A program made the position numbers and the translations under genes. Positions 1 through 64,000 of a DNA stretch of 64,000 bases are shown piece after piece (positions within the stretch are counted from its first letter, which is position 1; each line of letters opens with the position of its first letter). A model generated the notes under the pieces. The model did not search any database. It was not told where the DNA came from and worked only from the letters and a program-made list of their open reading frames with translations. Origin of the DNA: Alphaproteobacteria bacterium (GTDB lineage: Bacteria; Pseudomonadota; Alphaproteobacteria; SHVV01); assembly GCA_965261735.1 (NCBI GenBank), contig OZ253470.1, forward strand, positions 1 through 64,000. Direction: 5' to 3'.

Positions 1-573
1 GGGCTCCTCGTTGAGGATCGCCAGCCCGTTGACGGTGACGCCAGCGGCAACGGCGCGGTCGCGGGCGAGCGCCGGCAACCAGTCCTGGTTGGCACCGTCA
101 TTGGCGCTGCCGTCACCCGATACGTCGATGGTGCGACGCCGCGCGCGGAAGCCGCTCGACGAAAACAGTCGGAGCGCGTGGCCGATCGCTTCGCCAATCG
201 CGGTGCTGCCGCCGGGTACCACGCGCGGGGTCGCCGCCAGGACATCGGCGAGGGCCAGGGCGTCGGCGCTGTTACGGATCACGCGCCAATCGACGGCGAG
301 GCTGTGCATGCCGGGGCCCGACCATTGCAGCAGACAGACGGCGACGCCGCTATCGCCGGCGGCTTCGATCGCCCCGACCAGCCGCGGGTCGCGAAAGGCA
401 GCCGCGTAACCGGCCATCTGCAACCCGAACTCGCGCTCGTTGACGCTCCACGATCCGTCGACCGCGAGAACCAATTCGAGGTCGACGGCGGCGCCGTTGC
501 CCGCCGCCGCCGCCGCGAGCACGCCGGCCACGACCGCCGACAGCACCACGCGCAAGGGCCGCGCGAAAGCCAC
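1..573 (-). CDS. DUF1194 (vWA-like) exported protein, 3' end runs off the window
   Basis: Not in the ORF track. Manual translation from GTG 573 (GGAGG upstream) gives a signal-like N-terminus, then VDLELVLAVDGSWSVNEREFGL, paralogous to the neighbouring gene. Confidence 0.85.
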   Translation of the reverse strand, partial: MAFARPLRVVLSAVVAGVLAAAAAGNGAAVDLELVLAVDGSWSVNEREFGLQMAGYAAAFRDPRLVGAIEAAGDSGVAVCLLQWSGPGMHSLAVDWRVIRNSADALALADVLAATPRVVPGGSTAIGEAIGHALRLFSSSGFRARRRTIDVSGDGSANDGANQDWLPALARDRAVAAGVTVNGLAILNEEP

Positions 574-577
574 CGCC

Positions 578-1306
578 CTAGCCCTCCGGCATGGCCGCCG
601 CGAGCGCCCTCGGCAGGTCGGCCCCAGCGATCGCGCCGCCTGAAATCTCGCGGATCAGCTTGCGTATCATGGCCCTAGCAAATGCGTGATAGTCCTGCGC
701 GACCTCGACGAAGGCCGCCGGCCCGCCGATGACATGGGTGAGATAATAGCGCTCCAGGTCGGCTTCGTCGTTCAAGATGACGAGCCCATTGATGGTGATG
801 CCGGAGGCCACGGCGGCGTCACGCGCGCGACTCGGCGCCCCTCCCGAGCTCGCGCGGCCGTCGCCCGAGATGTCGATCGCTCTGCGGCGCGCCTCATGGC
901 GGCTGCCTTCGATCCGGCCCCGCGCATAGTCGATCGCACCGCCGATGCCGGTCGTGCCGCCGATGATGAGGCGCGGCATCGCGGCCAGACTGTCGGCAAA
1001 CGCAGCGGCCGACACGGCGTCGGCGACAAGGGTCCAGTCGACTGCCGTGACCTGCTCCGCCGCGTCGGCCCATTGCATCGCGAGGACGGCAATCCCCCGA
1101 CCACCCGCCTGTCCGAGGGCGCGAACGAGCCTGGGATCGCGAAAGGCGGCGGCCAATCCGCCGACCTGAAGGCCGAATTCCTCGTAGTTGACGCTGGTCG
1201 AGACGTCGATCCCGAGAACCAGCTCAACATCGACCGATGCCGACCGGGCGGAGAGGGGAGCCGCCAGGCATAGGAGCGCGGCAAGGCTCACCCAGGCGAT
1301 TCGCAC
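578..1306 (-). CDS. DUF1194 (vWA-like) exported protein
   Basis: Signal peptide, VDVELVLGIDVSTSV (MIDAS-like DxSxS), IDISGDG, VIGGPAAFV, RKLIREI motifs. Confidence 0.88.
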   Translation of the reverse strand: MRIAWVSLAALLCLAAPLSARSASVDVELVLGIDVSTSVNYEEFGLQVGGLAAAFRDPRLVRALGQAGGRGIAVLAMQWADAAEQVTAVDWTLVADAVSAAAFADSLAAMPRLIIGGTTGIGGAIDYARGRIEGSRHEARRRAIDISGDGRASSGGAPSRARDAAVASGITINGLVILNDEADLERYYLTHVIGGPAAFVEVAQDYHAFARAMIRKLIREISGGAIAGADLPRALAAAMPEG

Positions 1307-1313
1307 GCCAGTC

Positions 1314-2105
1314 CTACCAGCGATTGCGCAACTCGCGCAGTCGCAGAAAAACCTCCTTTGGCGAGGGTTCGTCGGGCAGATCGGGAAAGGCCTCTCTCAG
1401 GCGCGCGATGACCGAGGGGCTGTGGAGGCGGAAGAAGGCGTTGATCTCCTTCTCGAGCCCGAGGGTCGTGACCAGCGCATCATGAGGATCCTGCTCCTCG
1501 ATTTCACCGAGCATCGCGGCGGCTTTCGCGTTGTCGGGCTCGCGGTCGAGCGTGAAGCCGAGATTGTTCGCGATGTAGTCATGCCCGGGATAGATCAGCG
1601 TATCGTCCGGCAGGCGGGCGAGCTGGTCGGCGAAGGTCTGGTAGAGAGCCTCGGGGTGGCCGCCGCCGTGGCAGTTGCCGGCGCCCGCGTTGAACAGGGT
1701 GTCGCCACACAGCAGCGCCGGCCGATCGCCGTGCGCCTGCAGGCACACGTGTGACATGGTATGGCCCGGGGTATCCAGCGCTTCGAGCTCGACGGTCTTG
1801 CCGATCTTCACCACGTCACCGGCGCCGAGGCCCCGGTCGATGCCCTCGATGCGCTCCTTCGCGCCGGCATGGGCCAGTAGCTTGGCACCGGTCGCCGCGA
1901 TCATCGCGTCGTTGCCGCCCGTGTGGTCGCGGTGCTCGTGGGTGTTGAGAATGTGGGTGACTTCCCAGCCCTTCTCTTTCGCCGTGCGCAGGCACAGCGC
2001 CGACTCCAGTGGATCGATCGCCAGGGCCTCGCCGGTCTCGCCGCAGGCAATCAGGTAGTTGAAGTTGCGGTAGGCGTTGTCGGTGTAGATCTGTTCGATG
2101 ATCAC
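1314..2105 (-). CDS. gloB: Hydroxyacylglutathione hydrolase (glyoxalase II)-family metallo-beta-lactamase-fold protein
   Basis: THEHRDHTGG, TPGHT, CGDTLF, YPGHDY, EKEINAF, LRELRNRW motifs. Confidence 0.85.
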   Translation of the reverse strand: MIIEQIYTDNAYRNFNYLIACGETGEALAIDPLESALCLRTAKEKGWEVTHILNTHEHRDHTGGNDAMIAATGAKLLAHAGAKERIEGIDRGLGAGDVVKIGKTVELEALDTPGHTMSHVCLQAHGDRPALLCGDTLFNAGAGNCHGGGHPEALYQTFADQLARLPDDTLIYPGHDYIANNLGFTLDREPDNAKAAAMLGEIEEQDPHDALVTTLGLEKEINAFFRLHSPSVIARLREAFPDLPDEPSPKEVFLRLRELRNRW

Positions 2106-2120
2106 GGATGGTCTCCTGCG

Positions 2121-3308
2121 TCACGACGTGGCGGTCGCGGGCGGCAGCGCCGTCTCCACCAGCCGCACCCAGTAGCTGGCGCCCACGGTCAGCACCTCGT
2201 CGTTGAAGTCATAGTGCGGATTGTGCAGCGTGCAGCCCCCGTCCCCGGCGCCGTTGCCGAGCCAGATGTAGGCGCCGGGCCTCTCCTGCAGCATGAAGGC
2301 GAAGTCCTCGGCCCCCATGAGGGCGGCAAACTGGCGCGCGACGTTGTCCTCGCCGGCGACGTCGGCGGCGACGCGCGCCGCCAGCGCGGCCTCGTCGGGG
2401 GTGTTGACGGTGGGCGGATAGCGCCGCTCGTAATGCAGGTCGAAGGTGGCGCCGCCCGCCTCGGTGATACCGGCAACGATGCGGCGGACGGCGGGCTCGA
2501 GGCCGTCATGGACCTCGGGCGTGAGCGCGCGCGTGGTGCCGCGGAGAACCGCCTCGTCGGGAATGACGTTCCAGGTATGGCCGGCGGCGATCTGGGTGAC
2601 GCTGACGACCGCCGACTCGACGGGATCGGTGGCGCGGCTCACGATCGTCTGAAGGGCGGTGACGATGTGCGCGGCAATGACCACCGGATCGACCCCGAGA
2701 TGCGGCATCGCCGCGTGCGCACCCTTGCCCTTCACCGTGATCTCGAAGGTATCGAACGCCGCCATCATCGGCCCCGGCTGGACGGCAAAGGTGCCGGTCG
2801 GCATTCCCGGCATGTTGTGCATGCCGAATACCGCCTCGGCCGGGAAGCGCTCGAACAGCCCCTGCTCGACCATGACGCGGCCGCCGCCTTCGTTCTCCTC
2901 CGCGGGCTGGAAGATGAAGTGAACGGTGCCGGCAAAGTTGGCGGTTTCCGCGAGATAGCGGGCGGCGCCGAGGAGCATGGCCGAGTGGCCGTCGTGGCCG
3001 CACCCGTGCATCTTTCCGGCATGGGTCGAGCGGTGGGCGAAGGTGTTCTTCTCCTCGAGCTCGAGCGCGTCCATGTCCGCGCGCAGCGCTATCGCCTGGC
3101 CCGTGTCGGCGCCCTTGCCGCGCAGGCTGGCGACGACCCCGGTGCCGGCGAGGCCGCGGTGGACCTCCAGGCCCATTCCGGCGAGCAAGCGGGCCACGAT
3201 ATCCGCCGTGCGGTGCTCCTCGAACGCAATCTCGGGGTGGGCGTGTAGGTCGCGCCGCCACGCCGTCATGTCGGCGTGGAAGTCGGCGATGCGGTTGACG
3301 ATGGGCAT
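2121..3308 (-). CDS. M20D family amidohydrolase (hippurate hydrolase-like)
   Basis: Start placed at MPIVNRIAD (ATG 3308); HAHPEIAFEE, LRADMDAL, MHGCGHDGH, FQPAEE, GAEDF, LHNPHYDFND. Confidence 0.92.
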   Translation of the reverse strand: MPIVNRIADFHADMTAWRRDLHAHPEIAFEEHRTADIVARLLAGMGLEVHRGLAGTGVVASLRGKGADTGQAIALRADMDALELEEKNTFAHRSTHAGKMHGCGHDGHSAMLLGAARYLAETANFAGTVHFIFQPAEENEGGGRVMVEQGLFERFPAEAVFGMHNMPGMPTGTFAVQPGPMMAAFDTFEITVKGKGAHAAMPHLGVDPVVIAAHIVTALQTIVSRATDPVESAVVSVTQIAAGHTWNVIPDEAVLRGTTRALTPEVHDGLEPAVRRIVAGITEAGGATFDLHYERRYPPTVNTPDEAALAARVAADVAGEDNVARQFAALMGAEDFAFMLQERPGAYIWLGNGAGDGGCTLHNPHYDFNDEVLTVGASYWVRLVETALPPATATS

Positions 3309-3322
3309 GGCGGCTCCAGGGC

Positions 3323-4546
3323 CTATTCGCCGGCCGCGGCGGCCACAGGCGGTTGCCGTCGAACCGCCAGCGCGGACAAGCCGGCGACCACAAACATAGC
3401 GGCCAGCGCGGGGAACAGCCACCGCGAATAGCCGGCATCGATCATCGCGCCGATCGAGATCGGCACAATGGCACCGCCGACATCGAGGCCCGAATAAACG
3501 AAACCGAAGACCTTGCCGGTCGAGCCCTCCGGCGCCACGCGGCGCACGATCATGTCGCGCGAGGGCATGACCGAGCCGAAGAGGAAGCCGGTGACGGCCA
3601 TGATCGCGCCCAGCGTGAGCGTCGGCATGGGCACGCTGCCCGCGAGAAACAACAACAAGCCGGCGGTGCTCAGGGCAAAGAGCGCGAGCCGGTCGTGATG
3701 GCGCGTCCGGTCGGCGGCATAGCCCCCCGGCAGGATTCCGGCGACGAAACCGGCTAGAAAGGCCGTGAGAATGCTGTTGGCCGCCGTCAACGGGATGCCG
3801 TGGTCGGTGTGGAGCACGGTGACCGAGAACGCTTGGAACCCGATGACGACCATGGCGATCAGCACGAAGAAGGCAAAGCACAGCAGCACCGGGGGCGACG
3901 CGAGAAGGCGCACGTCGGCAAGGCTGAAGCCGGGGGCGCCGGTGCTCGCCTTGTGCGCGGCGCGCGTATCGTCGACGAGCACGCCGCGCTGGGCGATGAG
4001 GACCGCGGTGACGGCGAGGCCGGCCGCGCCGGCGACAATCACCGCGGCCCGCCAGTTCCACAGCGTCGCCAGCGCCACCATCGTGAACGGCGCGACCATC
4101 CAGCCCGCATTGCCGGTAACCGAATGCATACCGTAGGCGCGGCCGAGGCGATCCTTGCCTACGGCCGCCGCTAGAATCGCGAAATCGGCGGGGTGGAAGA
4201 CGCTGTTGCCGAGGCCGGCGAGCGCCATCAGCGGCAGCGCCCAAGCGTATGAGGGCACGACCCCGACGAGCAGTATCGACCCCGAGAGGAGCGCGGCACC
4301 AGCCAGCAGCAGCCGGTGGGCGCCGTAACGGTCGACAAGGAAGCCGGCCGCGGTTTGGCCCACGCCCGAGGCCAGGTAAAAGACGCTCATCAGCAGGCCG
4401 AGCTCGGCGAAGCCGACGCCATAAGTAACGCTGAGCAAAGGAAACAACGGCGGCAACGCCAATTGGTAGAAATGGCTGAAGAAATGCGCCGAACACAGGA
4501 GCGCGATCACGCGGGCGGCTGAGCGTGGCTGGACGGCGTCTTGCAT
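3323..4546 (-). CDS. MFS transporter (Fsr-like)
   Basis: About 12 hydrophobic segments; GFLVDRYG motif A; GLGNSVFHP. Confidence 0.88.
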   Translation of the reverse strand: MQDAVQPRSAARVIALLCSAHFFSHFYQLALPPLFPLLSVTYGVGFAELGLLMSVFYLASGVGQTAAGFLVDRYGAHRLLLAGAALLSGSILLVGVVPSYAWALPLMALAGLGNSVFHPADFAILAAAVGKDRLGRAYGMHSVTGNAGWMVAPFTMVALATLWNWRAAVIVAGAAGLAVTAVLIAQRGVLVDDTRAAHKASTGAPGFSLADVRLLASPPVLLCFAFFVLIAMVVIGFQAFSVTVLHTDHGIPLTAANSILTAFLAGFVAGILPGGYAADRTRHHDRLALFALSTAGLLLFLAGSVPMPTLTLGAIMAVTGFLFGSVMPSRDMIVRRVAPEGSTGKVFGFVYSGLDVGGAIVPISIGAMIDAGYSRWLFPALAAMFVVAGLSALAVRRQPPVAAAAGE

Positions 4547-4755
4547 GGGCTGGCGGCGCGAGTGTGAGCGGTCCGGGTTGCGGGCGTGCCTGGCTGAACG
4601 GGTGCGGCCGGCGCAGCCCCGACGGTCGGGCGCTCGACCTTAACACGGAAGCGGCGTGCGGCTAGATATGGCGGCCGCCGCCGCGATTGCTGGGTATCGA
4701 CGGAATCGGGTAGGCTCTACCGTCGGTTGTTTCGGTCGTGGTGTTTGGTGCCTAA

Positions 4756-4898
4756 GGTGGTCCGCCAAAAAGGGGGTGCCGGCCCAAATCATGGCTTCCT
4801 CGAAGCTTTTCATGGTCCTCGAAGCCCTGGACCTGCCTGAAAAGAGGCCCCACGGGTCGGACCTTGGGACCCCGCGGCGTGGGAGGACGGACCCCACC
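4756..4898 (-). ncRNA. Candidate structured RNA (unassigned sRNA or leader)
   Basis: Terminal stem GGUCCGUC/GGCGGACC (G-U compatible only on the minus strand) encloses four hairpins; lies next to an AT-rich promoter region; matches no family I recognise. Confidence 0.3.
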
Positions 4899-4941
4899 GG
4901 CCCCGTACTGTGGAGCGACACAAATCCATTTGCCGATTTGC

Positions 4942-4981
4942 TACATTTTCGATTAAAATGTATTGATGTGATATATAACAT
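4942..4981. promoter_or_regulatory. Operator-like inverted repeats upstream of padR, including ATGT-N8-ACAT
   Basis: TACATTTT-N5-AAAATGTA at 4942-4962 and ATGT-GATATATA-ACAT at 4966-4981, in an AT-rich patch. Confidence 0.55.
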
Positions 4982-5015
4982 TAAACCATAACGGAAATTC
5001 GAGGCTCCCCATTCT

Positions 5016-5555
5016 ATGGACGTTAGAACGCTCACCCTTGGCGTGCTCTCCCAAGGAGACGCCACGGGCTATGAAATCAAGAAGGCCTTCGAAGCTCACT
5101 ACAGCCACTTCTTCGAGGCGAGTTACGGCTCGATCTACCCGGCGCTCAATCGTCTCACGGGCGAGGGGCTCGTGGCCTGTACCGAGCACGCCCAGGCCAA
5201 ACGCCCGGACAAGAAGGTGTACACGATCACCCCGGCCGGCCGGCTCGCGTTCCTCGACGAGCTCATGGAGCCGCCCGGCCGTGACCGCGTGCGCTCGGAA
5301 TTCCTGGCCACCATGCTGTTCGGACAGTTGCTGCCCCCGCGACACCTCGAGCAGGTCATCGACGACCGCCTCGCGCTCTACCGCGAGTGGATCGCCCAAA
5401 TGGAGGCCAAATCGCCGAACGACGCGGCGGCCGGCCCCGCGTTCGTCCTCGGCTTTGGGCTCGCCGTATACCGCGCCGCGGCCGACTACGTGGACGAAAA
5501 CCGACACCTCGTCGAGGGTGAGGCCCTGTTATCTCACGCCGGCGTCGGCCGCTGA
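5016..5555 (+). CDS. PadR family transcriptional regulator
   Basis: TGYEIKK, ASYGSIYPAL, RPDKKVYTITPAG; AphA-like C-terminal domain. Confidence 0.92.
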   Translation: MDVRTLTLGVLSQGDATGYEIKKAFEAHYSHFFEASYGSIYPALNRLTGEGLVACTEHAQAKRPDKKVYTITPAGRLAFLDELMEPPGRDRVRSEFLATMLFGQLLPPRHLEQVIDDRLALYREWIAQMEAKSPNDAAAGPAFVLGFGLAVYRAAADYVDENRHLVEGEALLSHAGVGR

Positions 5556-5603
5556 GGTCACGCCACCTCGATCAGAAGCCTGCGCCCGCACATCGAGAGC
5601 CCG

Positions 5604-6716
5604 ATGAAAAGATCGCTGATCCTAGCCGCCATCATTGCCATTGGGGTCGCCGCCTGGCTCGCCTCGGGGCAGTTTTCCAACGGCGCCGGGACGCTCACCG
5701 GAGCCCCCGAGGCCGACCCTGCCGAAACGGCGAAAGCCGCGGTGGTTGTGGAGCCCGGCGCACCGATGGCGGTGCGCGTCCGGACCCAGACCGCGCAGCG
5801 CCGGTCGCGCGAGATCGTCGTGCGCGGACGCACCGACGTGGTGCGCGAAGTCGACGTCAAGTCGGAAATCGCGGCCCGCGTCACCGCCGTGCTCGTGGAG
5901 GAGGGTGCGCGCGTCAAGCGCAACCAGGTGATCGCCCGCCTTGACATGCGCGATCGCGCCTCGCGGCTCGAGGAGGTCAAGGCGCTCGTACGCCAGCGCG
6001 AGATCGAGTACGAGGCCGCCAAGGCGTTGGCGAGGAAGGGCTATCGCGCCGAGACCAAGCACGCCGAGGCGGTCACCCTGATGCGATCGGCCGAGGCTCA
6101 GAAGGCGCGCCTCGAGGTCGAAATCGGGCATACCTTCCTGCGCGCGCCCTTCGATGGCGTGCTGGAAAAGCGCTACGCCGAGCTTGGCGACTTCCTCAAG
6201 GACGGCAATCCGGTCGCGCGCGTCGTCGATACCGACCCGCTCCTCGTCGTCGCCCAGGTGTCCGAGCGCGAGATCGGCTACCTGAAGCTCGGCGACCCGG
6301 CGCGCGTTGAGCTGGTTTCGGGCGAGACGCTCACCGGCAAGCTCGACTTCCTCGGGACCTCGGCCGACGAGGCGACGCGCACCTTTCGCATCGAGGTCGA
6401 GTTGCCCAACGCCGACCTTGCGCTGCGCGCCGGGGTTACCGCCGAGCTCGAGATATCGGTAGGCGAGATCGCCGCCCACCTGGTTTCCCCGGCCGTCCTC
6501 ACCCTGAACGATCAGGGCGCCCTCGGTATCAAGCTCATCGAAGGCGACGGGCGCGTCGCCTTCCACCGGGTCGAGATCCTGAGCGATGAAGCCGATGGCG
6601 TTTGGCTCGCCGGACTGCCCGACACCATCACGGTCATTACCGTGGGCCAGGAGTTCGTGCGCGACGGCGAGACCGTTCGGGCGGTACCGGAGTCGGCGAC
6701 CGGGTCGGCGTCATGA
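5604..6716 (+). CDS. RND efflux periplasmic adaptor subunit
   Basis: N-terminal anchor, lipoyl-like VEEGARV, coiled hairpin, LRAPFDG, TRTFRIE. Confidence 0.92.
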   Translation: MKRSLILAAIIAIGVAAWLASGQFSNGAGTLTGAPEADPAETAKAAVVVEPGAPMAVRVRTQTAQRRSREIVVRGRTDVVREVDVKSEIAARVTAVLVEEGARVKRNQVIARLDMRDRASRLEEVKALVRQREIEYEAAKALARKGYRAETKHAEAVTLMRSAEAQKARLEVEIGHTFLRAPFDGVLEKRYAELGDFLKDGNPVARVVDTDPLLVVAQVSEREIGYLKLGDPARVELVSGETLTGKLDFLGTSADEATRTFRIEVELPNADLALRAGVTAELEISVGEIAAHLVSPAVLTLNDQGALGIKLIEGDGRVAFHRVEILSDEADGVWLAGLPDTITVITVGQEFVRDGETVRAVPESATGSAS

Positions 6717-9700
6717 ACGCCGTGATCGACGCGGCGATCGAGCGCTCACGCACCGTCTTGCTGGCGCTGGCCCTGATTCTCATTGCCGGCGTCTTCACCT
6801 ACATCACGATTCCCAAGGAATCGGAACCCGATATCAATATTCCGATCATCTATGTGAGCATGTCGCACGAGGGCATCTCGCCCGAGGACGCCGAGCGCCT
6901 GCTGGTGCGGCCGATGGAGCAGGAGCTGCGTACGATCGAGGGCATCAAGGAAATGCGCTCGAACGCCAGCGAGGGCCATGCCTCGGTCCTGCTCGAGTTC
7001 GACGCCGGCTTCGACGCCGACGGCGCGCTCATCGACGTCCGTGAGAAAGTCGACATCGCCAAGGCGGAGTTGCCAACGGAGACCGACGAGCCCACGGTCA
7101 ATGAGGTCAACGTCGGTCTTTTCCCGGTCCTGGTGATCGCGCTTTCGGGCGACTTGCCGGAGCGTACGCTGCTGAAATATGCTCGCGACCTCGAGGAAGC
7201 GCTCGAGGGCCTACCGGGGGTGCTGTCCGCAGACATCGGCGGCGATCGCGACGAGCTCCTCGAGGTCCGGCTCGATGCGGTGCGGCTCGAGAGCTACAAC
7301 ATCTCGCAGCAGGAACTCCTCAACATCGTCACCCTGAACAACAGGCTGGTCGCGGCAGGTGCGCTCGATACCGGCGCGGGCCGCTTTGCCGTCAAGGTGC
7401 CGGGTCTGTTCAAGACCGCCCGCGACGTCCTCGACCTGCCGATCAAGGTGAACGGCGACGGCGTCGTCACGCTCGAAGACCTCACCGACGTGCGCCGCAC
7501 GTTCCGCGACGCCACCTCCTTCGCGCGGGTCGACGGGGTCAGGACCGTCACGCTGGAGATCCGCAAACGGCTCGGCTTCAACATCATCGAAACGATCGAC
7601 GATGCGCGCGCCCTGGTCGAGGCCGAGCGTAAGACCTGGCCCGCCAACCTCAACGTCACGATCTTCCAGGACAAGGCCGACGACGTGCGCACGCTGCTGC
7701 GCGACCTCCAGAATAACGTCATCGCCGCCATCATTCTTGTCATGGTCGTGGTGGTGGCGGCGCTCGGCCTGCGTTCGGCGGGCCTGGTCGGCATCGCCAT
7801 ACCGGGCTCGTTCCTGCTCGCCATTCTCTATCTCTCGATCTTCGGCCTGACGCTGAATTTCGTGGTCCTCTACAGCCTCATCCTGGCGGTCGGTATGTTG
7901 GTGGATGGCGCCATCGTCGTTACCGAGTACGCCGACCGCAAGATGGCCGAAGGCCACCACCGGCGCGTCGCTTATGCCGAGGCCGCCAAGCGCATGGCGT
8001 GGCCGATCATCGCCTCGACGGCCACGACCCTCGCGGCCTTCATGCCGCTGCTGTTCTGGCCGGGCATCGTCGGCGAGTTCATGAAGTTCCTGCCCATTAC
8101 TCTCCTGGTGGTGCTGTCGGGCTCACTTCTGATGGCCCTCATCTTCGTGCCCACGCTGGGGGCACAATTCGGCAAGGTCGGGGCGACGGACGCGAAGACG
8201 CTGCACACGCTGGCCGCGACCGAGACCGGTGATTTCAGCCTGCTCGGCGGTTTCACGGGCGTTTACGCACGCTCGCTGCATTGGCTGGTAAGCCGTACCT
8301 GGAGGGCAGCATCCATCGTCGCATTCAGCGTGCTGCTGCTCCTGGCCGTGCCGATCTATTACGCGGAGAACGGCAAGGGGGTGGAGTTCTTCCCCGACGT
8401 CGACCCCGACCAGGCGATCGTCCTCGTCCATGCCCGCGGCAACCTGTCGACGGACGAGCGCGATGCCTTGATGCGCGAGGTCGAGATGCGCGTCCTCGAA
8501 CTCGACGAATTCGATGCGGTGTACGCGCGCACCGGCGGCGGACTCGAGGGTCAGGATCTGTCGGCCGACACCATCGGCACCATCATGCTCGAGCTCAAGC
8601 CGTGGCAGGAGCGGCGCACGACCAACGAGATACTCGACGACCTGCGCGGCCGCACCAGCGACCTCGCCGGGATTCAGGTCGAAATGCGCAAGCCCGACTC
8701 GGGGCCTCCGACCGGCAAGGACATACGCATCCAGCTCGCCTCCCGCTTCCCCGAGGCGCTGGCGCCGGAGGCCGAGAAGATTCGCCGTCACCTCGATACG
8801 CTCGATGGCCTGATCGACATCGAGGACAGCCGTCCGATCCCGGGGATCGAGTGGCAGGTCCGGGTCGACCGCTCGCAAGCCGGGCGCTTCGGCGCCAACA
8901 TCCTGTCGGTCGGCAACGTGGTGCAGCTCGTCACCAACGGCATCAAGGTCGGCGAGTATCGCCCCAACGATGCCGATGAGGAGATCGACATCCGCGTGCG
9001 CTTCCCGCTCGACGAGCGCAACGTCAATCAGATCGATTCGCTGCGGGTGCAAACCGCGGACGGGCTGGTGCCGATCAGCAATTTCGTGACCCGGACGCCC
9101 GAGCCCAAGGTCGGCAGCATTTCGCGCGTGGACGGCCGCCGCGTTCTCGAGGTCCAGGCTAACGTCGTCCCGGGCGTGCTCGCCGACGACAAGGTGAGGG
9201 AAATCAGCGCCTGGCTCGAGGGGGCGGGTATTAACCCCCTGGTCGACATCACGTTCAAAGGCGCCGACGAGGAGCAGAAGGCCGCGATCGAGTTCCTCAG
9301 CAAGGCCTTCCTGGTGGCGCTTTTCATCATGGCGATCATCCTGGTGACCCAGTTCAACAGCTTCTACCAAGCGTTCCTGATCCTGACCGCGGTCGTCATG
9401 TCGACCATCGGCGTCATGATCGGCCTACTGGTCATGGATCAACCGTTCGGCGTCGTCATGACCGGCGTCGGCATCATCACCCTGGCGGGTGTCGTCGTGA
9501 ACAACAACATCGTGCTGATCGACACCTTCGACCGCCTGCGCGATACGGGGATGGATCAGCGCGAGGCCATCGTGCGCACCGGCGCCCAGCGCCTCAGGCC
9601 CGTCCTGCTGACGGCGATCACGACCGTTTTCGGGCTGCTGCCGATGGTCCTCGGCGTCAACATCGACTTTTTCACCCGCGAAATGACGATTGGCGCGCCG

Positions 9701-9874
9701 TCGTCGCAATGGTGGATTCAGCTCTCGACCGCGGTCGCGAGCGGCCTCACGTTCGCGACGCTGCTCACCCTCGTCGTCACGCCGTGTCTGCTGTCACTAG
9801 GCGTGTCGAGCAGCGAGTTGATCGAGCGCCTGCGCGGCGGCACGCCGCTCCCCGCCCCGGCCCCCGCCGAATAG
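6713..9874 (+). CDS. RND efflux permease (AcrB/AcrD/AcrF family)
   Basis: ATG 6713 overlaps the adaptor stop (ATGA); GMLVDGAIVVTE, VVNNNIVL, RLRPVLLT. Confidence 0.95.
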   Translation: MNAVIDAAIERSRTVLLALALILIAGVFTYITIPKESEPDINIPIIYVSMSHEGISPEDAERLLVRPMEQELRTIEGIKEMRSNASEGHASVLLEFDAGFDADGALIDVREKVDIAKAELPTETDEPTVNEVNVGLFPVLVIALSGDLPERTLLKYARDLEEALEGLPGVLSADIGGDRDELLEVRLDAVRLESYNISQQELLNIVTLNNRLVAAGALDTGAGRFAVKVPGLFKTARDVLDLPIKVNGDGVVTLEDLTDVRRTFRDATSFARVDGVRTVTLEIRKRLGFNIIETIDDARALVEAERKTWPANLNVTIFQDKADDVRTLLRDLQNNVIAAIILVMVVVVAALGLRSAGLVGIAIPGSFLLAILYLSIFGLTLNFVVLYSLILAVGMLVDGAIVVTEYADRKMAEGHHRRVAYAEAAKRMAWPIIASTATTLAAFMPLLFWPGIVGEFMKFLPITLLVVLSGSLLMALIFVPTLGAQFGKVGATDAKTLHTLAATETGDFSLLGGFTGVYARSLHWLVSRTWRAASIVAFSVLLLLAVPIYYAENGKGVEFFPDVDPDQAIVLVHARGNLSTDERDALMREVEMRVLELDEFDAVYARTGGGLEGQDLSADTIGTIMLELKPWQERRTTNEILDDLRGRTSDLAGIQVEMRKPDSGPPTGKDIRIQLASRFPEALAPEAEKIRRHLDTLDGLIDIEDSRPIPGIEWQVRVDRSQAGRFGANILSVGNVVQLVTNGIKVGEYRPNDADEEIDIRVRFPLDERNVNQIDSLRVQTADGLVPISNFVTRTPEPKVGSISRVDGRRVLEVQANVVPGVLADDKVREISAWLEGAGINPLVDITFKGADEEQKAAIEFLSKAFLVALFIMAIILVTQFNSFYQAFLILTAVVMSTIGVMIGLLVMDQPFGVVMTGVGIITLAGVVVNNNIVLIDTFDRLRDTGMDQREAIVRTGAQRLRPVLLTAITTVFGLLPMVLGVNIDFFTREMTIGAPSSQWWIQLSTAVASGLTFATLLTLVVTPCLLSLGVSSSELIERLRGGTPLPAPAPAE

Positions 9875-10411
9875 CGCGCCCGCCCTCAGCGGGCCTCGCC
9901 GAGCCGTCGCGGCGGAGTAGCTGCAGACTGGGCCCGTGAGCCGGTATTTGCCATAGCGTATCTAGGCCGCATCGCCCGGTTATTCGTCGATTCGAACCTG
10001 GTAGGCCATGATCGGGGCCGTGGCCGCCTGCCAGGACGTGCGCGCTTCCATACGCGCAATCCAGGCGGCGACATTGGGCGTTTCCTCCAGGAGAATCCCG
10101 GCCGCCTCACGCCACACGAACGTCGTAGCGAGAGCGAAGTCAGCTAGGCTCAGCGAGCCCGCAACCCATTCGCGATCGCCAAGGCTGGCGTCTAGGACCT
10201 TCAGTAGGGTGCTGGTCTCCGCCACGGACGTCTCGACGACACTTTCGTCCGGCTCGCCCATACCGAACTTCCTTTTCAAGACCCGTTCGAATGAGACCCT
10301 CTGCATGGCTGGACCGAGGTGAATGGCCTGCCAATACGACCATTGATCGACGGCGGCGCGTGTTGCGATTTCTTCGGGGTAGAGGCGACGTCGCGGGTCT
10401 TTCGAGGCTAG

Positions 10412-12058
10412 GAGCGTGCGCCGCAGAAAGGTCCGCGCGGCAAAGTTGATAGCGGACGGGTTGTGGGTGGATTTGCGCAGGGGGAAGTATGATCCGATAC
10501 GCCAGTTGCGTGTGGGAACTCCCGATGCCGACCACGTTTCGTGCCTACCAGCCGGACCAACCCTTGCTTTTGCCGCCGGACTTGCAGGAGTGGGTTTCCC
10601 CAGGGCACCTGGCTCATCACGTCAGCGATGTGGTCGATGCACTGGACTTGACGGCGTTCTATGCGCCCTACGAGGGGGACGGTCGACGCAACGCCCCCTA
10701 CGAGCCGTCGATGATGGTCAAGGTGCTGATCTATGCCTACGCGACGGGCACATTCTCCTCGCGCGCGGTGGCGAGGAAGCTGGAGGAGGATGTAGCGTTT
10801 AGGATGCTCGCGGCGGGCAACTTCCCGCAACATCGCACGGTATGTGAGTTCCGACGCCGACATCTGGCGGAGTTCAGCGAGCTGTTTGTGGGGGTGGTGC
10901 AGGTGGCGCGCGAGATGGGACTGGCGCGGTTCGGCAAGCTCTCGGTCGACGGGACGAAGGTGCGAGCGAACGCGAGCAAGCGCAAGGCGATGAGCTATGA
11001 GCGGATGGGCAAAGAGGCGGCTCGCTTGCAGGCGGAGATCGAGGCGCTGCTGACGACGGCGGGGATGGTGGACGCCGAAGAAGACGAGCGTTGGGGCGAG
11101 GATTTCCGGGGCGACGAGTTGCCCGAGGAGTTGCAACGCAGGGAGAAGCGCCTGGCGGCGATCCAGGCAGCCAAAGCGCGTTTGGAGGCGGCGCAACGCG
11201 GGCGCGACGATGAGCGCGGGCGCGAGCCGGGGCAGGACCGCAATCCCCGGGGCGGGCGGCCTTACAAGCGGGCCTACGGCGAGCCCGAGCCGAAGGCGCA
11301 GAGCAATTTCACCGATCCCGAGAGCCAGATCATGAAGACCAGCAGCGAGGGGTTCCAGCAGTGCTACAACGCGCAGATGGCGGTCGATGGGGAGCACCAG
11401 ATCATCGTCGCGACTCAGGTGGGGCCACAGGCCAGCGACCAGGGTCAGCTGGTGGGGATGCTCGACGAGATCAACGAGACGTTTGGGGTCGAGCCTGCGG
11501 TGGTACTGGCCGATGCGGGCTACTGCAACGAGCCGGATCTGTTGGAGCTGGAAGATCGCGGCATCGACGCGCACGTAGCGCTGGGGCGTGAAGGCAAGTC
11601 CCAGGTGGCGGTCGACCCGGCCCGGCTCCCTGCCACGCACCGCATGGGTGAGAAACTGGCGAGCCCCGCGGGCAAAGCCCGGTACGCGCAACGCAAGTGG
11701 CTCTCGGAGGCGCCGAACGGGTGGATCAAGGAGGTGCTCGGATTCCGACGATTCAGCCTGCGAGGCTTGGCGAAGGTGCGCGGCGAGTGGGACCTCGTGT
11801 GCTTGGCGTTGAACATCAAGCGGATGGGGACGGTGGCCACGTGCTGAGGCAGGTGCTGGCCTGCCAACGCACTTGATCCGGGGCGCGCAGTGCCCATCGA
11901 CCGCGTATGAAACGCGAATCTCTTCCCTTCCGGCCTTCCGGTCTGGGATTTCCATCCCAGAGTCGGGCGGGCCAGATATCCACACTCGGGCCAAAATCCC
12001 ACCTCTCCGGCGGCCGCGCGCCAATCGCCCAACATCAAAACTTCTACGGCGCACGCTC
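10412..12058 (+). mobile_element. IS1182-family insertion sequence, 1647 bp
   Basis: TIRs GAGCGTGCGCCG(C/T)AGAA; 4-bp CTAG target duplication at 10408-10411 and 12059-12062. Confidence 0.92.
10525..11847 (+). CDS. IS1182-family transposase
   Basis: MPTTFRAYQPDQPLLLP (DUF772-type), VDGTKVRANAS, TDPES, YNAQ, LADAGY, RRFSLRG. Confidence 0.92.
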   Translation: MPTTFRAYQPDQPLLLPPDLQEWVSPGHLAHHVSDVVDALDLTAFYAPYEGDGRRNAPYEPSMMVKVLIYAYATGTFSSRAVARKLEEDVAFRMLAAGNFPQHRTVCEFRRRHLAEFSELFVGVVQVAREMGLARFGKLSVDGTKVRANASKRKAMSYERMGKEAARLQAEIEALLTTAGMVDAEEDERWGEDFRGDELPEELQRREKRLAAIQAAKARLEAAQRGRDDERGREPGQDRNPRGGRPYKRAYGEPEPKAQSNFTDPESQIMKTSSEGFQQCYNAQMAVDGEHQIIVATQVGPQASDQGQLVGMLDEINETFGVEPAVVLADAGYCNEPDLLELEDRGIDAHVALGREGKSQVAVDPARLPATHRMGEKLASPAGKARYAQRKWLSEAPNGWIKEVLGFRRFSLRGLAKVRGEWDLVCLALNIKRMGTVATC

Positions 12059-12509
12059 CTAGGTAGGCGTTGATGGCGCGGCTCTCCCAGAGGACGAGCC
12101 CGTCGTCCGCAAGCACCGGCACCTTCCCGTTGGGATTCATCGCGAGGTAGGCGTCGCTCTTGTGCTCTCGGGCTCGCAGGTCGAGCTCGATGATTTCGAG
12201 TTCGAGCCCGAACTCGTTTGCCACCGCGCGGACACGTAAGCAGTTGGGGGAGAGATTCGCGTTATAGAGCTTGATGATAGCCTCGATAGGTTGCTACAGA
12301 CATTGCGCGAGATGTCTCGGTGCGGTGCGCGAGCAGTTCCCCGGTGTGTCCCGAGCACGCTAGCCGGAGGGCGCGCGGCGTACGGCGTACCGCGTACGCA
12401 AGGACAGAGAGTTCTTGATAGGGCTGTATCCAAGGCCGCTGCACGAAGCGGCGACGGGGCGCCAGGTGCCGTCATGGCGCCGCACCGCGGGCCGCCTTAT
12501 CGGCGGTCG

Positions 12510-14348
12510 CTAGCCTGCCGCCAGGGCCTCCTCGAGCAGCGACTGGTGCAGCGCGGCCTCCTGCTGCTTCGCCCACATGGCCGCATAGTGGCCATCGCGG
12601 GCGAGTAGCAGCTCATGCGTGCCGCGCTCGATCACCCGACCCTCGTCGAGCACGATAATCTCCTCGGCATCCACGATGGTCGACAACCGGTGGGCGATGA
12701 CCAACGTGGTACGGCTTTCCGCGACCTCGCGCAGCGACGCCTGGATCTCCTTCTCGGTGTGCGAATCGAGGGACGAGGTGGCCTCGTCGAAGACCAGGAT
12801 TCGCGGGTCCTTGAGAATGGTCCGCGCAATCGCCACGCGCTGCTTCTCGCCGCCCGAGAGCTTGAGCCCGCGCTCGCCGACCATCGTTTCGTAGCCGTCC
12901 GGCAAGCCGGCGATGAAGGCATCGATGTGGGCGAGGCGCGCCGCCTCCGCGACCTCGTGCGGCTCGGCATCGGGGCGCCCGTAACGGATGTTGTAGCCGA
13001 TGGTATCGTTGAACAGGACGGTATCCTGGGGAACGATGCCGATGGCGGTGCGCAGGCTGTCTTGTTTCACGTCCCTAAGATCCTGGCCGTCGATGCGAAT
13101 AGCACCCGAATCGACGTCGTAGAAGCGGAAGAGCAGCCGCGAGACAGTCGACTTGCCGGCGCCGCTGGCACCGACGATCGCGAGCGTACGGCCCGGCGGC
13201 ACCGAGAAGGACACGTCCTTGAGGATCGGCCGGCGCACGTCATAGGCGAAGCTCACGCCATCGAACGCCACCTCGCCGTGCGCCACCGCCAGCGGCTTCG
13301 CGTTGGGCCCATCGTCGATCTCGCGCTCGACCCGCACCAGCTCGAACATCTTCTCCATGTCGACGAGCGACTGCTTGATCTCGCGATACACGAAGCCGAG
13401 GAAGTTGAGCGGCATGTAGAGCTGGATCAGGAAGGTGTTGACGAGGACGAAGTCGCCGAGCGTCATGGTCCCGGCCGCGACCTCGCGCCCCGCCATCATC
13501 ATGATAGTAATCAGGCCGCCGGCCATGATCACGCCCTGGCCGATATTGAGCAGCGAGAGGGTGGTGTGGCTCTTCACCGCCGCGCGCTCGTAGCTCGCGA
13601 GCGAGGTGTCGAAGCGGTCGGCCTCGTGAGCCTCGTTGCCGAAATACTTGACGGTTTCGTAGTTGAGCAGGCTGTCGATCGCCTTGGTGCTGGCCTCGCT
13701 GTCGATCTTGTTCATCTCGCGGCGGAACTTGGTGCGCCACTCGGTGACGGCGAAGGTAAAGCCGATATAGCCAACGATGACGCCTAAGGTGATGATCGCG
13801 AACCAGGCGCTGTAGCGCACGAGCAGGATGCCGCAGACCAGCGAAATCTCGAACAAGGTCGGCAGGATGTTGAACAGCATGAAGTTGAGCAGGAACTGAA
13901 TGCCCTTGGTGCCGCGCTCGATGGCCCGCGACAGCCCCCCGGTTTGACGCTCGAGATGGAAGCGCAGCGACAACCTGTGGAGGTGCTTGAAGGTCGCCAG
14001 CGCGACCGAGCGGATCGCGTGCTGGGAGACCTTCGCGAACACCGCGTCGCGGAGCTCGCCGAACGCCTGCGCGAGCACGCGGGCGATGCCGTAGGCGAGA
14101 ATCGCCGCGACCGGGAGGGCGATGACCACGGCGGTGGCCACGTCGAGAGCATCGACCGCCGCTTTGTACATGAACGGGACGTAAACGTTGGCGATCTTGG
14201 CTGATGCGAGCAATACCATCGCGACCGCCACCCGCACCCGGAGATCGAAGCGCCCGTGCGGCCACAGGAACGGCAGCAGCGAGCGCGCGGTCGCGAGGTG
14301 ATTGCGCTCGACCGCGAGGTCATCGGAATCGTAGTAGGGCCGCCTCAT
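12510..14348 (-). CDS. ATM1/HMT1-type ABC exporter (fused TMD-NBD)
   Basis: FHLERQTGGL, DSLLNYETVKYF, PLNFLG, GASGAGKS, GERGLKLSGGEKQR, DEATS; start placed at ATG 14348. Confidence 0.93.
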   Translation of the reverse strand: MRRPYYDSDDLAVERNHLATARSLLPFLWPHGRFDLRVRVAVAMVLLASAKIANVYVPFMYKAAVDALDVATAVVIALPVAAILAYGIARVLAQAFGELRDAVFAKVSQHAIRSVALATFKHLHRLSLRFHLERQTGGLSRAIERGTKGIQFLLNFMLFNILPTLFEISLVCGILLVRYSAWFAIITLGVIVGYIGFTFAVTEWRTKFRREMNKIDSEASTKAIDSLLNYETVKYFGNEAHEADRFDTSLASYERAAVKSHTTLSLLNIGQGVIMAGGLITIMMMAGREVAAGTMTLGDFVLVNTFLIQLYMPLNFLGFVYREIKQSLVDMEKMFELVRVEREIDDGPNAKPLAVAHGEVAFDGVSFAYDVRRPILKDVSFSVPPGRTLAIVGASGAGKSTVSRLLFRFYDVDSGAIRIDGQDLRDVKQDSLRTAIGIVPQDTVLFNDTIGYNIRYGRPDAEPHEVAEAARLAHIDAFIAGLPDGYETMVGERGLKLSGGEKQRVAIARTILKDPRILVFDEATSSLDSHTEKEIQASLREVAESRTTLVIAHRLSTIVDAEEIIVLDEGRVIERGTHELLLARDGHYAAMWAKQQEAALHQSLLEEALAAG

Positions 14349-14547
14349 AAGGCGCCCCCGATCCGGCACCGGCCCGCGAGCGGGCGCGGCTCGGGGGACG
14401 CGCGCCCTCCGGCGGTGCCCTCGTTCACCGAATGTAAAGCCCGCGGATGCATTGATGCGCACCACGCCAATCCCGCCACTACCGATTTCATGATTACCTC
14501 AAAAAAACCCACGCCACATCTACGGTGCGATTACCGCTGGACTCCAT

Positions 14548-14955
14548 TTGGAGACTCAGAGGGGTGCTGTCGAGGCCTTGCACGAGAGCATCCACCGTAC
14601 ACTCTCGAGGCTCGCGCTTGAAGCGCCGCTGACGTTTGGCTTCAGGTGGCAGGGCGTCCCGTTTTCGGCGGCGGTCGCGCGCGTGAACGAGCGCCACGTG
14701 CTGAGCGTGTCGGGCAACGTCCGGATGCTACCCTACACGGTCGAGGATTCGGACCTGCGCCGCAGGCTTCTTGAGCTCGTCGCGCGCGAGAGCGACCCGC
14801 TCGCGAGCCGTTTCGCGATCACGCGCGATCAACGCATCGCCTGCCACGGCACTTTCGTGCTGCCCGACCCCCTGAGCCGGGCCTCGGTCATCGGCTGGAC
14901 CGCCACCTATCTGCTCGCCTTCCGGCCGCAGCTCGAGAAGATGTTGGCCGCTTAG
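14548..14955 (+). CDS. Hypothetical protein
   Basis: 135-aa ORF with TTG start filling the gap between two minus-strand genes; plausible composition; no family recognised. Confidence 0.6.
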   Translation: METQRGAVEALHESIHRTLSRLALEAPLTFGFRWQGVPFSAAVARVNERHVLSVSGNVRMLPYTVEDSDLRRRLLELVARESDPLASRFAITRDQRIACHGTFVLPDPLSRASVIGWTATYLLAFRPQLEKMLAA

Positions 14956-14981
14956 CGGGCCACGGCGCGCAGGGTGCGCGT

Positions 14982-16388
14982 TCAGTTGGATTCGGGCAGC
15001 GTGAAGATCTGGCCCGGATAGATCAGGTTCGGATTGCGAATCTGGATCGCGTTCTCGGCGTAGATCACCGTGTACTTGATGCCGCTGCCGTAGGTGGCCC
15101 GGGCGATGCGCCACAGGCTGTTGCCCGGTTGTACCACGACCTGGCCCGGAGCCAGCGCCCCGCCCGGGAGTGCGGCGCGCCGGAACGGCAGGTTGAGCGA
15201 GGCCACGACGGTCCCCGATGGGCCGACCTGCTCGAGCCGCAATGCGTGGCGCCCCGGCGCCACCGGGGACGACGGCGTGAGCCGCCAGTCGCCCGCCTCG
15301 GTGGTCGTCGCTTCACCGAGCGGCTGCTCCTCGACAAAAGCGCGCACGGTGGTCTCCGGCTGCGCCCGACCCGACAGCACCAGGTTTCCGCCGTCGTCGT
15401 AATCGATGACGTCGAGGCTGAGCTCGGCGGGCTTCTCGGGCTCACCGGCAAAGGGGTTGGGCCCGTCCTCGGGCGCCGCGGAGGCACCGCCGGAAGCCGG
15501 AGTAAGCTTCGCGAGCTCCTGCGCGATCGCCGTATCCGTAGCCGGCGCTTCGGCGCCTGCAGTGGCTACGCGCGCGGTCTCGGTCGCCGCCGCCTCGGGC
15601 GGCGCGGGCGCGACCTGCGCCACGACCTCGGACTTCGCCGGCTGTGGCCCGGTGTCCGCTGCGGCGGCCACACCCGTCGCGGGCCTGGCCTTGGGCAGCG
15701 GCGCGCCCGGTATTACGCCGCTAGCGACGGCCGTGCCTTCGGGCACCGATCCGGGGGTCTGCGTAGACTGTGCGGACTGGGCGCCTTGAACGGCTTGCGG
15801 CCGCTGCAACAGGGTGCTCGGGCCATCGCCTTCGCGTGTCGTCAGCACGGCCACGGCAGGTCCGGCGGCAGCGCCGGTGTCCTCGTCCTCGGGAACGATG
15901 AGTACGACGATCTCCTCGGACTCAATGGCGGGCTTGTCCGGCGCTTGCGCGGTCAGGCTCAGTTGGCGCGCGCCCCCGGGGATCGGCGCCTCGGGCACGA
16001 CCACCCATTCGCCGCGGTTGTCGGCGGTGGCGCTCCCGATGGCCTCCCGACCGTCCCTTACAATCACCGTCGCGCCGGGCTCTGCGCGGCCGGCGATGAC
16101 GGCGTTCCCCGCCGGATTGACCCGAACGATGTCGAATGTCGGTGGCGGCGAAGGCGCGGTGATGGCGGCGGGGGCGTCCGGCGCCGGTGTCTTCGCTGCC
16201 AACTCCGTCGCCGGCTCGGGTTGAGCGGGCGCGCCTGGGCCGGGTTTGGCACCTGGAGCCGTTGGCGTGGCCTTGACCGTCCCCTGCGGGCGCAATACCT
16301 CGTCGCCCTCGAACTCGATACCGGAGACGAGCATGACGGCCGCGACGCCGAGCGCGGCGAGTAGAGCGATGACGAGGGTTCCGCGCAC
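14982..16388 (-). CDS. LysM peptidoglycan-binding protein with two Ig-like repeats
   Basis: N-terminal TM, two (A/S)GRA(E/Q)P...G(E/D)W repeats, P/A-rich linker, C-terminal VQPGNSLWRIA...NPNLIYPGQ. Confidence 0.9.
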   Translation of the reverse strand: MRGTLVIALLAALGVAAVMLVSGIEFEGDEVLRPQGTVKATPTAPGAKPGPGAPAQPEPATELAAKTPAPDAPAAITAPSPPPTFDIVRVNPAGNAVIAGRAEPGATVIVRDGREAIGSATADNRGEWVVVPEAPIPGGARQLSLTAQAPDKPAIESEEIVVLIVPEDEDTGAAAGPAVAVLTTREGDGPSTLLQRPQAVQGAQSAQSTQTPGSVPEGTAVASGVIPGAPLPKARPATGVAAAADTGPQPAKSEVVAQVAPAPPEAAATETARVATAGAEAPATDTAIAQELAKLTPASGGASAAPEDGPNPFAGEPEKPAELSLDVIDYDDGGNLVLSGRAQPETTVRAFVEEQPLGEATTTEAGDWRLTPSSPVAPGRHALRLEQVGPSGTVVASLNLPFRRAALPGGALAPGQVVVQPGNSLWRIARATYGSGIKYTVIYAENAIQIRNPNLIYPGQIFTLPESN

Positions 16389-16531
16389 GACCGTGGTTCC
16401 CCAGGGGTGGATTCCGTACGCTGCAGCTTAGTACGCTGACCCTGTAGCGGCAATGTGAAAGCCGGCCGAACGTGCAACGGTACGTTGCCGCGACAGGGCC
16501 CAACGCGGCGCTGCGGGCTCCCTCCGCGGTG

Positions 16532-17428
16532 TTAGCGCTTGGGCCGCTCGACCTTGTTGACGACCGGAGGCACCGACTTGAGGTAGACCGCGATGGCCTC
16601 GAGGTCATCATCGCTCAGGTGCTCGAGACCATCACGGATCACCAGCCCCATCGATCCCCCGACCAGCTGAAAATCGGTATTCACGGCGTTTTTGAAGAGA
16701 AAGACGAGGTCGGCCTCGCTCCACCGGCCGATGCCCGTCTCCTCGTGCGGAGTGATGTTCGGCACGAGCTCACCCTCTGGCCCATCCACCGTTCCCGCCA
16801 AATAGAGTGAGCGCTTGGGGGCACCCATGACGTTGCGCGGGGTATGGCACTCACTGCAATGGGCGAGCGCGGTAACGAGATACGCACCGCGATTCCACTG
16901 CGCCGACTGGTCAGGATTCGGCTCGAACGTCCCGTCCTCGAAGAAAAGGAGCTTCCAGAACCATTGTAGGAAGCGCCAGCCAAAGGGCGGTATGAGCTCG
17001 TGATCGCGATTTGGATTGCTCACGGGCGCAAGCGAGAACAGGTGAGCCTTGATCGCGATCGCGTCGTCGTAGGTTAGGCCGGTGTATGAGGTAAACGGGA
17101 AGGCCGGGAAATAGTGCGATCCATCGGGCGTAATCCCGCTGCGCAGGGCGCGCACGAAGTTCGCGTTGGTCCAGCGCCCGATACCGGTCTCCGGGTCGGG
17201 CGTGATGTTAGGGCTATAGAAGGTGCCAAACGGGGTCTTGAGGGCGCGCCCGCCGGCGAATTGGGGCCCGCCCTTCGCGGTATGGCAGGTCACGCAGCCG
17301 CCGGCACGGACCAGGTAGGCGCCGCGCGATGCCGCGTCGTAGGCGGCGATGCCGCCGCCGGACCCAGCGATGGCCGCGACGGTAGTTGCCACCCCCAGAA
17401 GAGCCCGGCGCCATGCTCGCAACTTCAC
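16532..17428 (-). CDS. Diheme cytochrome c (dehydrogenase cytochrome-subunit-like)
   Basis: CVTCH and CSECH; TPFGTFYSPNITPD, YFPAFPFTSY, RGAYLV; start uncertain (GTG 17428 chosen, just past the terminator). Confidence 0.88.
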   Translation of the reverse strand: MKLRAWRRALLGVATTVAAIAGSGGGIAAYDAASRGAYLVRAGGCVTCHTAKGGPQFAGGRALKTPFGTFYSPNITPDPETGIGRWTNANFVRALRSGITPDGSHYFPAFPFTSYTGLTYDDAIAIKAHLFSLAPVSNPNRDHELIPPFGWRFLQWFWKLLFFEDGTFEPNPDQSAQWNRGAYLVTALAHCSECHTPRNVMGAPKRSLYLAGTVDGPEGELVPNITPHEETGIGRWSEADLVFLFKNAVNTDFQLVGGSMGLVIRDGLEHLSDDDLEAIAVYLKSVPPVVNKVERPKR

Positions 17429-17445
17429 CAGGGCGCGAGCATAGC

Positions 17446-17487
17446 AAAAAAGCCCGGGCGGCGTTGGGGGCTCGCCCGCCACCCGGG
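17446..17487 (-). terminator. Rho-independent terminator, probably originally that of the cytochrome c' gene
   Basis: CCCGGGUGGCG/CGCCGCCCGGG stem followed by C-U6 on the minus strand. Confidence 0.7.
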
Positions 17488-18139
17488 AGAACGTGGCTTG
17501 CCTATCTGGTTAACGCCCATGACCGCTACATGTAGGGTGCCGCCACTCTCCCGAGTAAAGCTCGGCATAGGTTGGAGCAGAGGTGTCGCCCGCGATGCCG
17601 AGCAATGAGCGGAAGGCGTTGAACGGGTAGAACCGCCTGTTGAAGCGGAAGGTGAACTCGTTGAGGTAGGCTTGTAGGTGCTGGTGGCTAACGCCGTGAT
17701 GGATACCGATCAGCCACGTCTTCAGGTTGGCGAAAACCAGATGGATGATCGGCAGGTATTGCTCGGCAACCTCTGGATCACCACACTCGGCAACAGCGAA
17801 GTGCTCATAGCCGCGCTTACCGAGGCCAGCATAGCCGCTCCAATCGTCAGTAACGATCAGCGATCGCGGCGCGACGGTGCTCTCGACGAACCCACAGAGC
17901 GACTCGGCGCTACGGTCGAGCACGACGGCGAGCCGAACGCGTCCGGCATAGCGTCCGTCTTTCCGGTTGTCGAGCTTGGTGCCCGGCTTTCGATGACGCA
18001 CCTCGATGGCACAGGAGACGGGAACCTTGTGGTGAACACCACGGCCTTCCCCACGCGTTCGCCCGCCAACCCAGGTTTCGTCCACCTCAACATGGTTCTT
18101 GGGCTGTCCACCGATCCTGTCTTGGTTGGGCCGCACCAT

Positions 18140-19533
18140 GGCTGTGTCTCGAAAGTGGTGGAAATTTGAGGATGGCGTAATCTCCGGGTGACAAGACAAC
18201 CACCCAATCGGCGGCTAGCACCGCCAAGGAGATCACGCCATGAAGAACACTACCGAGACTTCCGCGCTTTCGCTACTGGCCAATGACGCCGGCTATGATC
18301 CGATCGAGGACCGGCTGCGGGAGAACATCAGATCCACGATCGAGGCCGTTTTTGAGGAGGAACTTGCGCAGTTTCTCGGGCGCTGCCGATACGGTCGAGA
18401 GGACGCGCTTCGGCAAGGGTATCGGAACGGGCACCGGGAGCGGCAACTGACGGGGACATTCGGGACCGAGAGGGTGAGCGTGCCGCGTGCGCGGATCGTT
18501 GAGGAAGACGGTCGGGCGTCGGAATGGCGTTCGCGGGCGCTGCCGCGCTACCAGCGGCTGACCAGAAAGGCCGAGGCGCTGATCGCTTCGGTGTATCTGT
18601 CCGGAACCAACACGCGGCGGGTGAAACGCGCGCTGTTCGGGCTCTTCCGGGGTGCTGTGAGCAAGGACGTTGTGAGCCGGGCGTGGCGCAAGGTGAAGGT
18701 CGATTGGGACGCCTGGTGCAGCCGTGGCCTCGCGGATGAGGATATCGTTCGGCTGATCCTTGACGGCACTGTGATCAAGACCCGACTGGACCGCAAGGCC
18801 ACCAACATCTCGGTTCTCGCGGCTATAGGGGTGCGCCGGGATGGCCAGAAGGTCTTGCTTTCGATCGGGAATATGGGCGGAGAAAGCCAGGCGGCGTGGC
18901 GCCAGTTCCTCGACGACCTTGATGCGCGTGGACTGAAACGGCCCGGGTTTGTCATCGTCGATGGCGCGCCGGGACTGGAGGCGGCTCTGTCGGCGCTTTG
19001 GGGCGATGACCTTCCCGTTCAACGCTGCACCGTGCACAAGCACCGCAACCTTCTGGGTCATGCTCCCAAACACATGCATGACGAGCTGAGCGAAGATTAC
19101 CGCGATATGATCTATGCTGACACTGCCTCCGAGGTGGAAACCCGCCGCAAGGCGTTTGTCCGCAAGTGGCGGCTGAAATGCAGGGCCGTCGCGGACAGCC
19201 TCGCAGAAGCGGGCGACAAGCTCTTTACCTTCACGCGCCTGTCCAAGAGCCAATGGAAATCAGCCCGAACGACCAACGCCATTGAGCGTCTCAACGAGGA
19301 GTTCAAGCGCCGGATCAAAACACAGACCGTGCTGCCGTGTCCCGAAACAGTGCCGATGCTCCTCTGGGCACTCCTCGCTTCCGGCCAAATCCAGATGCGC
19401 AAAGTCAATGGATGGGAAACCCTCGATCAGCTAATCGCCGACGAAACCCTTGACCGCGCAGCCTGACCGCCGCAAAACTCAACCCGCTCGAAGAGGCGCC
19501 AAAACCAATTTCCACCACTTTCGAGACACAACC
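18140..19533 (+). mobile_element. IS256-family insertion sequence, 1394 bp
   Basis: 27-bp TIRs GG(C/T)TGTGTCTCGAAAGTGGTGGAAATT; perfect 8-bp TSD CGCACCAT at 18132-18139 and 19534-19541. Confidence 0.95.
18240..19466 (+). CDS. IS256-family transposase
   Basis: YRNGHRER, LILDG, IVDGAPGL, QRCTVH, TTNAIERLNEEFKRR. Confidence 0.95.
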   Translation: MKNTTETSALSLLANDAGYDPIEDRLRENIRSTIEAVFEEELAQFLGRCRYGREDALRQGYRNGHRERQLTGTFGTERVSVPRARIVEEDGRASEWRSRALPRYQRLTRKAEALIASVYLSGTNTRRVKRALFGLFRGAVSKDVVSRAWRKVKVDWDAWCSRGLADEDIVRLILDGTVIKTRLDRKATNISVLAAIGVRRDGQKVLLSIGNMGGESQAAWRQFLDDLDARGLKRPGFVIVDGAPGLEAALSALWGDDLPVQRCTVHKHRNLLGHAPKHMHDELSEDYRDMIYADTASEVETRRKAFVRKWRLKCRAVADSLAEAGDKLFTFTRLSKSQWKSARTTNAIERLNEEFKRRIKTQTVLPCPETVPMLLWALLASGQIQMRKVNGWETLDQLIADETLDRAA

Positions 19534-19961
19534 CGCACCATGCCCGAGCGGAGCTTGTGGAGAATTTGAAAGGCCGTCTCGTAGCGCGAAAGACCAAGTT
19601 GCCGCTGAAACTGCACGGCGGACATGCCGGGCGTCTGACTGGCGACCAGATAAGCGGCCCAGAACCAGACGTTCAGCGGAGTGTGGCTACGCTCCATCAC
19701 TGTTCCCACCGTCAGCCCGGTGTTCTGGCGGCACTTGCGGCAGCGCAGGACGCCAGGGCGGTTTTCAAAGTGGAACGGCTCTCCCGCCGTGCCGCAGTGC
19801 GGGCAGGCAAAGCCGTCTCCCCAGCGGGCTTTCTCCAGGTAGGCGGCGCAGGCCGCATCATCGGGGAAAAGTCGCTGGAACTCGGGTAGCGAATGCGGGA
19901 ATGGGAGATCGGCGCGGTCGAGAACATCCATGGCGCGCTCCCCTATATCCGGGTTGCGCCC

Positions 19962-19990
19962 ATTCTAGCCCTAGTGGGTGTGGGTGTCAA
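19962..19990 (-). promoter_or_regulatory. Sigma70-type promoter of the IS1595 transposase
   Basis: TTGACA-N17-TAGAAT; copy 2 has TTTACA-N17-TAGAAT at 33294-33322. Confidence 0.65.
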
Positions 19991-20018
19991 CCGGATAGGC
20001 AAGGAACGAGGTTGTTTG

Positions 20019-20504
20019 CTACCTTTTTGGTGTGTAGGAGATCTTGTAAGTTTCGTGGCAGCCGCCGCAGGCCTTGCCGACGGCACCGGCCGCCGGGCCG
20101 ATCTTCGACATGTCACCGGTCTCCGCAGCCGCGACGAGCGCCTCGGTCGCGGGGCCGAGAGCCTTCGCCGCCGCGAGCACCTTGTCGATCTCCTGCCACA
20201 TCTCGGGCTTCATGTTGCCGCCCTCGGCGCCCGCCGGAAACAGAGTGGGGACGAGGAGCGCATTGTGTCGCAAGACCCGGGCGTGGTGGATGATGTTCGC
20301 CGGCGCTCCCGCCTCGCCCTTGAGGACCATGAAGATTCCGCTGAATGCAGTGGTGTTGGTCTTCATGACAGCCTGGCGGTAGGCGACCGCTTTGCTAATA
20401 TCCTGTTGCGCCGCCGCTGTATCGGCCACGATCAGCGCCACGGCGCCCGCCAAAAGAGCTGCCGCCATCGCGCAGCCAACCACCGATTTCACACGCAATT
20501 CCAT
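20019..20504 (-). CDS. Cytochrome c' (class II cytochrome c)
   Basis: Signal peptide, YRQAVM, LFPAG, PEMW, single C-terminal CGGCH. Confidence 0.9.
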   Translation of the reverse strand: MELRVKSVVGCAMAAALLAGAVALIVADTAAAQQDISKAVAYRQAVMKTNTTAFSGIFMVLKGEAGAPANIIHHARVLRHNALLVPTLFPAGAEGGNMKPEMWQEIDKVLAAAKALGPATEALVAAAETGDMSKIGPAAGAVGKACGGCHETYKISYTPKR

Positions 20505-20559
20505 TTCCAGCCCCCATTGTGTGTTTAGGTCACACTCGATAAACGCGACTGACGTAACT

Positions 20560-20934
20560 TTATTCCACGACTTCCACCGTAAGGGTGGCGCCGCCGAGGC
20601 CGTGGACGCTGTCGTGGGCTCGTACGGTCATTCGGGTAGCGCCTTCCGGCACGACGACTCCACCGAGGGAGCGCGTAAAGGGTTGCTCTCCGACGTGAGG
20701 GTGGAGCAGGGTTCGGGCACCGTAGACGGTGCCGTCCGGCCCCACGATCTCCCATCTGTCCGCATAGTGGTCCCACCCCGAATCGGCGTGGCGAACGCTA
20801 ACATCAAAACGATAGACGCCAGCCGAGACCTCGATCACGTTTACGTCAACCACGCTGGCCTCGCCGGCTCGGGCACCACCCGCCGCGGCCGCCAGCGCGA
20901 ACAACAGGGCGATCACCACCAGCGGTCGTAGCAT
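20560..20934 (-). CDS. Conserved exported hypothetical protein
   Basis: Signal peptide; HADSGWDHYADRWE, RTLLHPHVGEQPFTRS, AHDSVHG. Confidence 0.75.
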   Translation of the reverse strand: MLRPLVVIALLFALAAAAGGARAGEASVVDVNVIEVSAGVYRFDVSVRHADSGWDHYADRWEIVGPDGTVYGARTLLHPHVGEQPFTRSLGGVVVPEGATRMTVRAHDSVHGLGGATLTVEVVE

Positions 20935-20935
20935 T

Positions 20936-21520
20936 ATGGCTCAGCTCTCCTCATTGTGCGTCTATTGTGGGTCCCGCGTTGGCGTCGAGCAAGCGCACCG
21001 CGATCTCGCATCCGAGCTCGGCGCCGCGCTCGCGCGCTCGGGCATACGCCTCGTCTTCGGCGGCGGCGGCATCGGCCTCATGGGTATGCTCGCCGACGCG
21101 GCACTCGCCGGTAGCGGCGAGGTCGTAGGCGTCATCCCCCGCCATCTCGACCGTTTCGAGGTCAGTCATTCGGCCGTGCCCGACATGCGCATCGTCGCCA
21201 GCATGCACGAGCGCAAGCAGACGATGTTCGATCTCGCCGATGCCTTCGCCATCCTGCCCGGCGGCCTGGGGACGCTCGACGAGGCGGTCGAGGTCATCAC
21301 CTGGCGCCAGCTCGGCCTGCACGACAAGCCTGTCGTCCTGGTCGACCATGCCGGCTATTGGCGGGGCTTCCAAGCGCTGCTCGAGCACATGATCGGGCGC
21401 GGATTCGCGGGCCACAGCGACACCCAACTGTTCGCGATCGCGAGTGACGTGGCGGAATTGTTTGCGGCGATCTCGGCCGCGCCCGAGCCACGCATCACCA
21501 CGCGACCCGCGCGCCTCTAA
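20936..21520 (+). CDS. LOG family (TIGR00730) nucleotide monophosphate phosphoribohydrolase
   Basis: [24 protein letters not shown]. Confidence 0.92.
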
Positions 21521-21672
21521 GACGCCTCGTCGGCTCCTCGATCGGGGCTTGTTTCGGGGCGCCGGCCGAATCGGTTGCGGCGGCCGCGGGCGATGCTAAG
21601 GTGCGCCGCCGCCGGGGCGCGGGGCGCTCGCCGGGCCGAGGCGCGGTGGCGATGGCGAGGGGAACGGTGACG

Positions 21673-22887
21673 ATGAGCAAGATCAAGGTCGACAAGCCGA
21701 TTGCCGAAATAGACGGCGATGAGATGACCCGCATCATCTGGGCGTTCATCAAGGAGAAGCTGATCCTCCCCTATCTCGACATCGAACTCGACTACCACGA
21801 CCTGAGCATCCAGAACCGCGATGCGACCGACGACCAGGTGACGATCGACGCGGCCCATGCCATCCAGCGCTGCGGCGTCGGCGTCAAGTGCGCGACCATC
21901 ACGCCCGACGAGGCCCGGGTCGAGGAGTTCGGCCTCAAGAAGATGTGGCGCTCGCCCAATGGCACGATCCGTAACATCATCGGTGGCACCGTGTTTCGCG
22001 AGCCGATCCTGTGCCGCAATATTCCGAAGCTGGTGCCGGGCTGGACTAGTCCCATCGTCATCGGCCGTCACGCCTTCGGCGATCAGTACCGGGCCACCGA
22101 CTTCGTGATTCCGGGGGCGGGCCACCTCTCGCTTACGTTCACGCCAAGCGACGGCGGCGAGCCGATCCAACATGACATCTTCGACTTTCCCGGCGGCGGC
22201 GTCGCCATGGGCATGTACAACCTCGACGAGTCGATACGCGGCTTCGCCCGAGCCTGCTTCTCCTATGCGTTGGGGCGCGGCTGGCCGCTCTACTTCTCGA
22301 CCAAGAACACGGTCCTCAAAGCCTATGACGGCCGCTTCAAGGACCTGTTCCAGGAGATCTACGAGACCGAATTCGCGGAGCCGTTCGCGGCCGCCGGCCT
22401 GACCTACGAGCACCGGCTGATCGACGACATGGTCGCTTGCGCCCTCAAATGGAGCGGCGGCTTCGTGTGGGCCTGCAAGAACTATGACGGCGATGTGCAG
22501 TCCGATATCGTCGCCCAGGGCTTCGGATCGCTCGGCCTCATGTCTTCGGTGCTGATGACGCAGGACGGCACGACCGTGGAGGCCGAGGCGGCACACGGCA
22601 CGGTAACCCGCCATTACCGCGAGTATCAGAAGGGTAACGAGACCTCGACCAACCCCATCGCCTCGATTTTCGCGTGGACGGGGGGCCTCAAGCACCGCGC
22701 CAAGCTCGACGACAACGCCGCACTCGGGCGCTTCGCCGAGACCCTCGAGACCGTCTGTACCGGGGCGGTCGAGGCCGGCGCCATGACCAAGGACCTGGCG
22801 CTGCTCGTGGGCCCCGACCAACGATGGCTCACCACCAACCAGTTTCTCGACAGGCTCGACCAGGACCTCGGCGCCGCCATCGCGTAA
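21673..22887 (+). CDS. icd: NADP-dependent isocitrate dehydrogenase
   Basis: [48 protein letters not shown]. Confidence 0.97.
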
Positions 22888-22983
22888 CGAGGCGCCCGAC
22901 GCCTGGGCGGGCAGAGATATCGTTATTGACGGTCATTCGCATGCTATAAATGGCGCCCGCGCACTTCCTGGGGCAGGTTGCCA

Positions 22984-23472
22984 ATGTCATCAGCCAACGG
23001 GGCACCGCGCCCGAGCCAGCCGCGCCCGCTGCGCGTCCACGTTCACCCCGAGACCGCAATCGGCACCATGGTCGGGCGCGCCTCGAGGCTATTTGCGCGC
23101 GTGCTCGACCGGGCGATGGGACCGCTTGGGGTCGCCGCCGGGCAGGTCGTACCGCTCGCGCTCCTGCTCGAGCGCGATGGGGCCACGCCCGGGGAGCTCG
23201 CGCGCCGCGCCGGCCTCAGCAACCCGACCATGGTGCGTACGCTCGATCGCATGGTGCGCAACGGCCTGATACGGCGGGAGAAGAGCGGCCACGACAAGCG
23301 TCTGGTGCTGTGCTTCCTGACGCCGCGCGGCGCCGCCCTCCAGGCGGACCTCGTGGCCGGGATCATCGACGTGGGGGGCTACGCTATGCACGGGCTGAGC
23401 GCGGATGAGCGACGCACCCTCGGCGATCTGCTCGGGCGCGTGATCGCGAACCTCGAAACCAGCCTCAAGTAA
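22984..23472 (+). CDS. MarR family transcriptional regulator
   Basis: ELARRAGLSNPTMVRTLDRM...GLIRR...DKR...LTPRG; start uncertain; TTGACGG...GCTATAAA promoter-like sequence at 22926-22950. Confidence 0.85.
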   Translation: MSSANGAPRPSQPRPLRVHVHPETAIGTMVGRASRLFARVLDRAMGPLGVAAGQVVPLALLLERDGATPGELARRAGLSNPTMVRTLDRMVRNGLIRREKSGHDKRLVLCFLTPRGAALQADLVAGIIDVGGYAMHGLSADERRTLGDLLGRVIANLETSLK

Positions 23473-23486
23473 ACGCCACCGGCAGC

Positions 23487-24743
23487 CTACGATCGGCGGT
23501 CGGCCCCGGCGACGGATGAGCCCGCGTGGCCGGCGGCCTCCCCGTCCTGCTCCGCGAGCCGATCCAACGCGACCCTGCTGATCTCGTCGCGCAACTCGGG
23601 GTCGGCCTCCAGCAGATCACGGAAATCCTGGGCGCCGAGCACCAGCAGCCGGCACTGGGTCAGCGCCCGAACGGTGGCCGTCCGAGGCGTCTCGCGCACC
23701 AGCGCCACCTCGCCGAAAAAATCGCCCTCGCCCAGGGTCGCCGTCCAAGACGGGCCCGTGACCTCGACCTCGCCGGACGTGATAAAGAACATGGAATCGG
23801 CCACTTCACCGCGGCGCATGATGACCGCGCCGGGAACCACCGATCTTGCCTTGAGCAGGTTGGTGATGCGGGTTACGCCGAGCGCGTCGAGGCGCGCAAA
23901 CAGCGGCACGCGCGCGACCATGCCCCACCTGACCGTGAAGTCGCGGCGGTGGATCTCGCTGGCGAACCCGGACGCGACGATGCCGACGGGCAGCGCAAAC
24001 ATGGCGAGCCCGAATATCATCGTGATGCCGCCGACGATGCGACCGGCGGCGGTGATCGGTGTTACGTCGCCGTAGCCCACCGTCGTCATCGTCGCAATCG
24101 CCCACCACATGGCGTGCGGGATGCTCGCGAACTTGTCGGGCTGGACGGCCCGCTCAGCGTAGTACATGGCACTCGACGCCAGCATCAGCAGCACGGCCAT
24201 GATGAGCAGCGCCGCGACCAGCGCGCGGCGCTCGGCCAAGACCACGCGCCCGAGCGTGGCCAGGGCCGGCGAGTGGCGCGCCAGCTTGAGCAGCCATAGC
24301 AGCCGGAACAGGCGCAGGACGCGGAGATCGATCCCGGGCACGACGAAGGCCAGGTAAAATGGGGCGAAGGCGAGAAGGTCGATCAGCCCGTAGAAGCTGA
24401 ACGCGAAGCGTAGGCGCGCCCTGACCGGGCCCAAAGAACCCAGCGGAGGATGCTCCGTGCACACCCACAGCCGGGCCGCGTACTCGATCGTGAAAATGGC
24501 GACCGAGATCGCTTCGAGGAGCCGGAACGCCGTCGCGAATTGCTGGGAGAGGGGTTCGACAGTCTCCAGCGCCACCGCAACGACGTTGGTGACGATAAGG
24601 ACGACGATGAACCCGTCGAAGACGCGGCTCGCGAGGTCGTTGGGATGGCCGACCTCGAGGATTTCGTAGACGCGCTGCTTCCACCGGCGGCGCGCTCCCG
24701 AGCGCCCCGCCTCGCGGACCGGCCCCTCGGCCTGATCAGGCAC
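23487..24743 (-). CDS. Cyclic-nucleotide-gated potassium channel (MloK1-like)
   Basis: Six TMs, S4-like [10 protein letters not shown], filter TMTTVGYGD, cNMP domain FFGEVAL...PRTATV; GTG 24743 overlaps the alaS end. Confidence 0.9.
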
Positions 24744-27378
24744 CGGCACCGAGCAAGGTCTGCTCGATGGCTTCGAGGGCGGCGTCGGCCTTGGCGCCGT
24801 CGGGGCCGCCCGCCTGCGCCAGGTCGGCGCGGCCGCCGCCACCCTGGCCACCCACCGCAAGCGCCGCGGCCCTGACGAGTTCGACGGCGCTGAAGCGATC
24901 GGTGAGGTCCGCCGTGACGCCAACCACGAGCTGCGCCTTGCCCTCGTTGACCGACACGAGCGCGACGACACCGCTACCGATGCGCCGCTTGGCCTCGTCC
25001 GTCATCGCCCGCAGGTCCTTGGCCGGGATGTCCGAAAGACGCCGCGACGCAAACGGCACACCGGCAACCTCGCGCTCGGTGAGGCCGGCGCCGCCGCGAG
25101 CCACGGCTTGGCGAGCCTGGGCGAGCTCGCGCTCGAGCCGCTTGCGCTCGTCCACGAGCTGAGCGATGCGGGCGGGCAGCTCGGCCGGTGGCGCGCGCAG
25201 GGCCGCCGCGGCCTCGTCGAGGAGCCGCGCCTGCGCGTTGACGTGGTCGAGCGCGGCCGCGCCGCTGACCGCCTCGATACGCCTCACGCCCGCCGCCACC
25301 GCGCCTTCGGCCACGATCTTGAACAGGCCGATATCGCCGGTGCGCGCGGCGTGGGTGCCGCCGCAGAGCTCCACCGAGTAGGGCCGCCCGGCGGCCTCGC
25401 CCATGCTAAGCACGCGCACCTGCTCGCCGTACTTCTCGCCGAACAGCGCCAGCGCCCCGGCCGCCATCGCCTCGTCCGGCGCCATCAGGCGCGTCGCGAC
25501 CGGAACGTTGCGCAGGACCTGCTGATTGACCTCTGATTCGGCGGCCGCGATCTCGGGCCCGGTAAGCGGACGCGGATGGCTGATATCGAAGCGCAGGCGG
25601 CCGGGCGCGACGAGCGAGCCCTTTTGGGTCACATGATCGCCCAAGGTACGCCGCAGCGCCGCGTGTAACAGGTGCGTCGCCGAGTGGTGGGCCCGCAGGC
25701 CCCCCCGGCGCCCGCCGTCGACCCGCATCTCGACCACGTCGCCGCTGGTCACCGTGCCGCGCGTGACCGTGCCCTGGTGGACGTGAAGATCGCCGACCCG
25801 CTTGACCGTGTCGTTGATCGCGATCTCGCAGCCCTGGGCCGCGAACATAACCCCGGCATCGCCGACCTGGCCCCCGGATTCGGCGTAGAACGGCGTCTGA
25901 TTGACGATCAGGGCTAGCTCCGTGCCCTCCTGCGCGGACGCGGTCTCCGCGCCGTCGACGATGAGGGCCTCGATCCGCCCCTCGGCGACCTCGGTCTCGT
26001 AGCCCAGGAACTCGGTGGCGCCCACGCGCTCGCGCAAGCTGAACCACAGCTCCTCGACGGCCACGTCGCCGGAGCCTGCCCAGGCGGCGCGGGCCTCGGC
26101 CCGCTGGCGCGCCATGGCCGCCTCGAACCCGCCGACATCGACGCCGCGGCCGCGCTCGCGCAGCGCATCCTGGGTGAGATCGAGGGGGAAGCCGAAGGTG
26201 TCGTAGAGGCGAAACGCGATCTCGCCCGGCAGCGCGGCGCCGGCCGCGAGACCGGCCGACGCCTCGTCGAGCAGCTTGAGCCCACGCGCCAGCGTCTGCT
26301 TGAATCTGGTCTCCTCGAGCTTCAGGGTCTCACCGATCAGCGCTTCGGCGCGCACGAGCTCGCCGAAGACCGGGCCCATCTGGGCGACCATCGCCGGCAC
26401 CAGCCGCCACATCACGGGCTCGGCGCAGCCCATCAGGTGGGCGTGGCGCATGGCGCGGCGCATGATGCGGCGCAGCACGTAGCCGCGGCCCTCGTTCGCC
26501 GGCATCACGCCGTCGGCCATAAGGAAGCAGACCGACCGCAGGTGATCGGCGATGACGCGGTGCGATACGGCGTGGGCACCGTCGGGCGCCGCGCCCGTGA
26601 CCTCGGCCGAGGCGAGAATGAGCTCGCGCAGCAGGTCGGTGTCGTAGGTGTCGTGCTTGCCCTGGATGACGGCGGCGATGCGCTCGAGGCCCATGCCGGT
26701 GTCGATCGAGGGGCGCGGCAGGTCGATCCGCTCGTCGGGCGCGACCTGCTCGAACTGCATGAACACGAGATTCCAGATCTCGACGAAACGGTCGCCGTCG
26801 GCCTCGGCCGTTCCCGGCGGCCCGCCCGCCACCTGATCGCCATGGTCGTAGAAGATTTCCGAGCAAGGGCCGCAGGGGCCGACCTCGCCCATGCTCCAAA
26901 AATTGTCGTCCGTGGCGATGCGCACGATGCGCTCCTCGGGCAGGCCCGAAATCTTGCGCCACAGCGCCCGCGCATCCTCGTCCTCGTGATAGACGGTGAC
27001 CCACAGCCGCCCAGGCGCCAAGCCGAGTTCCCGGGTCACCAGATTCCACGCCAGCTCGATGGCGAGCTCCTTGAAGTAGTCGCCGAACGAGAAGTTGCCG
27101 AGCATCTCGAAGAAGGTGTGGTGGCGCGCGGTGTAGCCGACGTTGTCGAGATCGTTGTGCTTGCCACCGACGCGCACGCACTTCTGGCTCGTGGCGGCGC
27201 GCGTGTAGGGGCGCGTCTCGGCGCCGGTGAACAGGCTCTTGAACTGCACCATGCCGGCGTTGGTGAACAGCAGCGTCGGGTCGTTGTGCGGCACGAGCGG
27301 GCCCGAGGGCACGATCTCGTGCCCGTTGGCGGCGAAGTAGTCGAGGAACGCGCGGCGGATATCGTGGGCGCTGTTCAT
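24736..27378 (-). CDS. alaS: Alanine--tRNA ligase
   Basis: [55 protein letters not shown]. Confidence 0.98.
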
Positions 27379-27551
27379 GCGCCTTTATCGAACGGAACGC
27401 CGCGCGTGGCAAGCCGCGCGCCGCGAACGCGCGCCTGCGATCAGACGGGAGACGCGCCCTGCTCCGTTGCCACACCGCGGGCCCCTAGGCCCGCCCTGTT
27501 GCCGGCCTCCGTTGACCGCACCTAGGCCCGCGGGCGCGGCTTGGCGCGAAC

Positions 27552-28637
27552 TCAGGCCTCAGGCCCTTCGACCTCGGGGGTCGCCGCCTCCGTTTCCGCG
27601 CCAGCGTCGATAACCTTGCCCAGGAGCCCGGCGTTTTCGCGAATCGTGCGCTCGATCGCCTCGGCGATATCGCGCCGCTCGGCGAGGAAGGTTTTGGCGT
27701 TCTCGCGCCCTTGGCCGATGCGCTGGCCGCCATAGGAGTACCAGGTGCCCGACTTTTCGACCACGCCGGCCTTGACGCCGAGATCGATCAGCTCGCCGTT
27801 CTTAGAGATACCAACACCGTACATGATGTCGAATTCGACCATCTTGAAGGGCGGCGCGAGCTTGTTCTTGACGACCTTGACCCGGGTCTGGTTGCCGACG
27901 ACCTCGTCGCGGTCCTTGATGGCGCCGATGCGGCGGATGTCGAGCCGCACCGAAGCGTAGAACTTGAGCGCGTTCCCGCCCGAGGTGGTCTCGGGATTGC
28001 CGAACATGACGCCGATCTTCATCCGTATCTGGTTGATGAAGATCACCATGCAACGCGAGCGCGAGATGGACGAGGTGAGCTTCCTGAGCGCCTGGCTCAT
28101 CAGGCGGGCCTGGAGGCCGACATGGATGTCGCCCATGTCGCCTTCGAGCTCGGCCCGCGGCACCAGTGCGGCAACGCTGTCGACGACGAGGACATCGACG
28201 GCACCGGAACGGACCAAGGTATCGGCGATCTCGAGCGCCTGCTCGCCGGTATCGGGCTGGGAGATGAGGAGCTCGCCGGCATCGACGCCGAGCTTCCTCG
28301 CGTAAAGGGGATCAAGCGCGTGCTCGGCGTCGACGAAGGCGCAGGTGCCCCCGCCCTTTTGCGATTCGGCGACGACGTGGAGCGCCAGCGTGGTCTTGCC
28401 CGAGCTCTCCGGCCCATAGATCTCGACGACGCGGCCGCGCGGCAGCCCGCCGATCCCGAGCGCGATGTCGAGCCCCAGCGAGCCGGTCGAAATGACCTCG
28501 GTCTCGACCGTGTCGTTCTGGCCGAGGCGCATCACCGAGCCCTTGCCGAACGCCCGCTCGATCTGGCTGAGCGCGGCGTCGAGCGCCTTCTGCCGCTCCG
28601 GGTGCTCCATGTCGACCAATCGCAATGCCGTTTCCAT
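27552..28637 (-). CDS. recA: Recombinase A
   Basis: [34 protein letters not shown]; start ATG 28637. Confidence 0.98.
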
Positions 28638-28691
28638 AGCGCGTCCTTCCCTTATTTCACAGGGGCGGTATTGATGCAATCGGCGGCCAAT

Positions 28692-28706
28692 GTACATGGT
28701 TTGTTC
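28692..28706 (-). promoter_or_regulatory. Alphaproteobacterial LexA (SOS) box upstream of recA
   Basis: GAAC-N7-GTAC on the minus strand, 55 bp upstream of recA; weaker GTTC-N7-GTTG at 28760-28774. Confidence 0.8.
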
Positions 28707-28865
28707 CGGTTGGCAAGATATTTTTTAAGGCATTGAAGCGACTACGAAAACGTACCCATGTTCCGGGTTTGTTGGAGCCTTGACGGAGCGCGTTCATCAT
28801 GGTTGACGGCGGCGCTGCGCGAGCCGCAGCGTGCCCCCGCTCGGGGCGCGGCCGCCCTCGGGCGT

Positions 28866-29978
28866 TCAACCTGCAGGGGCCTCGAGAACCTCTTTCACCT
28901 TGCCGGCGAGCTCCTTGAGGCTGAAGGGCTTGGCCAGGAACTGGGCGCCGGGAGCGCGCTCCGCGAGGGGCGTCATGTCCTCCGCATAGCCCGAGATGAG
29001 CAGCACCTTGAGGTCGGGGCGGCGCTCGATCGCATGCCTGACGAGCGTGGGGCCGTCCATGTGAGGCATGCCGACGTCGGTGATCACCAGATCGATGGTG
29101 CCGTCGTGGCGCTCGAGCAGGGCCAGCGCCGCCGCGCCGCTCTCCGCCTCCAGGACCTGGTAGCCGTGGTTGCGCAACGCACGCTGGGCGAACTGGCGCA
29201 CCGGGCCCTCGTCCTCGACGAGCAGGATCGTGGCCGCACCGGTCAGGTCGCGGCCGGGCTCGCGGACACCGGGCTCGGCCGCTACCGCCTCCTCCGTCTC
29301 GGGAGCGCGCGGCAAATAGATGCTGAACTGCGCGCCCTCCCCTTCCACGCTCTGCGGGATGATGAAGCCGCCGGTCTGTTTGATGATTCCGTAAACGGTC
29401 GACAGGCCGAGGCCAACACCGGCCCCCGCCTCCTTGGTGGTGAAGAACGGCTCGAAGATCTGCTCGAGTTCAGCGGGCGACATGCCGCAGCCGTTGTCGG
29501 CGACCTCGATGCGGACATAGTCGCCGGCGGGCATGATGTCGTCACCGATGGACTCGCTGGCCGCCGTCGCGACGTTGCGCGTGGCGATGGTGAGGGTGCC
29601 GCCGTCCGGCATCGCGTCACGTGCGTTCACGGCTAGATTGATGATGACCTGCTCGAACTGGCCCTGGTCGACCTTGACGAGGCCGATGCCACGGCCGTGA
29701 ACCATCTTGAGCTCGATGTTGGTACCGAGCAGGCGCTTGAGCAAATGGGACAATTCGGCGAGGACGTCGGGCAGGACGAGCACCCGTGGCTGCATCGTCT
29801 GCTGACGCGAAAACGCGAGCAGTTGACGCACCAGGTTCGCGGCTCGGTTGGCGTTCTGCTTGATCTGCATGATGTCGACGAAAGACTGATCGCCGACCGG
29901 ATGGCGCAACAGAAGCAGGTCGCAGAAGCCGATCATGGCGGTGAGCAGGTTGTTGAAATCGTGTGCGATTCCGCCCGC
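28866..29978 (-). pseudogene. cckA: 5'-truncated CckA-like hybrid histidine kinase
   Basis: AGGIAHDFNNLLTAMIG H-box, QLLAFSRQQT, NLAVNARDAM, receiver domain; sits upstream of recA; sequence switches to IS1595 DNA at 29977 and hits an in-frame TAG at 29985-29987. Confidence 0.85.
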
Positions 29979-30058
29979 TCCAACCTATGCCGAGCTTTAC
30001 TCGGGAGAGTGGCGGCACCCTACATGTAGCGGTCATGGGCGTTAACCGGATAGGCAAG
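29977..30058 (+). mobile_element. 82-bp right-end remnant of the IS1595 element
   Basis: Matches 34304-34385, ending in TIR AACCGGATAGGCAAG. Confidence 0.92.
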
Positions 30059-30059
30059 G

Positions 30060-30071
30060 AACATGCGTTAG
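30060..30071 (+). pseudogene. Probable last codons of flgG (N-M-R-stop)
   Basis: AAC ATG CGT TAG immediately before the flgA RBS, where flgG normally ends; only 12 bp. Confidence 0.35.
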
Positions 30072-30081
30072 GAGTGAGATA

Positions 30082-31041
30082 GTGAGGCAAGCGCTCATCA
30101 TCGTCGCAGCCACCCTGCCGCTGAATTCGGGGGCACTCGCCGAGGTCATGCTGCGGGCCAGCACAACCGTCGATGCGCCCGTCGTGACCCTGGCCGACGT
30201 GTTCGAGGGGGCCCAAGCCTACGCCGATGTGGTGCTGATCGCGGCGCCGGCGCCGGGCCAGCGTTTGATACTCGACGCGGGCCAGGTGGGCGCCGTGGCG
30301 CGCACGCAGGGGCTGCAGTGGCACGCAACTCCTGGCTTTGCACGCATCGTCGTCGTGCGCGCCAGCCGCCTCGTACCGAGAGACGATATCGAAGACGCCC
30401 TGGCGCGTACGATCCGCGACGGCGGCTTCGCCGAGGACGTAGAGATCGAGCTCTTCAACCGCGGCTTCCAGATGCATGTGGCGCCGGATGCGGCGCCCGG
30501 CGTGGGCGTCCGCGACATCTCCATCGATCGCTCCACGGGGCTGTTCACGGCCACCCTGAGCGCACCTCCCAATGCCCACGAATCGCCCGCGGTACGCGTG
30601 TCCGGTCGTGCCTTCGAGCTCGTCGAGGTCCCCGTATTGCGCCGTTCGGTGGCCGTCGGCGAAGCGGTACGCGCCGAGGACGTCAGCTGGCAACCGATTC
30701 GGCGCGACCGTATCAGAGGCAACATGGTGACCGATACCGATGAGGTCGTGGGACTCGAGCCGCGCCGGCGCATTCGCGCCGGCGAGCCCATTCGGGCCTC
30801 CGACCTAAGGCCGGTCGAAACCATCTCCAAGGGTACCGTCGTGACGATGGTGGTGAGGGCGCCGGGCATTACGCTCACGGCCACCGGCCGCGCCATCCAG
30901 GCGGGTGCGACCGGCGACATCATCCGCGTCTCCAACCTGAAGAGCCACCGCATCGTTCAGGGGACCATCGTCAGCCCGGGTCGTGTCGACGTCCAGGGGG
31001 CACCGCGGTTTATCGGCGGGCAGGACGGGAAAACGCCATGA
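30082..31041 (+). CDS. flgA: Flagellar P-ring formation chaperone
   Basis: Signal peptide, VTLADVF, APAPGQ, VPVLRR, SAF-like C-terminus GDIIRVSNLKSHRIVQG; directly upstream of flgH. Confidence 0.88.
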   Translation: MRQALIIVAATLPLNSGALAEVMLRASTTVDAPVVTLADVFEGAQAYADVVLIAAPAPGQRLILDAGQVGAVARTQGLQWHATPGFARIVVVRASRLVPRDDIEDALARTIRDGGFAEDVEIELFNRGFQMHVAPDAAPGVGVRDISIDRSTGLFTATLSAPPNAHESPAVRVSGRAFELVEVPVLRRSVAVGEAVRAEDVSWQPIRRDRIRGNMVTDTDEVVGLEPRRRIRAGEPIRASDLRPVETISKGTVVTMVVRAPGITLTATGRAIQAGATGDIIRVSNLKSHRIVQGTIVSPGRVDVQGAPRFIGGQDGKTP

Positions 31042-31799
31042 ACCACGCCTACAGGTCTACGGTTGCGCGGGCTGGATTCGTCGCCGCGCTCGCTGGCGCG
31101 CTCGCCGGGTGCAACGTCATCGACAGGCTATCGGACGTCGGCTCGCCGCCTGCGCTCGCGACGATCGACAATCCCGTTCTCCAGCCCAACTACCGCGCGG
31201 TCAGCATGCCGATGCCGCTAACCGCGAGCGTCAGTCGCCACCCCAATTCGCTGTGGCGACCCGGCGCCAAGGCTTTCTTCAAGGACCAGCGCGCGGCCAA
31301 GATCGGCGACATCGTCACCGTGCAGGTGGCGATCGAGGACGAGGCCACGTTGAGCAACACCACCAGCCGCTCGCGGTCAAACGCCGAGGACGGCGACATC
31401 ACCAACATCTTCGGCTACGAGGGCGCGCTCGGCCGGATCCTGCCGCAAGCCATCAACCCGGCATCCGTGGTCAGCCTCGGCAGCACCAGCAACAGCACCG
31501 GCGTGGGCTCCGTGACCCGGGAGGAAACCATCAACCTCAACATCGCTGCCGTCGTCACCCAGGTCCTACCCAACGGCAACCTGGTAATCTATGGGCGCCA
31601 GGAGGTTCGGGTCAACTTCGAGGTGCGCGAGCTCAAGGTCGCCGGCGTAATTCGGCCCGAGGACATCACCTCGACCAACACGATTAGCCATTCCCAGATT
31701 GCCGAGGCGCGTATCGCCTACGGCGGCCGCGGCCAGCTCAGCGACGTCCAGCAACCACGCTACGGCCAGCAGGTACTCGACATCTTCCTGCCCTTCTAG
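31038..31799 (+). CDS. flgH: Flagellar L-ring protein
   Basis: Lipobox LAGC, NSLW, FFKDQRA, VLPNGNL, QIAEARIAYGGRG. Confidence 0.95.
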   Translation: MNHAYRSTVARAGFVAALAGALAGCNVIDRLSDVGSPPALATIDNPVLQPNYRAVSMPMPLTASVSRHPNSLWRPGAKAFFKDQRAAKIGDIVTVQVAIEDEATLSNTTSRSRSNAEDGDITNIFGYEGALGRILPQAINPASVVSLGSTSNSTGVGSVTREETINLNIAAVVTQVLPNGNLVIYGRQEVRVNFEVRELKVAGVIRPEDITSTNTISHSQIAEARIAYGGRGQLSDVQQPRYGQQVLDIFLPF

Positions 31800-31832
31800 C
31801 GCCGCCAGACGCACGCCCGCTAGGAGGGGCGC

Positions 31833-32249
31833 TCAATCGTCGCGATACGCTTTTTCGCGGCGCTCGTGGCGCTCCTGCGCCTCTATACCCAGGGTCGCGA
31901 TGGGTCGCGCCTCGAGGCGCCTCAGGCTGATTGGGTCGCCGGTTTCGTCGCAGTAGCCGTAGGAGCCGTCGTCAATCCGACGCAAAGCTGAATCAATCTT
32001 GAGGATGAGCTTGCGCTCGCGGTCGCGGGTATGAAGCTCAAGAGCGCGTTCCGATTCAGTGGATGCGCGATCGGCGACGTCCGGCTCCTGGGAGTTCTCC
32101 TCCTGGAGATGATGCAGGGTTTGGCTCGACTCCCTCAGGAGCTCGCCTCGCCATTGCAGCAGTTTGCGCCGGAAATACTCGCGCTGGCGCGCGTTCATGA
32201 AGGACTCCTCCTCGCCCGGCCGATAGTTCCTCGGTAAACGCCGCGCCAT
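31833..32249 (-). CDS. dksA: RNA polymerase-binding protein DksA
   Basis: FMNARQREYFR, DVADRA, RTRDRERKL, YGYCDETG, RLEARPIATL. Confidence 0.95.
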   Translation of the reverse strand: MARRLPRNYRPGEEESFMNARQREYFRRKLLQWRGELLRESSQTLHHLQEENSQEPDVADRASTESERALELHTRDRERKLILKIDSALRRIDDGSYGYCDETGDPISLRRLEARPIATLGIEAQERHERREKAYRDD

Positions 32250-32288
32250 GATCGCTCTCTGCCCCACCTCGTCTGAAAAAACCGGCGG

Positions 32289-32317
32289 AGTATATGAATC
32301 CCGCGCCGGGTCAGCAA
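32289..32317 (-). promoter_or_regulatory. Putative sigma70 promoter of dksA
   Basis: TTGCTG-N17-TATACT, 40 bp upstream of the ATG. Confidence 0.55.
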
Positions 32318-32369
32318 GGCAAACCCGTCACTTGTCAACAAAGATTGATGATCGGACAGGAGAGGCCGA

Positions 32370-32789
32370 CTACGGGTGGACCTTTAGCTTGGCAAGCTCC
32401 ACGCGGGCCCGCAGCTCTATTTCGTCGAGAATCATCGCCAGGTGCGGCTCGATGAACTCCTTGCGCCGCTGCTCGACCATCCGTACCAGCTGATCAAGCT
32501 GATGGCGGGGGATGGAGCCCGCGAGGAGGCCGAGCCTGATGTCCTCGAGTCGGTCGAGCATGTCGTTGCCGTGGGCCAGCCCGCGCGAGGGCGCGCTCGT
32601 TGCATCGGGGACCTCCTGCAGCGGCAGCAGCGCTTCCACCGCGGCTAGGGGTCCGGCGCCAGCGACGGACGCCGCGGCGGTCTCCTCGCCATGGCTCTCG
32701 GGCATGAAGACCTCATCACCCTTCTTGGCCGCCTTGCCAGTGCGGCGCACGGTGCCAGTGCGAACCGGACCCGGACCTTCGATCTTCAT
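32370..32789 (-). CDS. fliX: Flagellar assembly regulator FliX
   Basis: Start MKIEG at ATG 32789; ALLPLQE, LDRLEDIRLGLLAG, LDEIELRARVELAK; adjacent to dksA. Confidence 0.9.
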   Translation of the reverse strand: MKIEGPGPVRTGTVRRTGKAAKKGDEVFMPESHGEETAAASVAGAGPLAAVEALLPLQEVPDATSAPSRGLAHGNDMLDRLEDIRLGLLAGSIPRHQLDQLVRMVEQRRKEFIEPHLAMILDEIELRARVELAKLKVHP

Positions 32790-32809
32790 GGCTTCCACCT
32801 CGGCGCGCT

Positions 32810-33280
32810 TGGCTCGGGGGGCGGCGTTACCGGCGTCGCCGTCGATTCCAAGGGCGATCTCTACGTTTCGGGCCTTACCACGAACGCGGCGCTCGATACC
32901 ACCGTTAAGAACGCACATTCCGGCGACATCGACGCCTTCGTATTGAATGTCAAGGACAATCCCGCCGGCGGAACGATCCAATACGTTACCTACGTCGGCA
33001 CCAGCACAACGGACCGCGGGCTGGGCGTCGCCGTGGATACCGGCGACGACAGCTTCTATGTAACCGGGGACACTATCGGTACACTCGCCGGCGAAACCAA
33101 GACCGGCGACGTGGATACGTTCGCCGCCAAGTTCGACAAGAACGGAATCCTCCAGTTCACGCACCAGTTCGGGGGCGCGTTCGACCATTCGGGAGCCGCC
33201 ATCGCCTTCGACGCCAACGGCACCTGCGTGTTGTCGCGGCTCGGGCTCCCAGGGGGCGATATTCCGGTCGAGGATGCAAC
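32810..33280 (+). pseudogene. Internal fragment of an SBBP/beta-propeller repeat protein (possibly FlaEY-like)
   Basis: GVAVDSKGDLYVSG, GLGVAVDTGDDSFYVTGDT, DTFAAKFDKNG, VLSRLGLP; no start of its own; cut by IS1595 at 33281; left boundary approximate. Confidence 0.65.
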
Positions 33281-34385
33281 CTTGCCTATCCGGTTTACAC
33301 CCACACCCACTAGGGCTAGAATGGGCGCAAACCGGATATAGGGGAGCGCGCCATGGATGTTCTCGACCGCGCCGATCTCCCATTCCCGCATTCGCTACCC
33401 GAGTTCCAGCGACTTTTCCCCGATGATGCGGCCTGCGCCGCCTACCTGGAGAAAGCCCGCTGGGGAGACGGCTTTGCCTGCCCGCACTGCGGCACGGCGG
33501 GAGAGCCGTTCCACTTTGAAAACCGCCCTGGCGTCCTGCGCTGCCGCAAGTGCCGCCAGAACACCGGGCTGACGGTGGGAACAGTGATGGAGCGTAGCCA
33601 CACTCCGCTGAACGTCTGGTTCTGGGCCGCTTATCTGGTCGCCAGTCAGACGCCCGGCATGTCCGCCGTGCAGTTTCAGCGGCAACTTGGTCTTTCGCGC
33701 TACGAGACGGCCTTTCAAATTCTCCACAAGCTCCGCTCGGGCATGGTGCGGCCCAACCAAGACAGGATCGGTGGACAGCCCAAGAACCATGTTGAGGTGG
33801 ACGAAACCTGGGTTGGCGGGCGAACGCGTGGGGAAGGCCGTGGTGTTCACCACAAGGTTCCCGTCTCCTGTGCCATCGAGGTGCGTCATCGAAAGCCGGG
33901 CACCAAGCTCGACAACCGGAAAGACGGACGCTATGCCGGACGCGTTCGGCTCGCCGTCGTGCTCGACCGTAGCGCCGAGTCGCTCTGTGGGTTCGTCGAG
34001 AGCACCGTCGCGCCGCGATCGCTGATCGTTACTGACGATTGGAGCGGCTATGCTGGCCTCGGTAAGCGCGGCTATGAGCACTTCGCTGTTGCCGAGTGTG
34101 GTGATCCAGAGGTTGCCGAGCAATACCTGCCGATCATCCATCTGGTTTTCGCCAACCTGAAGACGTGGCTGATCGGTATCCACCACGGCGTTAGCCACCA
34201 GCACCTACAAGCCTACCTCAACGAGTTCACCTTCCGCTTCAACAGGCGGTTCTACCCGTTCAACGCCTTCCGCTCATTGCTCGGCATCGCGGGCGACACC
34301 TCTGCTCCAACCTATGCCGAGCTTTACTCGGGAGAGTGGCGGCACCCTACATGTAGCGGTCATGGGCGTTAACCGGATAGGCAAG
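33281..34385 (+). mobile_element. IS1595-family (ISSod11-group) element, copy 2, intact, 1105 bp
   Basis: Perfect 15-bp TIRs CTTGCCTATCCGGTT; flanks GATGCAAC/GTACGATC do not match (no TSD). Confidence 0.93.
33353..34372 (+). CDS. IS1595-family transposase
   Basis: Zn ribbon CPHC...CRKC, VEVDETWVGG, IVTDDW, LPIIHLVFANLK (DDH-type), YLNEFTFRFNRR. Confidence 0.93.
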   Translation: MDVLDRADLPFPHSLPEFQRLFPDDAACAAYLEKARWGDGFACPHCGTAGEPFHFENRPGVLRCRKCRQNTGLTVGTVMERSHTPLNVWFWAAYLVASQTPGMSAVQFQRQLGLSRYETAFQILHKLRSGMVRPNQDRIGGQPKNHVEVDETWVGGRTRGEGRGVHHKVPVSCAIEVRHRKPGTKLDNRKDGRYAGRVRLAVVLDRSAESLCGFVESTVAPRSLIVTDDWSGYAGLGKRGYEHFAVAECGDPEVAEQYLPIIHLVFANLKTWLIGIHHGVSHQHLQAYLNEFTFRFNRRFYPFNAFRSLLGIAGDTSAPTYAELYSGEWRHPTCSGHGR

Positions 34386-34518
34386 GTACGATCATATGGT
34401 AGCACAGCGCGAAAAAACACTTGCGCTGCGCCCTCTTCTACCCCTCCTCCACGACCCAGCATGAGCCGGAAATGGTTAAGGCTTCCTGAACGTTGGCGCA
34501 GGGCGAGGTGTCGCGGCG

Positions 34519-35166
34519 CTATGATTTCGCCTCTTTACCCTCCCCTTCGGCGGGCTCGTCGGGCACCGGACGGTGGCTCACGACCTCGTCGATAAGACCG
34601 AACTCCTTAGCCATCTCGGAGCTCATGAAATGATCGCGCTCGACGCTCTTCTCGATGACCGAAATCTCCTGGCCCGTGTGCTGGACGTAGATTTCGTTGA
34701 GGCGCTGCCGGAGCGACAGGATTTCCCGCGCATGGATCTCGATGTCGGTAGCCTGGCCCTGGAAGCCGCCGGAGGGCTGATGCATCATGATGCGCGCGTT
34801 CGGTAGCGCGTAGCGCATCTCTTTCGCGCCGGCGGCGAGCAAGAGCGAGCCCATCGACGCCGCCTGGCCCACGCACAGCGTCGACACCCGTGGCCGGATA
34901 TATTGCATGGTGTCGTAAATCGCCAACCCGGCGGTGATCAGGCCACCCGGCGAGTTGATGTAGAAGGCGATGTCCTTCTGCGGGTTCTCGGCTTCGAGGA
35001 ACAGGAACTGCGCCGTCACCAGGCTTGCGACTTCTTCGCTCACGGGCCCCGTGAGGAACACGATGCGCTCCTTGAGAAGCCGCGAATAGATGTCGTAGGC
35101 GCGCTCGCCACGGTTGGTCTGCTCGACCACCATGGGGACTAGCAGCTGCATCGTGCTCTGGCTCAT
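34519..35166 (-). CDS. clpP: ATP-dependent Clp protease proteolytic subunit
   Basis: [28 protein letters not shown]. Confidence 0.97.
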
Positions 35167-36617
35167 GTGGCCTGCGATCCTTCCGATGGCGCTGGCTTGC
35201 GCCCCTGTTTTCCCTTGGCTCGCGTCGTCCTCGGCTTTTTCTTCGTACTCTTCTTCGGCCTCTCGTCCGCCGCCTCGGCGGCGCTCTCGTTCGCCTCGAC
35301 GTCCTCGCCCTGAATGAGTTCCTGTGAGGAAACCTCGCGCTCGCTGACCTCGGCCATCTCGCAGATAAAGTCGACGACCTTTTCCTCGAAGAGCGGCGCC
35401 TTGATCTGCGCCAGCGCCTGCGGGTCGTTCTGGTAGTACTCGATGATCTTTCGTTCCTGCCCCGGGAAACGCCGCGCCTGCTCGGCGAGCGCCCGGTTCA
35501 CCTCGTCCTGCTGGACTATTATATTGTTCGCCTCTCCGACCTGCGCAAGCAGCAGCCCGAGGCGGACGCGGCGTTCCGAGATCACTCGATACTCAGCCTT
35601 AATCTCTTCCTCGTCTCGGTCCGCGTCGGCTGGGTCGGGCTCGCCCCTCTCCTTGGCTTCCTCGAACTGCTTCCAGATCGCCTCGAACTCGGCATCGACT
35701 AGGCTCGGCGGCACCTCGAAATCGTGGCTTGCGGCGAGCGCATCGAGCAGTTTGCGCTTGAGGATGCGGCGCGAGATACCCTCGTATTCTTGGCTGACCT
35801 GGTTGCGCATGGCCTCTCGCAGCGCCGCTAGATCGGCGAGGCCGTAGCGTTCGGCGAGCGCGTCGTCGATCGTGACGGGCTCCGCCTCGCGCACTTCCTT
35901 GACCGTGACCTCGAACGACGCCGTCTTGCCGGCGAGGTTGGGCGCGGGGTAGTCGTCGGGGAAGCCAACCTCGAGAGGCCGCCGATCGCCACTCTTGACG
36001 CCGACAAGCTGCTCCTCGAAGCCGGGCAGGAAGGTGCTCGATCCGAGGACGAGCTGGTAGTCCTCCGCGCTCCCGCCCTCGAACGGCTCGCCGTCGATCG
36101 TTCCAGCGAAGTCGATCACCAGGGCGTTGCCCTCTCCCGCTTCATGACCCTCCGCCGCGGCGACATACGACTTCTGCTCGTCGGCCATGCGCTGCAGCAT
36201 CCGCTCCACGTCCTCGTCGTCGACTGTGACGCGCAGCCGTTCGAGCTGGAGCGTCGAGAAGTCGGTGGGGACGATCTCCGGCAATACCTCGACCGCCATG
36301 GTGTATTCGAGGTCGGTCCCCTCTTCGAAGCGGGTGACCTCGATCTTGGGCTGTAACGCCGGTTTGAGACCGCTTTCGCTGATCGCCTGCTGCGTCGAAT
36401 CGTTGACCGCTTCCTCGAGAACTTCGCCCCGCAAGGCCTCGCCATAACGCTTCTTCAACAGCGAGAACGGGACCTTGCCCGGGCGAAAGCCCGGCAGGCG
36501 TATGGACTTGCCGAGGTCGCTGAGCTTCGACGTTACTTTGCCTTCGATATCCTCGGCCGACACGACGACCTTGAATTCGCGCTTCAGCCCTTCCGTGAGG
36601 GTTTCGGTCACTTGCAT
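35163..36617 (-). CDS. tig: Trigger factor
   Basis: [13 protein letters not shown] domain FLPGFEEQL...FPDDY, RRVRLGL. Confidence 0.97.
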
Positions 36618-36714
36618 GTCGTTCCTTGGGCCCCTATGCGGTCAGTCCGATCCGGCCTTGCGGGCCGGGGCAGAGGGCGTCCGCCGCTCCGGAGGGAGAG
36701 CCGAGCGGAAGGCG

Positions 36715-36799
36715 TGGTGCGGGCGGAGGGACTCGAACCCCCAAACCTTGCGGCACCAGATCCTAAATCTGGCGTGTCTACCAGTTCCACCACGCCCGC
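36715..36799 (-). tRNA. tRNA-Leu (anticodon TAG)
   Basis: 85-nt cloverleaf GCGGGCG...CGCCCGC-ACCA, anticodon arm CCAGA-TTTAGGA-TCTGG, long variable arm, GGTTCGAGTCC. Confidence 0.97.
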
Positions 36800-36914
36800 A
36801 AGCCCGCTCGCGCAGGCCGGTCGCCCGCGTGAAAGCGCCGCACTCTATAGCATATCGGAATCGCGCTTCGACAAGGATTTCATCAACGCGGTCGAGCGCC
36901 TGGCTCGTCCGCCG

Positions 36915-39287
36915 CTAATCGCCGAGGCAGGCGCTCGCGCAGGCGTCGAGGACCGCGTTGGCGTCGAGCCCGTAGCTGCGATAAAGGTCCGGAATGTCGC
37001 CCGACTGCCCGAAATGATCGACCCCGAGCGGGTACACCCGGTGCCGCGCGACCGAGCCGAGCCACGACAGGGCGGCGGGGTGGCCGTCGATCACGGTGAC
37101 CAGTGCGGCTCGAGGCGACAGCGTCGCGAGCAGATTCTCGATATGCGCCGGTGGCGACGATACGCCCCCCGACCTCCCTCTGAGGGCCGCGACCCAGTTG
37201 GCGTGGAGGCGATCGGCCGAGGGCACGGCGAGAAGGCCGGCACCGGGAATGTCGTCGGCGAGCTGTTGGTGGGCCGACAGCGCCTCGGGCGCAACGACAC
37301 CCGAATAGACGATCGCGAGCTCGGCGTCCCGGCCCGGCGCAACCTGCCAGTAGGCGCCGGCCAACAGGTCGTCGCGCAGCTCCGCCGTCATTTCACGTTG
37401 GGGCTGTTCGACGGCTCGCGTCGATAGCCGCAGATACACCGAACCGCCGTCGTCGCGCTGCATGTGATCGAAGCCCCAGCGCATGATCTCCGCGAGTTCG
37501 TCGACGAACGCGGGGTCGAACGAGGCGAGCTTGTCCTGCCCCATGCCGATCAACGGCGTGATGATCGACTGGTGGGCGCCCCCCTCGGGCGCCAGCGAGA
37601 GGCCCGAGGGCGTCGCCACCACCATGAAGCGCGCGTCCTGATAGGTCGCGTAGTTGAGGGCATCGAGCCCGCGCTTGATGAAAGGGTCGTACAGCGTGCC
37701 TACCGGCAACAGTCGGCACCCGAACAACGGCCCGGAGAGCCCGAGCGCGGCCATCAGCAGGAAAAGGTTGTTCTCGGCAATCCCGAGCTCGATGTGCTGG
37801 CCCTCGTGCGACATGTTCCAGCGCTGCGCCGACACCACCTTTTCGGCGCGGAACACGTCCTCGCGCGTGTGGCGGTCGAAGATGCCGCGGCGGTTGACCC
37901 AAGGACCGAGGTTGGTCGAGACGGTGACGTCGGGCGAGGCGGTGACGAGCCGCGCCGCGAGCTCGCTGTCGCCCTTGCCGAGTTCGTTGAGGATGCGCCC
38001 GAACGCCTCCTGCGTGGCCCCGCGCGCAGCGCGCGTGTATTCGAGCTGCGCCGGGACGGCGATCGGGTCGGTGTCGTAGCGCCGCACCCCGCCGCGTACG
38101 AAGGGGACCGCCTCGAGGTACGCGGCGAGCTTGTCGGCATCGATGTCGAGTCCGGCAAAGGGCTCCCACTCCTGCCCCTCCGGCACCCGCTGGGCCCGCT
38201 GGAACGCCTGCATTTGCTCGACGTTCATCAGGCCGGCGTGGTTGTCCTTGTGGCCCGCGAACGGTAAGCCCCAACCCTTGATCGTGTAAGCGATAAAGCA
38301 GTGCGGTTGGTCGCTGTCGACGGAGTGAAATGCCTCCAGGATCGACTCCATGTCGTGCCCGGCGAGGTTGATCATGAGGGCATGGAGTCCGTTGTCGTCA
38401 TGCTCGTCGAGCAGCGCCTTGATCCCGGCCGTATCCCCGAGGTCGCGTGTGAGGTGTTCGCGCCAGCTCGCGCCGCCCTTGTAGGTCAGGGCCGAATATA
38501 GCGAGTTGGGGCAATCGTCGATCCACTGCCGGAGCGCATCGCCGCCGCGCTTGAGGAACGCGGCCTCGAGCCGCTTGCCGTATTTGAGGTTGATGACGTT
38601 CCACCCGGTGGTGCGGAAGACATCGTCGACGCGGGTAAAGACGTGATCGGTGATCACGCTGTCGAGGCTCTGGCGGTTGTAGTCGATAATCCACCACAGG
38701 TTGCGGACGTCGTGCTTCCAACCCTCGAGGAGGGCCTCGAAGATGTTGCCTTCGTCGAGCTCGCCGTCGCCCAGCAGAGCCACCATGCGCCCCGGCGGCG
38801 CATCATCGGGCACCATCTTCTTAAGCCGCAGGTAGTCCTGCGCGAGCGAGGCGAAGGTGGTAATGGCGACGCCGAGGCCGACCGATCCGGTCGAGAAATC
38901 GACGTCGTCCGTATCCTTGGTGCGCGAGGGGTAGGACTGGGCGCCGCCGAAGCCCCGGAAGCGCTCGAGCTTGTCGCGCGTCTGCCGGCCGAACAGGTAC
39001 TGGATGGCGTGATAGACCGGGCTCGCATGGGGTTTGACCGCGATCCGGTCCTGCGGGTTGAGGACGTGGAGATAGAGCGCCGTCAGCAGGGTTACGCAGG
39101 ATGAGCTCGACGCCTGGTGGCCGCCCACCTTGAGGTCGTCGTGGTGCGGCCGCAGGTGGTTGGCGTTGTGGATCATCCAGGTCGACAACCACAATATCTT
39201 GCGCTCCAACTCGAGCAGGAGCGCAAGATCGTCATAGTCGACGGTGGCGGCCGACTTGACGCGGCGGGCAGTTTGCGTTGACCGCAT
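36915..39287 (-). CDS. AceE-like TPP-dependent enzyme (pyruvate dehydrogenase E1/transketolase-like)
   Basis: KVGGHQAS, KPHASP, QSYPS, STGSVGLG, GDGELDE...N, ELGIAE, EGGAHQS. Confidence 0.88.
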   Translation of the reverse strand: MRSTQTARRVKSAATVDYDDLALLLELERKILWLSTWMIHNANHLRPHHDDLKVGGHQASSSSCVTLLTALYLHVLNPQDRIAVKPHASPVYHAIQYLFGRQTRDKLERFRGFGGAQSYPSRTKDTDDVDFSTGSVGLGVAITTFASLAQDYLRLKKMVPDDAPPGRMVALLGDGELDEGNIFEALLEGWKHDVRNLWWIIDYNRQSLDSVITDHVFTRVDDVFRTTGWNVINLKYGKRLEAAFLKRGGDALRQWIDDCPNSLYSALTYKGGASWREHLTRDLGDTAGIKALLDEHDDNGLHALMINLAGHDMESILEAFHSVDSDQPHCFIAYTIKGWGLPFAGHKDNHAGLMNVEQMQAFQRAQRVPEGQEWEPFAGLDIDADKLAAYLEAVPFVRGGVRRYDTDPIAVPAQLEYTRAARGATQEAFGRILNELGKGDSELAARLVTASPDVTVSTNLGPWVNRRGIFDRHTREDVFRAEKVVSAQRWNMSHEGQHIELGIAENNLFLLMAALGLSGPLFGCRLLPVGTLYDPFIKRGLDALNYATYQDARFMVVATPSGLSLAPEGGAHQSIITPLIGMGQDKLASFDPAFVDELAEIMRWGFDHMQRDDGGSVYLRLSTRAVEQPQREMTAELRDDLLAGAYWQVAPGRDAELAIVYSGVVAPEALSAHQQLADDIPGAGLLAVPSADRLHANWVAALRGRSGGVSSPPAHIENLLATLSPRAALVTVIDGHPAALSWLGSVARHRVYPLGVDHFGQSGDIPDLYRSYGLDANAVLDACASACLGD

Positions 39288-39404
39288 GGGAAGCCCTTCC
39301 GGAGGTTCGTTCAGCTCGCGGGTAACAGGCCGTCGCGACGCCAATTATACCAGAGTGCGAGCCGACGCAAGGGGCGGCGAGCCATCTAAGATGAGCGCAC
39401 GCGC

Positions 39405-40823
39405 TCAGGTCTTGAGGAGGTTGCGCACCTCGGCGGAGGCGCTGATCAGGCCATCGCCACGGTAGTTCTCGTGGTTGGTCTCGATGTCGCCGAGCTTGTA
39501 GAGGTAGTTGACCATGGTGCCGGCGGACTGGGCGATGCCATTGGCCGAGCGGTTGGCGAGCCAATTGATGCGCTCGACGCGGGCGCCGTTGGAGAGATGG
39601 AAGTTGGCCACCGGATCGAGCGCGCGCAGCCCACTCTTCGCGTGCAGAAGGTATTGGGCGCACGCCCGCGTCAGCGGCGCCCGCACCGCCTCCACGGTAT
39701 CGGGCTCGCTCGGCCAGGTTGGCCGCGCAAGCAAGGCGGTCAGCGCGCTCGCCCCGTCGGCCTCGGCCGTCAGCGCCGCCAGCGCCTCGTCCTCGGCCGG
39801 AGTGAGCAGCATGCCATCGCGGGCCGCCAGGCGGGCGTCGAGCCAGCCGCGAAACCCGGGCACCGGCGAGAGCGTCGCAAACGCGCGGATGCCCGGGAAG
39901 TCGCGCGCCAAGTCGTCGACCACGCGCTTGATGAGGAAGCCCCCGAAATTGACACCAACCAATCCCTTCTGGGCGTTGGAGATGGAATAGAAGATGGCGG
40001 TGTCCGCCTTGTGGGGGTCATCGGCCGGCGCGTCCTCGTCGAGCAGTGCCTGGATGTTGCTGGCCATGCCGGTAACCAGCGCGACCTCGATGAAGATGAG
40101 TGGCTCGTCGGGCATCCGTGGGTGAAAGAAGGCGTAGCATCTACGGTCGGAATCGAGGCGGTTCTTGAGGTCGTCCCAGGAGCGGATTTCGTGTACCGCC
40201 TCATAGGCGATCAGCTTTTCGAGCTGGGCGGCGGGGGCGTTCCAGGTAATGCGCCGGAGTTCGAGGAAGCCGACGTCGAACCACGATATCAACAGCTGCT
40301 TGAGGTCCTGTTCGACCGCGCGCAGCGCCGGCGCCTGGTTCGCCATCCGCAGTAGATCGTCGCGCAGGTCGACGAGGAACTTGACGCCCTCGGGCAACGC
40401 GTTGAACCGGGTCATTAGGCGCACGCGGGGCGCGACCAGAGCGTCGCGCAGGCGCCCTTGGGCGGTCAAACGGTCGGCCTCTCCGCTGGCGCCCTGCAGG
40501 GCCTCGAGCGCGGCGTCGAGGGCGCTTCTGTCGACGCCGTAGTCGCTGGCCAGGAGCCCGAGGAAGCGGCCGCGCCCGGTTTCGTTGAGGCCGAGATAAA
40601 GCTCGCCGAGTTCGGCGGCCTGGCTTCGCGCCGAGACCTCGCCGCCACGCCCGGCCAGGCACGCATCGATCTGCTCGCGCAGATGCCCGAGCGCCGCGTC
40701 CGGAAGATCCGGATGCGGGGCGTTGGCGCCTGGCGCGCGCCCCGGCCGAACCGCCTCGCGCCAGACGCGGCTTAGACGCGAGAGGGTGCGATCGAGGATG
40801 CTCGGCGACGGGGCATCGTTCAT
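39405..40823 (-). CDS. Malonyl-CoA decarboxylase
   Basis: YEAVHEI, DRRCYAFFHP, FYSISN, TLSPVPGF, DPVANFHLSNGA, MVNYLY. Confidence 0.95.
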   Translation of the reverse strand: MNDAPSPSILDRTLSRLSRVWREAVRPGRAPGANAPHPDLPDAALGHLREQIDACLAGRGGEVSARSQAAELGELYLGLNETGRGRFLGLLASDYGVDRSALDAALEALQGASGEADRLTAQGRLRDALVAPRVRLMTRFNALPEGVKFLVDLRDDLLRMANQAPALRAVEQDLKQLLISWFDVGFLELRRITWNAPAAQLEKLIAYEAVHEIRSWDDLKNRLDSDRRCYAFFHPRMPDEPLIFIEVALVTGMASNIQALLDEDAPADDPHKADTAIFYSISNAQKGLVGVNFGGFLIKRVVDDLARDFPGIRAFATLSPVPGFRGWLDARLAARDGMLLTPAEDEALAALTAEADGASALTALLARPTWPSEPDTVEAVRAPLTRACAQYLLHAKSGLRALDPVANFHLSNGARVERINWLANRSANGIAQSAGTMVNYLYKLGDIETNHENYRGDGLISASAEVRNLLKT

Positions 40824-40869
40824 GGCGCTGTAGTGCCTGCTCGGGCCACGGCTTTCAACCCTTCGATGT

Positions 40870-42354
40870 TCACACGATCTGGGCCTTGAGGCGCGTCAGC
40901 ACGGTGGGGAGTGTTTCGTCCAAGTCCTCGGCGATGAGGCCCGGCCCAACCTCGGCGGCTGCGGCGCCGTGCAGCCATGCGGCGGCGCACCCGGCCTCGA
41001 AGGCCGCCATTCCCTGGGCCATCAGCCCAAGCGCCATGCCGGCGAGCACATCGCCGGCGCCCGCGGTGGCGAGTTCCGGAGGCGCGTTGGCGTTGATCGC
41101 CGCGCGACCATCCGGATGCGCGATCACGGTGTCGGCCCCCTTCAGCAGCACAGCGGCACCGGCGGTCCTGGCCGCGGCGCGCGCGCGGTCAACCTTACTG
41201 CCCTCGATATCCGGGAAGAGGCGGCCAAACTCGCCTTCATGCGGGGTCAACAGGCAGGGTGAGGCGATGGCCGCGAACAGGCGCTCCGGCGCGTCGGCGA
41301 AGACCGTCAGCGCGTCGGCATCGAGCACGCAAAGCTTGCCCATGTCGAGCGCCGCGAGAACATGGGCGCGCGTCGCCTCGGTAACGCCGTTGCCAGGACC
41401 GAGCAGCACCGCGTTGCGGCGCTCATCGCTGATCTGGTCGCGGAACCCCTCGGCGTCGGCGAAAATCGCGCACATCACGGCCGTGAGTTGGCTCGCGTTG
41501 ATGGCGAGCGAGTCGGGTGGCCCGACCACCGTGACCAGGCCAGCACCGCAACGCAGGGCCGCGCGCGCCGCGAGCCGCGCCGCACCCGTGCGCCCAGGCC
41601 CGCCGCTGACGACGGTGGCGTGGCCGCGGGTGTATTTGTGGCTATCGAGCGCGGGCCAGGGAAACGCGTGGCCCCACAGTTCGGGGGTGTTACGAAACAG
41701 GGCCGGCGCGATAGGCGCCAGGGCGGAATCGGGGATGCCGATGTCGATGACCGTGACCTCGCCAGCATGCAGGCGCCCCGGCAGCAGCAGGTGTCCCGGC
41801 TTCATGCGGAAGAAGGTCGCGGTGAGGGCCGCGCGGGGCGCGTCGCCGAGAACGGCACCGGTATCTCCGTGCACGCCGCTCGGGATATCGATGGCCACGA
41901 TCGGTGTACCCAGGGCGTTCGCCGCCTCGATTGTCGCCCGTGCGGCACCGGTGACCTCGCGCGTGAGCCCGGCCCCGAACAGACCATCGACCACGAGGCC
42001 GCAACCCGTCACGGCCTGTGGCGTCAGCGCATCGACCGGACCCTCCCAGCGCCGGGCCATCAGGGTAACATCGCCCTCGATGTGGTCCCTGTCCCCGGTG
42101 AGCGCGACGCGCACGTCGTACCCCGCATCGGCCAGATGGCGGGCAACGACAAAGCCGTCACCGCCATTGTTGCCGGGGCCGCACAGGACGACGGTCCGGC
42201 ACGCCGCCCACCGCCGGGTGATCTCCCGGGCGGTGCCGGCGCCCGCGTTCTCCATCAGGACCTCGCCCGGCACCCCGCCGGCGATGGCGGCGCGGTCGGC
42301 CGCCGCCATCTCTGCCACACGCAGCAGTGCCTGGCGGTAGGGCGATTGGGTCAC
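40870..42354 (-). CDS. nnr: Bifunctional NAD(P)H-hydrate epimerase/dehydratase
   Basis: LMENAG, GPGNNGGDG, DIPSG, HKYTRG, TPHEGEF, LATAGAGDVLAG; GTG 42354 overlaps the upstream stop (GTGA). Confidence 0.93.
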   Translation of the reverse strand: MTQSPYRQALLRVAEMAAADRAAIAGGVPGEVLMENAGAGTAREITRRWAACRTVVLCGPGNNGGDGFVVARHLADAGYDVRVALTGDRDHIEGDVTLMARRWEGPVDALTPQAVTGCGLVVDGLFGAGLTREVTGAARATIEAANALGTPIVAIDIPSGVHGDTGAVLGDAPRAALTATFFRMKPGHLLLPGRLHAGEVTVIDIGIPDSALAPIAPALFRNTPELWGHAFPWPALDSHKYTRGHATVVSGGPGRTGAARLAARAALRCGAGLVTVVGPPDSLAINASQLTAVMCAIFADAEGFRDQISDERRNAVLLGPGNGVTEATRAHVLAALDMGKLCVLDADALTVFADAPERLFAAIASPCLLTPHEGEFGRLFPDIEGSKVDRARAAARTAGAAVLLKGADTVIAHPDGRAAINANAPPELATAGAGDVLAGMALGLMAQGMAAFEAGCAAAWLHGAAAAEVGPGLIAEDLDETLPTVLTRLKAQIV

Positions 42355-43061
42355 GGGCGGGTGAGCGCCGGCGCCCTCGCCTCGCGATAAAGCCACAGGC
42401 GCATGACCTGAGTGAATTCGTAGGCGCCTTCGGCCCGGCCGGTGGCAAACTTCTCCCTCACCTCCGGCGTATCGATACGTGCCATGTCGGTCTCGCGGAA
42501 GGTCACCGCCCGTTGGCCGTCGAGGAACGTCTCGAAATCCGCGAACGACACCCCTAATTGATAGCGATACTCGGCGAGGTCGGTGAAGCTCGGGGCGATC
42601 CGCTCAAGGGCCGTGATCGCCATCCGGCGCGCCTCGGACTCATCGTTAAAGAGGCGGCTAAATTCGTGGAAGGAGCCCTCGAGGCCCGGTTCGATAATGC
42701 AGAGAAAACCGCCGCCGGGCTTGAGGAGGCGCCGCGCCTCGGCGAGAGTGGAGTCCATCAAGGGTGGCGGTACGTGGTGCAACGATCGGCTGAAGAAGAC
42801 GCCGTCCACGCTGGCCGAATCGACAGGAATCGAATCGCCGGGCGCCTCGACGAAGGTCACTCCGGAACCGGGCGCGTCCCTGTTCTTGGCGGCTTGGAGG
42901 GGGTCGGGTTCGACGCCCGTCACGGTCGCGCCCTGCTCGGCGAGCCACCGGCACAGGCGACCGGCGCCGCAGCCCACGTCGACGAGGTCGAGGCCATCGA
43001 GCGCAAGGAGGCGGGCAAGGACGGCGTTGTCCGTCGTCTCGTTGAGTGAGATCGCTGCCAT
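42351..43061 (-). CDS. Class I SAM-dependent methyltransferase
   Basis: Start MAAISL at ATG 43061; VDVGCGAG, SLHHVP, RRLLKPGGG. Confidence 0.88.
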   Translation of the reverse strand: MAAISLNETTDNAVLARLLALDGLDLVDVGCGAGRLCRWLAEQGATVTGVEPDPLQAAKNRDAPGSGVTFVEAPGDSIPVDSASVDGVFFSRSLHHVPPPLMDSTLAEARRLLKPGGGFLCIIEPGLEGSFHEFSRLFNDESEARRMAITALERIAPSFTDLAEYRYQLGVSFADFETFLDGQRAVTFRETDMARIDTPEVREKFATGRAEGAYEFTQVMRLWLYREARAPALTRP

Positions 43062-43159
43062 CCGTCCATCCGGCGTCGGATCGCTCTGCCGGGCATGATT
43101 ACCGCGACCTCCGCACCATAGCACGAGGTCATGCGGCCGTGCGACCGCGCCGGCGGCAA

Positions 43160-44557
43160 CTAGAGGGGCGGGTGCCGCTCGGCCCACGGGTGGACCGCCT
43201 CGAAGGCGCGGGCCGCGCGGAAGACGAGCGCTTCCCCATAAAGCGGGCCGATGATCTGGAGGCCGACCGGAAGACCCGCGGCGGTGAAGCCGCAGGGTAC
43301 CGTCGCCGCCGGGTGGCGGGTGAGGTTGAAGGGATAGGTGAAGGGCGTCCAGGCCATCCAGTCGATCTCCTCGTCCCCGTTCGGCGTGAGCTGGCCGACG
43401 GCAAAGGGCGGCACCGCGAGGGTCGGCGTGAGCAGGAGATCGTATTGCGTGAGGAACTGGTTCAGGGTCATCCCGAGACTGACCCGCGCTGTGCCCGCCT
43501 CGACCAGGTCCATCACGGCGAATTCGGCACCGAGCCGCGCCGTCTCGACGAGGCCGGGCTCCATCAGCGCCACCTGCTCGGGCGTGAACATTCGCACCAG
43601 CCCGGCGGCGCCGGTGCACCAGTGGGCCCAGAAGATGGGTGTCGGGTCGGCGATGTCGGGGTCGGTGTCCACGACCTCGGCACCCGATCCGGCAAAGGCA
43701 CGGGCGGCGCCGGCGACCAGGTCGGCGACCTCGGGATCGACGTCGGCGTAACCGAGCGTCGCGCTGAAGGCTATCTTGAGCCCGCGGACGCCTGACTCGA
43801 GCACCGCCATCTCGCCAACCCCGTCGTCGGGGAGCGCGTACCAGTCGCGTGCGTCCCAGCCCTTGAGCACCGAGAACATGAGCGCGCCGTCCGCCGCCGT
43901 GCGCGCGATCGGTCCGGTGTTGGCGAGCGAGCTGAACGGGCTGGGCGGGTAGACCGGAACCCGGCCATGGGTGCCCTTGATGCCGAACAGACCGCTGAAG
44001 GAACATGGGATGCGGATGGAGCCGCCACCGTCGGTGCCGAGCGCGAGTGGGCCCATGCCGGCGGCCACCGCCGCCGCCCCGCCCCCACTCGAGCCACCCG
44101 GTGTGAGCTCCGGGTTCCAGGGGTTGCGCGTGATACCGAAGAGGGCGCTGTCGGTGACGCCCTTCCAGCCATACTCCGGCGTATTGGTCTTGCCGAGCAG
44201 GACGGCGCCATGGGCCTTCAGGCGCTCGACGGCCGGTGCGTCCTCGCTCGCCTGCTCGTCCGCGGCGCTCGTCCGCGAGCCGCGCCTCCACGGCCATCCC
44301 GCCACGGGGATAGTGTCCTTGATCGAGATCGGCACGCCGTCGAGCCGGCCCACTGGCTCGGCCCTCATCCAGCGCGCTTCCGAGGCGCGCGCCGCAGCCA
44401 TGGCGGCGTCGCCATCGACGTGGCAGAACGCGTTGAGCTTGGGGTCGTGGGCTTCGATACGCCCCAGCGCCGCGCTTACCGCATCCACGGGCGAGAGGCG
44501 CTTGGCCCGGAAACCCTCGATCAGGTCTACCGCGGAGAGATAGGCCGTGTCGGACAT
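43160..44557 (-). CDS. Amidase-signature family amidase
   Basis: GVPISIKD, GKTNTPE, GGSSGG, GTDGGGSIRIP. Confidence 0.92.
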   Translation of the reverse strand: MSDTAYLSAVDLIEGFRAKRLSPVDAVSAALGRIEAHDPKLNAFCHVDGDAAMAAARASEARWMRAEPVGRLDGVPISIKDTIPVAGWPWRRGSRTSAADEQASEDAPAVERLKAHGAVLLGKTNTPEYGWKGVTDSALFGITRNPWNPELTPGGSSGGGAAAVAAGMGPLALGTDGGGSIRIPCSFSGLFGIKGTHGRVPVYPPSPFSSLANTGPIARTAADGALMFSVLKGWDARDWYALPDDGVGEMAVLESGVRGLKIAFSATLGYADVDPEVADLVAGAARAFAGSGAEVVDTDPDIADPTPIFWAHWCTGAAGLVRMFTPEQVALMEPGLVETARLGAEFAVMDLVEAGTARVSLGMTLNQFLTQYDLLLTPTLAVPPFAVGQLTPNGDEEIDWMAWTPFTYPFNLTRHPAATVPCGFTAAGLPVGLQIIGPLYGEALVFRAARAFEAVHPWAERHPPL

Positions 44558-44661
44558 GCGCGCCCCCTGATGCTCGACGAAAGCCGGATATATAATGATC
44601 TTCGCCGCTCGCGCGCGCTCGCGCAACGGCGTCGCGGCTCATCGCGGAATCGGGGTTTGAA

Positions 44662-45918
44662 TTGAAGATCATCGTGCTCGGCGGCGGCGTGATCGGCGTG
44701 ACCAGCGCCTATTATCTGGCGCGCGCGGGTCACGAGGTGCGCCTGATCGAGCGCCGCGACTCGTGCGGGCTGGAGACCAGCTTTGCCAACGGCGGCCAGA
44801 TCTCCGCCGGCCACGCCGCCCCCTGGGCGAGCCCGGAGGCGCCGCTCGAGCTGCTGCGCTCGCTCGGCCGCGAGGACGCGCCGCTCATCTTCCGGCTCAA
44901 GGCCGACCCGCGCATGTGGGCCTGGGGCCTTCGCTTCCTGCGCAACTGCACGGCCCGCCGTCATGCCGCCAACAGGGGCCGCATGCTGAGGTTGGGCGCC
45001 TACAGCCGGCAAGCGCTCGTCGAGCTGCGGCAGGAGGTCGACCTCGACTACGACGCGCAGGCCCGAGGTATCCTCAATATCTTCCGCGATGAGCGCGGCT
45101 TCGCCGATGCGGCGGGGCACGCGGCCGGCGCCCAAGCCGAGGGCGGCCACATCGAGGTGGCCGACGCGGACCGTTGCCGTGAGATCGAGCCGGCCCTCGA
45201 GGGCAGCCCAGCCGCCATCACCGGGGGAATCTACTATCCCGACGACGAGAGCGGCGATGCCTACAAGTTTACCGACGGGCTCGCGCAGGTCTGCGCCGGC
45301 TTAGGGGTCAACTTCGCCTACGCCACCGCCGTCAACGGTTTGACGGCGAACGGCGGGAGGATCATGGGCGTCGACACCAGCGCCGGTCCTATGTCTGCAG
45401 ACCTCTACGTGATGGCGCTCGGCAGCTACAGCGCGCGGCTCGCCGCCCCCTTGGGGGTCAGGCTGCCGATCTATCCGGTCAAGGGCTACTCGGCAACCTT
45501 GCCACTCAGGGGCCACAACCGTGCGCCCTTGGTCAGCGTTATCGACGCCGAGCGCATGGTCGTCGTCGGCCGCCTCGGCGATCGCCTGCGCGTTGCCGGC
45601 ACCGCCGAAATCGCAGGCTACGATCTCACTCTCAACCCGGTGCGCGCGCGCGCCGTGCTCGATGCTGCGTTGAGCATCTTTCCGGCTGCCGGGGACGCCG
45701 CGGATGCCGAGTATTGGACAGGGCTCAGGCCGATGACGGCGGACGGGCCACCGATCATCGGAGCGACACGCTACGCCAACCTCTTCCTCAACACCGGCCA
45801 CGGGTCGCTGGGCTGGACCATGGCCTGCGGCTCGGCCCTCATCCTCGCCGATCTCGTCGCCGGTCATCGCCCCGCGATCGACTTCGACGGGCTGACGCTC
45901 GATCGGTATCGGCAATGA
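44662..45918 (+). CDS. dadA: D-amino acid dehydrogenase
   Basis: GGGVIG, ETSFANGG, YPVKGYS, WTGLRP, NTGHGSLGWT. Confidence 0.9.
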   Translation: MKIIVLGGGVIGVTSAYYLARAGHEVRLIERRDSCGLETSFANGGQISAGHAAPWASPEAPLELLRSLGREDAPLIFRLKADPRMWAWGLRFLRNCTARRHAANRGRMLRLGAYSRQALVELRQEVDLDYDAQARGILNIFRDERGFADAAGHAAGAQAEGGHIEVADADRCREIEPALEGSPAAITGGIYYPDDESGDAYKFTDGLAQVCAGLGVNFAYATAVNGLTANGGRIMGVDTSAGPMSADLYVMALGSYSARLAAPLGVRLPIYPVKGYSATLPLRGHNRAPLVSVIDAERMVVVGRLGDRLRVAGTAEIAGYDLTLNPVRARAVLDAALSIFPAAGDAADAEYWTGLRPMTADGPPIIGATRYANLFLNTGHGSLGWTMACGSALILADLVAGHRPAIDFDGLTLDRYRQ

Positions 45919-46160
45919 GCACGCGATCGTGCCCACGTACCAATGCCATCGCTGCCATGGCAGTCATATGCGTCGTCCTCGCGAGCACCGGCCTCGGCGG
46001 CTGTGCGTGGGAGCCCCTGCGCGACGAGTATCTGGGCAAGAGCGTGGTCCAGCCGGCCAAGGTCAGCCAGCCGATGCGGCGGGATGCCTACGGCAATCCC
46101 ATCCTCGACGGGACCGAGGACACAACGTGGTCGGGCTCGGGGTGGCCGTCGATCTGGTAG
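45915..46160 (+). CDS. Small putative lipoprotein (81 aa)
   Basis: ATGA overlap with the dadA stop; hydrophobic stretch and LGGC lipobox. Confidence 0.55.
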   Translation: MSTRSCPRTNAIAAMAVICVVLASTGLGGCAWEPLRDEYLGKSVVQPAKVSQPMRRDAYGNPILDGTEDTTWSGSGWPSIW

Positions 46161-46165
46161 CGGCG

Positions 46166-47263
46166 CTATAGATTGAAGACGCGGACGGCGTTCTCGCCGA
46201 CCAGCTTGCGCTGATCCGCGGGCTCGAAATCGGCGAACATTTGTCCGACCCGGCTCTGCGTATCGAGACCAATCGAACGAATGTGGGGGAAGTCCGAACC
46301 CCACAGGACCTGGTCGGTGCCGATATGGCGGATGGCTTGTGCCCCGTAGGCATCATCGATCATGCCGTGCCAGACGCGCGTGCGCATGTAGTCACTGGCC
46401 AGCATGTCGAGCTTGGGTAGCGGTAGCCGCGCGGCCATGGACACCTGCATCTGGTCGAGCCGCCACATGAATGGCGGAATCCAGGAGATTTCGAACTCGC
46501 CGCAGAGCAGCTTGAGGCTGGGGAAGCGATCGAGAATCTTGCCGAAAATGAACTCGTTGGCGAGCACCCCCATGACCTCGTACATCATCTCGACCTGGGT
46601 CTTGGGCGTGGTTGATTGCTCCTCGCGCGTATGAAAGTGAAGTGGATCGGGCACCCGGCCAGTGATGATGTGGAGCTGCACGGGCATGCCGATTTCCTGA
46701 GCCCGCGCCCAGAACGGATCATAGGCCGCGTTCTGATAGGGTGGGCAACCCGGCGGCGAGTACAGGTGAATGTTGACGCACTTGAAGCCCTTTGCGGCGC
46801 AGCGCTCTAGCTCCTTCACCGCCCAGTCCACATCGTCCATGGGGATCATGCCGATGCCGACCAGCCGCTCCGCGTCGTAGCCCGCGAACTCCCCGAGCCA
46901 GTCGTTGAAGACGGCGGCGCAGGCGCGCAGGCAGTCGTAGTCGGGATGGCGCATGATCAGCAGCATGAACGTGGCGTTGAGCAGCTCCGCCGCAACGCCC
47001 GCGCGCTCCTGGAATCGTACCCGCACCTCGGGCACGTACCCGGCCTCCTGCATGCCGATGTCCTGGGCGGACGCATCGCCCTGGCCGTAATGCATGACCT
47101 GGCCGCCGGTATAGAAGTAGCTGCCCTTCTCGCCGCGGTGCTCGTCGATCAGCCGCGGGGTCCGATCCCCAAACTTGTCTCCGATCGCCTTGAGCCAAAG
47201 ATCGGGCGGCTCCATGACATGGGAGTCCGCCGAAATGACGCGGTTGACGGGGGAATCGCTCAT
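46166..47263 (-). CDS. Amidohydrolase_2 family protein, paralogue 1
   Basis: ISADSHVMEP, FNDWL, YDPFWA, QLH, WGSDFPH; 365 aa from ATG 47263. Confidence 0.9.
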   Translation of the reverse strand: MSDSPVNRVISADSHVMEPPDLWLKAIGDKFGDRTPRLIDEHRGEKGSYFYTGGQVMHYGQGDASAQDIGMQEAGYVPEVRVRFQERAGVAAELLNATFMLLIMRHPDYDCLRACAAVFNDWLGEFAGYDAERLVGIGMIPMDDVDWAVKELERCAAKGFKCVNIHLYSPPGCPPYQNAAYDPFWARAQEIGMPVQLHIITGRVPDPLHFHTREEQSTTPKTQVEMMYEVMGVLANEFIFGKILDRFPSLKLLCGEFEISWIPPFMWRLDQMQVSMAARLPLPKLDMLASDYMRTRVWHGMIDDAYGAQAIRHIGTDQVLWGSDFPHIRSIGLDTQSRVGQMFADFEPADQRKLVGENAVRVFNL

Positions 47264-47267
47264 CGCG

Positions 47268-48365
47268 CTAGTGGATGTCGAAGGCGACCGCGGCGTTGCC
47301 GCCGACGAGCTTTTCCTGGTCGGCACGGTCGAACCTGGCGAACATCTGCCCCACCCGGCTCTGCGTATCGAGGCCGATCGAGCGGACGTGCGGGAAGTCC
47401 GACCCCCATAACACCTGATCGACGCCGATGTGCGGAATTGCGTCCGCGCCATAGTTGTCGTCGATCATGCCGTGCCACATGCGCTGGCAGACGTATTCGC
47501 TGGCCAGTCGGTCGAGCTTCGGCAGCGCCAATCGCGAGGCCATGGCCACCTGCATCTGGTCGAGGCGCCACGCGAAGTTCGGAATCCAGGAGATCTCGAA
47601 CTCGCTGCAGATCACCTTGAGCTGGGGAAAGCGGTCGAGGATCGTGCCAAAGACGAAGTCGTTGGCGAGAACTCCCATGATCTCGTAGTCGAGGTTGAGG
47701 AAGATCCCCGGCGCCTCCGACTTCTCTTCCTCGGTGTAGAGGTGGAACGGGTCCGGTACGCGCCCGGTGCCCGTATGGAGCTGTATCGGCATCCCCATTT
47801 CCTGGGCCCGCGCCCAGAAGGGATCATAGGTTGAGTCGCGGTAGGGCGGACAGCCGGCGGGAGCGTAGAGGTTGATGTTGACGCACTTCATCCCGAGCTT
47901 GGCTGCGCGCTCGAGTTCCTTCAGGGCCCATGCGATATCGTCCATCGGCACCATCGCGACGCCATACAAGCGCGTCGAATCACGGGAAATGAATTCGGCG
48001 AGCCAATCGTTGAAGACGGCCGCGCACGCGCGCAGGCAGGCGTGGTCCTGATGGCGCATGATAAGGAGCATGCGGGTGGCGGTCAGCACTTCCGCCTTGA
48101 TGCCCGCGCGCTTCTGAAAGTCGATACGGACCTCGGGGACCCAGCCCGATTCCTGCATCCCGATTTCCTGTGCCGAGGCATCGCTCTGGCCGACCTTGGT
48201 GGTCTGTCCGCCGGTGAAAAAGAACTTTCCCTTGACGCCGAGGTGCTCGTCGATCAACCGCGGGGTCTGATCGCCGAACTTGTCGCCGATCGCCTTTTGC
48301 CAAAGGTCGGGCGGCTCCATAACGTGGGAATCGGCGGAAATCACGCTGTCGAACGCGCTCGTCAT
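47268..48365 (-). CDS. Amidohydrolase_2 family protein, paralogue 2
   Basis: Same motifs; 365 aa from ATG 48365. Confidence 0.9.
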   Translation of the reverse strand: MTSAFDSVISADSHVMEPPDLWQKAIGDKFGDQTPRLIDEHLGVKGKFFFTGGQTTKVGQSDASAQEIGMQESGWVPEVRIDFQKRAGIKAEVLTATRMLLIMRHQDHACLRACAAVFNDWLAEFISRDSTRLYGVAMVPMDDIAWALKELERAAKLGMKCVNINLYAPAGCPPYRDSTYDPFWARAQEMGMPIQLHTGTGRVPDPFHLYTEEEKSEAPGIFLNLDYEIMGVLANDFVFGTILDRFPQLKVICSEFEISWIPNFAWRLDQMQVAMASRLALPKLDRLASEYVCQRMWHGMIDDNYGADAIPHIGVDQVLWGSDFPHVRSIGLDTQSRVGQMFARFDRADQEKLVGGNAAVAFDIH

Positions 48366-48400
48366 CGCTCCTGGCCTCCTTGCCCGCCCGCTCCCGAAGG

Positions 48401-49504
48401 CTACAGGCCGAAGGCGGCAATCGCGTTGCCGCCGATGATCTTTTCCTGGTCGGTGCGATCGAGATCGGCGAACAACTGTCCCACCCGGCTCTGGGCATCG
48501 AGCCCGATCGAGCGAATGTGCGGAAAATCGTTGCCCCAAAGGATGCTGTCGACGCCGATATGGGGAATGGCCTCGGCACCATGGGCATCGTCGATCATGC
48601 CGTGCCACATGCGCGTGCGGACATAGTCGCTCGCGCGCATGTCGAGCTTGGGCAGCGGCAGGCGCACTGCAAAGGACTCCTGCATCTGGTCGAGCCGCCA
48701 CATGAACGTGGGCAGCCACGAGATCTCGAACTCGCTGACAATCATCTTGAGTTTGGGAAAACGGTCGAGGATCTTACCGAAGATGAACTCGTTCGCGAGC
48801 ACGCCCATGATCTCATAGAACACCTGGAGCATGACATAGGGCGTGTTGATCCGCTCCTCGGGGGTGTGAAAGAGCAGCGGGTCAGGCGTTTGCCCGGTCA
48901 CGATGTGGAGCTGGATGGGCATGCCCATTTCTTCGGCGCGCGCCCAAAAGGGATCGTAGGCGGAATCCTGATAGGGCGGCCGTCCGGGGCGCGCGTCGAG
49001 GTGAATGTTGGCGCACTTGTGACCGAGCTTGGCCACACGGTCGAGCTCGTTGATCGCCCAGTCGATGTCATCCATCGGGATCATGGCGATGCCGACCAGC
49101 CGGCTGCGGTCGTAGGAAATGAACTCGGCGAGCCAGTCGTTGAACACGGCGGCGCAGGCCTTGAGGCATTCGGCGTCGGGGTGCTGCATGATCAGCAGCA
49201 TGCGCGTCGCCGTCAGCGCCTCGGCCTCGATCTTGGCCTCTTCTTGGAACTTGACCCGGACCTCCGGCACATAGCCCGCCTCCTGCATGCCGATCACTTG
49301 CGCCGAGACGTCGCTCTCGCCCTCCTTCACCACCTGCTTGCCAAAATAGAAGTGCGATCCCTTCTGGCCCAGGTGTTCGTCGATCAATCGCGGCGTCCGA
49401 TCGCCGAAGGTCTTGCTGATGGTGCCTTGCCACAGACCGGCCGGCTCCATGACGTGAGAGTCGGCCGAAATAACGCGGGCAAATCCGTTCTGCTTCATTG
49501 TCAT
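48401..49504 (-). CDS. Amidohydrolase_2 family protein, paralogue 3
   Basis: Same motifs (WGNDFPH); 367 aa, or 365 aa from the second Met. Confidence 0.9.
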   Translation of the reverse strand: MTMKQNGFARVISADSHVMEPAGLWQGTISKTFGDRTPRLIDEHLGQKGSHFYFGKQVVKEGESDVSAQVIGMQEAGYVPEVRVKFQEEAKIEAEALTATRMLLIMQHPDAECLKACAAVFNDWLAEFISYDRSRLVGIAMIPMDDIDWAINELDRVAKLGHKCANIHLDARPGRPPYQDSAYDPFWARAEEMGMPIQLHIVTGQTPDPLLFHTPEERINTPYVMLQVFYEIMGVLANEFIFGKILDRFPKLKMIVSEFEISWLPTFMWRLDQMQESFAVRLPLPKLDMRASDYVRTRMWHGMIDDAHGAEAIPHIGVDSILWGNDFPHIRSIGLDAQSRVGQLFADLDRTDQEKIIGGNAIAAFGL

Positions 49505-49627
49505 ATTCCTGCGCGCCGTCGAGTCCCGGGCCGGGCACGCCAGTCAGGCACCGGGCGCACGGGCGACCGCCCTATTGCGCCGAGTGCCCGGCGGCAGGGC
49601 ATGCGACGGGTTGTCACGGCGCCCGCC

Positions 49628-50635
49628 TCAGGCGAGATACGGCCGCAGTTCGGGGGCCGCTTTACCGATAACGGTTGGGTCGGGGTTGCGATCACAGAAG
49701 AACTCGACCCGCATGCCATCGGGATCGACGACGAATAGGCTCCGCTTCGTCGCGTCGTCGATCTGCTTTTCTATGGTGATGCCCGCCTGGCCGAGCGCGC
49801 CGGCGGACTGTTCGACCGCGGCTTCGCTCGCGAGCTGGAAGCCAATATGGTGGACACTGGCCTTGGTGCCGTTGTTCGCCGCGAGCAGCGCGAGGTCGTA
49901 ACCGCCCGCCGTACCCTGCAGGCACGCATAGCTTCCGTCCGCCGCCTTGTGCGCCGTCGCGAGCCCAGCGATATCATTGTAGAACGCGCATGAGCGATCG
50001 ACCTCATCGACGACGATCGCGGTGTGAGTGATCCGCAGCGGGTGAAGCGGCGCCTCGTCGACGCCGTAGAGCCGCGGATCGAGGTCGTAGCGCGGGTCGT
50101 TGGCCGGGATGACGTCGCTCGGATCCCAGTGGCCCGTAATCAGCTCCATCTCACCATGAAACCAGCCATGCCAGTCCTTCATGATGTCGGCGTAGAACTC
50201 CATCAGGTTGCCGTCGGGATCGGGCATGTAGATGCTATGCGAGATCTGATGATCGACGATCATGGCGATGCTTTCGTCGGCGGCCTGCGCCCGTTTGATC
50301 GCGGAGACGAGTTCGGCCTCATTCTCCATCTCCCACCCGAGGTGGAAGAGTCCGACACGGGTTCCTTCGGTCTTAGGTAGCAGCACCTCGCCATCGCGAC
50401 CGATCCGATCCTTGCCGCGCGTGATCTCCACCATCCCGATGTCGTGATGGGTATTGCCGTTGCCGAGAAAGCTCGCCAAGAGCCCAGGCTCGGTCGCTTC
50501 GATCGTGAGCCCGAACACCTTGTTGTAGAACTCGGTGGTCTTCTGGATGTCGCCAACCCATAGGTTTGCATGCCCTAGGCGGCGGGGCCTGAACATGGCC
50601 GGCTGAGCCGTACCAACTTGTTCTGCCGTGGTCAT
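49628..50635 (-). CDS. Two-domain VOC protein, putative extradiol ring-cleavage dioxygenase (paralogue A)
   Basis: RRLGH, NTHHD, LFHLGW, DHQISHSIY, DPDGNLME; second domain ITH, VHHIGF, DPDGMRVE. Confidence 0.82.
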   Translation of the reverse strand: MTTAEQVGTAQPAMFRPRRLGHANLWVGDIQKTTEFYNKVFGLTIEATEPGLLASFLGNGNTHHDIGMVEITRGKDRIGRDGEVLLPKTEGTRVGLFHLGWEMENEAELVSAIKRAQAADESIAMIVDHQISHSIYMPDPDGNLMEFYADIMKDWHGWFHGEMELITGHWDPSDVIPANDPRYDLDPRLYGVDEAPLHPLRITHTAIVVDEVDRSCAFYNDIAGLATAHKAADGSYACLQGTAGGYDLALLAANNGTKASVHHIGFQLASEAAVEQSAGALGQAGITIEKQIDDATKRSLFVVDPDGMRVEFFCDRNPDPTVIGKAAPELRPYLA

Positions 50636-50902
50636 CGCCTTTCCTCCGGATAACGAGCCCGACGTGCGGAATTCGCGGCGCCGAATGTTGCGTGGCGGGG
50701 GCGGCCATTAGGACTGCCGCCGCTAGAGCCCGCGCCTCAAATCCCCGCTCTAGATGGCGTCTGCTTACTATAGCTGACCCTCACGCGGGCCGCAATGGAC
50801 CGATCTTTCGAGTTGCCACCCGCTTGCTTGAGGGCCGCGCGATTAGCCGCTATAACCGGCGCATCGGCTTGGGCCGGTGTATCAAGAACAAAGGATGCAG
50901 GG

Positions 50903-51421
50903 ATGGTGGTGACACACAAGGAAGTCGGCCCGAAGCGCTACCGCGAGACCTATGGGCGCTACCTCGAGGACTTCGAGGTCGGCGATGTCTACGAACATCG
51001 CCCGGGGCGGACGATCACCGAGTACGACAATGTCGCCTACACACTGTTGACAATGAACACCCACCCGCTCCACTTCGACAACGCCTACGCCGCCAAGTCG
51101 GAATTCGGCAAACCGCTCGTCAATAGCGCATTGACGCTCTCGCTGGTGACCGGCATGAGCGTGAGCGACGTAAGCCACAAGGCGATCGCCAATCTGGGCT
51201 GGGACAAGGTGCGGCTAACCGCGCCGGTGTTCGTGGGCGACACCGTCTACGCCGAGAGCGAGGTGCTGTCGAAGCGCGAATCCAAGTCGCGCCCGACACA
51301 GGGAATCGTGACGGTTCGCACCATCGGCAAAAAGGACGATGGCACTGTATTCATGGACTTCGAGCGCTCGATGCTGATACCCAAGCGCGGCCACAGTCCC
51401 GAGGACATCGCAGGCTATTGA
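50903..51421 (+). CDS. MaoC-family (hot-dog) enoyl-CoA hydratase
   Basis: GRYLEDFEVGD, RTITEYDN...NTHPLHFD, ANLGWD, PVFVGDT, RESKSRP. Confidence 0.9.
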   Translation: MVVTHKEVGPKRYRETYGRYLEDFEVGDVYEHRPGRTITEYDNVAYTLLTMNTHPLHFDNAYAAKSEFGKPLVNSALTLSLVTGMSVSDVSHKAIANLGWDKVRLTAPVFVGDTVYAESEVLSKRESKSRPTQGIVTVRTIGKKDDGTVFMDFERSMLIPKRGHSPEDIAGY

Positions 51422-51521
51422 GCCTCGCCGGCGCTCACACCGCCACGCTCGCTATCGTTTTTGAACGGCGCAGGCTAGACTCCGGGTTGGACTCGGGGCT
51501 CGCCGACAAGGAGATGAAGAG

Positions 51522-52946
51522 ATGAACAGCGCTGTTGAGGCCTACGAGGGCGAAGCAGAGGTCGGCGGCATCGCCAATCAGCTGGCGGACTTCGCCGCGG
51601 GCCTGTCTTTCGACGACATACCCGAGACCGTGCGCACCCGCGCCAAGCATCTCGTTCTCGATGCGGTCGGCATCGCCCACGCCTCGGGGCCACACGATTT
51701 CGCGCAGGTGACGCTGAAGAGCATCCACGAGCTCGGGGGCGACGGCGACTTTCCGGTGATCGGGACCAAGCTGCGCCTCCCGGTGCGCGACGCGGCGTTC
51801 CTCAACGGTCTCCTCATTCACGGCCTCGACTTCGACGACACGCACACGCCGGGCGTCATCCATACGACGACGAGCACCTTCCCGAGCGCTCTAGCGGCGG
51901 CGGCGCTCGCCGGCGCGAGCGGGCGCGAGATGCTGACGGCCTACATCATCGGCGTCGAGGCCGCATCGCGCCTCGCCACGGTGGTCAAGGGCGCCCTGCA
52001 TCAAATCGGCTTCCATCCGACGGGCGTCATGGGCGCCTTCGGTTGCGCTCTCGTGGCCGGCCGCCTGCTTGGCCTCGATCGTCATCAGCTGGCGATGGCA
52101 CAGGGCATCGTACTCAGCGCCGCGTCCGGCAGCCTGGAGTTCCTCGAGGACGGCGCGTGGACGAAACGTTTTCATCCTGGATGGGCGGCGGTGGCGGGTA
52201 TTACCGCGGCCAAGCTTGCCAGCGACGGCTTCGTCGGCGCGACCCGCCCCTACGAGGGCCGCTTCGGGCTCTACAACGCCTACCTCGACGAAAAGGGCGC
52301 GGCCGGCTGCGATCTCAGCATCGCGACCGCAGGCCTGGGCTCGTCCTGGGAGCTATCCAACGTGGCCATCAAGCCGTTCCCGGCGTGCCATTTCACGCAC
52401 GGGTGTATCGATGCCGCGCTCAAGCTCCATAACGATCACGGAGTCCGGGGCGATGCGATAAAGCACGTGCGCGCGCTGGTGCCCCAGGAGGTGGTGAAGG
52501 CCGTATGCGAGCCGGTGGCCAACAAACGCCGTCCCGCCAACACCTACGACGCCGAGTTCAGCATCCCCTTCCTCGTAGCGGCGGCCCTCACCCGCGGCAA
52601 GTACACGCTCGATGAGCTCGATGATGAATCGCTGAGGGATCCGGCCATCCTCGCCATCGCCGACAAGGTCGACTACGAGATCGATCCCAACTCCGGTTTC
52701 CCCAAATACTATTCGGGCGAGGTCATCGTCGAGACCAACGACGGCCGCGAACTCGGCCAGCGCGAGCACAAGAACCGGGGCTGCTCCGAGAACCCGATCT
52801 CTAACGAGGAGATCGTCGCCAAGTTCGAATCCAACGCGGCCCGCGTGACGTCCGATGCGCGTGTCGCGGCGGTCCGCGAGTTGATCCTGACACTGGATCA
52901 GGGCGCCGAGGCAACGCACATCGGCGACGGCCTGGCGGCGCAGTGA
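51522..52946 (+). CDS. MmgE/PrpD family protein
   Basis: HGLDFDDTH, GFHPTG, KRFHPG, KPFPACHFTH, FSIPF. Confidence 0.92.
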   Translation: MNSAVEAYEGEAEVGGIANQLADFAAGLSFDDIPETVRTRAKHLVLDAVGIAHASGPHDFAQVTLKSIHELGGDGDFPVIGTKLRLPVRDAAFLNGLLIHGLDFDDTHTPGVIHTTTSTFPSALAAAALAGASGREMLTAYIIGVEAASRLATVVKGALHQIGFHPTGVMGAFGCALVAGRLLGLDRHQLAMAQGIVLSAASGSLEFLEDGAWTKRFHPGWAAVAGITAAKLASDGFVGATRPYEGRFGLYNAYLDEKGAAGCDLSIATAGLGSSWELSNVAIKPFPACHFTHGCIDAALKLHNDHGVRGDAIKHVRALVPQEVVKAVCEPVANKRRPANTYDAEFSIPFLVAAALTRGKYTLDELDDESLRDPAILAIADKVDYEIDPNSGFPKYYSGEVIVETNDGRELGQREHKNRGCSENPISNEEIVAKFESNAARVTSDARVAAVRELILTLDQGAEATHIGDGLAAQ

Positions 52947-52964
52947 GCGAAAGGGCGCGCAGAC

Positions 52965-54158
52965 ATGACTGGTGACGCGGCGGCCGGCGATACGCTGAAG
53001 GCGCGCGAGGAGCTATCGAACGAGAGCGAGTCGCTGATCCTCGACAGTATCGACCGCTTTCTCGAGCGCGACGTAAAGCCTTACGTCCACCAGCTCGAGC
53101 ACGACGACACCTACCCCGCCGACATGGCCGATCGCATGAAAGACCTCGGCCTCTTCGGCGCGGTCATCGACCCGGAGTATGGCGGGCTCGGGTTGTCGTC
53201 CCAGACCTACGCCAAGATCGTCGAGCATATCTCGGCCGCGTGGATGTCACTTACCGGGATCTTTAACTCGCACCTCATCATGGCGGTCGCGGTGCAGCGC
53301 TTTGGCACCGAAGAACAGAAGCGGCAGTATCTTCCGCCCTTCGCCAGCGGCGACATCCGTGGCGGCCTCGCGCTGACCGAGCCCGACTGCGGCACCGACC
53401 TGCAGGCGATCCGGACCGTCGCGCGCCGCGACGGCGACGACTACGTCGTCAACGGCAACAAAATGTGGATTACCAACGGCATCCACGGCAGCTGCTTCGC
53501 CCTGTTGGTGAAGACCGATCCCACGGCCGAGCCGCGCCACAAGGGCATGAGCCTGTTGATCGCGGAGAAGGGCGAGGGCTTCAAGGTCAGCCGCAAGCTC
53601 GAGAAGCTCGGCTACAAGGGCATCGATACGGCCGAGCTAGTGTTCGAGGACTACCGCGTGCCTGCCGACCGGCTCATCGGCGGGGTCGAGGGGCTCGGGC
53701 TCAAGCACGCGCTCGCAGGACTGGAACTCGGGCGCATCAACGTCGCGGCTCGAGGGATCGGCGTGGCGCGCGCGGCGCTCGACGAGGCGACCGCCTATGC
53801 CCAGGTGCGCAAGACCTTCGGCAAGCCGATTTGCGAGCATCAATCGATCCAGATCATGCTCGCCGACATGGCGACGCGCGTCGAGGCCTCGCGGCTGCTC
53901 GTGAACTCGGCGGCGCAGGCCTACGATCGCGGCGAGCGTTGCGACATGGAAGCCGGCATGGCCAAGCTGTTCGCCACCGAGGCTGCGCTCGCCAACGCGA
54001 CCGAGGCGATGCGTATTCACGGCGGCTACGGCTTCTCCAAGGAGTTCAACATCGAGCGCTACTACCGCGATGCGCCGCTGCTGGTTATCGGCGAGGGCAC
54101 GAACGAACTCCAGCGCATCATCATTGCCCGCCAGCTCGTCGCCCGTAATCCCGTCTAG
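52965..54158 (+). CDS. Acyl-CoA dehydrogenase
   Basis: ALTEPDCGTD, NGNKMWITN, IHGGYG, YYRDA...IGEGTNE. Confidence 0.93.
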   Translation: MTGDAAAGDTLKAREELSNESESLILDSIDRFLERDVKPYVHQLEHDDTYPADMADRMKDLGLFGAVIDPEYGGLGLSSQTYAKIVEHISAAWMSLTGIFNSHLIMAVAVQRFGTEEQKRQYLPPFASGDIRGGLALTEPDCGTDLQAIRTVARRDGDDYVVNGNKMWITNGIHGSCFALLVKTDPTAEPRHKGMSLLIAEKGEGFKVSRKLEKLGYKGIDTAELVFEDYRVPADRLIGGVEGLGLKHALAGLELGRINVAARGIGVARAALDEATAYAQVRKTFGKPICEHQSIQIMLADMATRVEASRLLVNSAAQAYDRGERCDMEAGMAKLFATEAALANATEAMRIHGGYGFSKEFNIERYYRDAPLLVIGEGTNELQRIIIARQLVARNPV

Positions 54159-54217
54159 CGAGCGCGCCCGCGCCTGACCTTGTGGCGGGCCGCCGGGGCC
54201 CGTCGGGAGAGCCTTTC

Positions 54218-55405
54218 ATGCTGCCACTTGAGGGACTTCGCGTGATCGCCGTCGAGCAATACGGGGCGGGGCCCTTCGGCACCATGATGCTCGCCGACCT
54301 CGGTGCCGAGATCATCAAGATCGAGAACGCCGAGGACGGGGGCGACTTTGGGCGCCGCGTCGGGCCGCATTTCTTCGATTCCAACGACAGTCACTTCTTC
54401 GAGACCTTCTCGCGCAACAAATTCAGCGTCACGCTCAACTTCCGTGTTCCGGAATCGCGCGAGGTCGTGCGCGACCTGGTACGGACCGCCGATGCCGTCT
54501 ACGACAACCTCCGCGGCGACAAGCCCGCCCAGCTCGGCCTCACCTACGACCAGCTCAAGGACGTGAACCCCAAGATCGTGTGCACCCATCTCGCAGCGTA
54601 CGGGCGCGACACCTCGCGCGCGTCGTGGCCCGGGTTCGACTACCTGATGCAGGCCGAGGCCGGGTATTTCTCGCTCACCGGCGAGCCCGACGGGCCGCCG
54701 GCGCGCATGGGGCTCTCGATCGTCGACCTCATGACCGGGGTCGAGGCGGCGTTTGCCCTGCTCGCCGCGGTGGTTGGGGCGCGCGCGACCGGGGTCGGGC
54801 GCGACATCGACACGAGCCTGTTCGACACGGCGCTGCACAACGTCGGCTACGTCGCCACGTGGTATCTCAACGAGAAGGTGAAGACGGGCCGTGTCGCCCG
54901 CTCGGCCCACCCGTCGCTGACGCCGAGCCAGCTCTACCGGACGGGCGACGGCTGGATTCTCATAATGTGCAACAAGGAGCACTTCTGGGGCGTGCTCGCG
55001 GATAAGGTTGGGCACCCGGAATGGGCCAACGACCCGGAGCTCAACACCCAGGACGCGCGCCTTAGGAACCGCGATCGCATCACCGTCATGCTCGATGAGG
55101 TTCTGTCCGCGCGAACCACCCAGGAGTGGATCGACCACTTCGCCGGTGAAGTGCCCGCGGCACCGGTCAACGACGTCGCGCAGGCGCTCGATAACCCTTA
55201 CGTGCGGGACGAGGGCCGCATCCTCGAGGTGCCCCACCCGGCCCGCGGCACGATACAACTGGTGGCCCCGCCCGTGCGCTGTCCAGGTGAAGAGTTCCCA
55301 ACCCGGCCCGCGCCCGAGCTCGGCGCCGACACCGACCGGCTGTTGCAGGAGATCGGCTACGACGAGGCGAAGATCGCCCGCCTGCGCGAGGCCGGCGCCA
55401 TTTAG
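54218..55405 (+). CDS. Family III CoA-transferase (CaiB/BaiF)
   Basis: PLEGLRV, AGPFG...LADLGAEIIKIE, RNKFS, PGFDY, APELGADT. Confidence 0.93.
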   Translation: MLPLEGLRVIAVEQYGAGPFGTMMLADLGAEIIKIENAEDGGDFGRRVGPHFFDSNDSHFFETFSRNKFSVTLNFRVPESREVVRDLVRTADAVYDNLRGDKPAQLGLTYDQLKDVNPKIVCTHLAAYGRDTSRASWPGFDYLMQAEAGYFSLTGEPDGPPARMGLSIVDLMTGVEAAFALLAAVVGARATGVGRDIDTSLFDTALHNVGYVATWYLNEKVKTGRVARSAHPSLTPSQLYRTGDGWILIMCNKEHFWGVLADKVGHPEWANDPELNTQDARLRNRDRITVMLDEVLSARTTQEWIDHFAGEVPAAPVNDVAQALDNPYVRDEGRILEVPHPARGTIQLVAPPVRCPGEEFPTRPAPELGADTDRLLQEIGYDEAKIARLREAGAI

Positions 55406-55443
55406 CGCGCTGCGGCGCGGGAAGACCCAGGGAGAATCGCGAG

Positions 55444-56277
55444 ATGCGCATTAAATTTCTCGACGTCGACGGTATCAATACCCGCGTCATCTTTGCCGGC
55501 GATGAGAAGAAGGACCCGCTCCTTTTTATCCAGGGATTCGGCATCACGGCGGACAGCTGGATGGCCAACATCGATCCCCTGTCCGACGAGTTCTACGTCA
55601 TCGCACCCGACATCGTCGGGCACGGATTCACCGATCCGGTTGATTTCAAGGGACGCCCGCCCCATCCCGCGACCGTCGAGCACCTGTTCAAGCTGATGGA
55701 CACGCTGGGGATCGACAAGTTCTGTCCGAGCGGCAGCTCCTACGGTGCGCTGCTCGGCGCGCTGATGTATTTCGAGGCCCCGGAACGGGTCGACAAGCTC
55801 ATCATCAACGGCAGCGGCTCGTGCTTCAATTCCGAGGCCGAACTTGCCTCTGCTCTGCAGGGCACGCTCAAGAACGCGCGCCAGGCGCTACTGGCGCCGA
55901 CACTGGAATCCTGCCGCCGCCGTATGGGGAATACGGTCTACGACGTGTCCTGCGTGCCCGACGAAATGCTGATTCTTCAGCTCACCGCCTATGCCCAACC
56001 CCACATCGTGCCCGCGTGGGAGGAGGCGATGAAGGGCATGGCGAACATCGAGGCGTCGCGCCCCTATCGCATCCTCGAGCGGCTCGAGCAGCTCGACGTC
56101 GACACCCTCGTGGTATGGGGGCGCGAAGATCCGCGCGGCGTCTACGCGAGCGCGGTCGAGGCGGTGAAGCGGATGCCCCGGGCGCGCCTCGTGACGTTCG
56201 AGAAGTGCGGTCACCTGCCCTACCTCGAATACCCCGAGGCGTACAACGACGCGGTACGCGAATTCCTGAAGTCCTGA
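55444..56277 (+). CDS. Alpha/beta hydrolase, meta-cleavage-product hydrolase-like
   Basis: APDIVGHG, GSSYG nucleophile elbow, WGRED, FEKCGH. Confidence 0.8.
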   Translation: MRIKFLDVDGINTRVIFAGDEKKDPLLFIQGFGITADSWMANIDPLSDEFYVIAPDIVGHGFTDPVDFKGRPPHPATVEHLFKLMDTLGIDKFCPSGSSYGALLGALMYFEAPERVDKLIINGSGSCFNSEAELASALQGTLKNARQALLAPTLESCRRRMGNTVYDVSCVPDEMLILQLTAYAQPHIVPAWEEAMKGMANIEASRPYRILERLEQLDVDTLVVWGREDPRGVYASAVEAVKRMPRARLVTFEKCGHLPYLEYPEAYNDAVREFLKS

Positions 56278-56322
56278 CCGTCGGCAATCGATACGCTGGC
56301 GCCGAGCGCGGCGTCCGCGCGC

Positions 56323-57318
56323 CTAAGCGTCCGACTTGGCCCCCGTAGCTGGGGGCTGAGGCACGTGCGCGGCCTCGGCTATGCGCTGGAGGTCCTCGAC
56401 CGAGCGCGCCTTGGGCGCACCCGCCGGCAACAACCCGCGCGGCATGAAGACCATCACCAGGACGATGATGATGCCGTAGAACATGAGGCGGAAACGGGGC
56501 TCGTCGGTCGTCGTCAGCCACGGGACGAAGTAAACGAACGCGCCGCCCAACACCGTTCCCCAGAACGTCCGTAGCCCCCCGAGCAGCACGCCGAGCACGA
56601 ATACGATCGAGAGAAAGACGCTGAACTCGGTCGGTGAGAGCACGGTCACGCGATGGGCGTGAAGGCTGCCGCCGATGCCGGTAATGAAGCCGCCGATTCC
56701 CCACGCCAGCAATTTCGTCCGCTTGACGTTGATGCCCATGGCGCCGGCGACCACCTGGCTCTCGCGGATGGCCTGGAAAGCCAGCCAGAAGCGCGATTTC
56801 TCCAATCGCCAGAGCGCAAAGATCAGAATCACGATAATGGCGAACACGGGCAACGCCGTCGACTTGAGCGGGATACCGACGAAGCCGATCGCGCCGCCGA
56901 GATACTCCGAGTTCAGCCACACGGTGATCAACGCCTCGCCGAACGCGAAGGTGCCGATGGCGAGGTAGAATCCGGTCAGGCGGAGGCCGAGCAGGTAACA
57001 GTAGACGAGGCCGGCGAGCGCGCCGGATACGCCCGAAAGCGGCACGGCGAGCCAGAAGGGCGTGCCGAATTTGACCACCAGCACGGCGGAGCTGTAGGCG
57101 GTGATGCCGACCAGGCCGGCATGCCCGAGCGAGACTTGCCCGGCCGCGAACATGACGAACAGCCCGAGCGTGCTGACGAGATAGACGCCGTAATCGGTGA
57201 AGAGATCGAGCGCGAACGCCCAGGTCAAACCGGAATAGTGCAGGACGAGCCCGCGCCAGGTCGCCGACCAGGTGATGTCGAGCAGACGCTCGAGGATGTC
57301 AGGAGTAACGGGATCCAT
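56323..57318 (-). CDS. Branched-chain amino acid-type ABC permease (LivM-like)
   Basis: GQVSLGHAG, LRLTGFYLAIGT, AIRE...AMGIN. Confidence 0.9.
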   Translation of the reverse strand: MDPVTPDILERLLDITWSATWRGLVLHYSGLTWAFALDLFTDYGVYLVSTLGLFVMFAAGQVSLGHAGLVGITAYSSAVLVVKFGTPFWLAVPLSGVSGALAGLVYCYLLGLRLTGFYLAIGTFAFGEALITVWLNSEYLGGAIGFVGIPLKSTALPVFAIIVILIFALWRLEKSRFWLAFQAIRESQVVAGAMGINVKRTKLLAWGIGGFITGIGGSLHAHRVTVLSPTEFSVFLSIVFVLGVLLGGLRTFWGTVLGGAFVYFVPWLTTTDEPRFRLMFYGIIIVLVMVFMPRGLLPAGAPKARSVEDLQRIAEAAHVPQPPATGAKSDA

Positions 57319-57324
57319 CGGGTC

Positions 57325-58215
57325 CTACACTTCTCTCTCGACGCGCCCTTCCTCGCCGAACAGGCCGAAGGGCCGGAACATGAGGATCATGACCATTCCG
57401 GAGTAGGCGACGAAGTCGCGGTAGGTCGAGCCACCGAGGCCGACCGCAAGGGACTCCATGATGCCGAGGACAACGCCAATATAGAGGCAGCCCCGCATAT
57501 TGCCGATGCCGGCGACGATGAGAACCACGATGCCTTTGAGCCCGAGGAGCAGGCCCACAAATGGGTAGGTGGAGCCAAAGGCCATCGAGTTCAGGATCCC
57601 GGCGACCCCGGCCAGGCTGGCGCTGATCGCGAAACCCATGACCGTGATGCGGTCGACGTTGATCCCGACACACTTGGCGATGTCGGGGCTCTGGGCGAGC
57701 ACGCGGATCGCCTTGCCTATCGAGCTCCTGCGCAGGAATAGAACCATCCCCAACATGACGCCGACCGACAGCAGGATCAGCACCATCTGGGTGTCGGAAA
57801 TCTCGACATCGCCGACGATCACGTAGTAGGTGGGATCGAACGGGCGCGGAAAGAGTTGGGGCCGGCCCTCCGTGAGGACCGTGACTAGGTTCTCGAGAAA
57901 CAGAGCGCCGCCGAGCGTCGCCACCTTGGTATTCCACCAGTTCCCCCTAAGGGGCCGCACCGTCAGCCGCTCGATTAGGAGGCCCGTGACCATCGCCAGC
58001 GCAATGCCGCCGATAGCCGCGAGCCAGAAATTCTCGAGACCGAGATAGTAGACGAGCAGAACGCCATACGCGCCGATCATCATCGTCGCGCCGTGGGCGA
58101 GGTTGAGCACGTTCATGGTGCCGAAGACGAGATTGAAGCCGATCGCCACGACCGCGTAAATCGCACCGGTGGAGACACCGATGAAAATTTGCTCGGCGAG
58201 GTACCCGATCGGCAT
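57325..58215 (-). CDS. Branched-chain amino acid-type ABC permease (LivH-like)
   Basis: GAIYAVVAIGFNLVFG...NLAHG, GKAIR...GIN. Confidence 0.9.
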   Translation of the reverse strand: MPIGYLAEQIFIGVSTGAIYAVVAIGFNLVFGTMNVLNLAHGATMMIGAYGVLLVYYLGLENFWLAAIGGIALAMVTGLLIERLTVRPLRGNWWNTKVATLGGALFLENLVTVLTEGRPQLFPRPFDPTYYVIVGDVEISDTQMVLILLSVGVMLGMVLFLRRSSIGKAIRVLAQSPDIAKCVGINVDRITVMGFAISASLAGVAGILNSMAFGSTYPFVGLLLGLKGIVVLIVAGIGNMRGCLYIGVVLGIMESLAVGLGGSTYRDFVAYSGMVMILMFRPFGLFGEEGRVEREV

Positions 58216-58230
58216 GTCCGCGTTCCCTGC

Positions 58231-58974
58231 TCAGCTTCCTAGGTAGGCGTCCTTGAGACGCTCGCCTTCGGCGACCTCGGCGCTGGTGCCGCTGAACTCG
58301 ATGCCGCCGATACGCATGACGTAGGCGCGATCGGCTATCTCCAACGCCTTGTTGACGTTCTGCTCGACGACCAGGATATCGACCCCGTCCTCCTGGTTGA
58401 TGCGCCGAAGCATGTCGAAGATCTCCTTGAGCAATATCGGCGCGAGCCCCAGGGACGGCTCATCGAGAAGCATCAATTTGGGACCCGCCATGAGCCCGCG
58501 GGCGATCGCCAGCTGGCGCTGCTCGCCACCTGACAGTGTCGCGGAGAACTGTTTACGACGCTCATGGAGAACCGGGAACTTGTCGAACAGCTCGTCCATC
58601 TTGCGGCGCACGATCGTTCTGTCACGGTACAGGAACAGGCCGCCCACCTCGAGGTTTTCCTCGACCGTCATGCGCGGCAGAACCACCTGCGCGGAGGGTA
58701 CGTTGGCGATGCCGAGCCGCGCCAGGTTGTGGGTCGCCATACCGGTGATGCGGTGCGTCCTTTCGCCGTCGAAATAGTCGACTGTCCCGGTTGAGGGCGG
58801 GACCAGCCCCATGATCGAGAGCAGGACGCTCGTTTTTCCGGCCCCGTTGGGGCCGAGCAGCGCCACAACTTCGCCGCGGTTGACCACCATCGATACGTCG
58901 GTCGCGGCGACGACCGCGCCATAGCGAACCTCCAGGTTCTCGACCTTGAGGACGGGAATTGCGTCGCTGGCCAT
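58231..58974 (-). CDS. ABC ATP-binding protein (LivF-like)
   Basis: GPNGAGKT, LSGGEQ, LDEPSLGLAP, VEQN. Confidence 0.92.
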   Translation of the reverse strand: MASDAIPVLKVENLEVRYGAVVAATDVSMVVNRGEVVALLGPNGAGKTSVLLSIMGLVPPSTGTVDYFDGERTHRITGMATHNLARLGIANVPSAQVVLPRMTVEENLEVGGLFLYRDRTIVRRKMDELFDKFPVLHERRKQFSATLSGGEQRQLAIARGLMAGPKLMLLDEPSLGLAPILLKEIFDMLRRINQEDGVDILVVEQNVNKALEIADRAYVMRIGGIEFSGTSAEVAEGERLKDAYLGS

Positions 58975-58978
58975 GAAT

Positions 58979-59752
58979 CTAGTCGCCGAGATAGGCCTGG
59001 ATCACGGGGGGATCGTCACGCACGTACTCGGGAGTGCCCTCCGAGATCTTGCGGCCGTAGTTAAGGACCGCTACTTGATCCGAGATCTGCATGACCACTG
59101 ACATCTTGTGCTCGATCATCAGGATCGTCTTGTTGCGCCCCTTGATCTCGTTCTCGATGAGGCCCAGCGTTTCGTTGATCCAAACGGGGTTCATGCCCTG
59201 GGTCGGCTCGTCCATCAGCACGATCTCCGGATCAAGGGCGAGGATGCGGATCATTTCGAGCATGCGCCGCTCGCCGAGCGAGCAGGTGCCTGGATAATCG
59301 TGACGGCGCGGATACAGGCGGCCGCCACCTATCTCGCCGAGCAGCTTCTCCGCGCGATCGCGCACCCGCTTGCGTTCCTCGCGCTCACCGCGCATGCACA
59401 ACAAGGCCTCGACAATGCTCGTCCGGCTGCCCGTGAACTGAGGTAGCTCGCAGTTCTGCAGGATCGTCAGATTGGGGAACAGGCGCGCGCTCTGGAAGGT
59501 GCGGCCGACGCCGAGCTCGGCGACGCGGTGCGGCCCCCACCCCATAATGTCGACGCCGTTGAACATGATCGAGCCGCCGTCGGCGGGCAGCAGCCCCGAG
59601 ATAATGTTGAACAGCGTCGTCTTGCCCGACCCATTGGGACCGATCACGCAAAAGGTTTGTCCCTCGGAAATATCGAGGCTTACCCCGTCCAACGCGACCA
59701 AGCCACCAAAGTGCTTGGTGACACCCGCTATGCTGAAAAACGAAGATGCCAT
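58979..59752 (-). CDS. ABC ATP-binding protein (LivG-like)
   Basis: FGGLVAL, GPNGSGKTT, RTFQ, MDEP, IEH, QAYLG. Confidence 0.92.
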   Translation of the reverse strand: MASSFFSIAGVTKHFGGLVALDGVSLDISEGQTFCVIGPNGSGKTTLFNIISGLLPADGGSIMFNGVDIMGWGPHRVAELGVGRTFQSARLFPNLTILQNCELPQFTGSRTSIVEALLCMRGEREERKRVRDRAEKLLGEIGGGRLYPRRHDYPGTCSLGERRMLEMIRILALDPEIVLMDEPTQGMNPVWINETLGLIENEIKGRNKTILMIEHKMSVVMQISDQVAVLNYGRKISEGTPEYVRDDPPVIQAYLGD

Positions 59753-60049
59753 AACGCCCCTTCGAGAAAACCCGCTGGACCGGCGAATCGAGCAAGCGCC
59801 AGCGCGGCGCCAACAAACCCACCGGCGCCAGGGCGCCCCGTGGTCGACGCCGCAAACCGCCGCGTCAAAGGCCGATAAAACGCTGTGCTGCGGCCTCCCT
59901 GAGAAGGGCCATTATTGTTTCGCGCCGCGGTGCAGTTCCCAAAACGGGGCGGGCACCCCGGCGCGAGACGCATTCTGCTTACAAGGGGGGGCCATGGCAA
60001 CAGCGAATTGGCGTTGGCCCGATTTCGCCCGTGACGTTGTGCGTACTCG

Positions 60050-61057
60050 CTAGATGAGATACGGCCTCTGTTTGGGGTCAGCGCCCGCCACCGCACTGAA
60101 ATCGGGCGCTCGAGCCACATAGAACTCGCAGCGCATCGCATCCGGGTCCTTGACGAACAGGCTGCGCTTGACCGGGTTGTCGACGCGCATCTCGATCTCG
60201 ACTCCGGCGTCGGCCAGCGCCTTCTCCGCCGAGTCGAGCTCGCTCTCGTTGGCGACCTCGTAACTGTAGTGGTGGATCGACGGCGCGGCGCCCTCCGCCT
60301 GGCTGAACAGCGCGATACTGAAGGCATAGCCGGCGGCACTGCCGGCGAAGCACTGGAAGGCGCCATCGGGCGCGCTGTAGACGTTGCTCAAGCCGGCGAC
60401 GCCCTCGTAGAAGTCGACCATCGGGCCGAACTTTCCGCACATCAACACGGCATGGGTGAAGCGCAGGGAGTGAACGAGCGCATCGTCCACGCGCCTGATC
60501 TCGGCGCCGGCGTCATAGCGTGACTCAGCGGTGGCGGGCGCCGCATGAGGCTCCCAGCTGCCGGTGACGGGACTGCCTTTCTGGCTATCGAAAAACCCGC
60601 GCCAATCCCTGATCATGTCGGCATAGATCTCGTGCTCGTTGCCGTCGGGATCGAACACATAAACGCTATGTGCGCTCTGGTGGTCGACGCAACGGTAGAT
60701 GGGATAGCCGGCCTCGACCGCCCGGTCGTAGGCCTCGACCAGGCGCTGCTCGTTGTCCATCTCCCACCCGAAATGATTGAGCCCCGCCTTCTTGGCGCGC
60801 CCACTCGAAGGCACGGGCTTGCCATCGCGGCCGACGAGCACCTTGTCACTGACCTGGACCAGGCCGAGATCGTGGTGCGTATTGCCGTTCGAGAGGAACC
60901 CCGCGTTGACGATGTGGATACGGTAGACCTCCTCGAACCCGGCAACCTTGTTGTAGAACTCCATCGAGCGTTCGAGTTCGCCCACGAACAGGTTGGCGTG
61001 ACCGACCCGGCGCGGCGAGAACTTGATGGCCGGCGCCTCTTGCGTCTGAGCTGTCAT
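60050..61057 (-). CDS. Two-domain VOC protein, putative extradiol ring-cleavage dioxygenase (paralogue B)
   Basis: RRVGH, NTHHD, LNHFGW, DHQSAHSVY, DPDGNEHE; 335 aa like paralogue A. Confidence 0.82.
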   Translation of the reverse strand: MTAQTQEAPAIKFSPRRVGHANLFVGELERSMEFYNKVAGFEEVYRIHIVNAGFLSNGNTHHDLGLVQVSDKVLVGRDGKPVPSSGRAKKAGLNHFGWEMDNEQRLVEAYDRAVEAGYPIYRCVDHQSAHSVYVFDPDGNEHEIYADMIRDWRGFFDSQKGSPVTGSWEPHAAPATAESRYDAGAEIRRVDDALVHSLRFTHAVLMCGKFGPMVDFYEGVAGLSNVYSAPDGAFQCFAGSAAGYAFSIALFSQAEGAAPSIHHYSYEVANESELDSAEKALADAGVEIEMRVDNPVKRSLFVKDPDAMRCEFYVARAPDFSAVAGADPKQRPYLI

Positions 61058-61251
61058 GGAACATCCTCCGATGGCGGGTTGTCGGAACCTGCGCCGACCT
61101 TAGCACAGGTCGCCGCGCGTACCTATTCGGAGCGGCGGGTACAGGCGCCACTGCACCGCCGCGGCAGCCAGAATCGGCGCGTGGGCGGAGCGCAGGATGT
61201 GCTAATGTTCGCCGGATCGGCTAGCAGACCGGCGGTGTGATGGAGGGAACC

Positions 61252-62511
61252 ATGGGTTACGAAGGCGGCGTGCAATGGCCGCGCAAAGATTACTCGCGCG
61301 TCCCCTACTCGCTCTACCACGATGCCGACATCTACACCCAGGAGATGGAGTGCATCTTCCGCGGCCCGGTGTGGCTCTTCCTGGGCCTCGAGGCCGAAGT
61401 CCCCAATGCGGGCGACTTCCGCACCACCTGGCTCGGCGAGACCTCCGTCGTCTACAACCGCGACGATGACGGCCAAATCTACGCCTTCGTCAATCGCTGC
61501 GCCCACCGCGGCGCCACCGTGTGCCGCGAGCTTTACGGCAATGCCGCCGATCACACCTGCATCTACCACCGCTGGTGCTACGACCGGCAGGGCAATCTCA
61601 TCGGCATTCCCTTCAAGCGCGGTGTTGGCGGCAAGGGCGGGCTCAGCCCGGACTTCGACCAGAGCGCCCACGGCCTCAGGAAGCTGCGGGTGGAGAGTTA
61701 CTGCGGCGTGCTGTTCGCGACCTTCTCGGACAATCCCGAACCGCTGATCGACTATCTCGGTCCGGCCCATTCCGCTCACCTCGAACGCGTCTTCCACAGC
61801 CCGGTGCGCGTGCTCGGCTACCAGCGCCAGCGCATCCATGGCAACTGGAAGTTCTACAACGAGAACCTGCGCGACCAGTACCACGGGAGCCTGCTGCACG
61901 AGTTCCAGACCACCTTCTCGATCAACCGCATCACCCAGGAGGGCGGCGCCAAGATGGACCCGCGCCACCGCCACAGCATCTCGTGGGCCAAGAAGGGGTC
62001 CGACGATGACGCGGCCGTCCACGAGCTCTACAAGGACAACAAGGTGCGCGAGGGCGAACTCACGCTCAAGGACACGGAGATGCTCGTCTACCATCCGGAG
62101 TACGACGACGGCGTCACCATCTCGATCGCCTCGGTATTCCCCAATGCCTGCTTCCAGCAGATTCACAACAGCGTGGCGACGCGGCAGATTCGGCCCAAGG
62201 GGCTCGACGCCTTCGAGCTCGTCTTCACCATCGTCGGCTTCGAGAGCGATAGCGCGGAGATGACGCGGGCGAGGCTGTTGCAGTCGAACATGGTGGGCCC
62301 CGCCGGGCTGATCTCGATGGAGGATGGCGAGGCGGTGGAGATCGCCCACCGCTCGAGCCGGGCGACACAAGACGCCCACACGGTCGTCGAGATGGGCGGA
62401 GGCGGCAAGATCGAGGACTTCGACTTCCTCGCCGCCGATATCCCGATCCGCGGTTTCTGGTCCTACTACTCCGAGCTCATGGGGTTCGAGCCGGAGGGGG
62501 CAGTGCGATGA
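61252..62511 (+). CDS. Aromatic ring-hydroxylating oxygenase alpha subunit 1 (AndAc/OhbB/NagG-like group)
   Basis: Rieske CAH...CIYH, NWKFYNENLRDQYHGSLLH, SMEDGE; GGAGG RBS before ATG 61252. Confidence 0.92.
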   Translation: MGYEGGVQWPRKDYSRVPYSLYHDADIYTQEMECIFRGPVWLFLGLEAEVPNAGDFRTTWLGETSVVYNRDDDGQIYAFVNRCAHRGATVCRELYGNAADHTCIYHRWCYDRQGNLIGIPFKRGVGGKGGLSPDFDQSAHGLRKLRVESYCGVLFATFSDNPEPLIDYLGPAHSAHLERVFHSPVRVLGYQRQRIHGNWKFYNENLRDQYHGSLLHEFQTTFSINRITQEGGAKMDPRHRHSISWAKKGSDDDAAVHELYKDNKVREGELTLKDTEMLVYHPEYDDGVTISIASVFPNACFQQIHNSVATRQIRPKGLDAFELVFTIVGFESDSAEMTRARLLQSNMVGPAGLISMEDGEAVEIAHRSSRATQDAHTVVEMGGGGKIEDFDFLAADIPIRGFWSYYSELMGFEPEGAVR

Positions 62512-63396
62512 CGACGGCAGAGGTGCGAGACGCCATCAACGGCCTGCTCGCCGACTACGTTCATTACATCGATGCCGACAGGCTCGAGGAGTGGCTCGAC
62601 TTCTTCACCGAGGATTGCGTCTACAAAGTCCTGCCCCGAGAGAACGTCAAGCAGGGCCTGCCGGGCAGTCTCATGGAGTGCCACAACAAGAACATGCTGC
62701 GCGACCGCATCGTCTCCTACCGCGAGGCCAACGAGTACAACATTCACGTCGACCGCCATCTCCTGAGCAACGTGCGCATCGTTGGCGAGAATGCCGGCGT
62801 CTACGACGTCGAGGCGAACTACGCCGTATTCCAGACCAACAACGACGGCGAGAGCCGCCTGTTCAGCGTCGGCAACTACGAGGACAAGGTCGTGTTCGAC
62901 AATGGGTCTGCGCGCTTCAAGGAAAAGATCGTGGTCGTCGACACCTATTCGATCCCGACCCTGCTCGCCACGCCCCTGTGAGCGCCGCCGCGCCGCCGCG
63001 GTAGTCCTTGCGCGACACGCTCGCCGTGACCGGTAGCCACCAGATACCCTGGCCGCGGAAGGATTTTTCCAGAGTACCGTTTGCGCTCTATCACGACGTA
63101 GACATCTACGCGCAGGAGATGGAGCGCATCTTCCGCGGTCCCGTGTGGCTCTTCCTCGGCCTCGATGCCGAGGTCCCCAATGCTGGCGACTTCCGCACCA
63201 CCTGGCTCGGCGAGACGCCCGTCGTCTACAACCGCGACGATGACGGCCAAATCTACGCCTTCGTCAATCGCTGCGCCCACCGCGGCGCCACCGTGTGCCG
63301 CGAGCTTTACGGCAATGCCGCCGATCACACCTGCATCTACCACCGCTGGTGCTACGACCGGCAGGGCAATCTCATCGGCATTCCCTTCAAGCGCGG
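61445..63396 (+). repeat. 178-bp identical direct repeat (61445-61622 and 63219-63396) in the two Rieske domains
   Basis: Compared base by base by eye: identical including third codon positions; offset 1774 bp. Confidence 0.85.
62508..62981 (+). CDS. Aromatic ring-hydroxylating oxygenase beta subunit
   Basis: ATGA overlap with alpha; LEEWLDFF, PREN, MLRDRI, LLATPL. Confidence 0.92.
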   Translation: MTTAEVRDAINGLLADYVHYIDADRLEEWLDFFTEDCVYKVLPRENVKQGLPGSLMECHNKNMLRDRIVSYREANEYNIHVDRHLLSNVRIVGENAGVYDVEANYAVFQTNNDGESRLFSVGNYEDKVVFDNGSARFKEKIVVVDTYSIPTLLATPL

Positions 63397-64000
63397 GGTT
63401 GGCGGCAAGGGCGGGCTCAGCCCGGACTTCGACCAGGGCGCCCACGGCCTCAGGAAGATTCGGGTGGAGAGTTTCTGCGGCGTGCTGTTCGCGACCTTCG
63501 CCCACGACGTCGAGCCGTTGATCGACTATCTCGGCCCAACCCACGCCGATTTCCTGGCGCGCACCTTTCACAGCCCCACGCGCTTGCTCGGCTATCAGCG
63601 CCAGCGTATCCACGGCAACTGGAAGCTCTACAACGAGAACATCCGCGATCAGTACCACGGCAGCCTCCTCCATCGCTTCCAGGCGGCGTTCGGCATCACC
63701 CGTTTCACGCATGCCGGCGGCACCGTGACCGACGCGTGCCACCGCCACAATCTGCTCTACACGATCGCCGGCAGCGACACGGACGCAGAGGCCCACGAGG
63801 TCTACGCGGATGCCGACCAGGAGCCGCTCGACATCGAACTCGCGGCGGCGGAGTTCATGGACTACGTACCGGAGTTCGAGGATGGGCTAGCGCTCGGGCT
63901 GGCGGCGTTCTTTCCCAACGCCCTCTTCCAGCAAATGCGCAACAGCTTGGCCGTGCGCCAGATCCGCCCCAAGGGTCCCGGCGCCTTCGAGCTCATCTTC
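63026..64000 (+). CDS. Aromatic ring-hydroxylating oxygenase alpha subunit 2, 3' end runs off the window
   Basis: Not in the ORF track. Open frame of 325 codons from GTG 63026 (TTG 63008 also in frame): WPRKDFSRVP, CAH...CIYH, NWKLYNENIRDQYHGSLLH. Confidence 0.92.
   Translation, partial: MTGSHQIPWPRKDFSRVPFALYHDVDIYAQEMERIFRGPVWLFLGLDAEVPNAGDFRTTWLGETPVVYNRDDDGQIYAFVNRCAHRGATVCRELYGNAADHTCIYHRWCYDRQGNLIGIPFKRGVGGKGGLSPDFDQGAHGLRKIRVESFCGVLFATFAHDVEPLIDYLGPTHADFLARTFHSPTRLLGYQRQRIHGNWKLYNENIRDQYHGSLLHRFQAAFGITRFTHAGGTVTDACHRHNLLYTIAGSDTDAEAHEVYADADQEPLDIELAAAEFMDYVPEFEDGLALGLAAFFPNALFQQMRNSLAVRQIRPKGPGAFELIF

Follow-up and report, generated by a model that had tools for sequence, protein, structure and literature searches.

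Two putative adjoining catabolic modules, one with ARO-like, extradiol-type and CoA-module genes and one with a Rieske oxygenase array, in an uncultured alphaproteobacterium

The window, 64,000 nucleotides in length, comprises bases 1-64000 of one 5.03 Mb contig from an uncultured alphaproteobacterium. Its last part holds catabolic genes arranged as two divergent operon pairs, a layout correctly described in the initial annotation, and the gene inventory listed there was borne out by Pfam and NCBIfam, each item being found at or near its place. Family calls for the cluster genes were made by Pfam and NCBIfam profile searches, and gene content, family placement, motifs, folds, synteny and recurrence were directly observed. 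The annotated cluster genes had Pfam E-values of 1e-14 to 1e-111, far beyond chance; no cluster protein reached an NCBIfam equivalog cut-off, and for none was a homologue above approximately 35% identity with a known substrate, product or activity found. Below, Module A denotes the genes from 46166 to 61057 (ARO-like genes with a VOC gene, a CoA module, a hydrolase of meta-cleavage-product type, an ABC importer and a second VOC gene) and Module B those from 61237 to approximately 69298, beyond the window end. In this genome the two modules together take up four operons within a 23-kb stretch. Reductase, ferredoxin and regulator genes, noted earlier as absent from the window, were not found at 46-80 kb either (Pfam/NCBIfam); the genome contains two Fer2-fused reductase-sized frames, at 2.51 and 4.73 Mb. 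Most cluster genes are matched at 95-100% identity by metatranscriptome contigs (four runs, two studies), which is compatible with expression of the cluster and is no proof of it.

Module A begins with three tandem genes on the minus strand, encoding the PtmU3/DitZ-like Amidohydro_2 proteins ARO-like 1 (46166..47263; 365 aa; motifs D-S-H and D-F-P-H-I-R; PF04909 at 1e-26), ARO-like 2 (47268..48365; placed by Pfam and alignment; 71% identical to ARO-like 1; motifs D-S-H and D-F-P-H-V-R) and ARO-like 3 (48401..49504; 367 aa; placed by PDB alignment to PtmU3 and DitZ and by its AF2 model). The open reading frame lists over-extend two of the three; N-terminal alignment puts the true starts at approximately 47263 and 48365, giving corrected lengths of about 365-367 aa for all three paralogues, which are 68-71% identical pairwise. 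The initial annotation had named LigW, ACMSD and LigJ as members of the family of these proteins, but a decarboxylase or hydratase type is supported by neither sequence nor fold. The best PDB sequence matches were PtmU3 (1.8e-40 and 6e-40; ARO-like 1 to 6omp at 1.8e-40) and DitZ (ARO-like 1 to 8uyr at 3e-22), whereas PF04909 decarboxylases scored 1e-14 or worse, a gap of over 25 orders of magnitude to PtmU3. Likewise, a Foldseek search with the ARO-like 3 model (pLDDT 91.6) returned PtmU3 (E 3e-22, TM 0.79) and DitZ as the top folds. Furthermore, all three proteins carry the N-terminal D-S-H and C-terminal D-F-P-H, while according to the source paper characterised PF04909 decarboxylases and hydrolases are without D-x-H and D-x-P-H; in the alignment, the D-x-P-H place of gamma-resorcylate decarboxylase reads D-W-P-F.

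Candidate metal ligands of ARO-like 3 are D15, H17, H200, E258, D326 and H329. In an alignment of 34 sequences D15 was at least 90% conserved and the other five were invariant, and H200 and E258 align with a His and a Glu of PtmU3. R331 occupies the D/E place of the published motif D-x-P-H-x-D/E, and Arg stands at this last position in all 120 ARO-like homologues and in 17 of the 22 paralogues of this genome. Judged from sequence and model, the three tandem "amidohydrolases" look like dinuclear oxygenases with an Arg variant of the family motif. Characterised AROs perform aliphatic C-H hydroxylation or oxidative decarboxylation, and no record of aromatic hydroxylation by an ARO was found in the literature consulted on characterised AROs.

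VOC1 (49628..50635, minus strand; Pfam Glyoxalase 5e-27) leads the operon that also encodes the three ARO-like proteins, and its paralogue VOC2 (60050..61057, minus strand; Pfam and alignment; 42% identical) heads the ABC operon, divergent from the first Rieske alpha gene. Both are two-domain proteins of 335 aa, and structure comparison confirmed the extradiol dioxygenase fold already suspected: the AF2 model of VOC1 (pLDDT 96.7) matched LapB with a VIA Z of 26.2 (rmsd 2.7 A over 258 residues), and XylE (25.5), HPCD (24.4), BphC and HsaC with Z of 23-25.5. Across 67 VOC sequences H22, H64, H98 and D150 were 100% conserved and N24, D65, E102, Y136 and E146 were 96-99% conserved; the conserved His/His/Glu and His/Tyr sit in the N-terminal domain, and VOC2, one of the sequences in alignments A2 and A3, carries the N-domain residues that are invariant in them. 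Around VOC homologues elsewhere, a class A FAD monooxygenase gene was present within 600 bp at 40 of 80 loci and an ARO-like gene at 6 of 80, and a Rieske alpha gene adjoined the VOC gene at 4 of 27 further loci examined; this VOC family is therefore habitually found beside a hydroxylase. Homologues beyond the organism's own family were mostly unlinked to a CoA module. Of the 22 ARO-like genes in the source genome, 9 have one of its 20 VOC genes no more than 3.5 kb away, versus a random expectation of approximately 0.7 by arithmetic. They are spread over five loci, and the hydrolase type described below is also present at three of the five. Coordinate comparison revealed at least 1-4 such ARO-like/VOC loci in each of five relatives.

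The CoA module consists of four plus-strand genes. The first (50795..51421) encodes a MaoC-type (R)-enoyl-CoA hydratase, itaconyl/mesaconyl-CoA hydratase-like (NF038241 RipB/Ich at 259.9 bits, below the cut-off of 340; PF19315 mesaconyl-CoA hydratase at 4e-25; beta-methylmalyl-CoA dehydratase in the PDB at 9e-37). It is followed by an MmgE/PrpD family protein of the isomerase/epimerase-like branch (51522..52946; Pfam 3e-67 and 1e-38), for which the best PDB match, IDS epimerase 2hp3 (2e-45), outranks cis-aconitate decarboxylases, and by the adjoining acyl-CoA dehydrogenase (52965..54158; Pfam, with all NCBIfam matches below cut-offs). The fourth is a family III (CaiB/BaiF) CoA-transferase of dicarboxylate type (54182..55405; PF02515 at 2e-111; PDB formyl-CoA transferase and SUGCT at approximately 1e-60), matched below cut-off by the NCBIfam models for succinate-glutarate and succinyl-CoA:mesaconate transferases. 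The cluster was found to contain neither a lyase gene nor 2-hydroxypentadienoate-pathway genes; the genome has three HpcH genes, at 3.06 and 4.02 Mb. An Advenella genome contains all four proteins in one operon (MaoC 58%, PrpD 53%, acyl-CoA dehydrogenase 72% and CoA-transferase 59% identical) with an HpcH/CitE lyase gene of citramalyl-CoA-lyase type nearby. Against a Cupriavidus necator genome, the CoA-module proteins reached at most about 33% identity to any protein, so that orthology to characterised enzymes is not established.

Downstream lies an alpha/beta hydrolase gene of the meta-cleavage-product (C-C) hydrolase type (55444..56277, plus strand; Pfam), with a G-x-S-x-G motif (G-S-S-Y-G at 97-101) and His257. 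Its best PDB matches, CumD (4e-22), DxnB2, HsaD and BphD, are all C-C hydrolases of meta-cleavage pathways; it also matched NCBIfam 3-oxoadipate enol-lactonase models at 88 bits, below cut-off. On the minus strand, a Liv-type ABC set spans 56323-59752, with two permeases, LivM-type (56323..57318; PF02653 at 9e-29) and LivH-type (57325..58215; PF02653 at 1e-43), and two ATPases, LivF-type (58231..58974) and LivG-type (58979..59752), both identified by Pfam and NCBIfam. No substrate-binding protein gene for this importer was found in the cluster, and the open reading frame 59728-60366 had no Pfam or NCBIfam family match.

Module B, on the plus strand, opens with Rieske alpha1 of the TphA2/AndAc/NagG group (61237..62511; PDB TphA2 7q04 at 3e-116 and NagG 7c8z at 2e-98; AndAc model at 464 bits, below the cut-off of 750), the sole beta gene for four alphas (62508..62981; AndAd model at 171.7 bits, below the cut-off of 230) and alpha2 (63008..64000 in the window, which cuts the gene before its true end at 64273; Pfam). 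Beyond the window follow alpha3 (64360-65622), an IS630-type element of 1155 bp (65619-66773), alpha4 (66787-68052) and a triple-RidA gene (68090-69298). Paralogue multiplication, already proposed from the window, therefore exceeds what is visible there, with four diverged alphas, one beta and a RidA deaminase. The alphas are 69-79% identical, diverge most at residues of approximately 225-300, and all four retain intact Rieske and mononuclear-iron motifs; genome-wide there are 7 beta versus 14 close alpha genes. The likely substrates of Module B are substituted benzoates, perhaps amino-substituted ones, and its electron carriers would be encoded at other genome sites.

Comparison with related genomes separated the two modules. 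The gene order of the Module A core is shared with related genomes from three further genera, four with the source: housekeeping flank, ARO-like (1-2 copies) and VOC1, divergent from MaoC, PrpD, acyl-CoA dehydrogenase, CoA-transferase, hydrolase(s), Liv ABC, (hydrolase), VOC2 and (ARO-like). The full order was found in relatives G002, G004 and G005 and part of it in G001 and G006, the CoA module of G001 being split by 17 kb of inserted DNA. These genomes are kin, and the synteny may reflect descent, not selection. The orthologous Rieske array lies away from Module A, on another contig or at another place, in all five relatives; its alpha(1-4) plus beta arrangement is kept in all five, with RidA next to it in four. 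The proposed co-occurrence of the genes in other genomes thus holds for the Module A core and not for the Rieske part, and the position of Module B beside Module A is peculiar to this genome. The Rieske genes are accordingly not the upper step of a conserved unit, as had been supposed.

The best explanation, held tentatively at slightly less than an even chance as a whole, is that the region represents two adjoining catabolic modules rather than a single system, with Module A as a conserved unit for an aromatic route and Module B as a separate Rieske unit, within the bounds given above. We infer each catalytic step, the sequence of the steps and what class of substrate enters. The ARO-like oxygenases would hydroxylate an imported compound, carboxylated and aromatic or alicyclic-aromatic, a VOC enzyme would perform extradiol cleavage of the resulting diol ring, and the alpha/beta hydrolase would split the ring-fission product to yield a substituted succinate-type dicarboxylate. 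This may then be epimerised, CoA-activated, dehydrogenated and hydrated, as in methylsuccinate/itaconate degradation, with the final lyase presumably encoded at another genome site. Points against this reading are the Arg at the last motif position, the absence of electron-carrier genes nearby and of lyase and importer binding-protein genes in the cluster, the NCBIfam cut-offs missed throughout and the CoA-linked substrates of PtmU3. The earlier view of an oxygenase-rich cluster that as a whole matches no described pathway was upheld.

An unlikely alternative is a branched-dicarboxylate pathway with no aromatic ring. Here the ARO-like proteins would hydroxylate aliphatic C-H bonds of succinate-type acids that bear alkyl or methyl groups, or of the CoA esters of such acids; the VOC proteins would be lactonases or isomerases acting on the oxidised products, and the hydrolase would open lactones or thioesters. 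Aliphatic hydroxylation is a known activity of characterised AROs, the enol-lactonase matches of the hydrolase agree with lactone opening, and the Ich/MmgE/Mcd/Ict-like module is the divergent and syntenic neighbour of the ARO-like/VOC operon. PtmU3 takes CoA-linked substrates, so that an ARO-like role inside the CoA branch would fit instead. The published itaconate cluster holds a VOC-family gene with lactonase function, PA0880, acting on 2-hydroxyparaconate. PA0880 is, however, a small protein of 127 aa, unlike the VOC proteins here with their second domain, Z of 26 to extradiol dioxygenases and near-invariant His/His/Glu and His/Tyr. The C-C hydrolase matches, and the aromatic-type FAD hydroxylases beside half of the VOC homologues elsewhere, some of which adjoin Rieske alphas, also favour the aromatic route.

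Slightly less probable still is that the Arg-variant proteins are one-metal, non-redox enzymes, e.g. hydratases or C-C hydrolases of ring-fission products acting after VOC, with hydroxylation supplied elsewhere. Arg replaces the motif D/E throughout the clade, electron-transfer genes are absent nearby and the ARO-like genes lie downstream of the VOC gene in their operon. However, the 38 PDB matches with E of 0.001 or less do not include LigY, a C-C hydrolase of ring-fission products, Module A already holds a separate C-C hydrolase, and all six first-sphere positions, including the second-metal His, are invariant or nearly so. High-potential (diiron) AROs are also generally without a neighbouring Rieske ferredoxin. 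AibH1, the mononuclear non-catalytic partner of AibH2, is reported to lack the corresponding motif Asp, so the Arg clade may bind one metal and may not be an oxygenase.

It is very unlikely that the region forms one funnel, as initially annotated, in which multiplied Rieske and LigW/ACMSD/LigJ-type upper steps on ortho-substituted benzoates lead to meta-cleavage and a single lower CoA route. The proximity of all parts in this genome, the TphA2/AndAc/NagG grouping of the alphas and the inclusion of such decarboxylases, here weaker PDB matches, in PF04909 agree with it, but the separate Rieske array in every relative and the motifs and E-values of the ARO-like proteins oppose it. What survives of the funnel, though not in its original form, is that hydroxylase, dioxygenase and hydrolase sets are multiplied genome-wide, with a single dicarboxylate CoA route beside one. 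An accidental mosaic of unrelated operons with no common pathway, joined by rearrangement in an IS-rich genome, is just as improbable: the element between alpha3 and alpha4 is present in 39 full-length genomic copies of at least 99.3% identity, the Rieske module has evidently moved and the G001 CoA module is interrupted, but Module A order is conserved over four genera and the combination of ARO-like, VOC and hydrolase genes is repeated at several independent places in each genome.

The VOC proteins share the fold of two-domain extradiol dioxygenases, yet their conserved catalytic residues are N-terminal. In the ARO-like proteins Ser fills the x of D-x-H, a feature shared with the diiron enzyme PtmU3, and the six ligand positions match the set of 3 His and 3 carboxylates reported for AibH2 and SfbO. 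The CoA module, whose four genes had been recognised from the outset, is now refined to the family composition of a published pathway: its four families are those of Ich, MmgE, Mcd and Ict in the itaconate/methylsuccinate cluster PA0878-0882, as described in PMC12290011 and PMC9875883, and it has no counterpart to the lyase of that cluster. In those accounts the acyl-CoA dehydrogenase is a methylsuccinyl-CoA dehydrogenase and the MmgE protein a methylsuccinate isomerase. According to PMC12290011, the isomerase gene always adjoins the dehydrogenase gene in published clusters, and the MmgE and acyl-CoA dehydrogenase genes are adjacent here as well.

The region is composed of a meta-cleavage-style cluster with putative steps, in which an unrecognised amidohydrolase-related clade occurs together with VOC proteins of an unusual subfamily and a CoA module of the itaconate type, and of a separately conserved multi-alpha Rieske module placed beside it. 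The window opens a single contig of 5.03 Mb and covers its first 64 kb. Every gene listed between positions 46166 and 64000 in the initial annotation was recovered by Pfam and NCBIfam scans; the underlying observation was confirmed and extended, and the interpretation placed upon it, i.e. a funnel system for substituted aromatics, was supported in part. The cluster (Module A, 46166-61057) contains three Amidohydro_2 genes (PF04909) with a VOC gene (VOC1), a divergent set encoding MaoC, MmgE/PrpD, an acyl-CoA dehydrogenase (ACAD), a family III CoA-transferase, and an alpha/beta hydrolase, and a second VOC gene (VOC2) on the opposite strand at the head of four Liv-type ABC genes. No ABC binding-protein gene was detected in the cluster by the Pfam and NCBIfam scans. 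Two of the amidohydrolase ORFs were too long in the mechanical ORF list, and based upon the N-terminus common to the three proteins all were set at approximately 365 aa. Divergent from the second VOC/Liv set are a Rieske alpha gene, a beta gene, and a second alpha gene truncated by the end of the window, which belong to the Rieske module (Module B, 61237 to approximately 69298).

Downstream of the window, Module B continues with alpha3, an IS630-type element, alpha4, and a gene encoding a 402 aa protein with three RidA (L-PSP) domains (L001:8090-9298, L001 being a locus on the same contig). The IS630-type element (1155 bp with terminal inverted repeats) is located between alpha3 and alpha4 at 65619-66773 of the contig (G000; L001:5619-6773), and at its left end it overlaps the stop codon of alpha3. 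In the genome there are 39 full-length copies of this element with at least 99.3% identity (55 blastn pieces), a sign of a recent IS burst. Additional oxygenase genes adjoin the cluster outside of the window: besides a PNPOx-like gene, the stretch L001:9295-11941 encodes a luciferase-like oxidoreductase of the F420 type, which exceeds the TIGR03619 cut-off with 279 bits, and a flavin monooxygenase resembling HsaA, which stays under its cut-off with 332 bits. To the left of Module A, between the housekeeping flank and the first amidohydrolase gene, two genes occupy window positions 43160-45918, one for an amidase that matches the PRK06169 model at 639 bits and the other for a D-amino-acid dehydrogenase at 526 bits. 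Both scores exceed their cut-offs and both genes are syntenic in relatives; the housekeeping genes lie further left. Electron-transfer genes (reductase or ferredoxin) linked to either module were not found in the 46-80 kb scanned.

Homologues of the three amidohydrolase genes, hereafter ARO-like (ARO, amidohydrolase-related dinuclear oxygenase), were searched for in 61 genomes and were present in all seven other genomes of the host's family (8-32 matches each) and in three of the 53 genomes from other families of the class, with one match each. According to tblastn, the gene order of Module A is kept in three related genomes (G002, G004, and G005) and partly in two others (G001 and G006), all of which are kin of the host. 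The conserved order consists of the housekeeping flank, one or two ARO-like genes, VOC1, and the divergent MaoC, PrpD, ACAD, and CoA-transferase genes, followed by one or two hydrolases, the Liv genes, a hydrolase, VOC2, and frequently a further ARO-like gene. Rieske genes were not found within the 60-kb Module A stretches of these relatives. The closest Rieske relatives (62-69% identity) form a separate unit on other contigs in all five, comprising one to four alphas and a beta, with a single RidA gene after the beta in four of the five. The region is therefore best described as two modules whose side-by-side placement is peculiar to this genome; of the single system initially proposed, Module A holds together among kin while the Rieske genes stand apart. 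Across 80 loci surrounding VOC homologues, the full Module A was found only in the host's kin, with a partial case in locus L035. Loci L027-L033 match the G001-G006 stretches in gene order and identities and may represent the same genomes, and so were excluded as extra support. At one locus of G001 (L018-L020; G001:C15, 71-131 kb), approximately 17 kb splits the CoA module from MaoC, and VOC1 is separated from the ARO-like genes by an IS4/5-type transposase; this locus tends to rearrange.

Most of the genes are covered at 95-100% identity by metatranscriptome contigs (four runs, two studies), a finding compatible with expression, contigs alone being no proof of transcription; gaps in the RNA contigs (e.g. 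55144-55777 and 57680-58313 in most runs) carry no meaning. Near-identical DNA was present in 15 runs from seven studies, showing that the organism is widespread across those sequencing data sets. In one RNA run labelled as a sponge metagenome the share of matching sequence words is 0.06, which provides no evidence of habitat.

The label "amidohydrolase" is probably wrong for the ARO-like genes. Their nearest solved relatives by sequence were PtmU3 (E ~2e-40; approximately 27-35% identity) and DitZ, with PF04909 decarboxylases matching at 1e-14 or worse, and an AlphaFold model (pLDDT 91.6) returned PtmU3 (TM 0.79) and DitZ as its top fold matches. These enzymes are among the recently named AROs (PMC13154177, PMC10811679, PMC7782822). 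The AROs are defined by a C-terminal D-x-P-H-x-D/E motif and an N-terminal D-x-H motif, which lies on the first strand and supplies two metal 1 ligands, and characterised PF04909 decarboxylases and hydrolases are described in that account as lacking both motifs (PMC13154177). The first-sphere ligands reported for the ARO-type protein AibH2 are D25, H27, H211, E265, D337, and H340, i.e. three histidines and three carboxylates. All three window genes encode D-S-H, which aligns with D-S-H of PtmU3 and D-D-H of DitZ, and across 34 aligned sequences D15 was at least 90% conserved and H17 invariant. The strand-5 histidine (H200) and strand-6 glutamate (E258) likewise have aligned counterparts, a His and a Glu, in PtmU3 and DitZ. 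The candidate ligands D15, H17, H200, E258, D326, and H329 are conserved and, from the alignments, would occupy the two-metal ligand positions of AibH2 and SfbO. Motifs of the PF04909 decarboxylase or hydratase type were not found in the window proteins, which carry D-S-H and D-F-P-H (gamma-resorcylate decarboxylase 3s4t has D-W-P-F aligned to the latter). Together with the ranking of the solved relatives, this speaks against the LigW, ACMSD, and LigJ types considered in the initial annotation.

The C-terminal motif reads D-F-P-H-[IV]-R, in which Asp, Pro, and His are kept and Arg replaces the final Asp or Glu, leaving the full ARO motif incomplete. Arg occupies this position in all three window genes, in 17 of 22 genomic paralogues, and in all of the 120 best homologues drawn from a search of 5.8 billion proteins (503 at E <=1e-20). 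In most AROs the corresponding Asp merely hydrogen-bonds water on metal 2 (PMC13154177), and the equivalent Asp is reported as absent from AibH1, which is mononuclear and non-catalytic; two-metal binding may thus fail in the Arg variant. The proteins are termed ARO-like and are not filed as ARO members, their oxygenase activity being putative. Since Arg is conserved throughout the clade, the published motif-based census of approximately 17,000 ARO sequences (PMC13154177), which relied upon D-x-P-H-x-D/E, would miss the clade and its 503 homologues. Should the Arg-clade proteins prove to be oxygenases, the described limits of the superfamily and of its chemistry are too narrow; should they bind one metal, they mark a point at which oxygenase function was lost or gained.

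The VOC protein reached E 3e-6 at best against the PDB by phmmer and missed all NCBIfam equivalog cut-offs. With 117 representative clusters at E <=1e-30 among 1.84 billion, this is a small family, and its matches in the ESM Atlas were generic "dioxygenase/VOC family" clusters. The structural model (pLDDT 96.7) superposed on two-domain extradiol dioxygenases with Z of 23-26 and has the two-domain VOC fold of the type I extradiol dioxygenases. The VIA values were Z 26.2 with an rmsd of 2.7 A over 258 residues for LapB, and Z 25.5, 24.4, 23.7, and 23.4 for XylE, HPCD, BphC, and HsaC, respectively. Among 67 aligned members, the candidate site H22, H98, and E146, together with H64, Y136, and N24, was 96-100% conserved and is located entirely in the N-terminal domain, while the corresponding C-terminal positions were 60-78% conserved or less. 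These residues presumably have the roles of their counterparts in the HPCD numbering. In classical type I extradiol dioxygenases the C-terminal domain is the active one, and judging from its conserved residues this family seems to have switched the active domain, N-terminal instead of C-terminal.

The pairing of ARO-like and VOC genes recurs within the genome. A total of 22 ARO-like genes and 20 VOC genes of this subfamily were detected by tblastn, in addition to 45 Rieske-alpha-like genes, 22 hydrolases of this type, 12 CoA-transferases, and nine MmgE/PrpD genes. Of the ARO-like genes, nine have a VOC gene no more than 3.5 kb away, where random placement predicts approximately 0.7, and these nine are distributed over five loci at 46-51 kb, 2.335 Mb (decayed), 4.034 Mb, 4.957 Mb, and 4.964 Mb. 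The hydrolase type is present at three of the five and Liv-type genes at two. The stretches 4034190-4039868 and 4956840-4966872 both contain hydrolase, ARO-like, VOC, and Liv-type genes, and one of them holds the sole paralogue with a canonical D-Y-P-H-W-D. ARO-like and VOC genes are also neighbours in all five relatives, with a VOC, ARO-like, VOC arrangement in G004 and G006.

The 80 VOC loci were obtained from a collection of 185,579 species using a search from a nine-row VOC alignment. Of the 80, 40 have within 600 bp a class A FAD monooxygenase resembling HpxO or 3-hydroxybenzoate hydroxylase, and an ARO-like gene was found within 600 bp at six, within 1.6 kb at two more, and within 8.5 kb at a further four. 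Neighbours were called in 27 of the remaining 33 loci and included a Rieske alpha (four), an amino-acid permease (six), an aldo-keto reductase (five), and RidA (two). The VOC family habitually adjoins a hydroxylase, which can be any of three unrelated kinds, and this habit is the main reason for reading the ARO-like proteins as hydroxylases that feed a ring-cleaving dioxygenase. In six Acidobacteriota loci (L042, L044, L047, L051, L054, and L055) the VOC homologue comes immediately after a gene for an amino-acid permease, with an ARO-like gene within 8.5 kb in four of the six, and in L052, also from Acidobacteriota, the ARO-like gene is 12 bp from the VOC gene. In the Rhodococcus aib cluster, too, an ARO is reported to be paired with an amino-acid permease. 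Literature joining amidohydrolase-related dinuclear enzymes with extradiol, meta-cleavage, or ring-cleavage chemistry was not found among the matches listed. Methylsuccinate and meta-cleavage do occur together in one source, in which methylsuccinate appears merely as a growth test (PMC7118221).

Among solved structures, the alpha/beta hydrolase was nearest to CumD (4e-22), DxnB2 (8e-20), and HsaD (6e-19), as well as BphD, and the protein contains the serine nucleophile motif G-S-S-Y-G at residues 97-101 and, towards the C-terminus, His257. The HsaD and BphD equivalog cut-offs were missed, so the hydrolase is placed in the meta-cleavage-product class and not as a named enzyme. In the CoA module, all curated cut-offs were missed, with MaoC scoring 260 bits on the RipB/Ich model (cut-off 340); the MmgE protein is nearest to IDS epimerase and the transferase to dicarboxylate CoA-transferases. 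The published itaconate/methylsuccinate cluster combines Ich, Ict, and Ccl and, when extended, has Mcd beside MmgE. In that cluster, the ACAD is a methylsuccinyl-CoA dehydrogenase, MmgE/PrpD a methylsuccinate isomerase, and the family III transferase Ict (PMC12290011, PMC9875883), and the isomerase gene is stated always to adjoin the dehydrogenase gene (PMC12290011), as the ACAD and MmgE genes adjoin in the window. No HpcH/CitE lyase gene was found in the cluster, and three HpcH-family genes are located megabases away in the genome. An Advenella operon (L121:5279-13497) encoding MaoC, a TctC receptor, MmgE, ACAD, a CoA-transferase, a GntR regulator, an MFS transporter, and an HpcH/CitE lyase is 53-72% identical to the CoA module of the window, and is likely a branched-dicarboxylate cluster of a type distinct from that of C. 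necator. In a C. necator genome nothing exceeded approximately 33% identity to the CoA-module proteins; one locus with PrpD (33%), ACAD (34%), and a CoA-transferase (32%) could not be identified as the published cluster.

A route through Module A can be proposed from these parts, in which the ABC system would import a carboxylated aromatic compound, the ARO-like enzymes would hydroxylate it, the VOC protein would open the ring in extradiol fashion, and the alpha/beta hydrolase would cut a C-C bond of the ring-fission product. The three diverged ARO-like copies suggest related substrates or successive positions. MhpC frees succinate from the phenylpropionate ring-fission product, which serves as the model for a succinate-type acid entering the CoA module; on this analogy, a side chain consisting of a branched carboxyalkyl group would be freed as methylsuccinate or a larger substituted succinate. 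MmgE, the transferase, the dehydrogenase, and the hydratase would process the released acid, and a lyase encoded elsewhere would complete the route. A purely aliphatic, dicarboxylate-centred pathway is a serious rival, since the characterised AROs are reported to act on aliphatic carbons and PtmU3 on a CoA ester. Little weight is given to the ARO-like proteins as LigY-like C-C hydrolases, as LigY was absent among 38 PDB matches. The proteins of the CoA module are at best candidate orthologs of the characterised C. necator enzymes (best PrpD-like match 33%). The 335-aa VOC proteins as homologues of PA0880, reported as a 127-aa lactonase of the itaconate cluster and so at odds with a two-domain dioxygenase fold, were rejected.

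The initial annotation related the Rieske genes of Module B to the AndAc/OhbB/NagG group. Alpha1 matched TphA2 (3e-116) and NagG (2e-98) in the PDB, and all four alphas retain the Rieske C-x-H...C-x2-H and the mononuclear iron His-x4-His motifs, which, with the beta gene present, places them in the TphA2/AndAc/NagG group. The best NCBIfam models were AndAc and AndAd, at scores below the equivalog cut-offs (464 versus 750 and 172 versus 230, respectively). The four alphas diverge mostly at residues ~225-300 of the catalytic domain and have one beta in common. The genome encodes 28 Rieske alphas of this type, 14 of them close, versus seven betas, and the relatives have 17-38 alpha matches each. 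Module B would oxidise substituted benzoates, and the RidA gene hints at amino-substituted substrates.

The repeated VOC and C-C hydrolase pairing with ARO-like genes represents a concrete, testable three-enzyme unit. The broadest reading, which we regard as rather unlikely, is that Arg-variant dinuclear oxygenases are the ring-hydroxylating partner of N-terminal-site extradiol dioxygenases and form with a C-C hydrolase a new meta-cleavage unit, multiplied in one uncultured alphaproteobacterial family and here feeding methylsuccinate-type acids into an itaconate-like CoA route. If true, it would supply methylsuccinate with an environmental source and would assign a role to thousands of genes that carry an amidohydrolase annotation. 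Methylsuccinate is described as likely to be environmentally important (PMC12290011), and the link to a methylsuccinate-type module suggests a possible origin for it.

Among known systems, Module B resembles TphA2A3, AndAcAd, and NagGH in the alpha1 match, the best models, and the intact iron motifs, and differs in having four alphas per beta, a RidA gene downstream, and no linked reductase or ferredoxin gene. The CoA module shares four families (Ich, Mcd, MmgE/PrpD, and Ict) with PA0878-PA0883 of P. aeruginosa and the C. necator cluster, as well as the adjoining MmgE and dehydrogenase genes and an associated VOC-family gene. It departs from the itaconate/methylsuccinate cluster in gene order, in lacking a gene for citramalyl-CoA lyase, in its linkage to oxygenase, hydrolase, and ABC genes, and in the accompanying VOC protein, which has 335 aa and a predicted extradiol dioxygenase fold versus a 127-aa lactonase.

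The ARO-like proteins resemble AROs in their PF04909 TIM-barrel fold, in having PtmU3 and DitZ as best matches in both sequence and fold, and in their D-x-H and D-x-P-H motifs, and share with PtmU3 in particular the Ser as middle residue of D-S-H. The high-potential class of AROs is described as having no adjacent Rieske ferredoxin (PMC13154177), and the ARO-like genes similarly have none next door. In contrast to AROs, the entire clade carries Arg for Asp or Glu, identity to PtmU3 is low, and the genes occur in tandem, at 8-32 copies per genome in one bacterial family, with VOC dioxygenases as partners. The VOC proteins resemble XylE, LapB, HPCD, BphC, and HsaC in the two-domain fold and in a His/His/Glu set with nearby His and Tyr, and their genes, like those of type I extradiol dioxygenases, have hydroxylase and C-C hydrolase partners; the proteins differ from these enzymes in very low sequence similarity and in conserved residues located in the N-terminal domain. 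The mhp genes encode a trio of hydroxylase, extradiol dioxygenase, and hydrolase, and HcdABC of Pseudomonas mandelii is reported to act in the same order. Genes for the 2-hydroxypentadienoate branch are absent from the window cluster, unlike in these systems; furthermore, the hydroxylase would be ARO-like and not a flavoprotein, and the dioxygenase belongs to another subfamily, while the proposed three-step logic is identical to that of the HcdABC and mhp trios.
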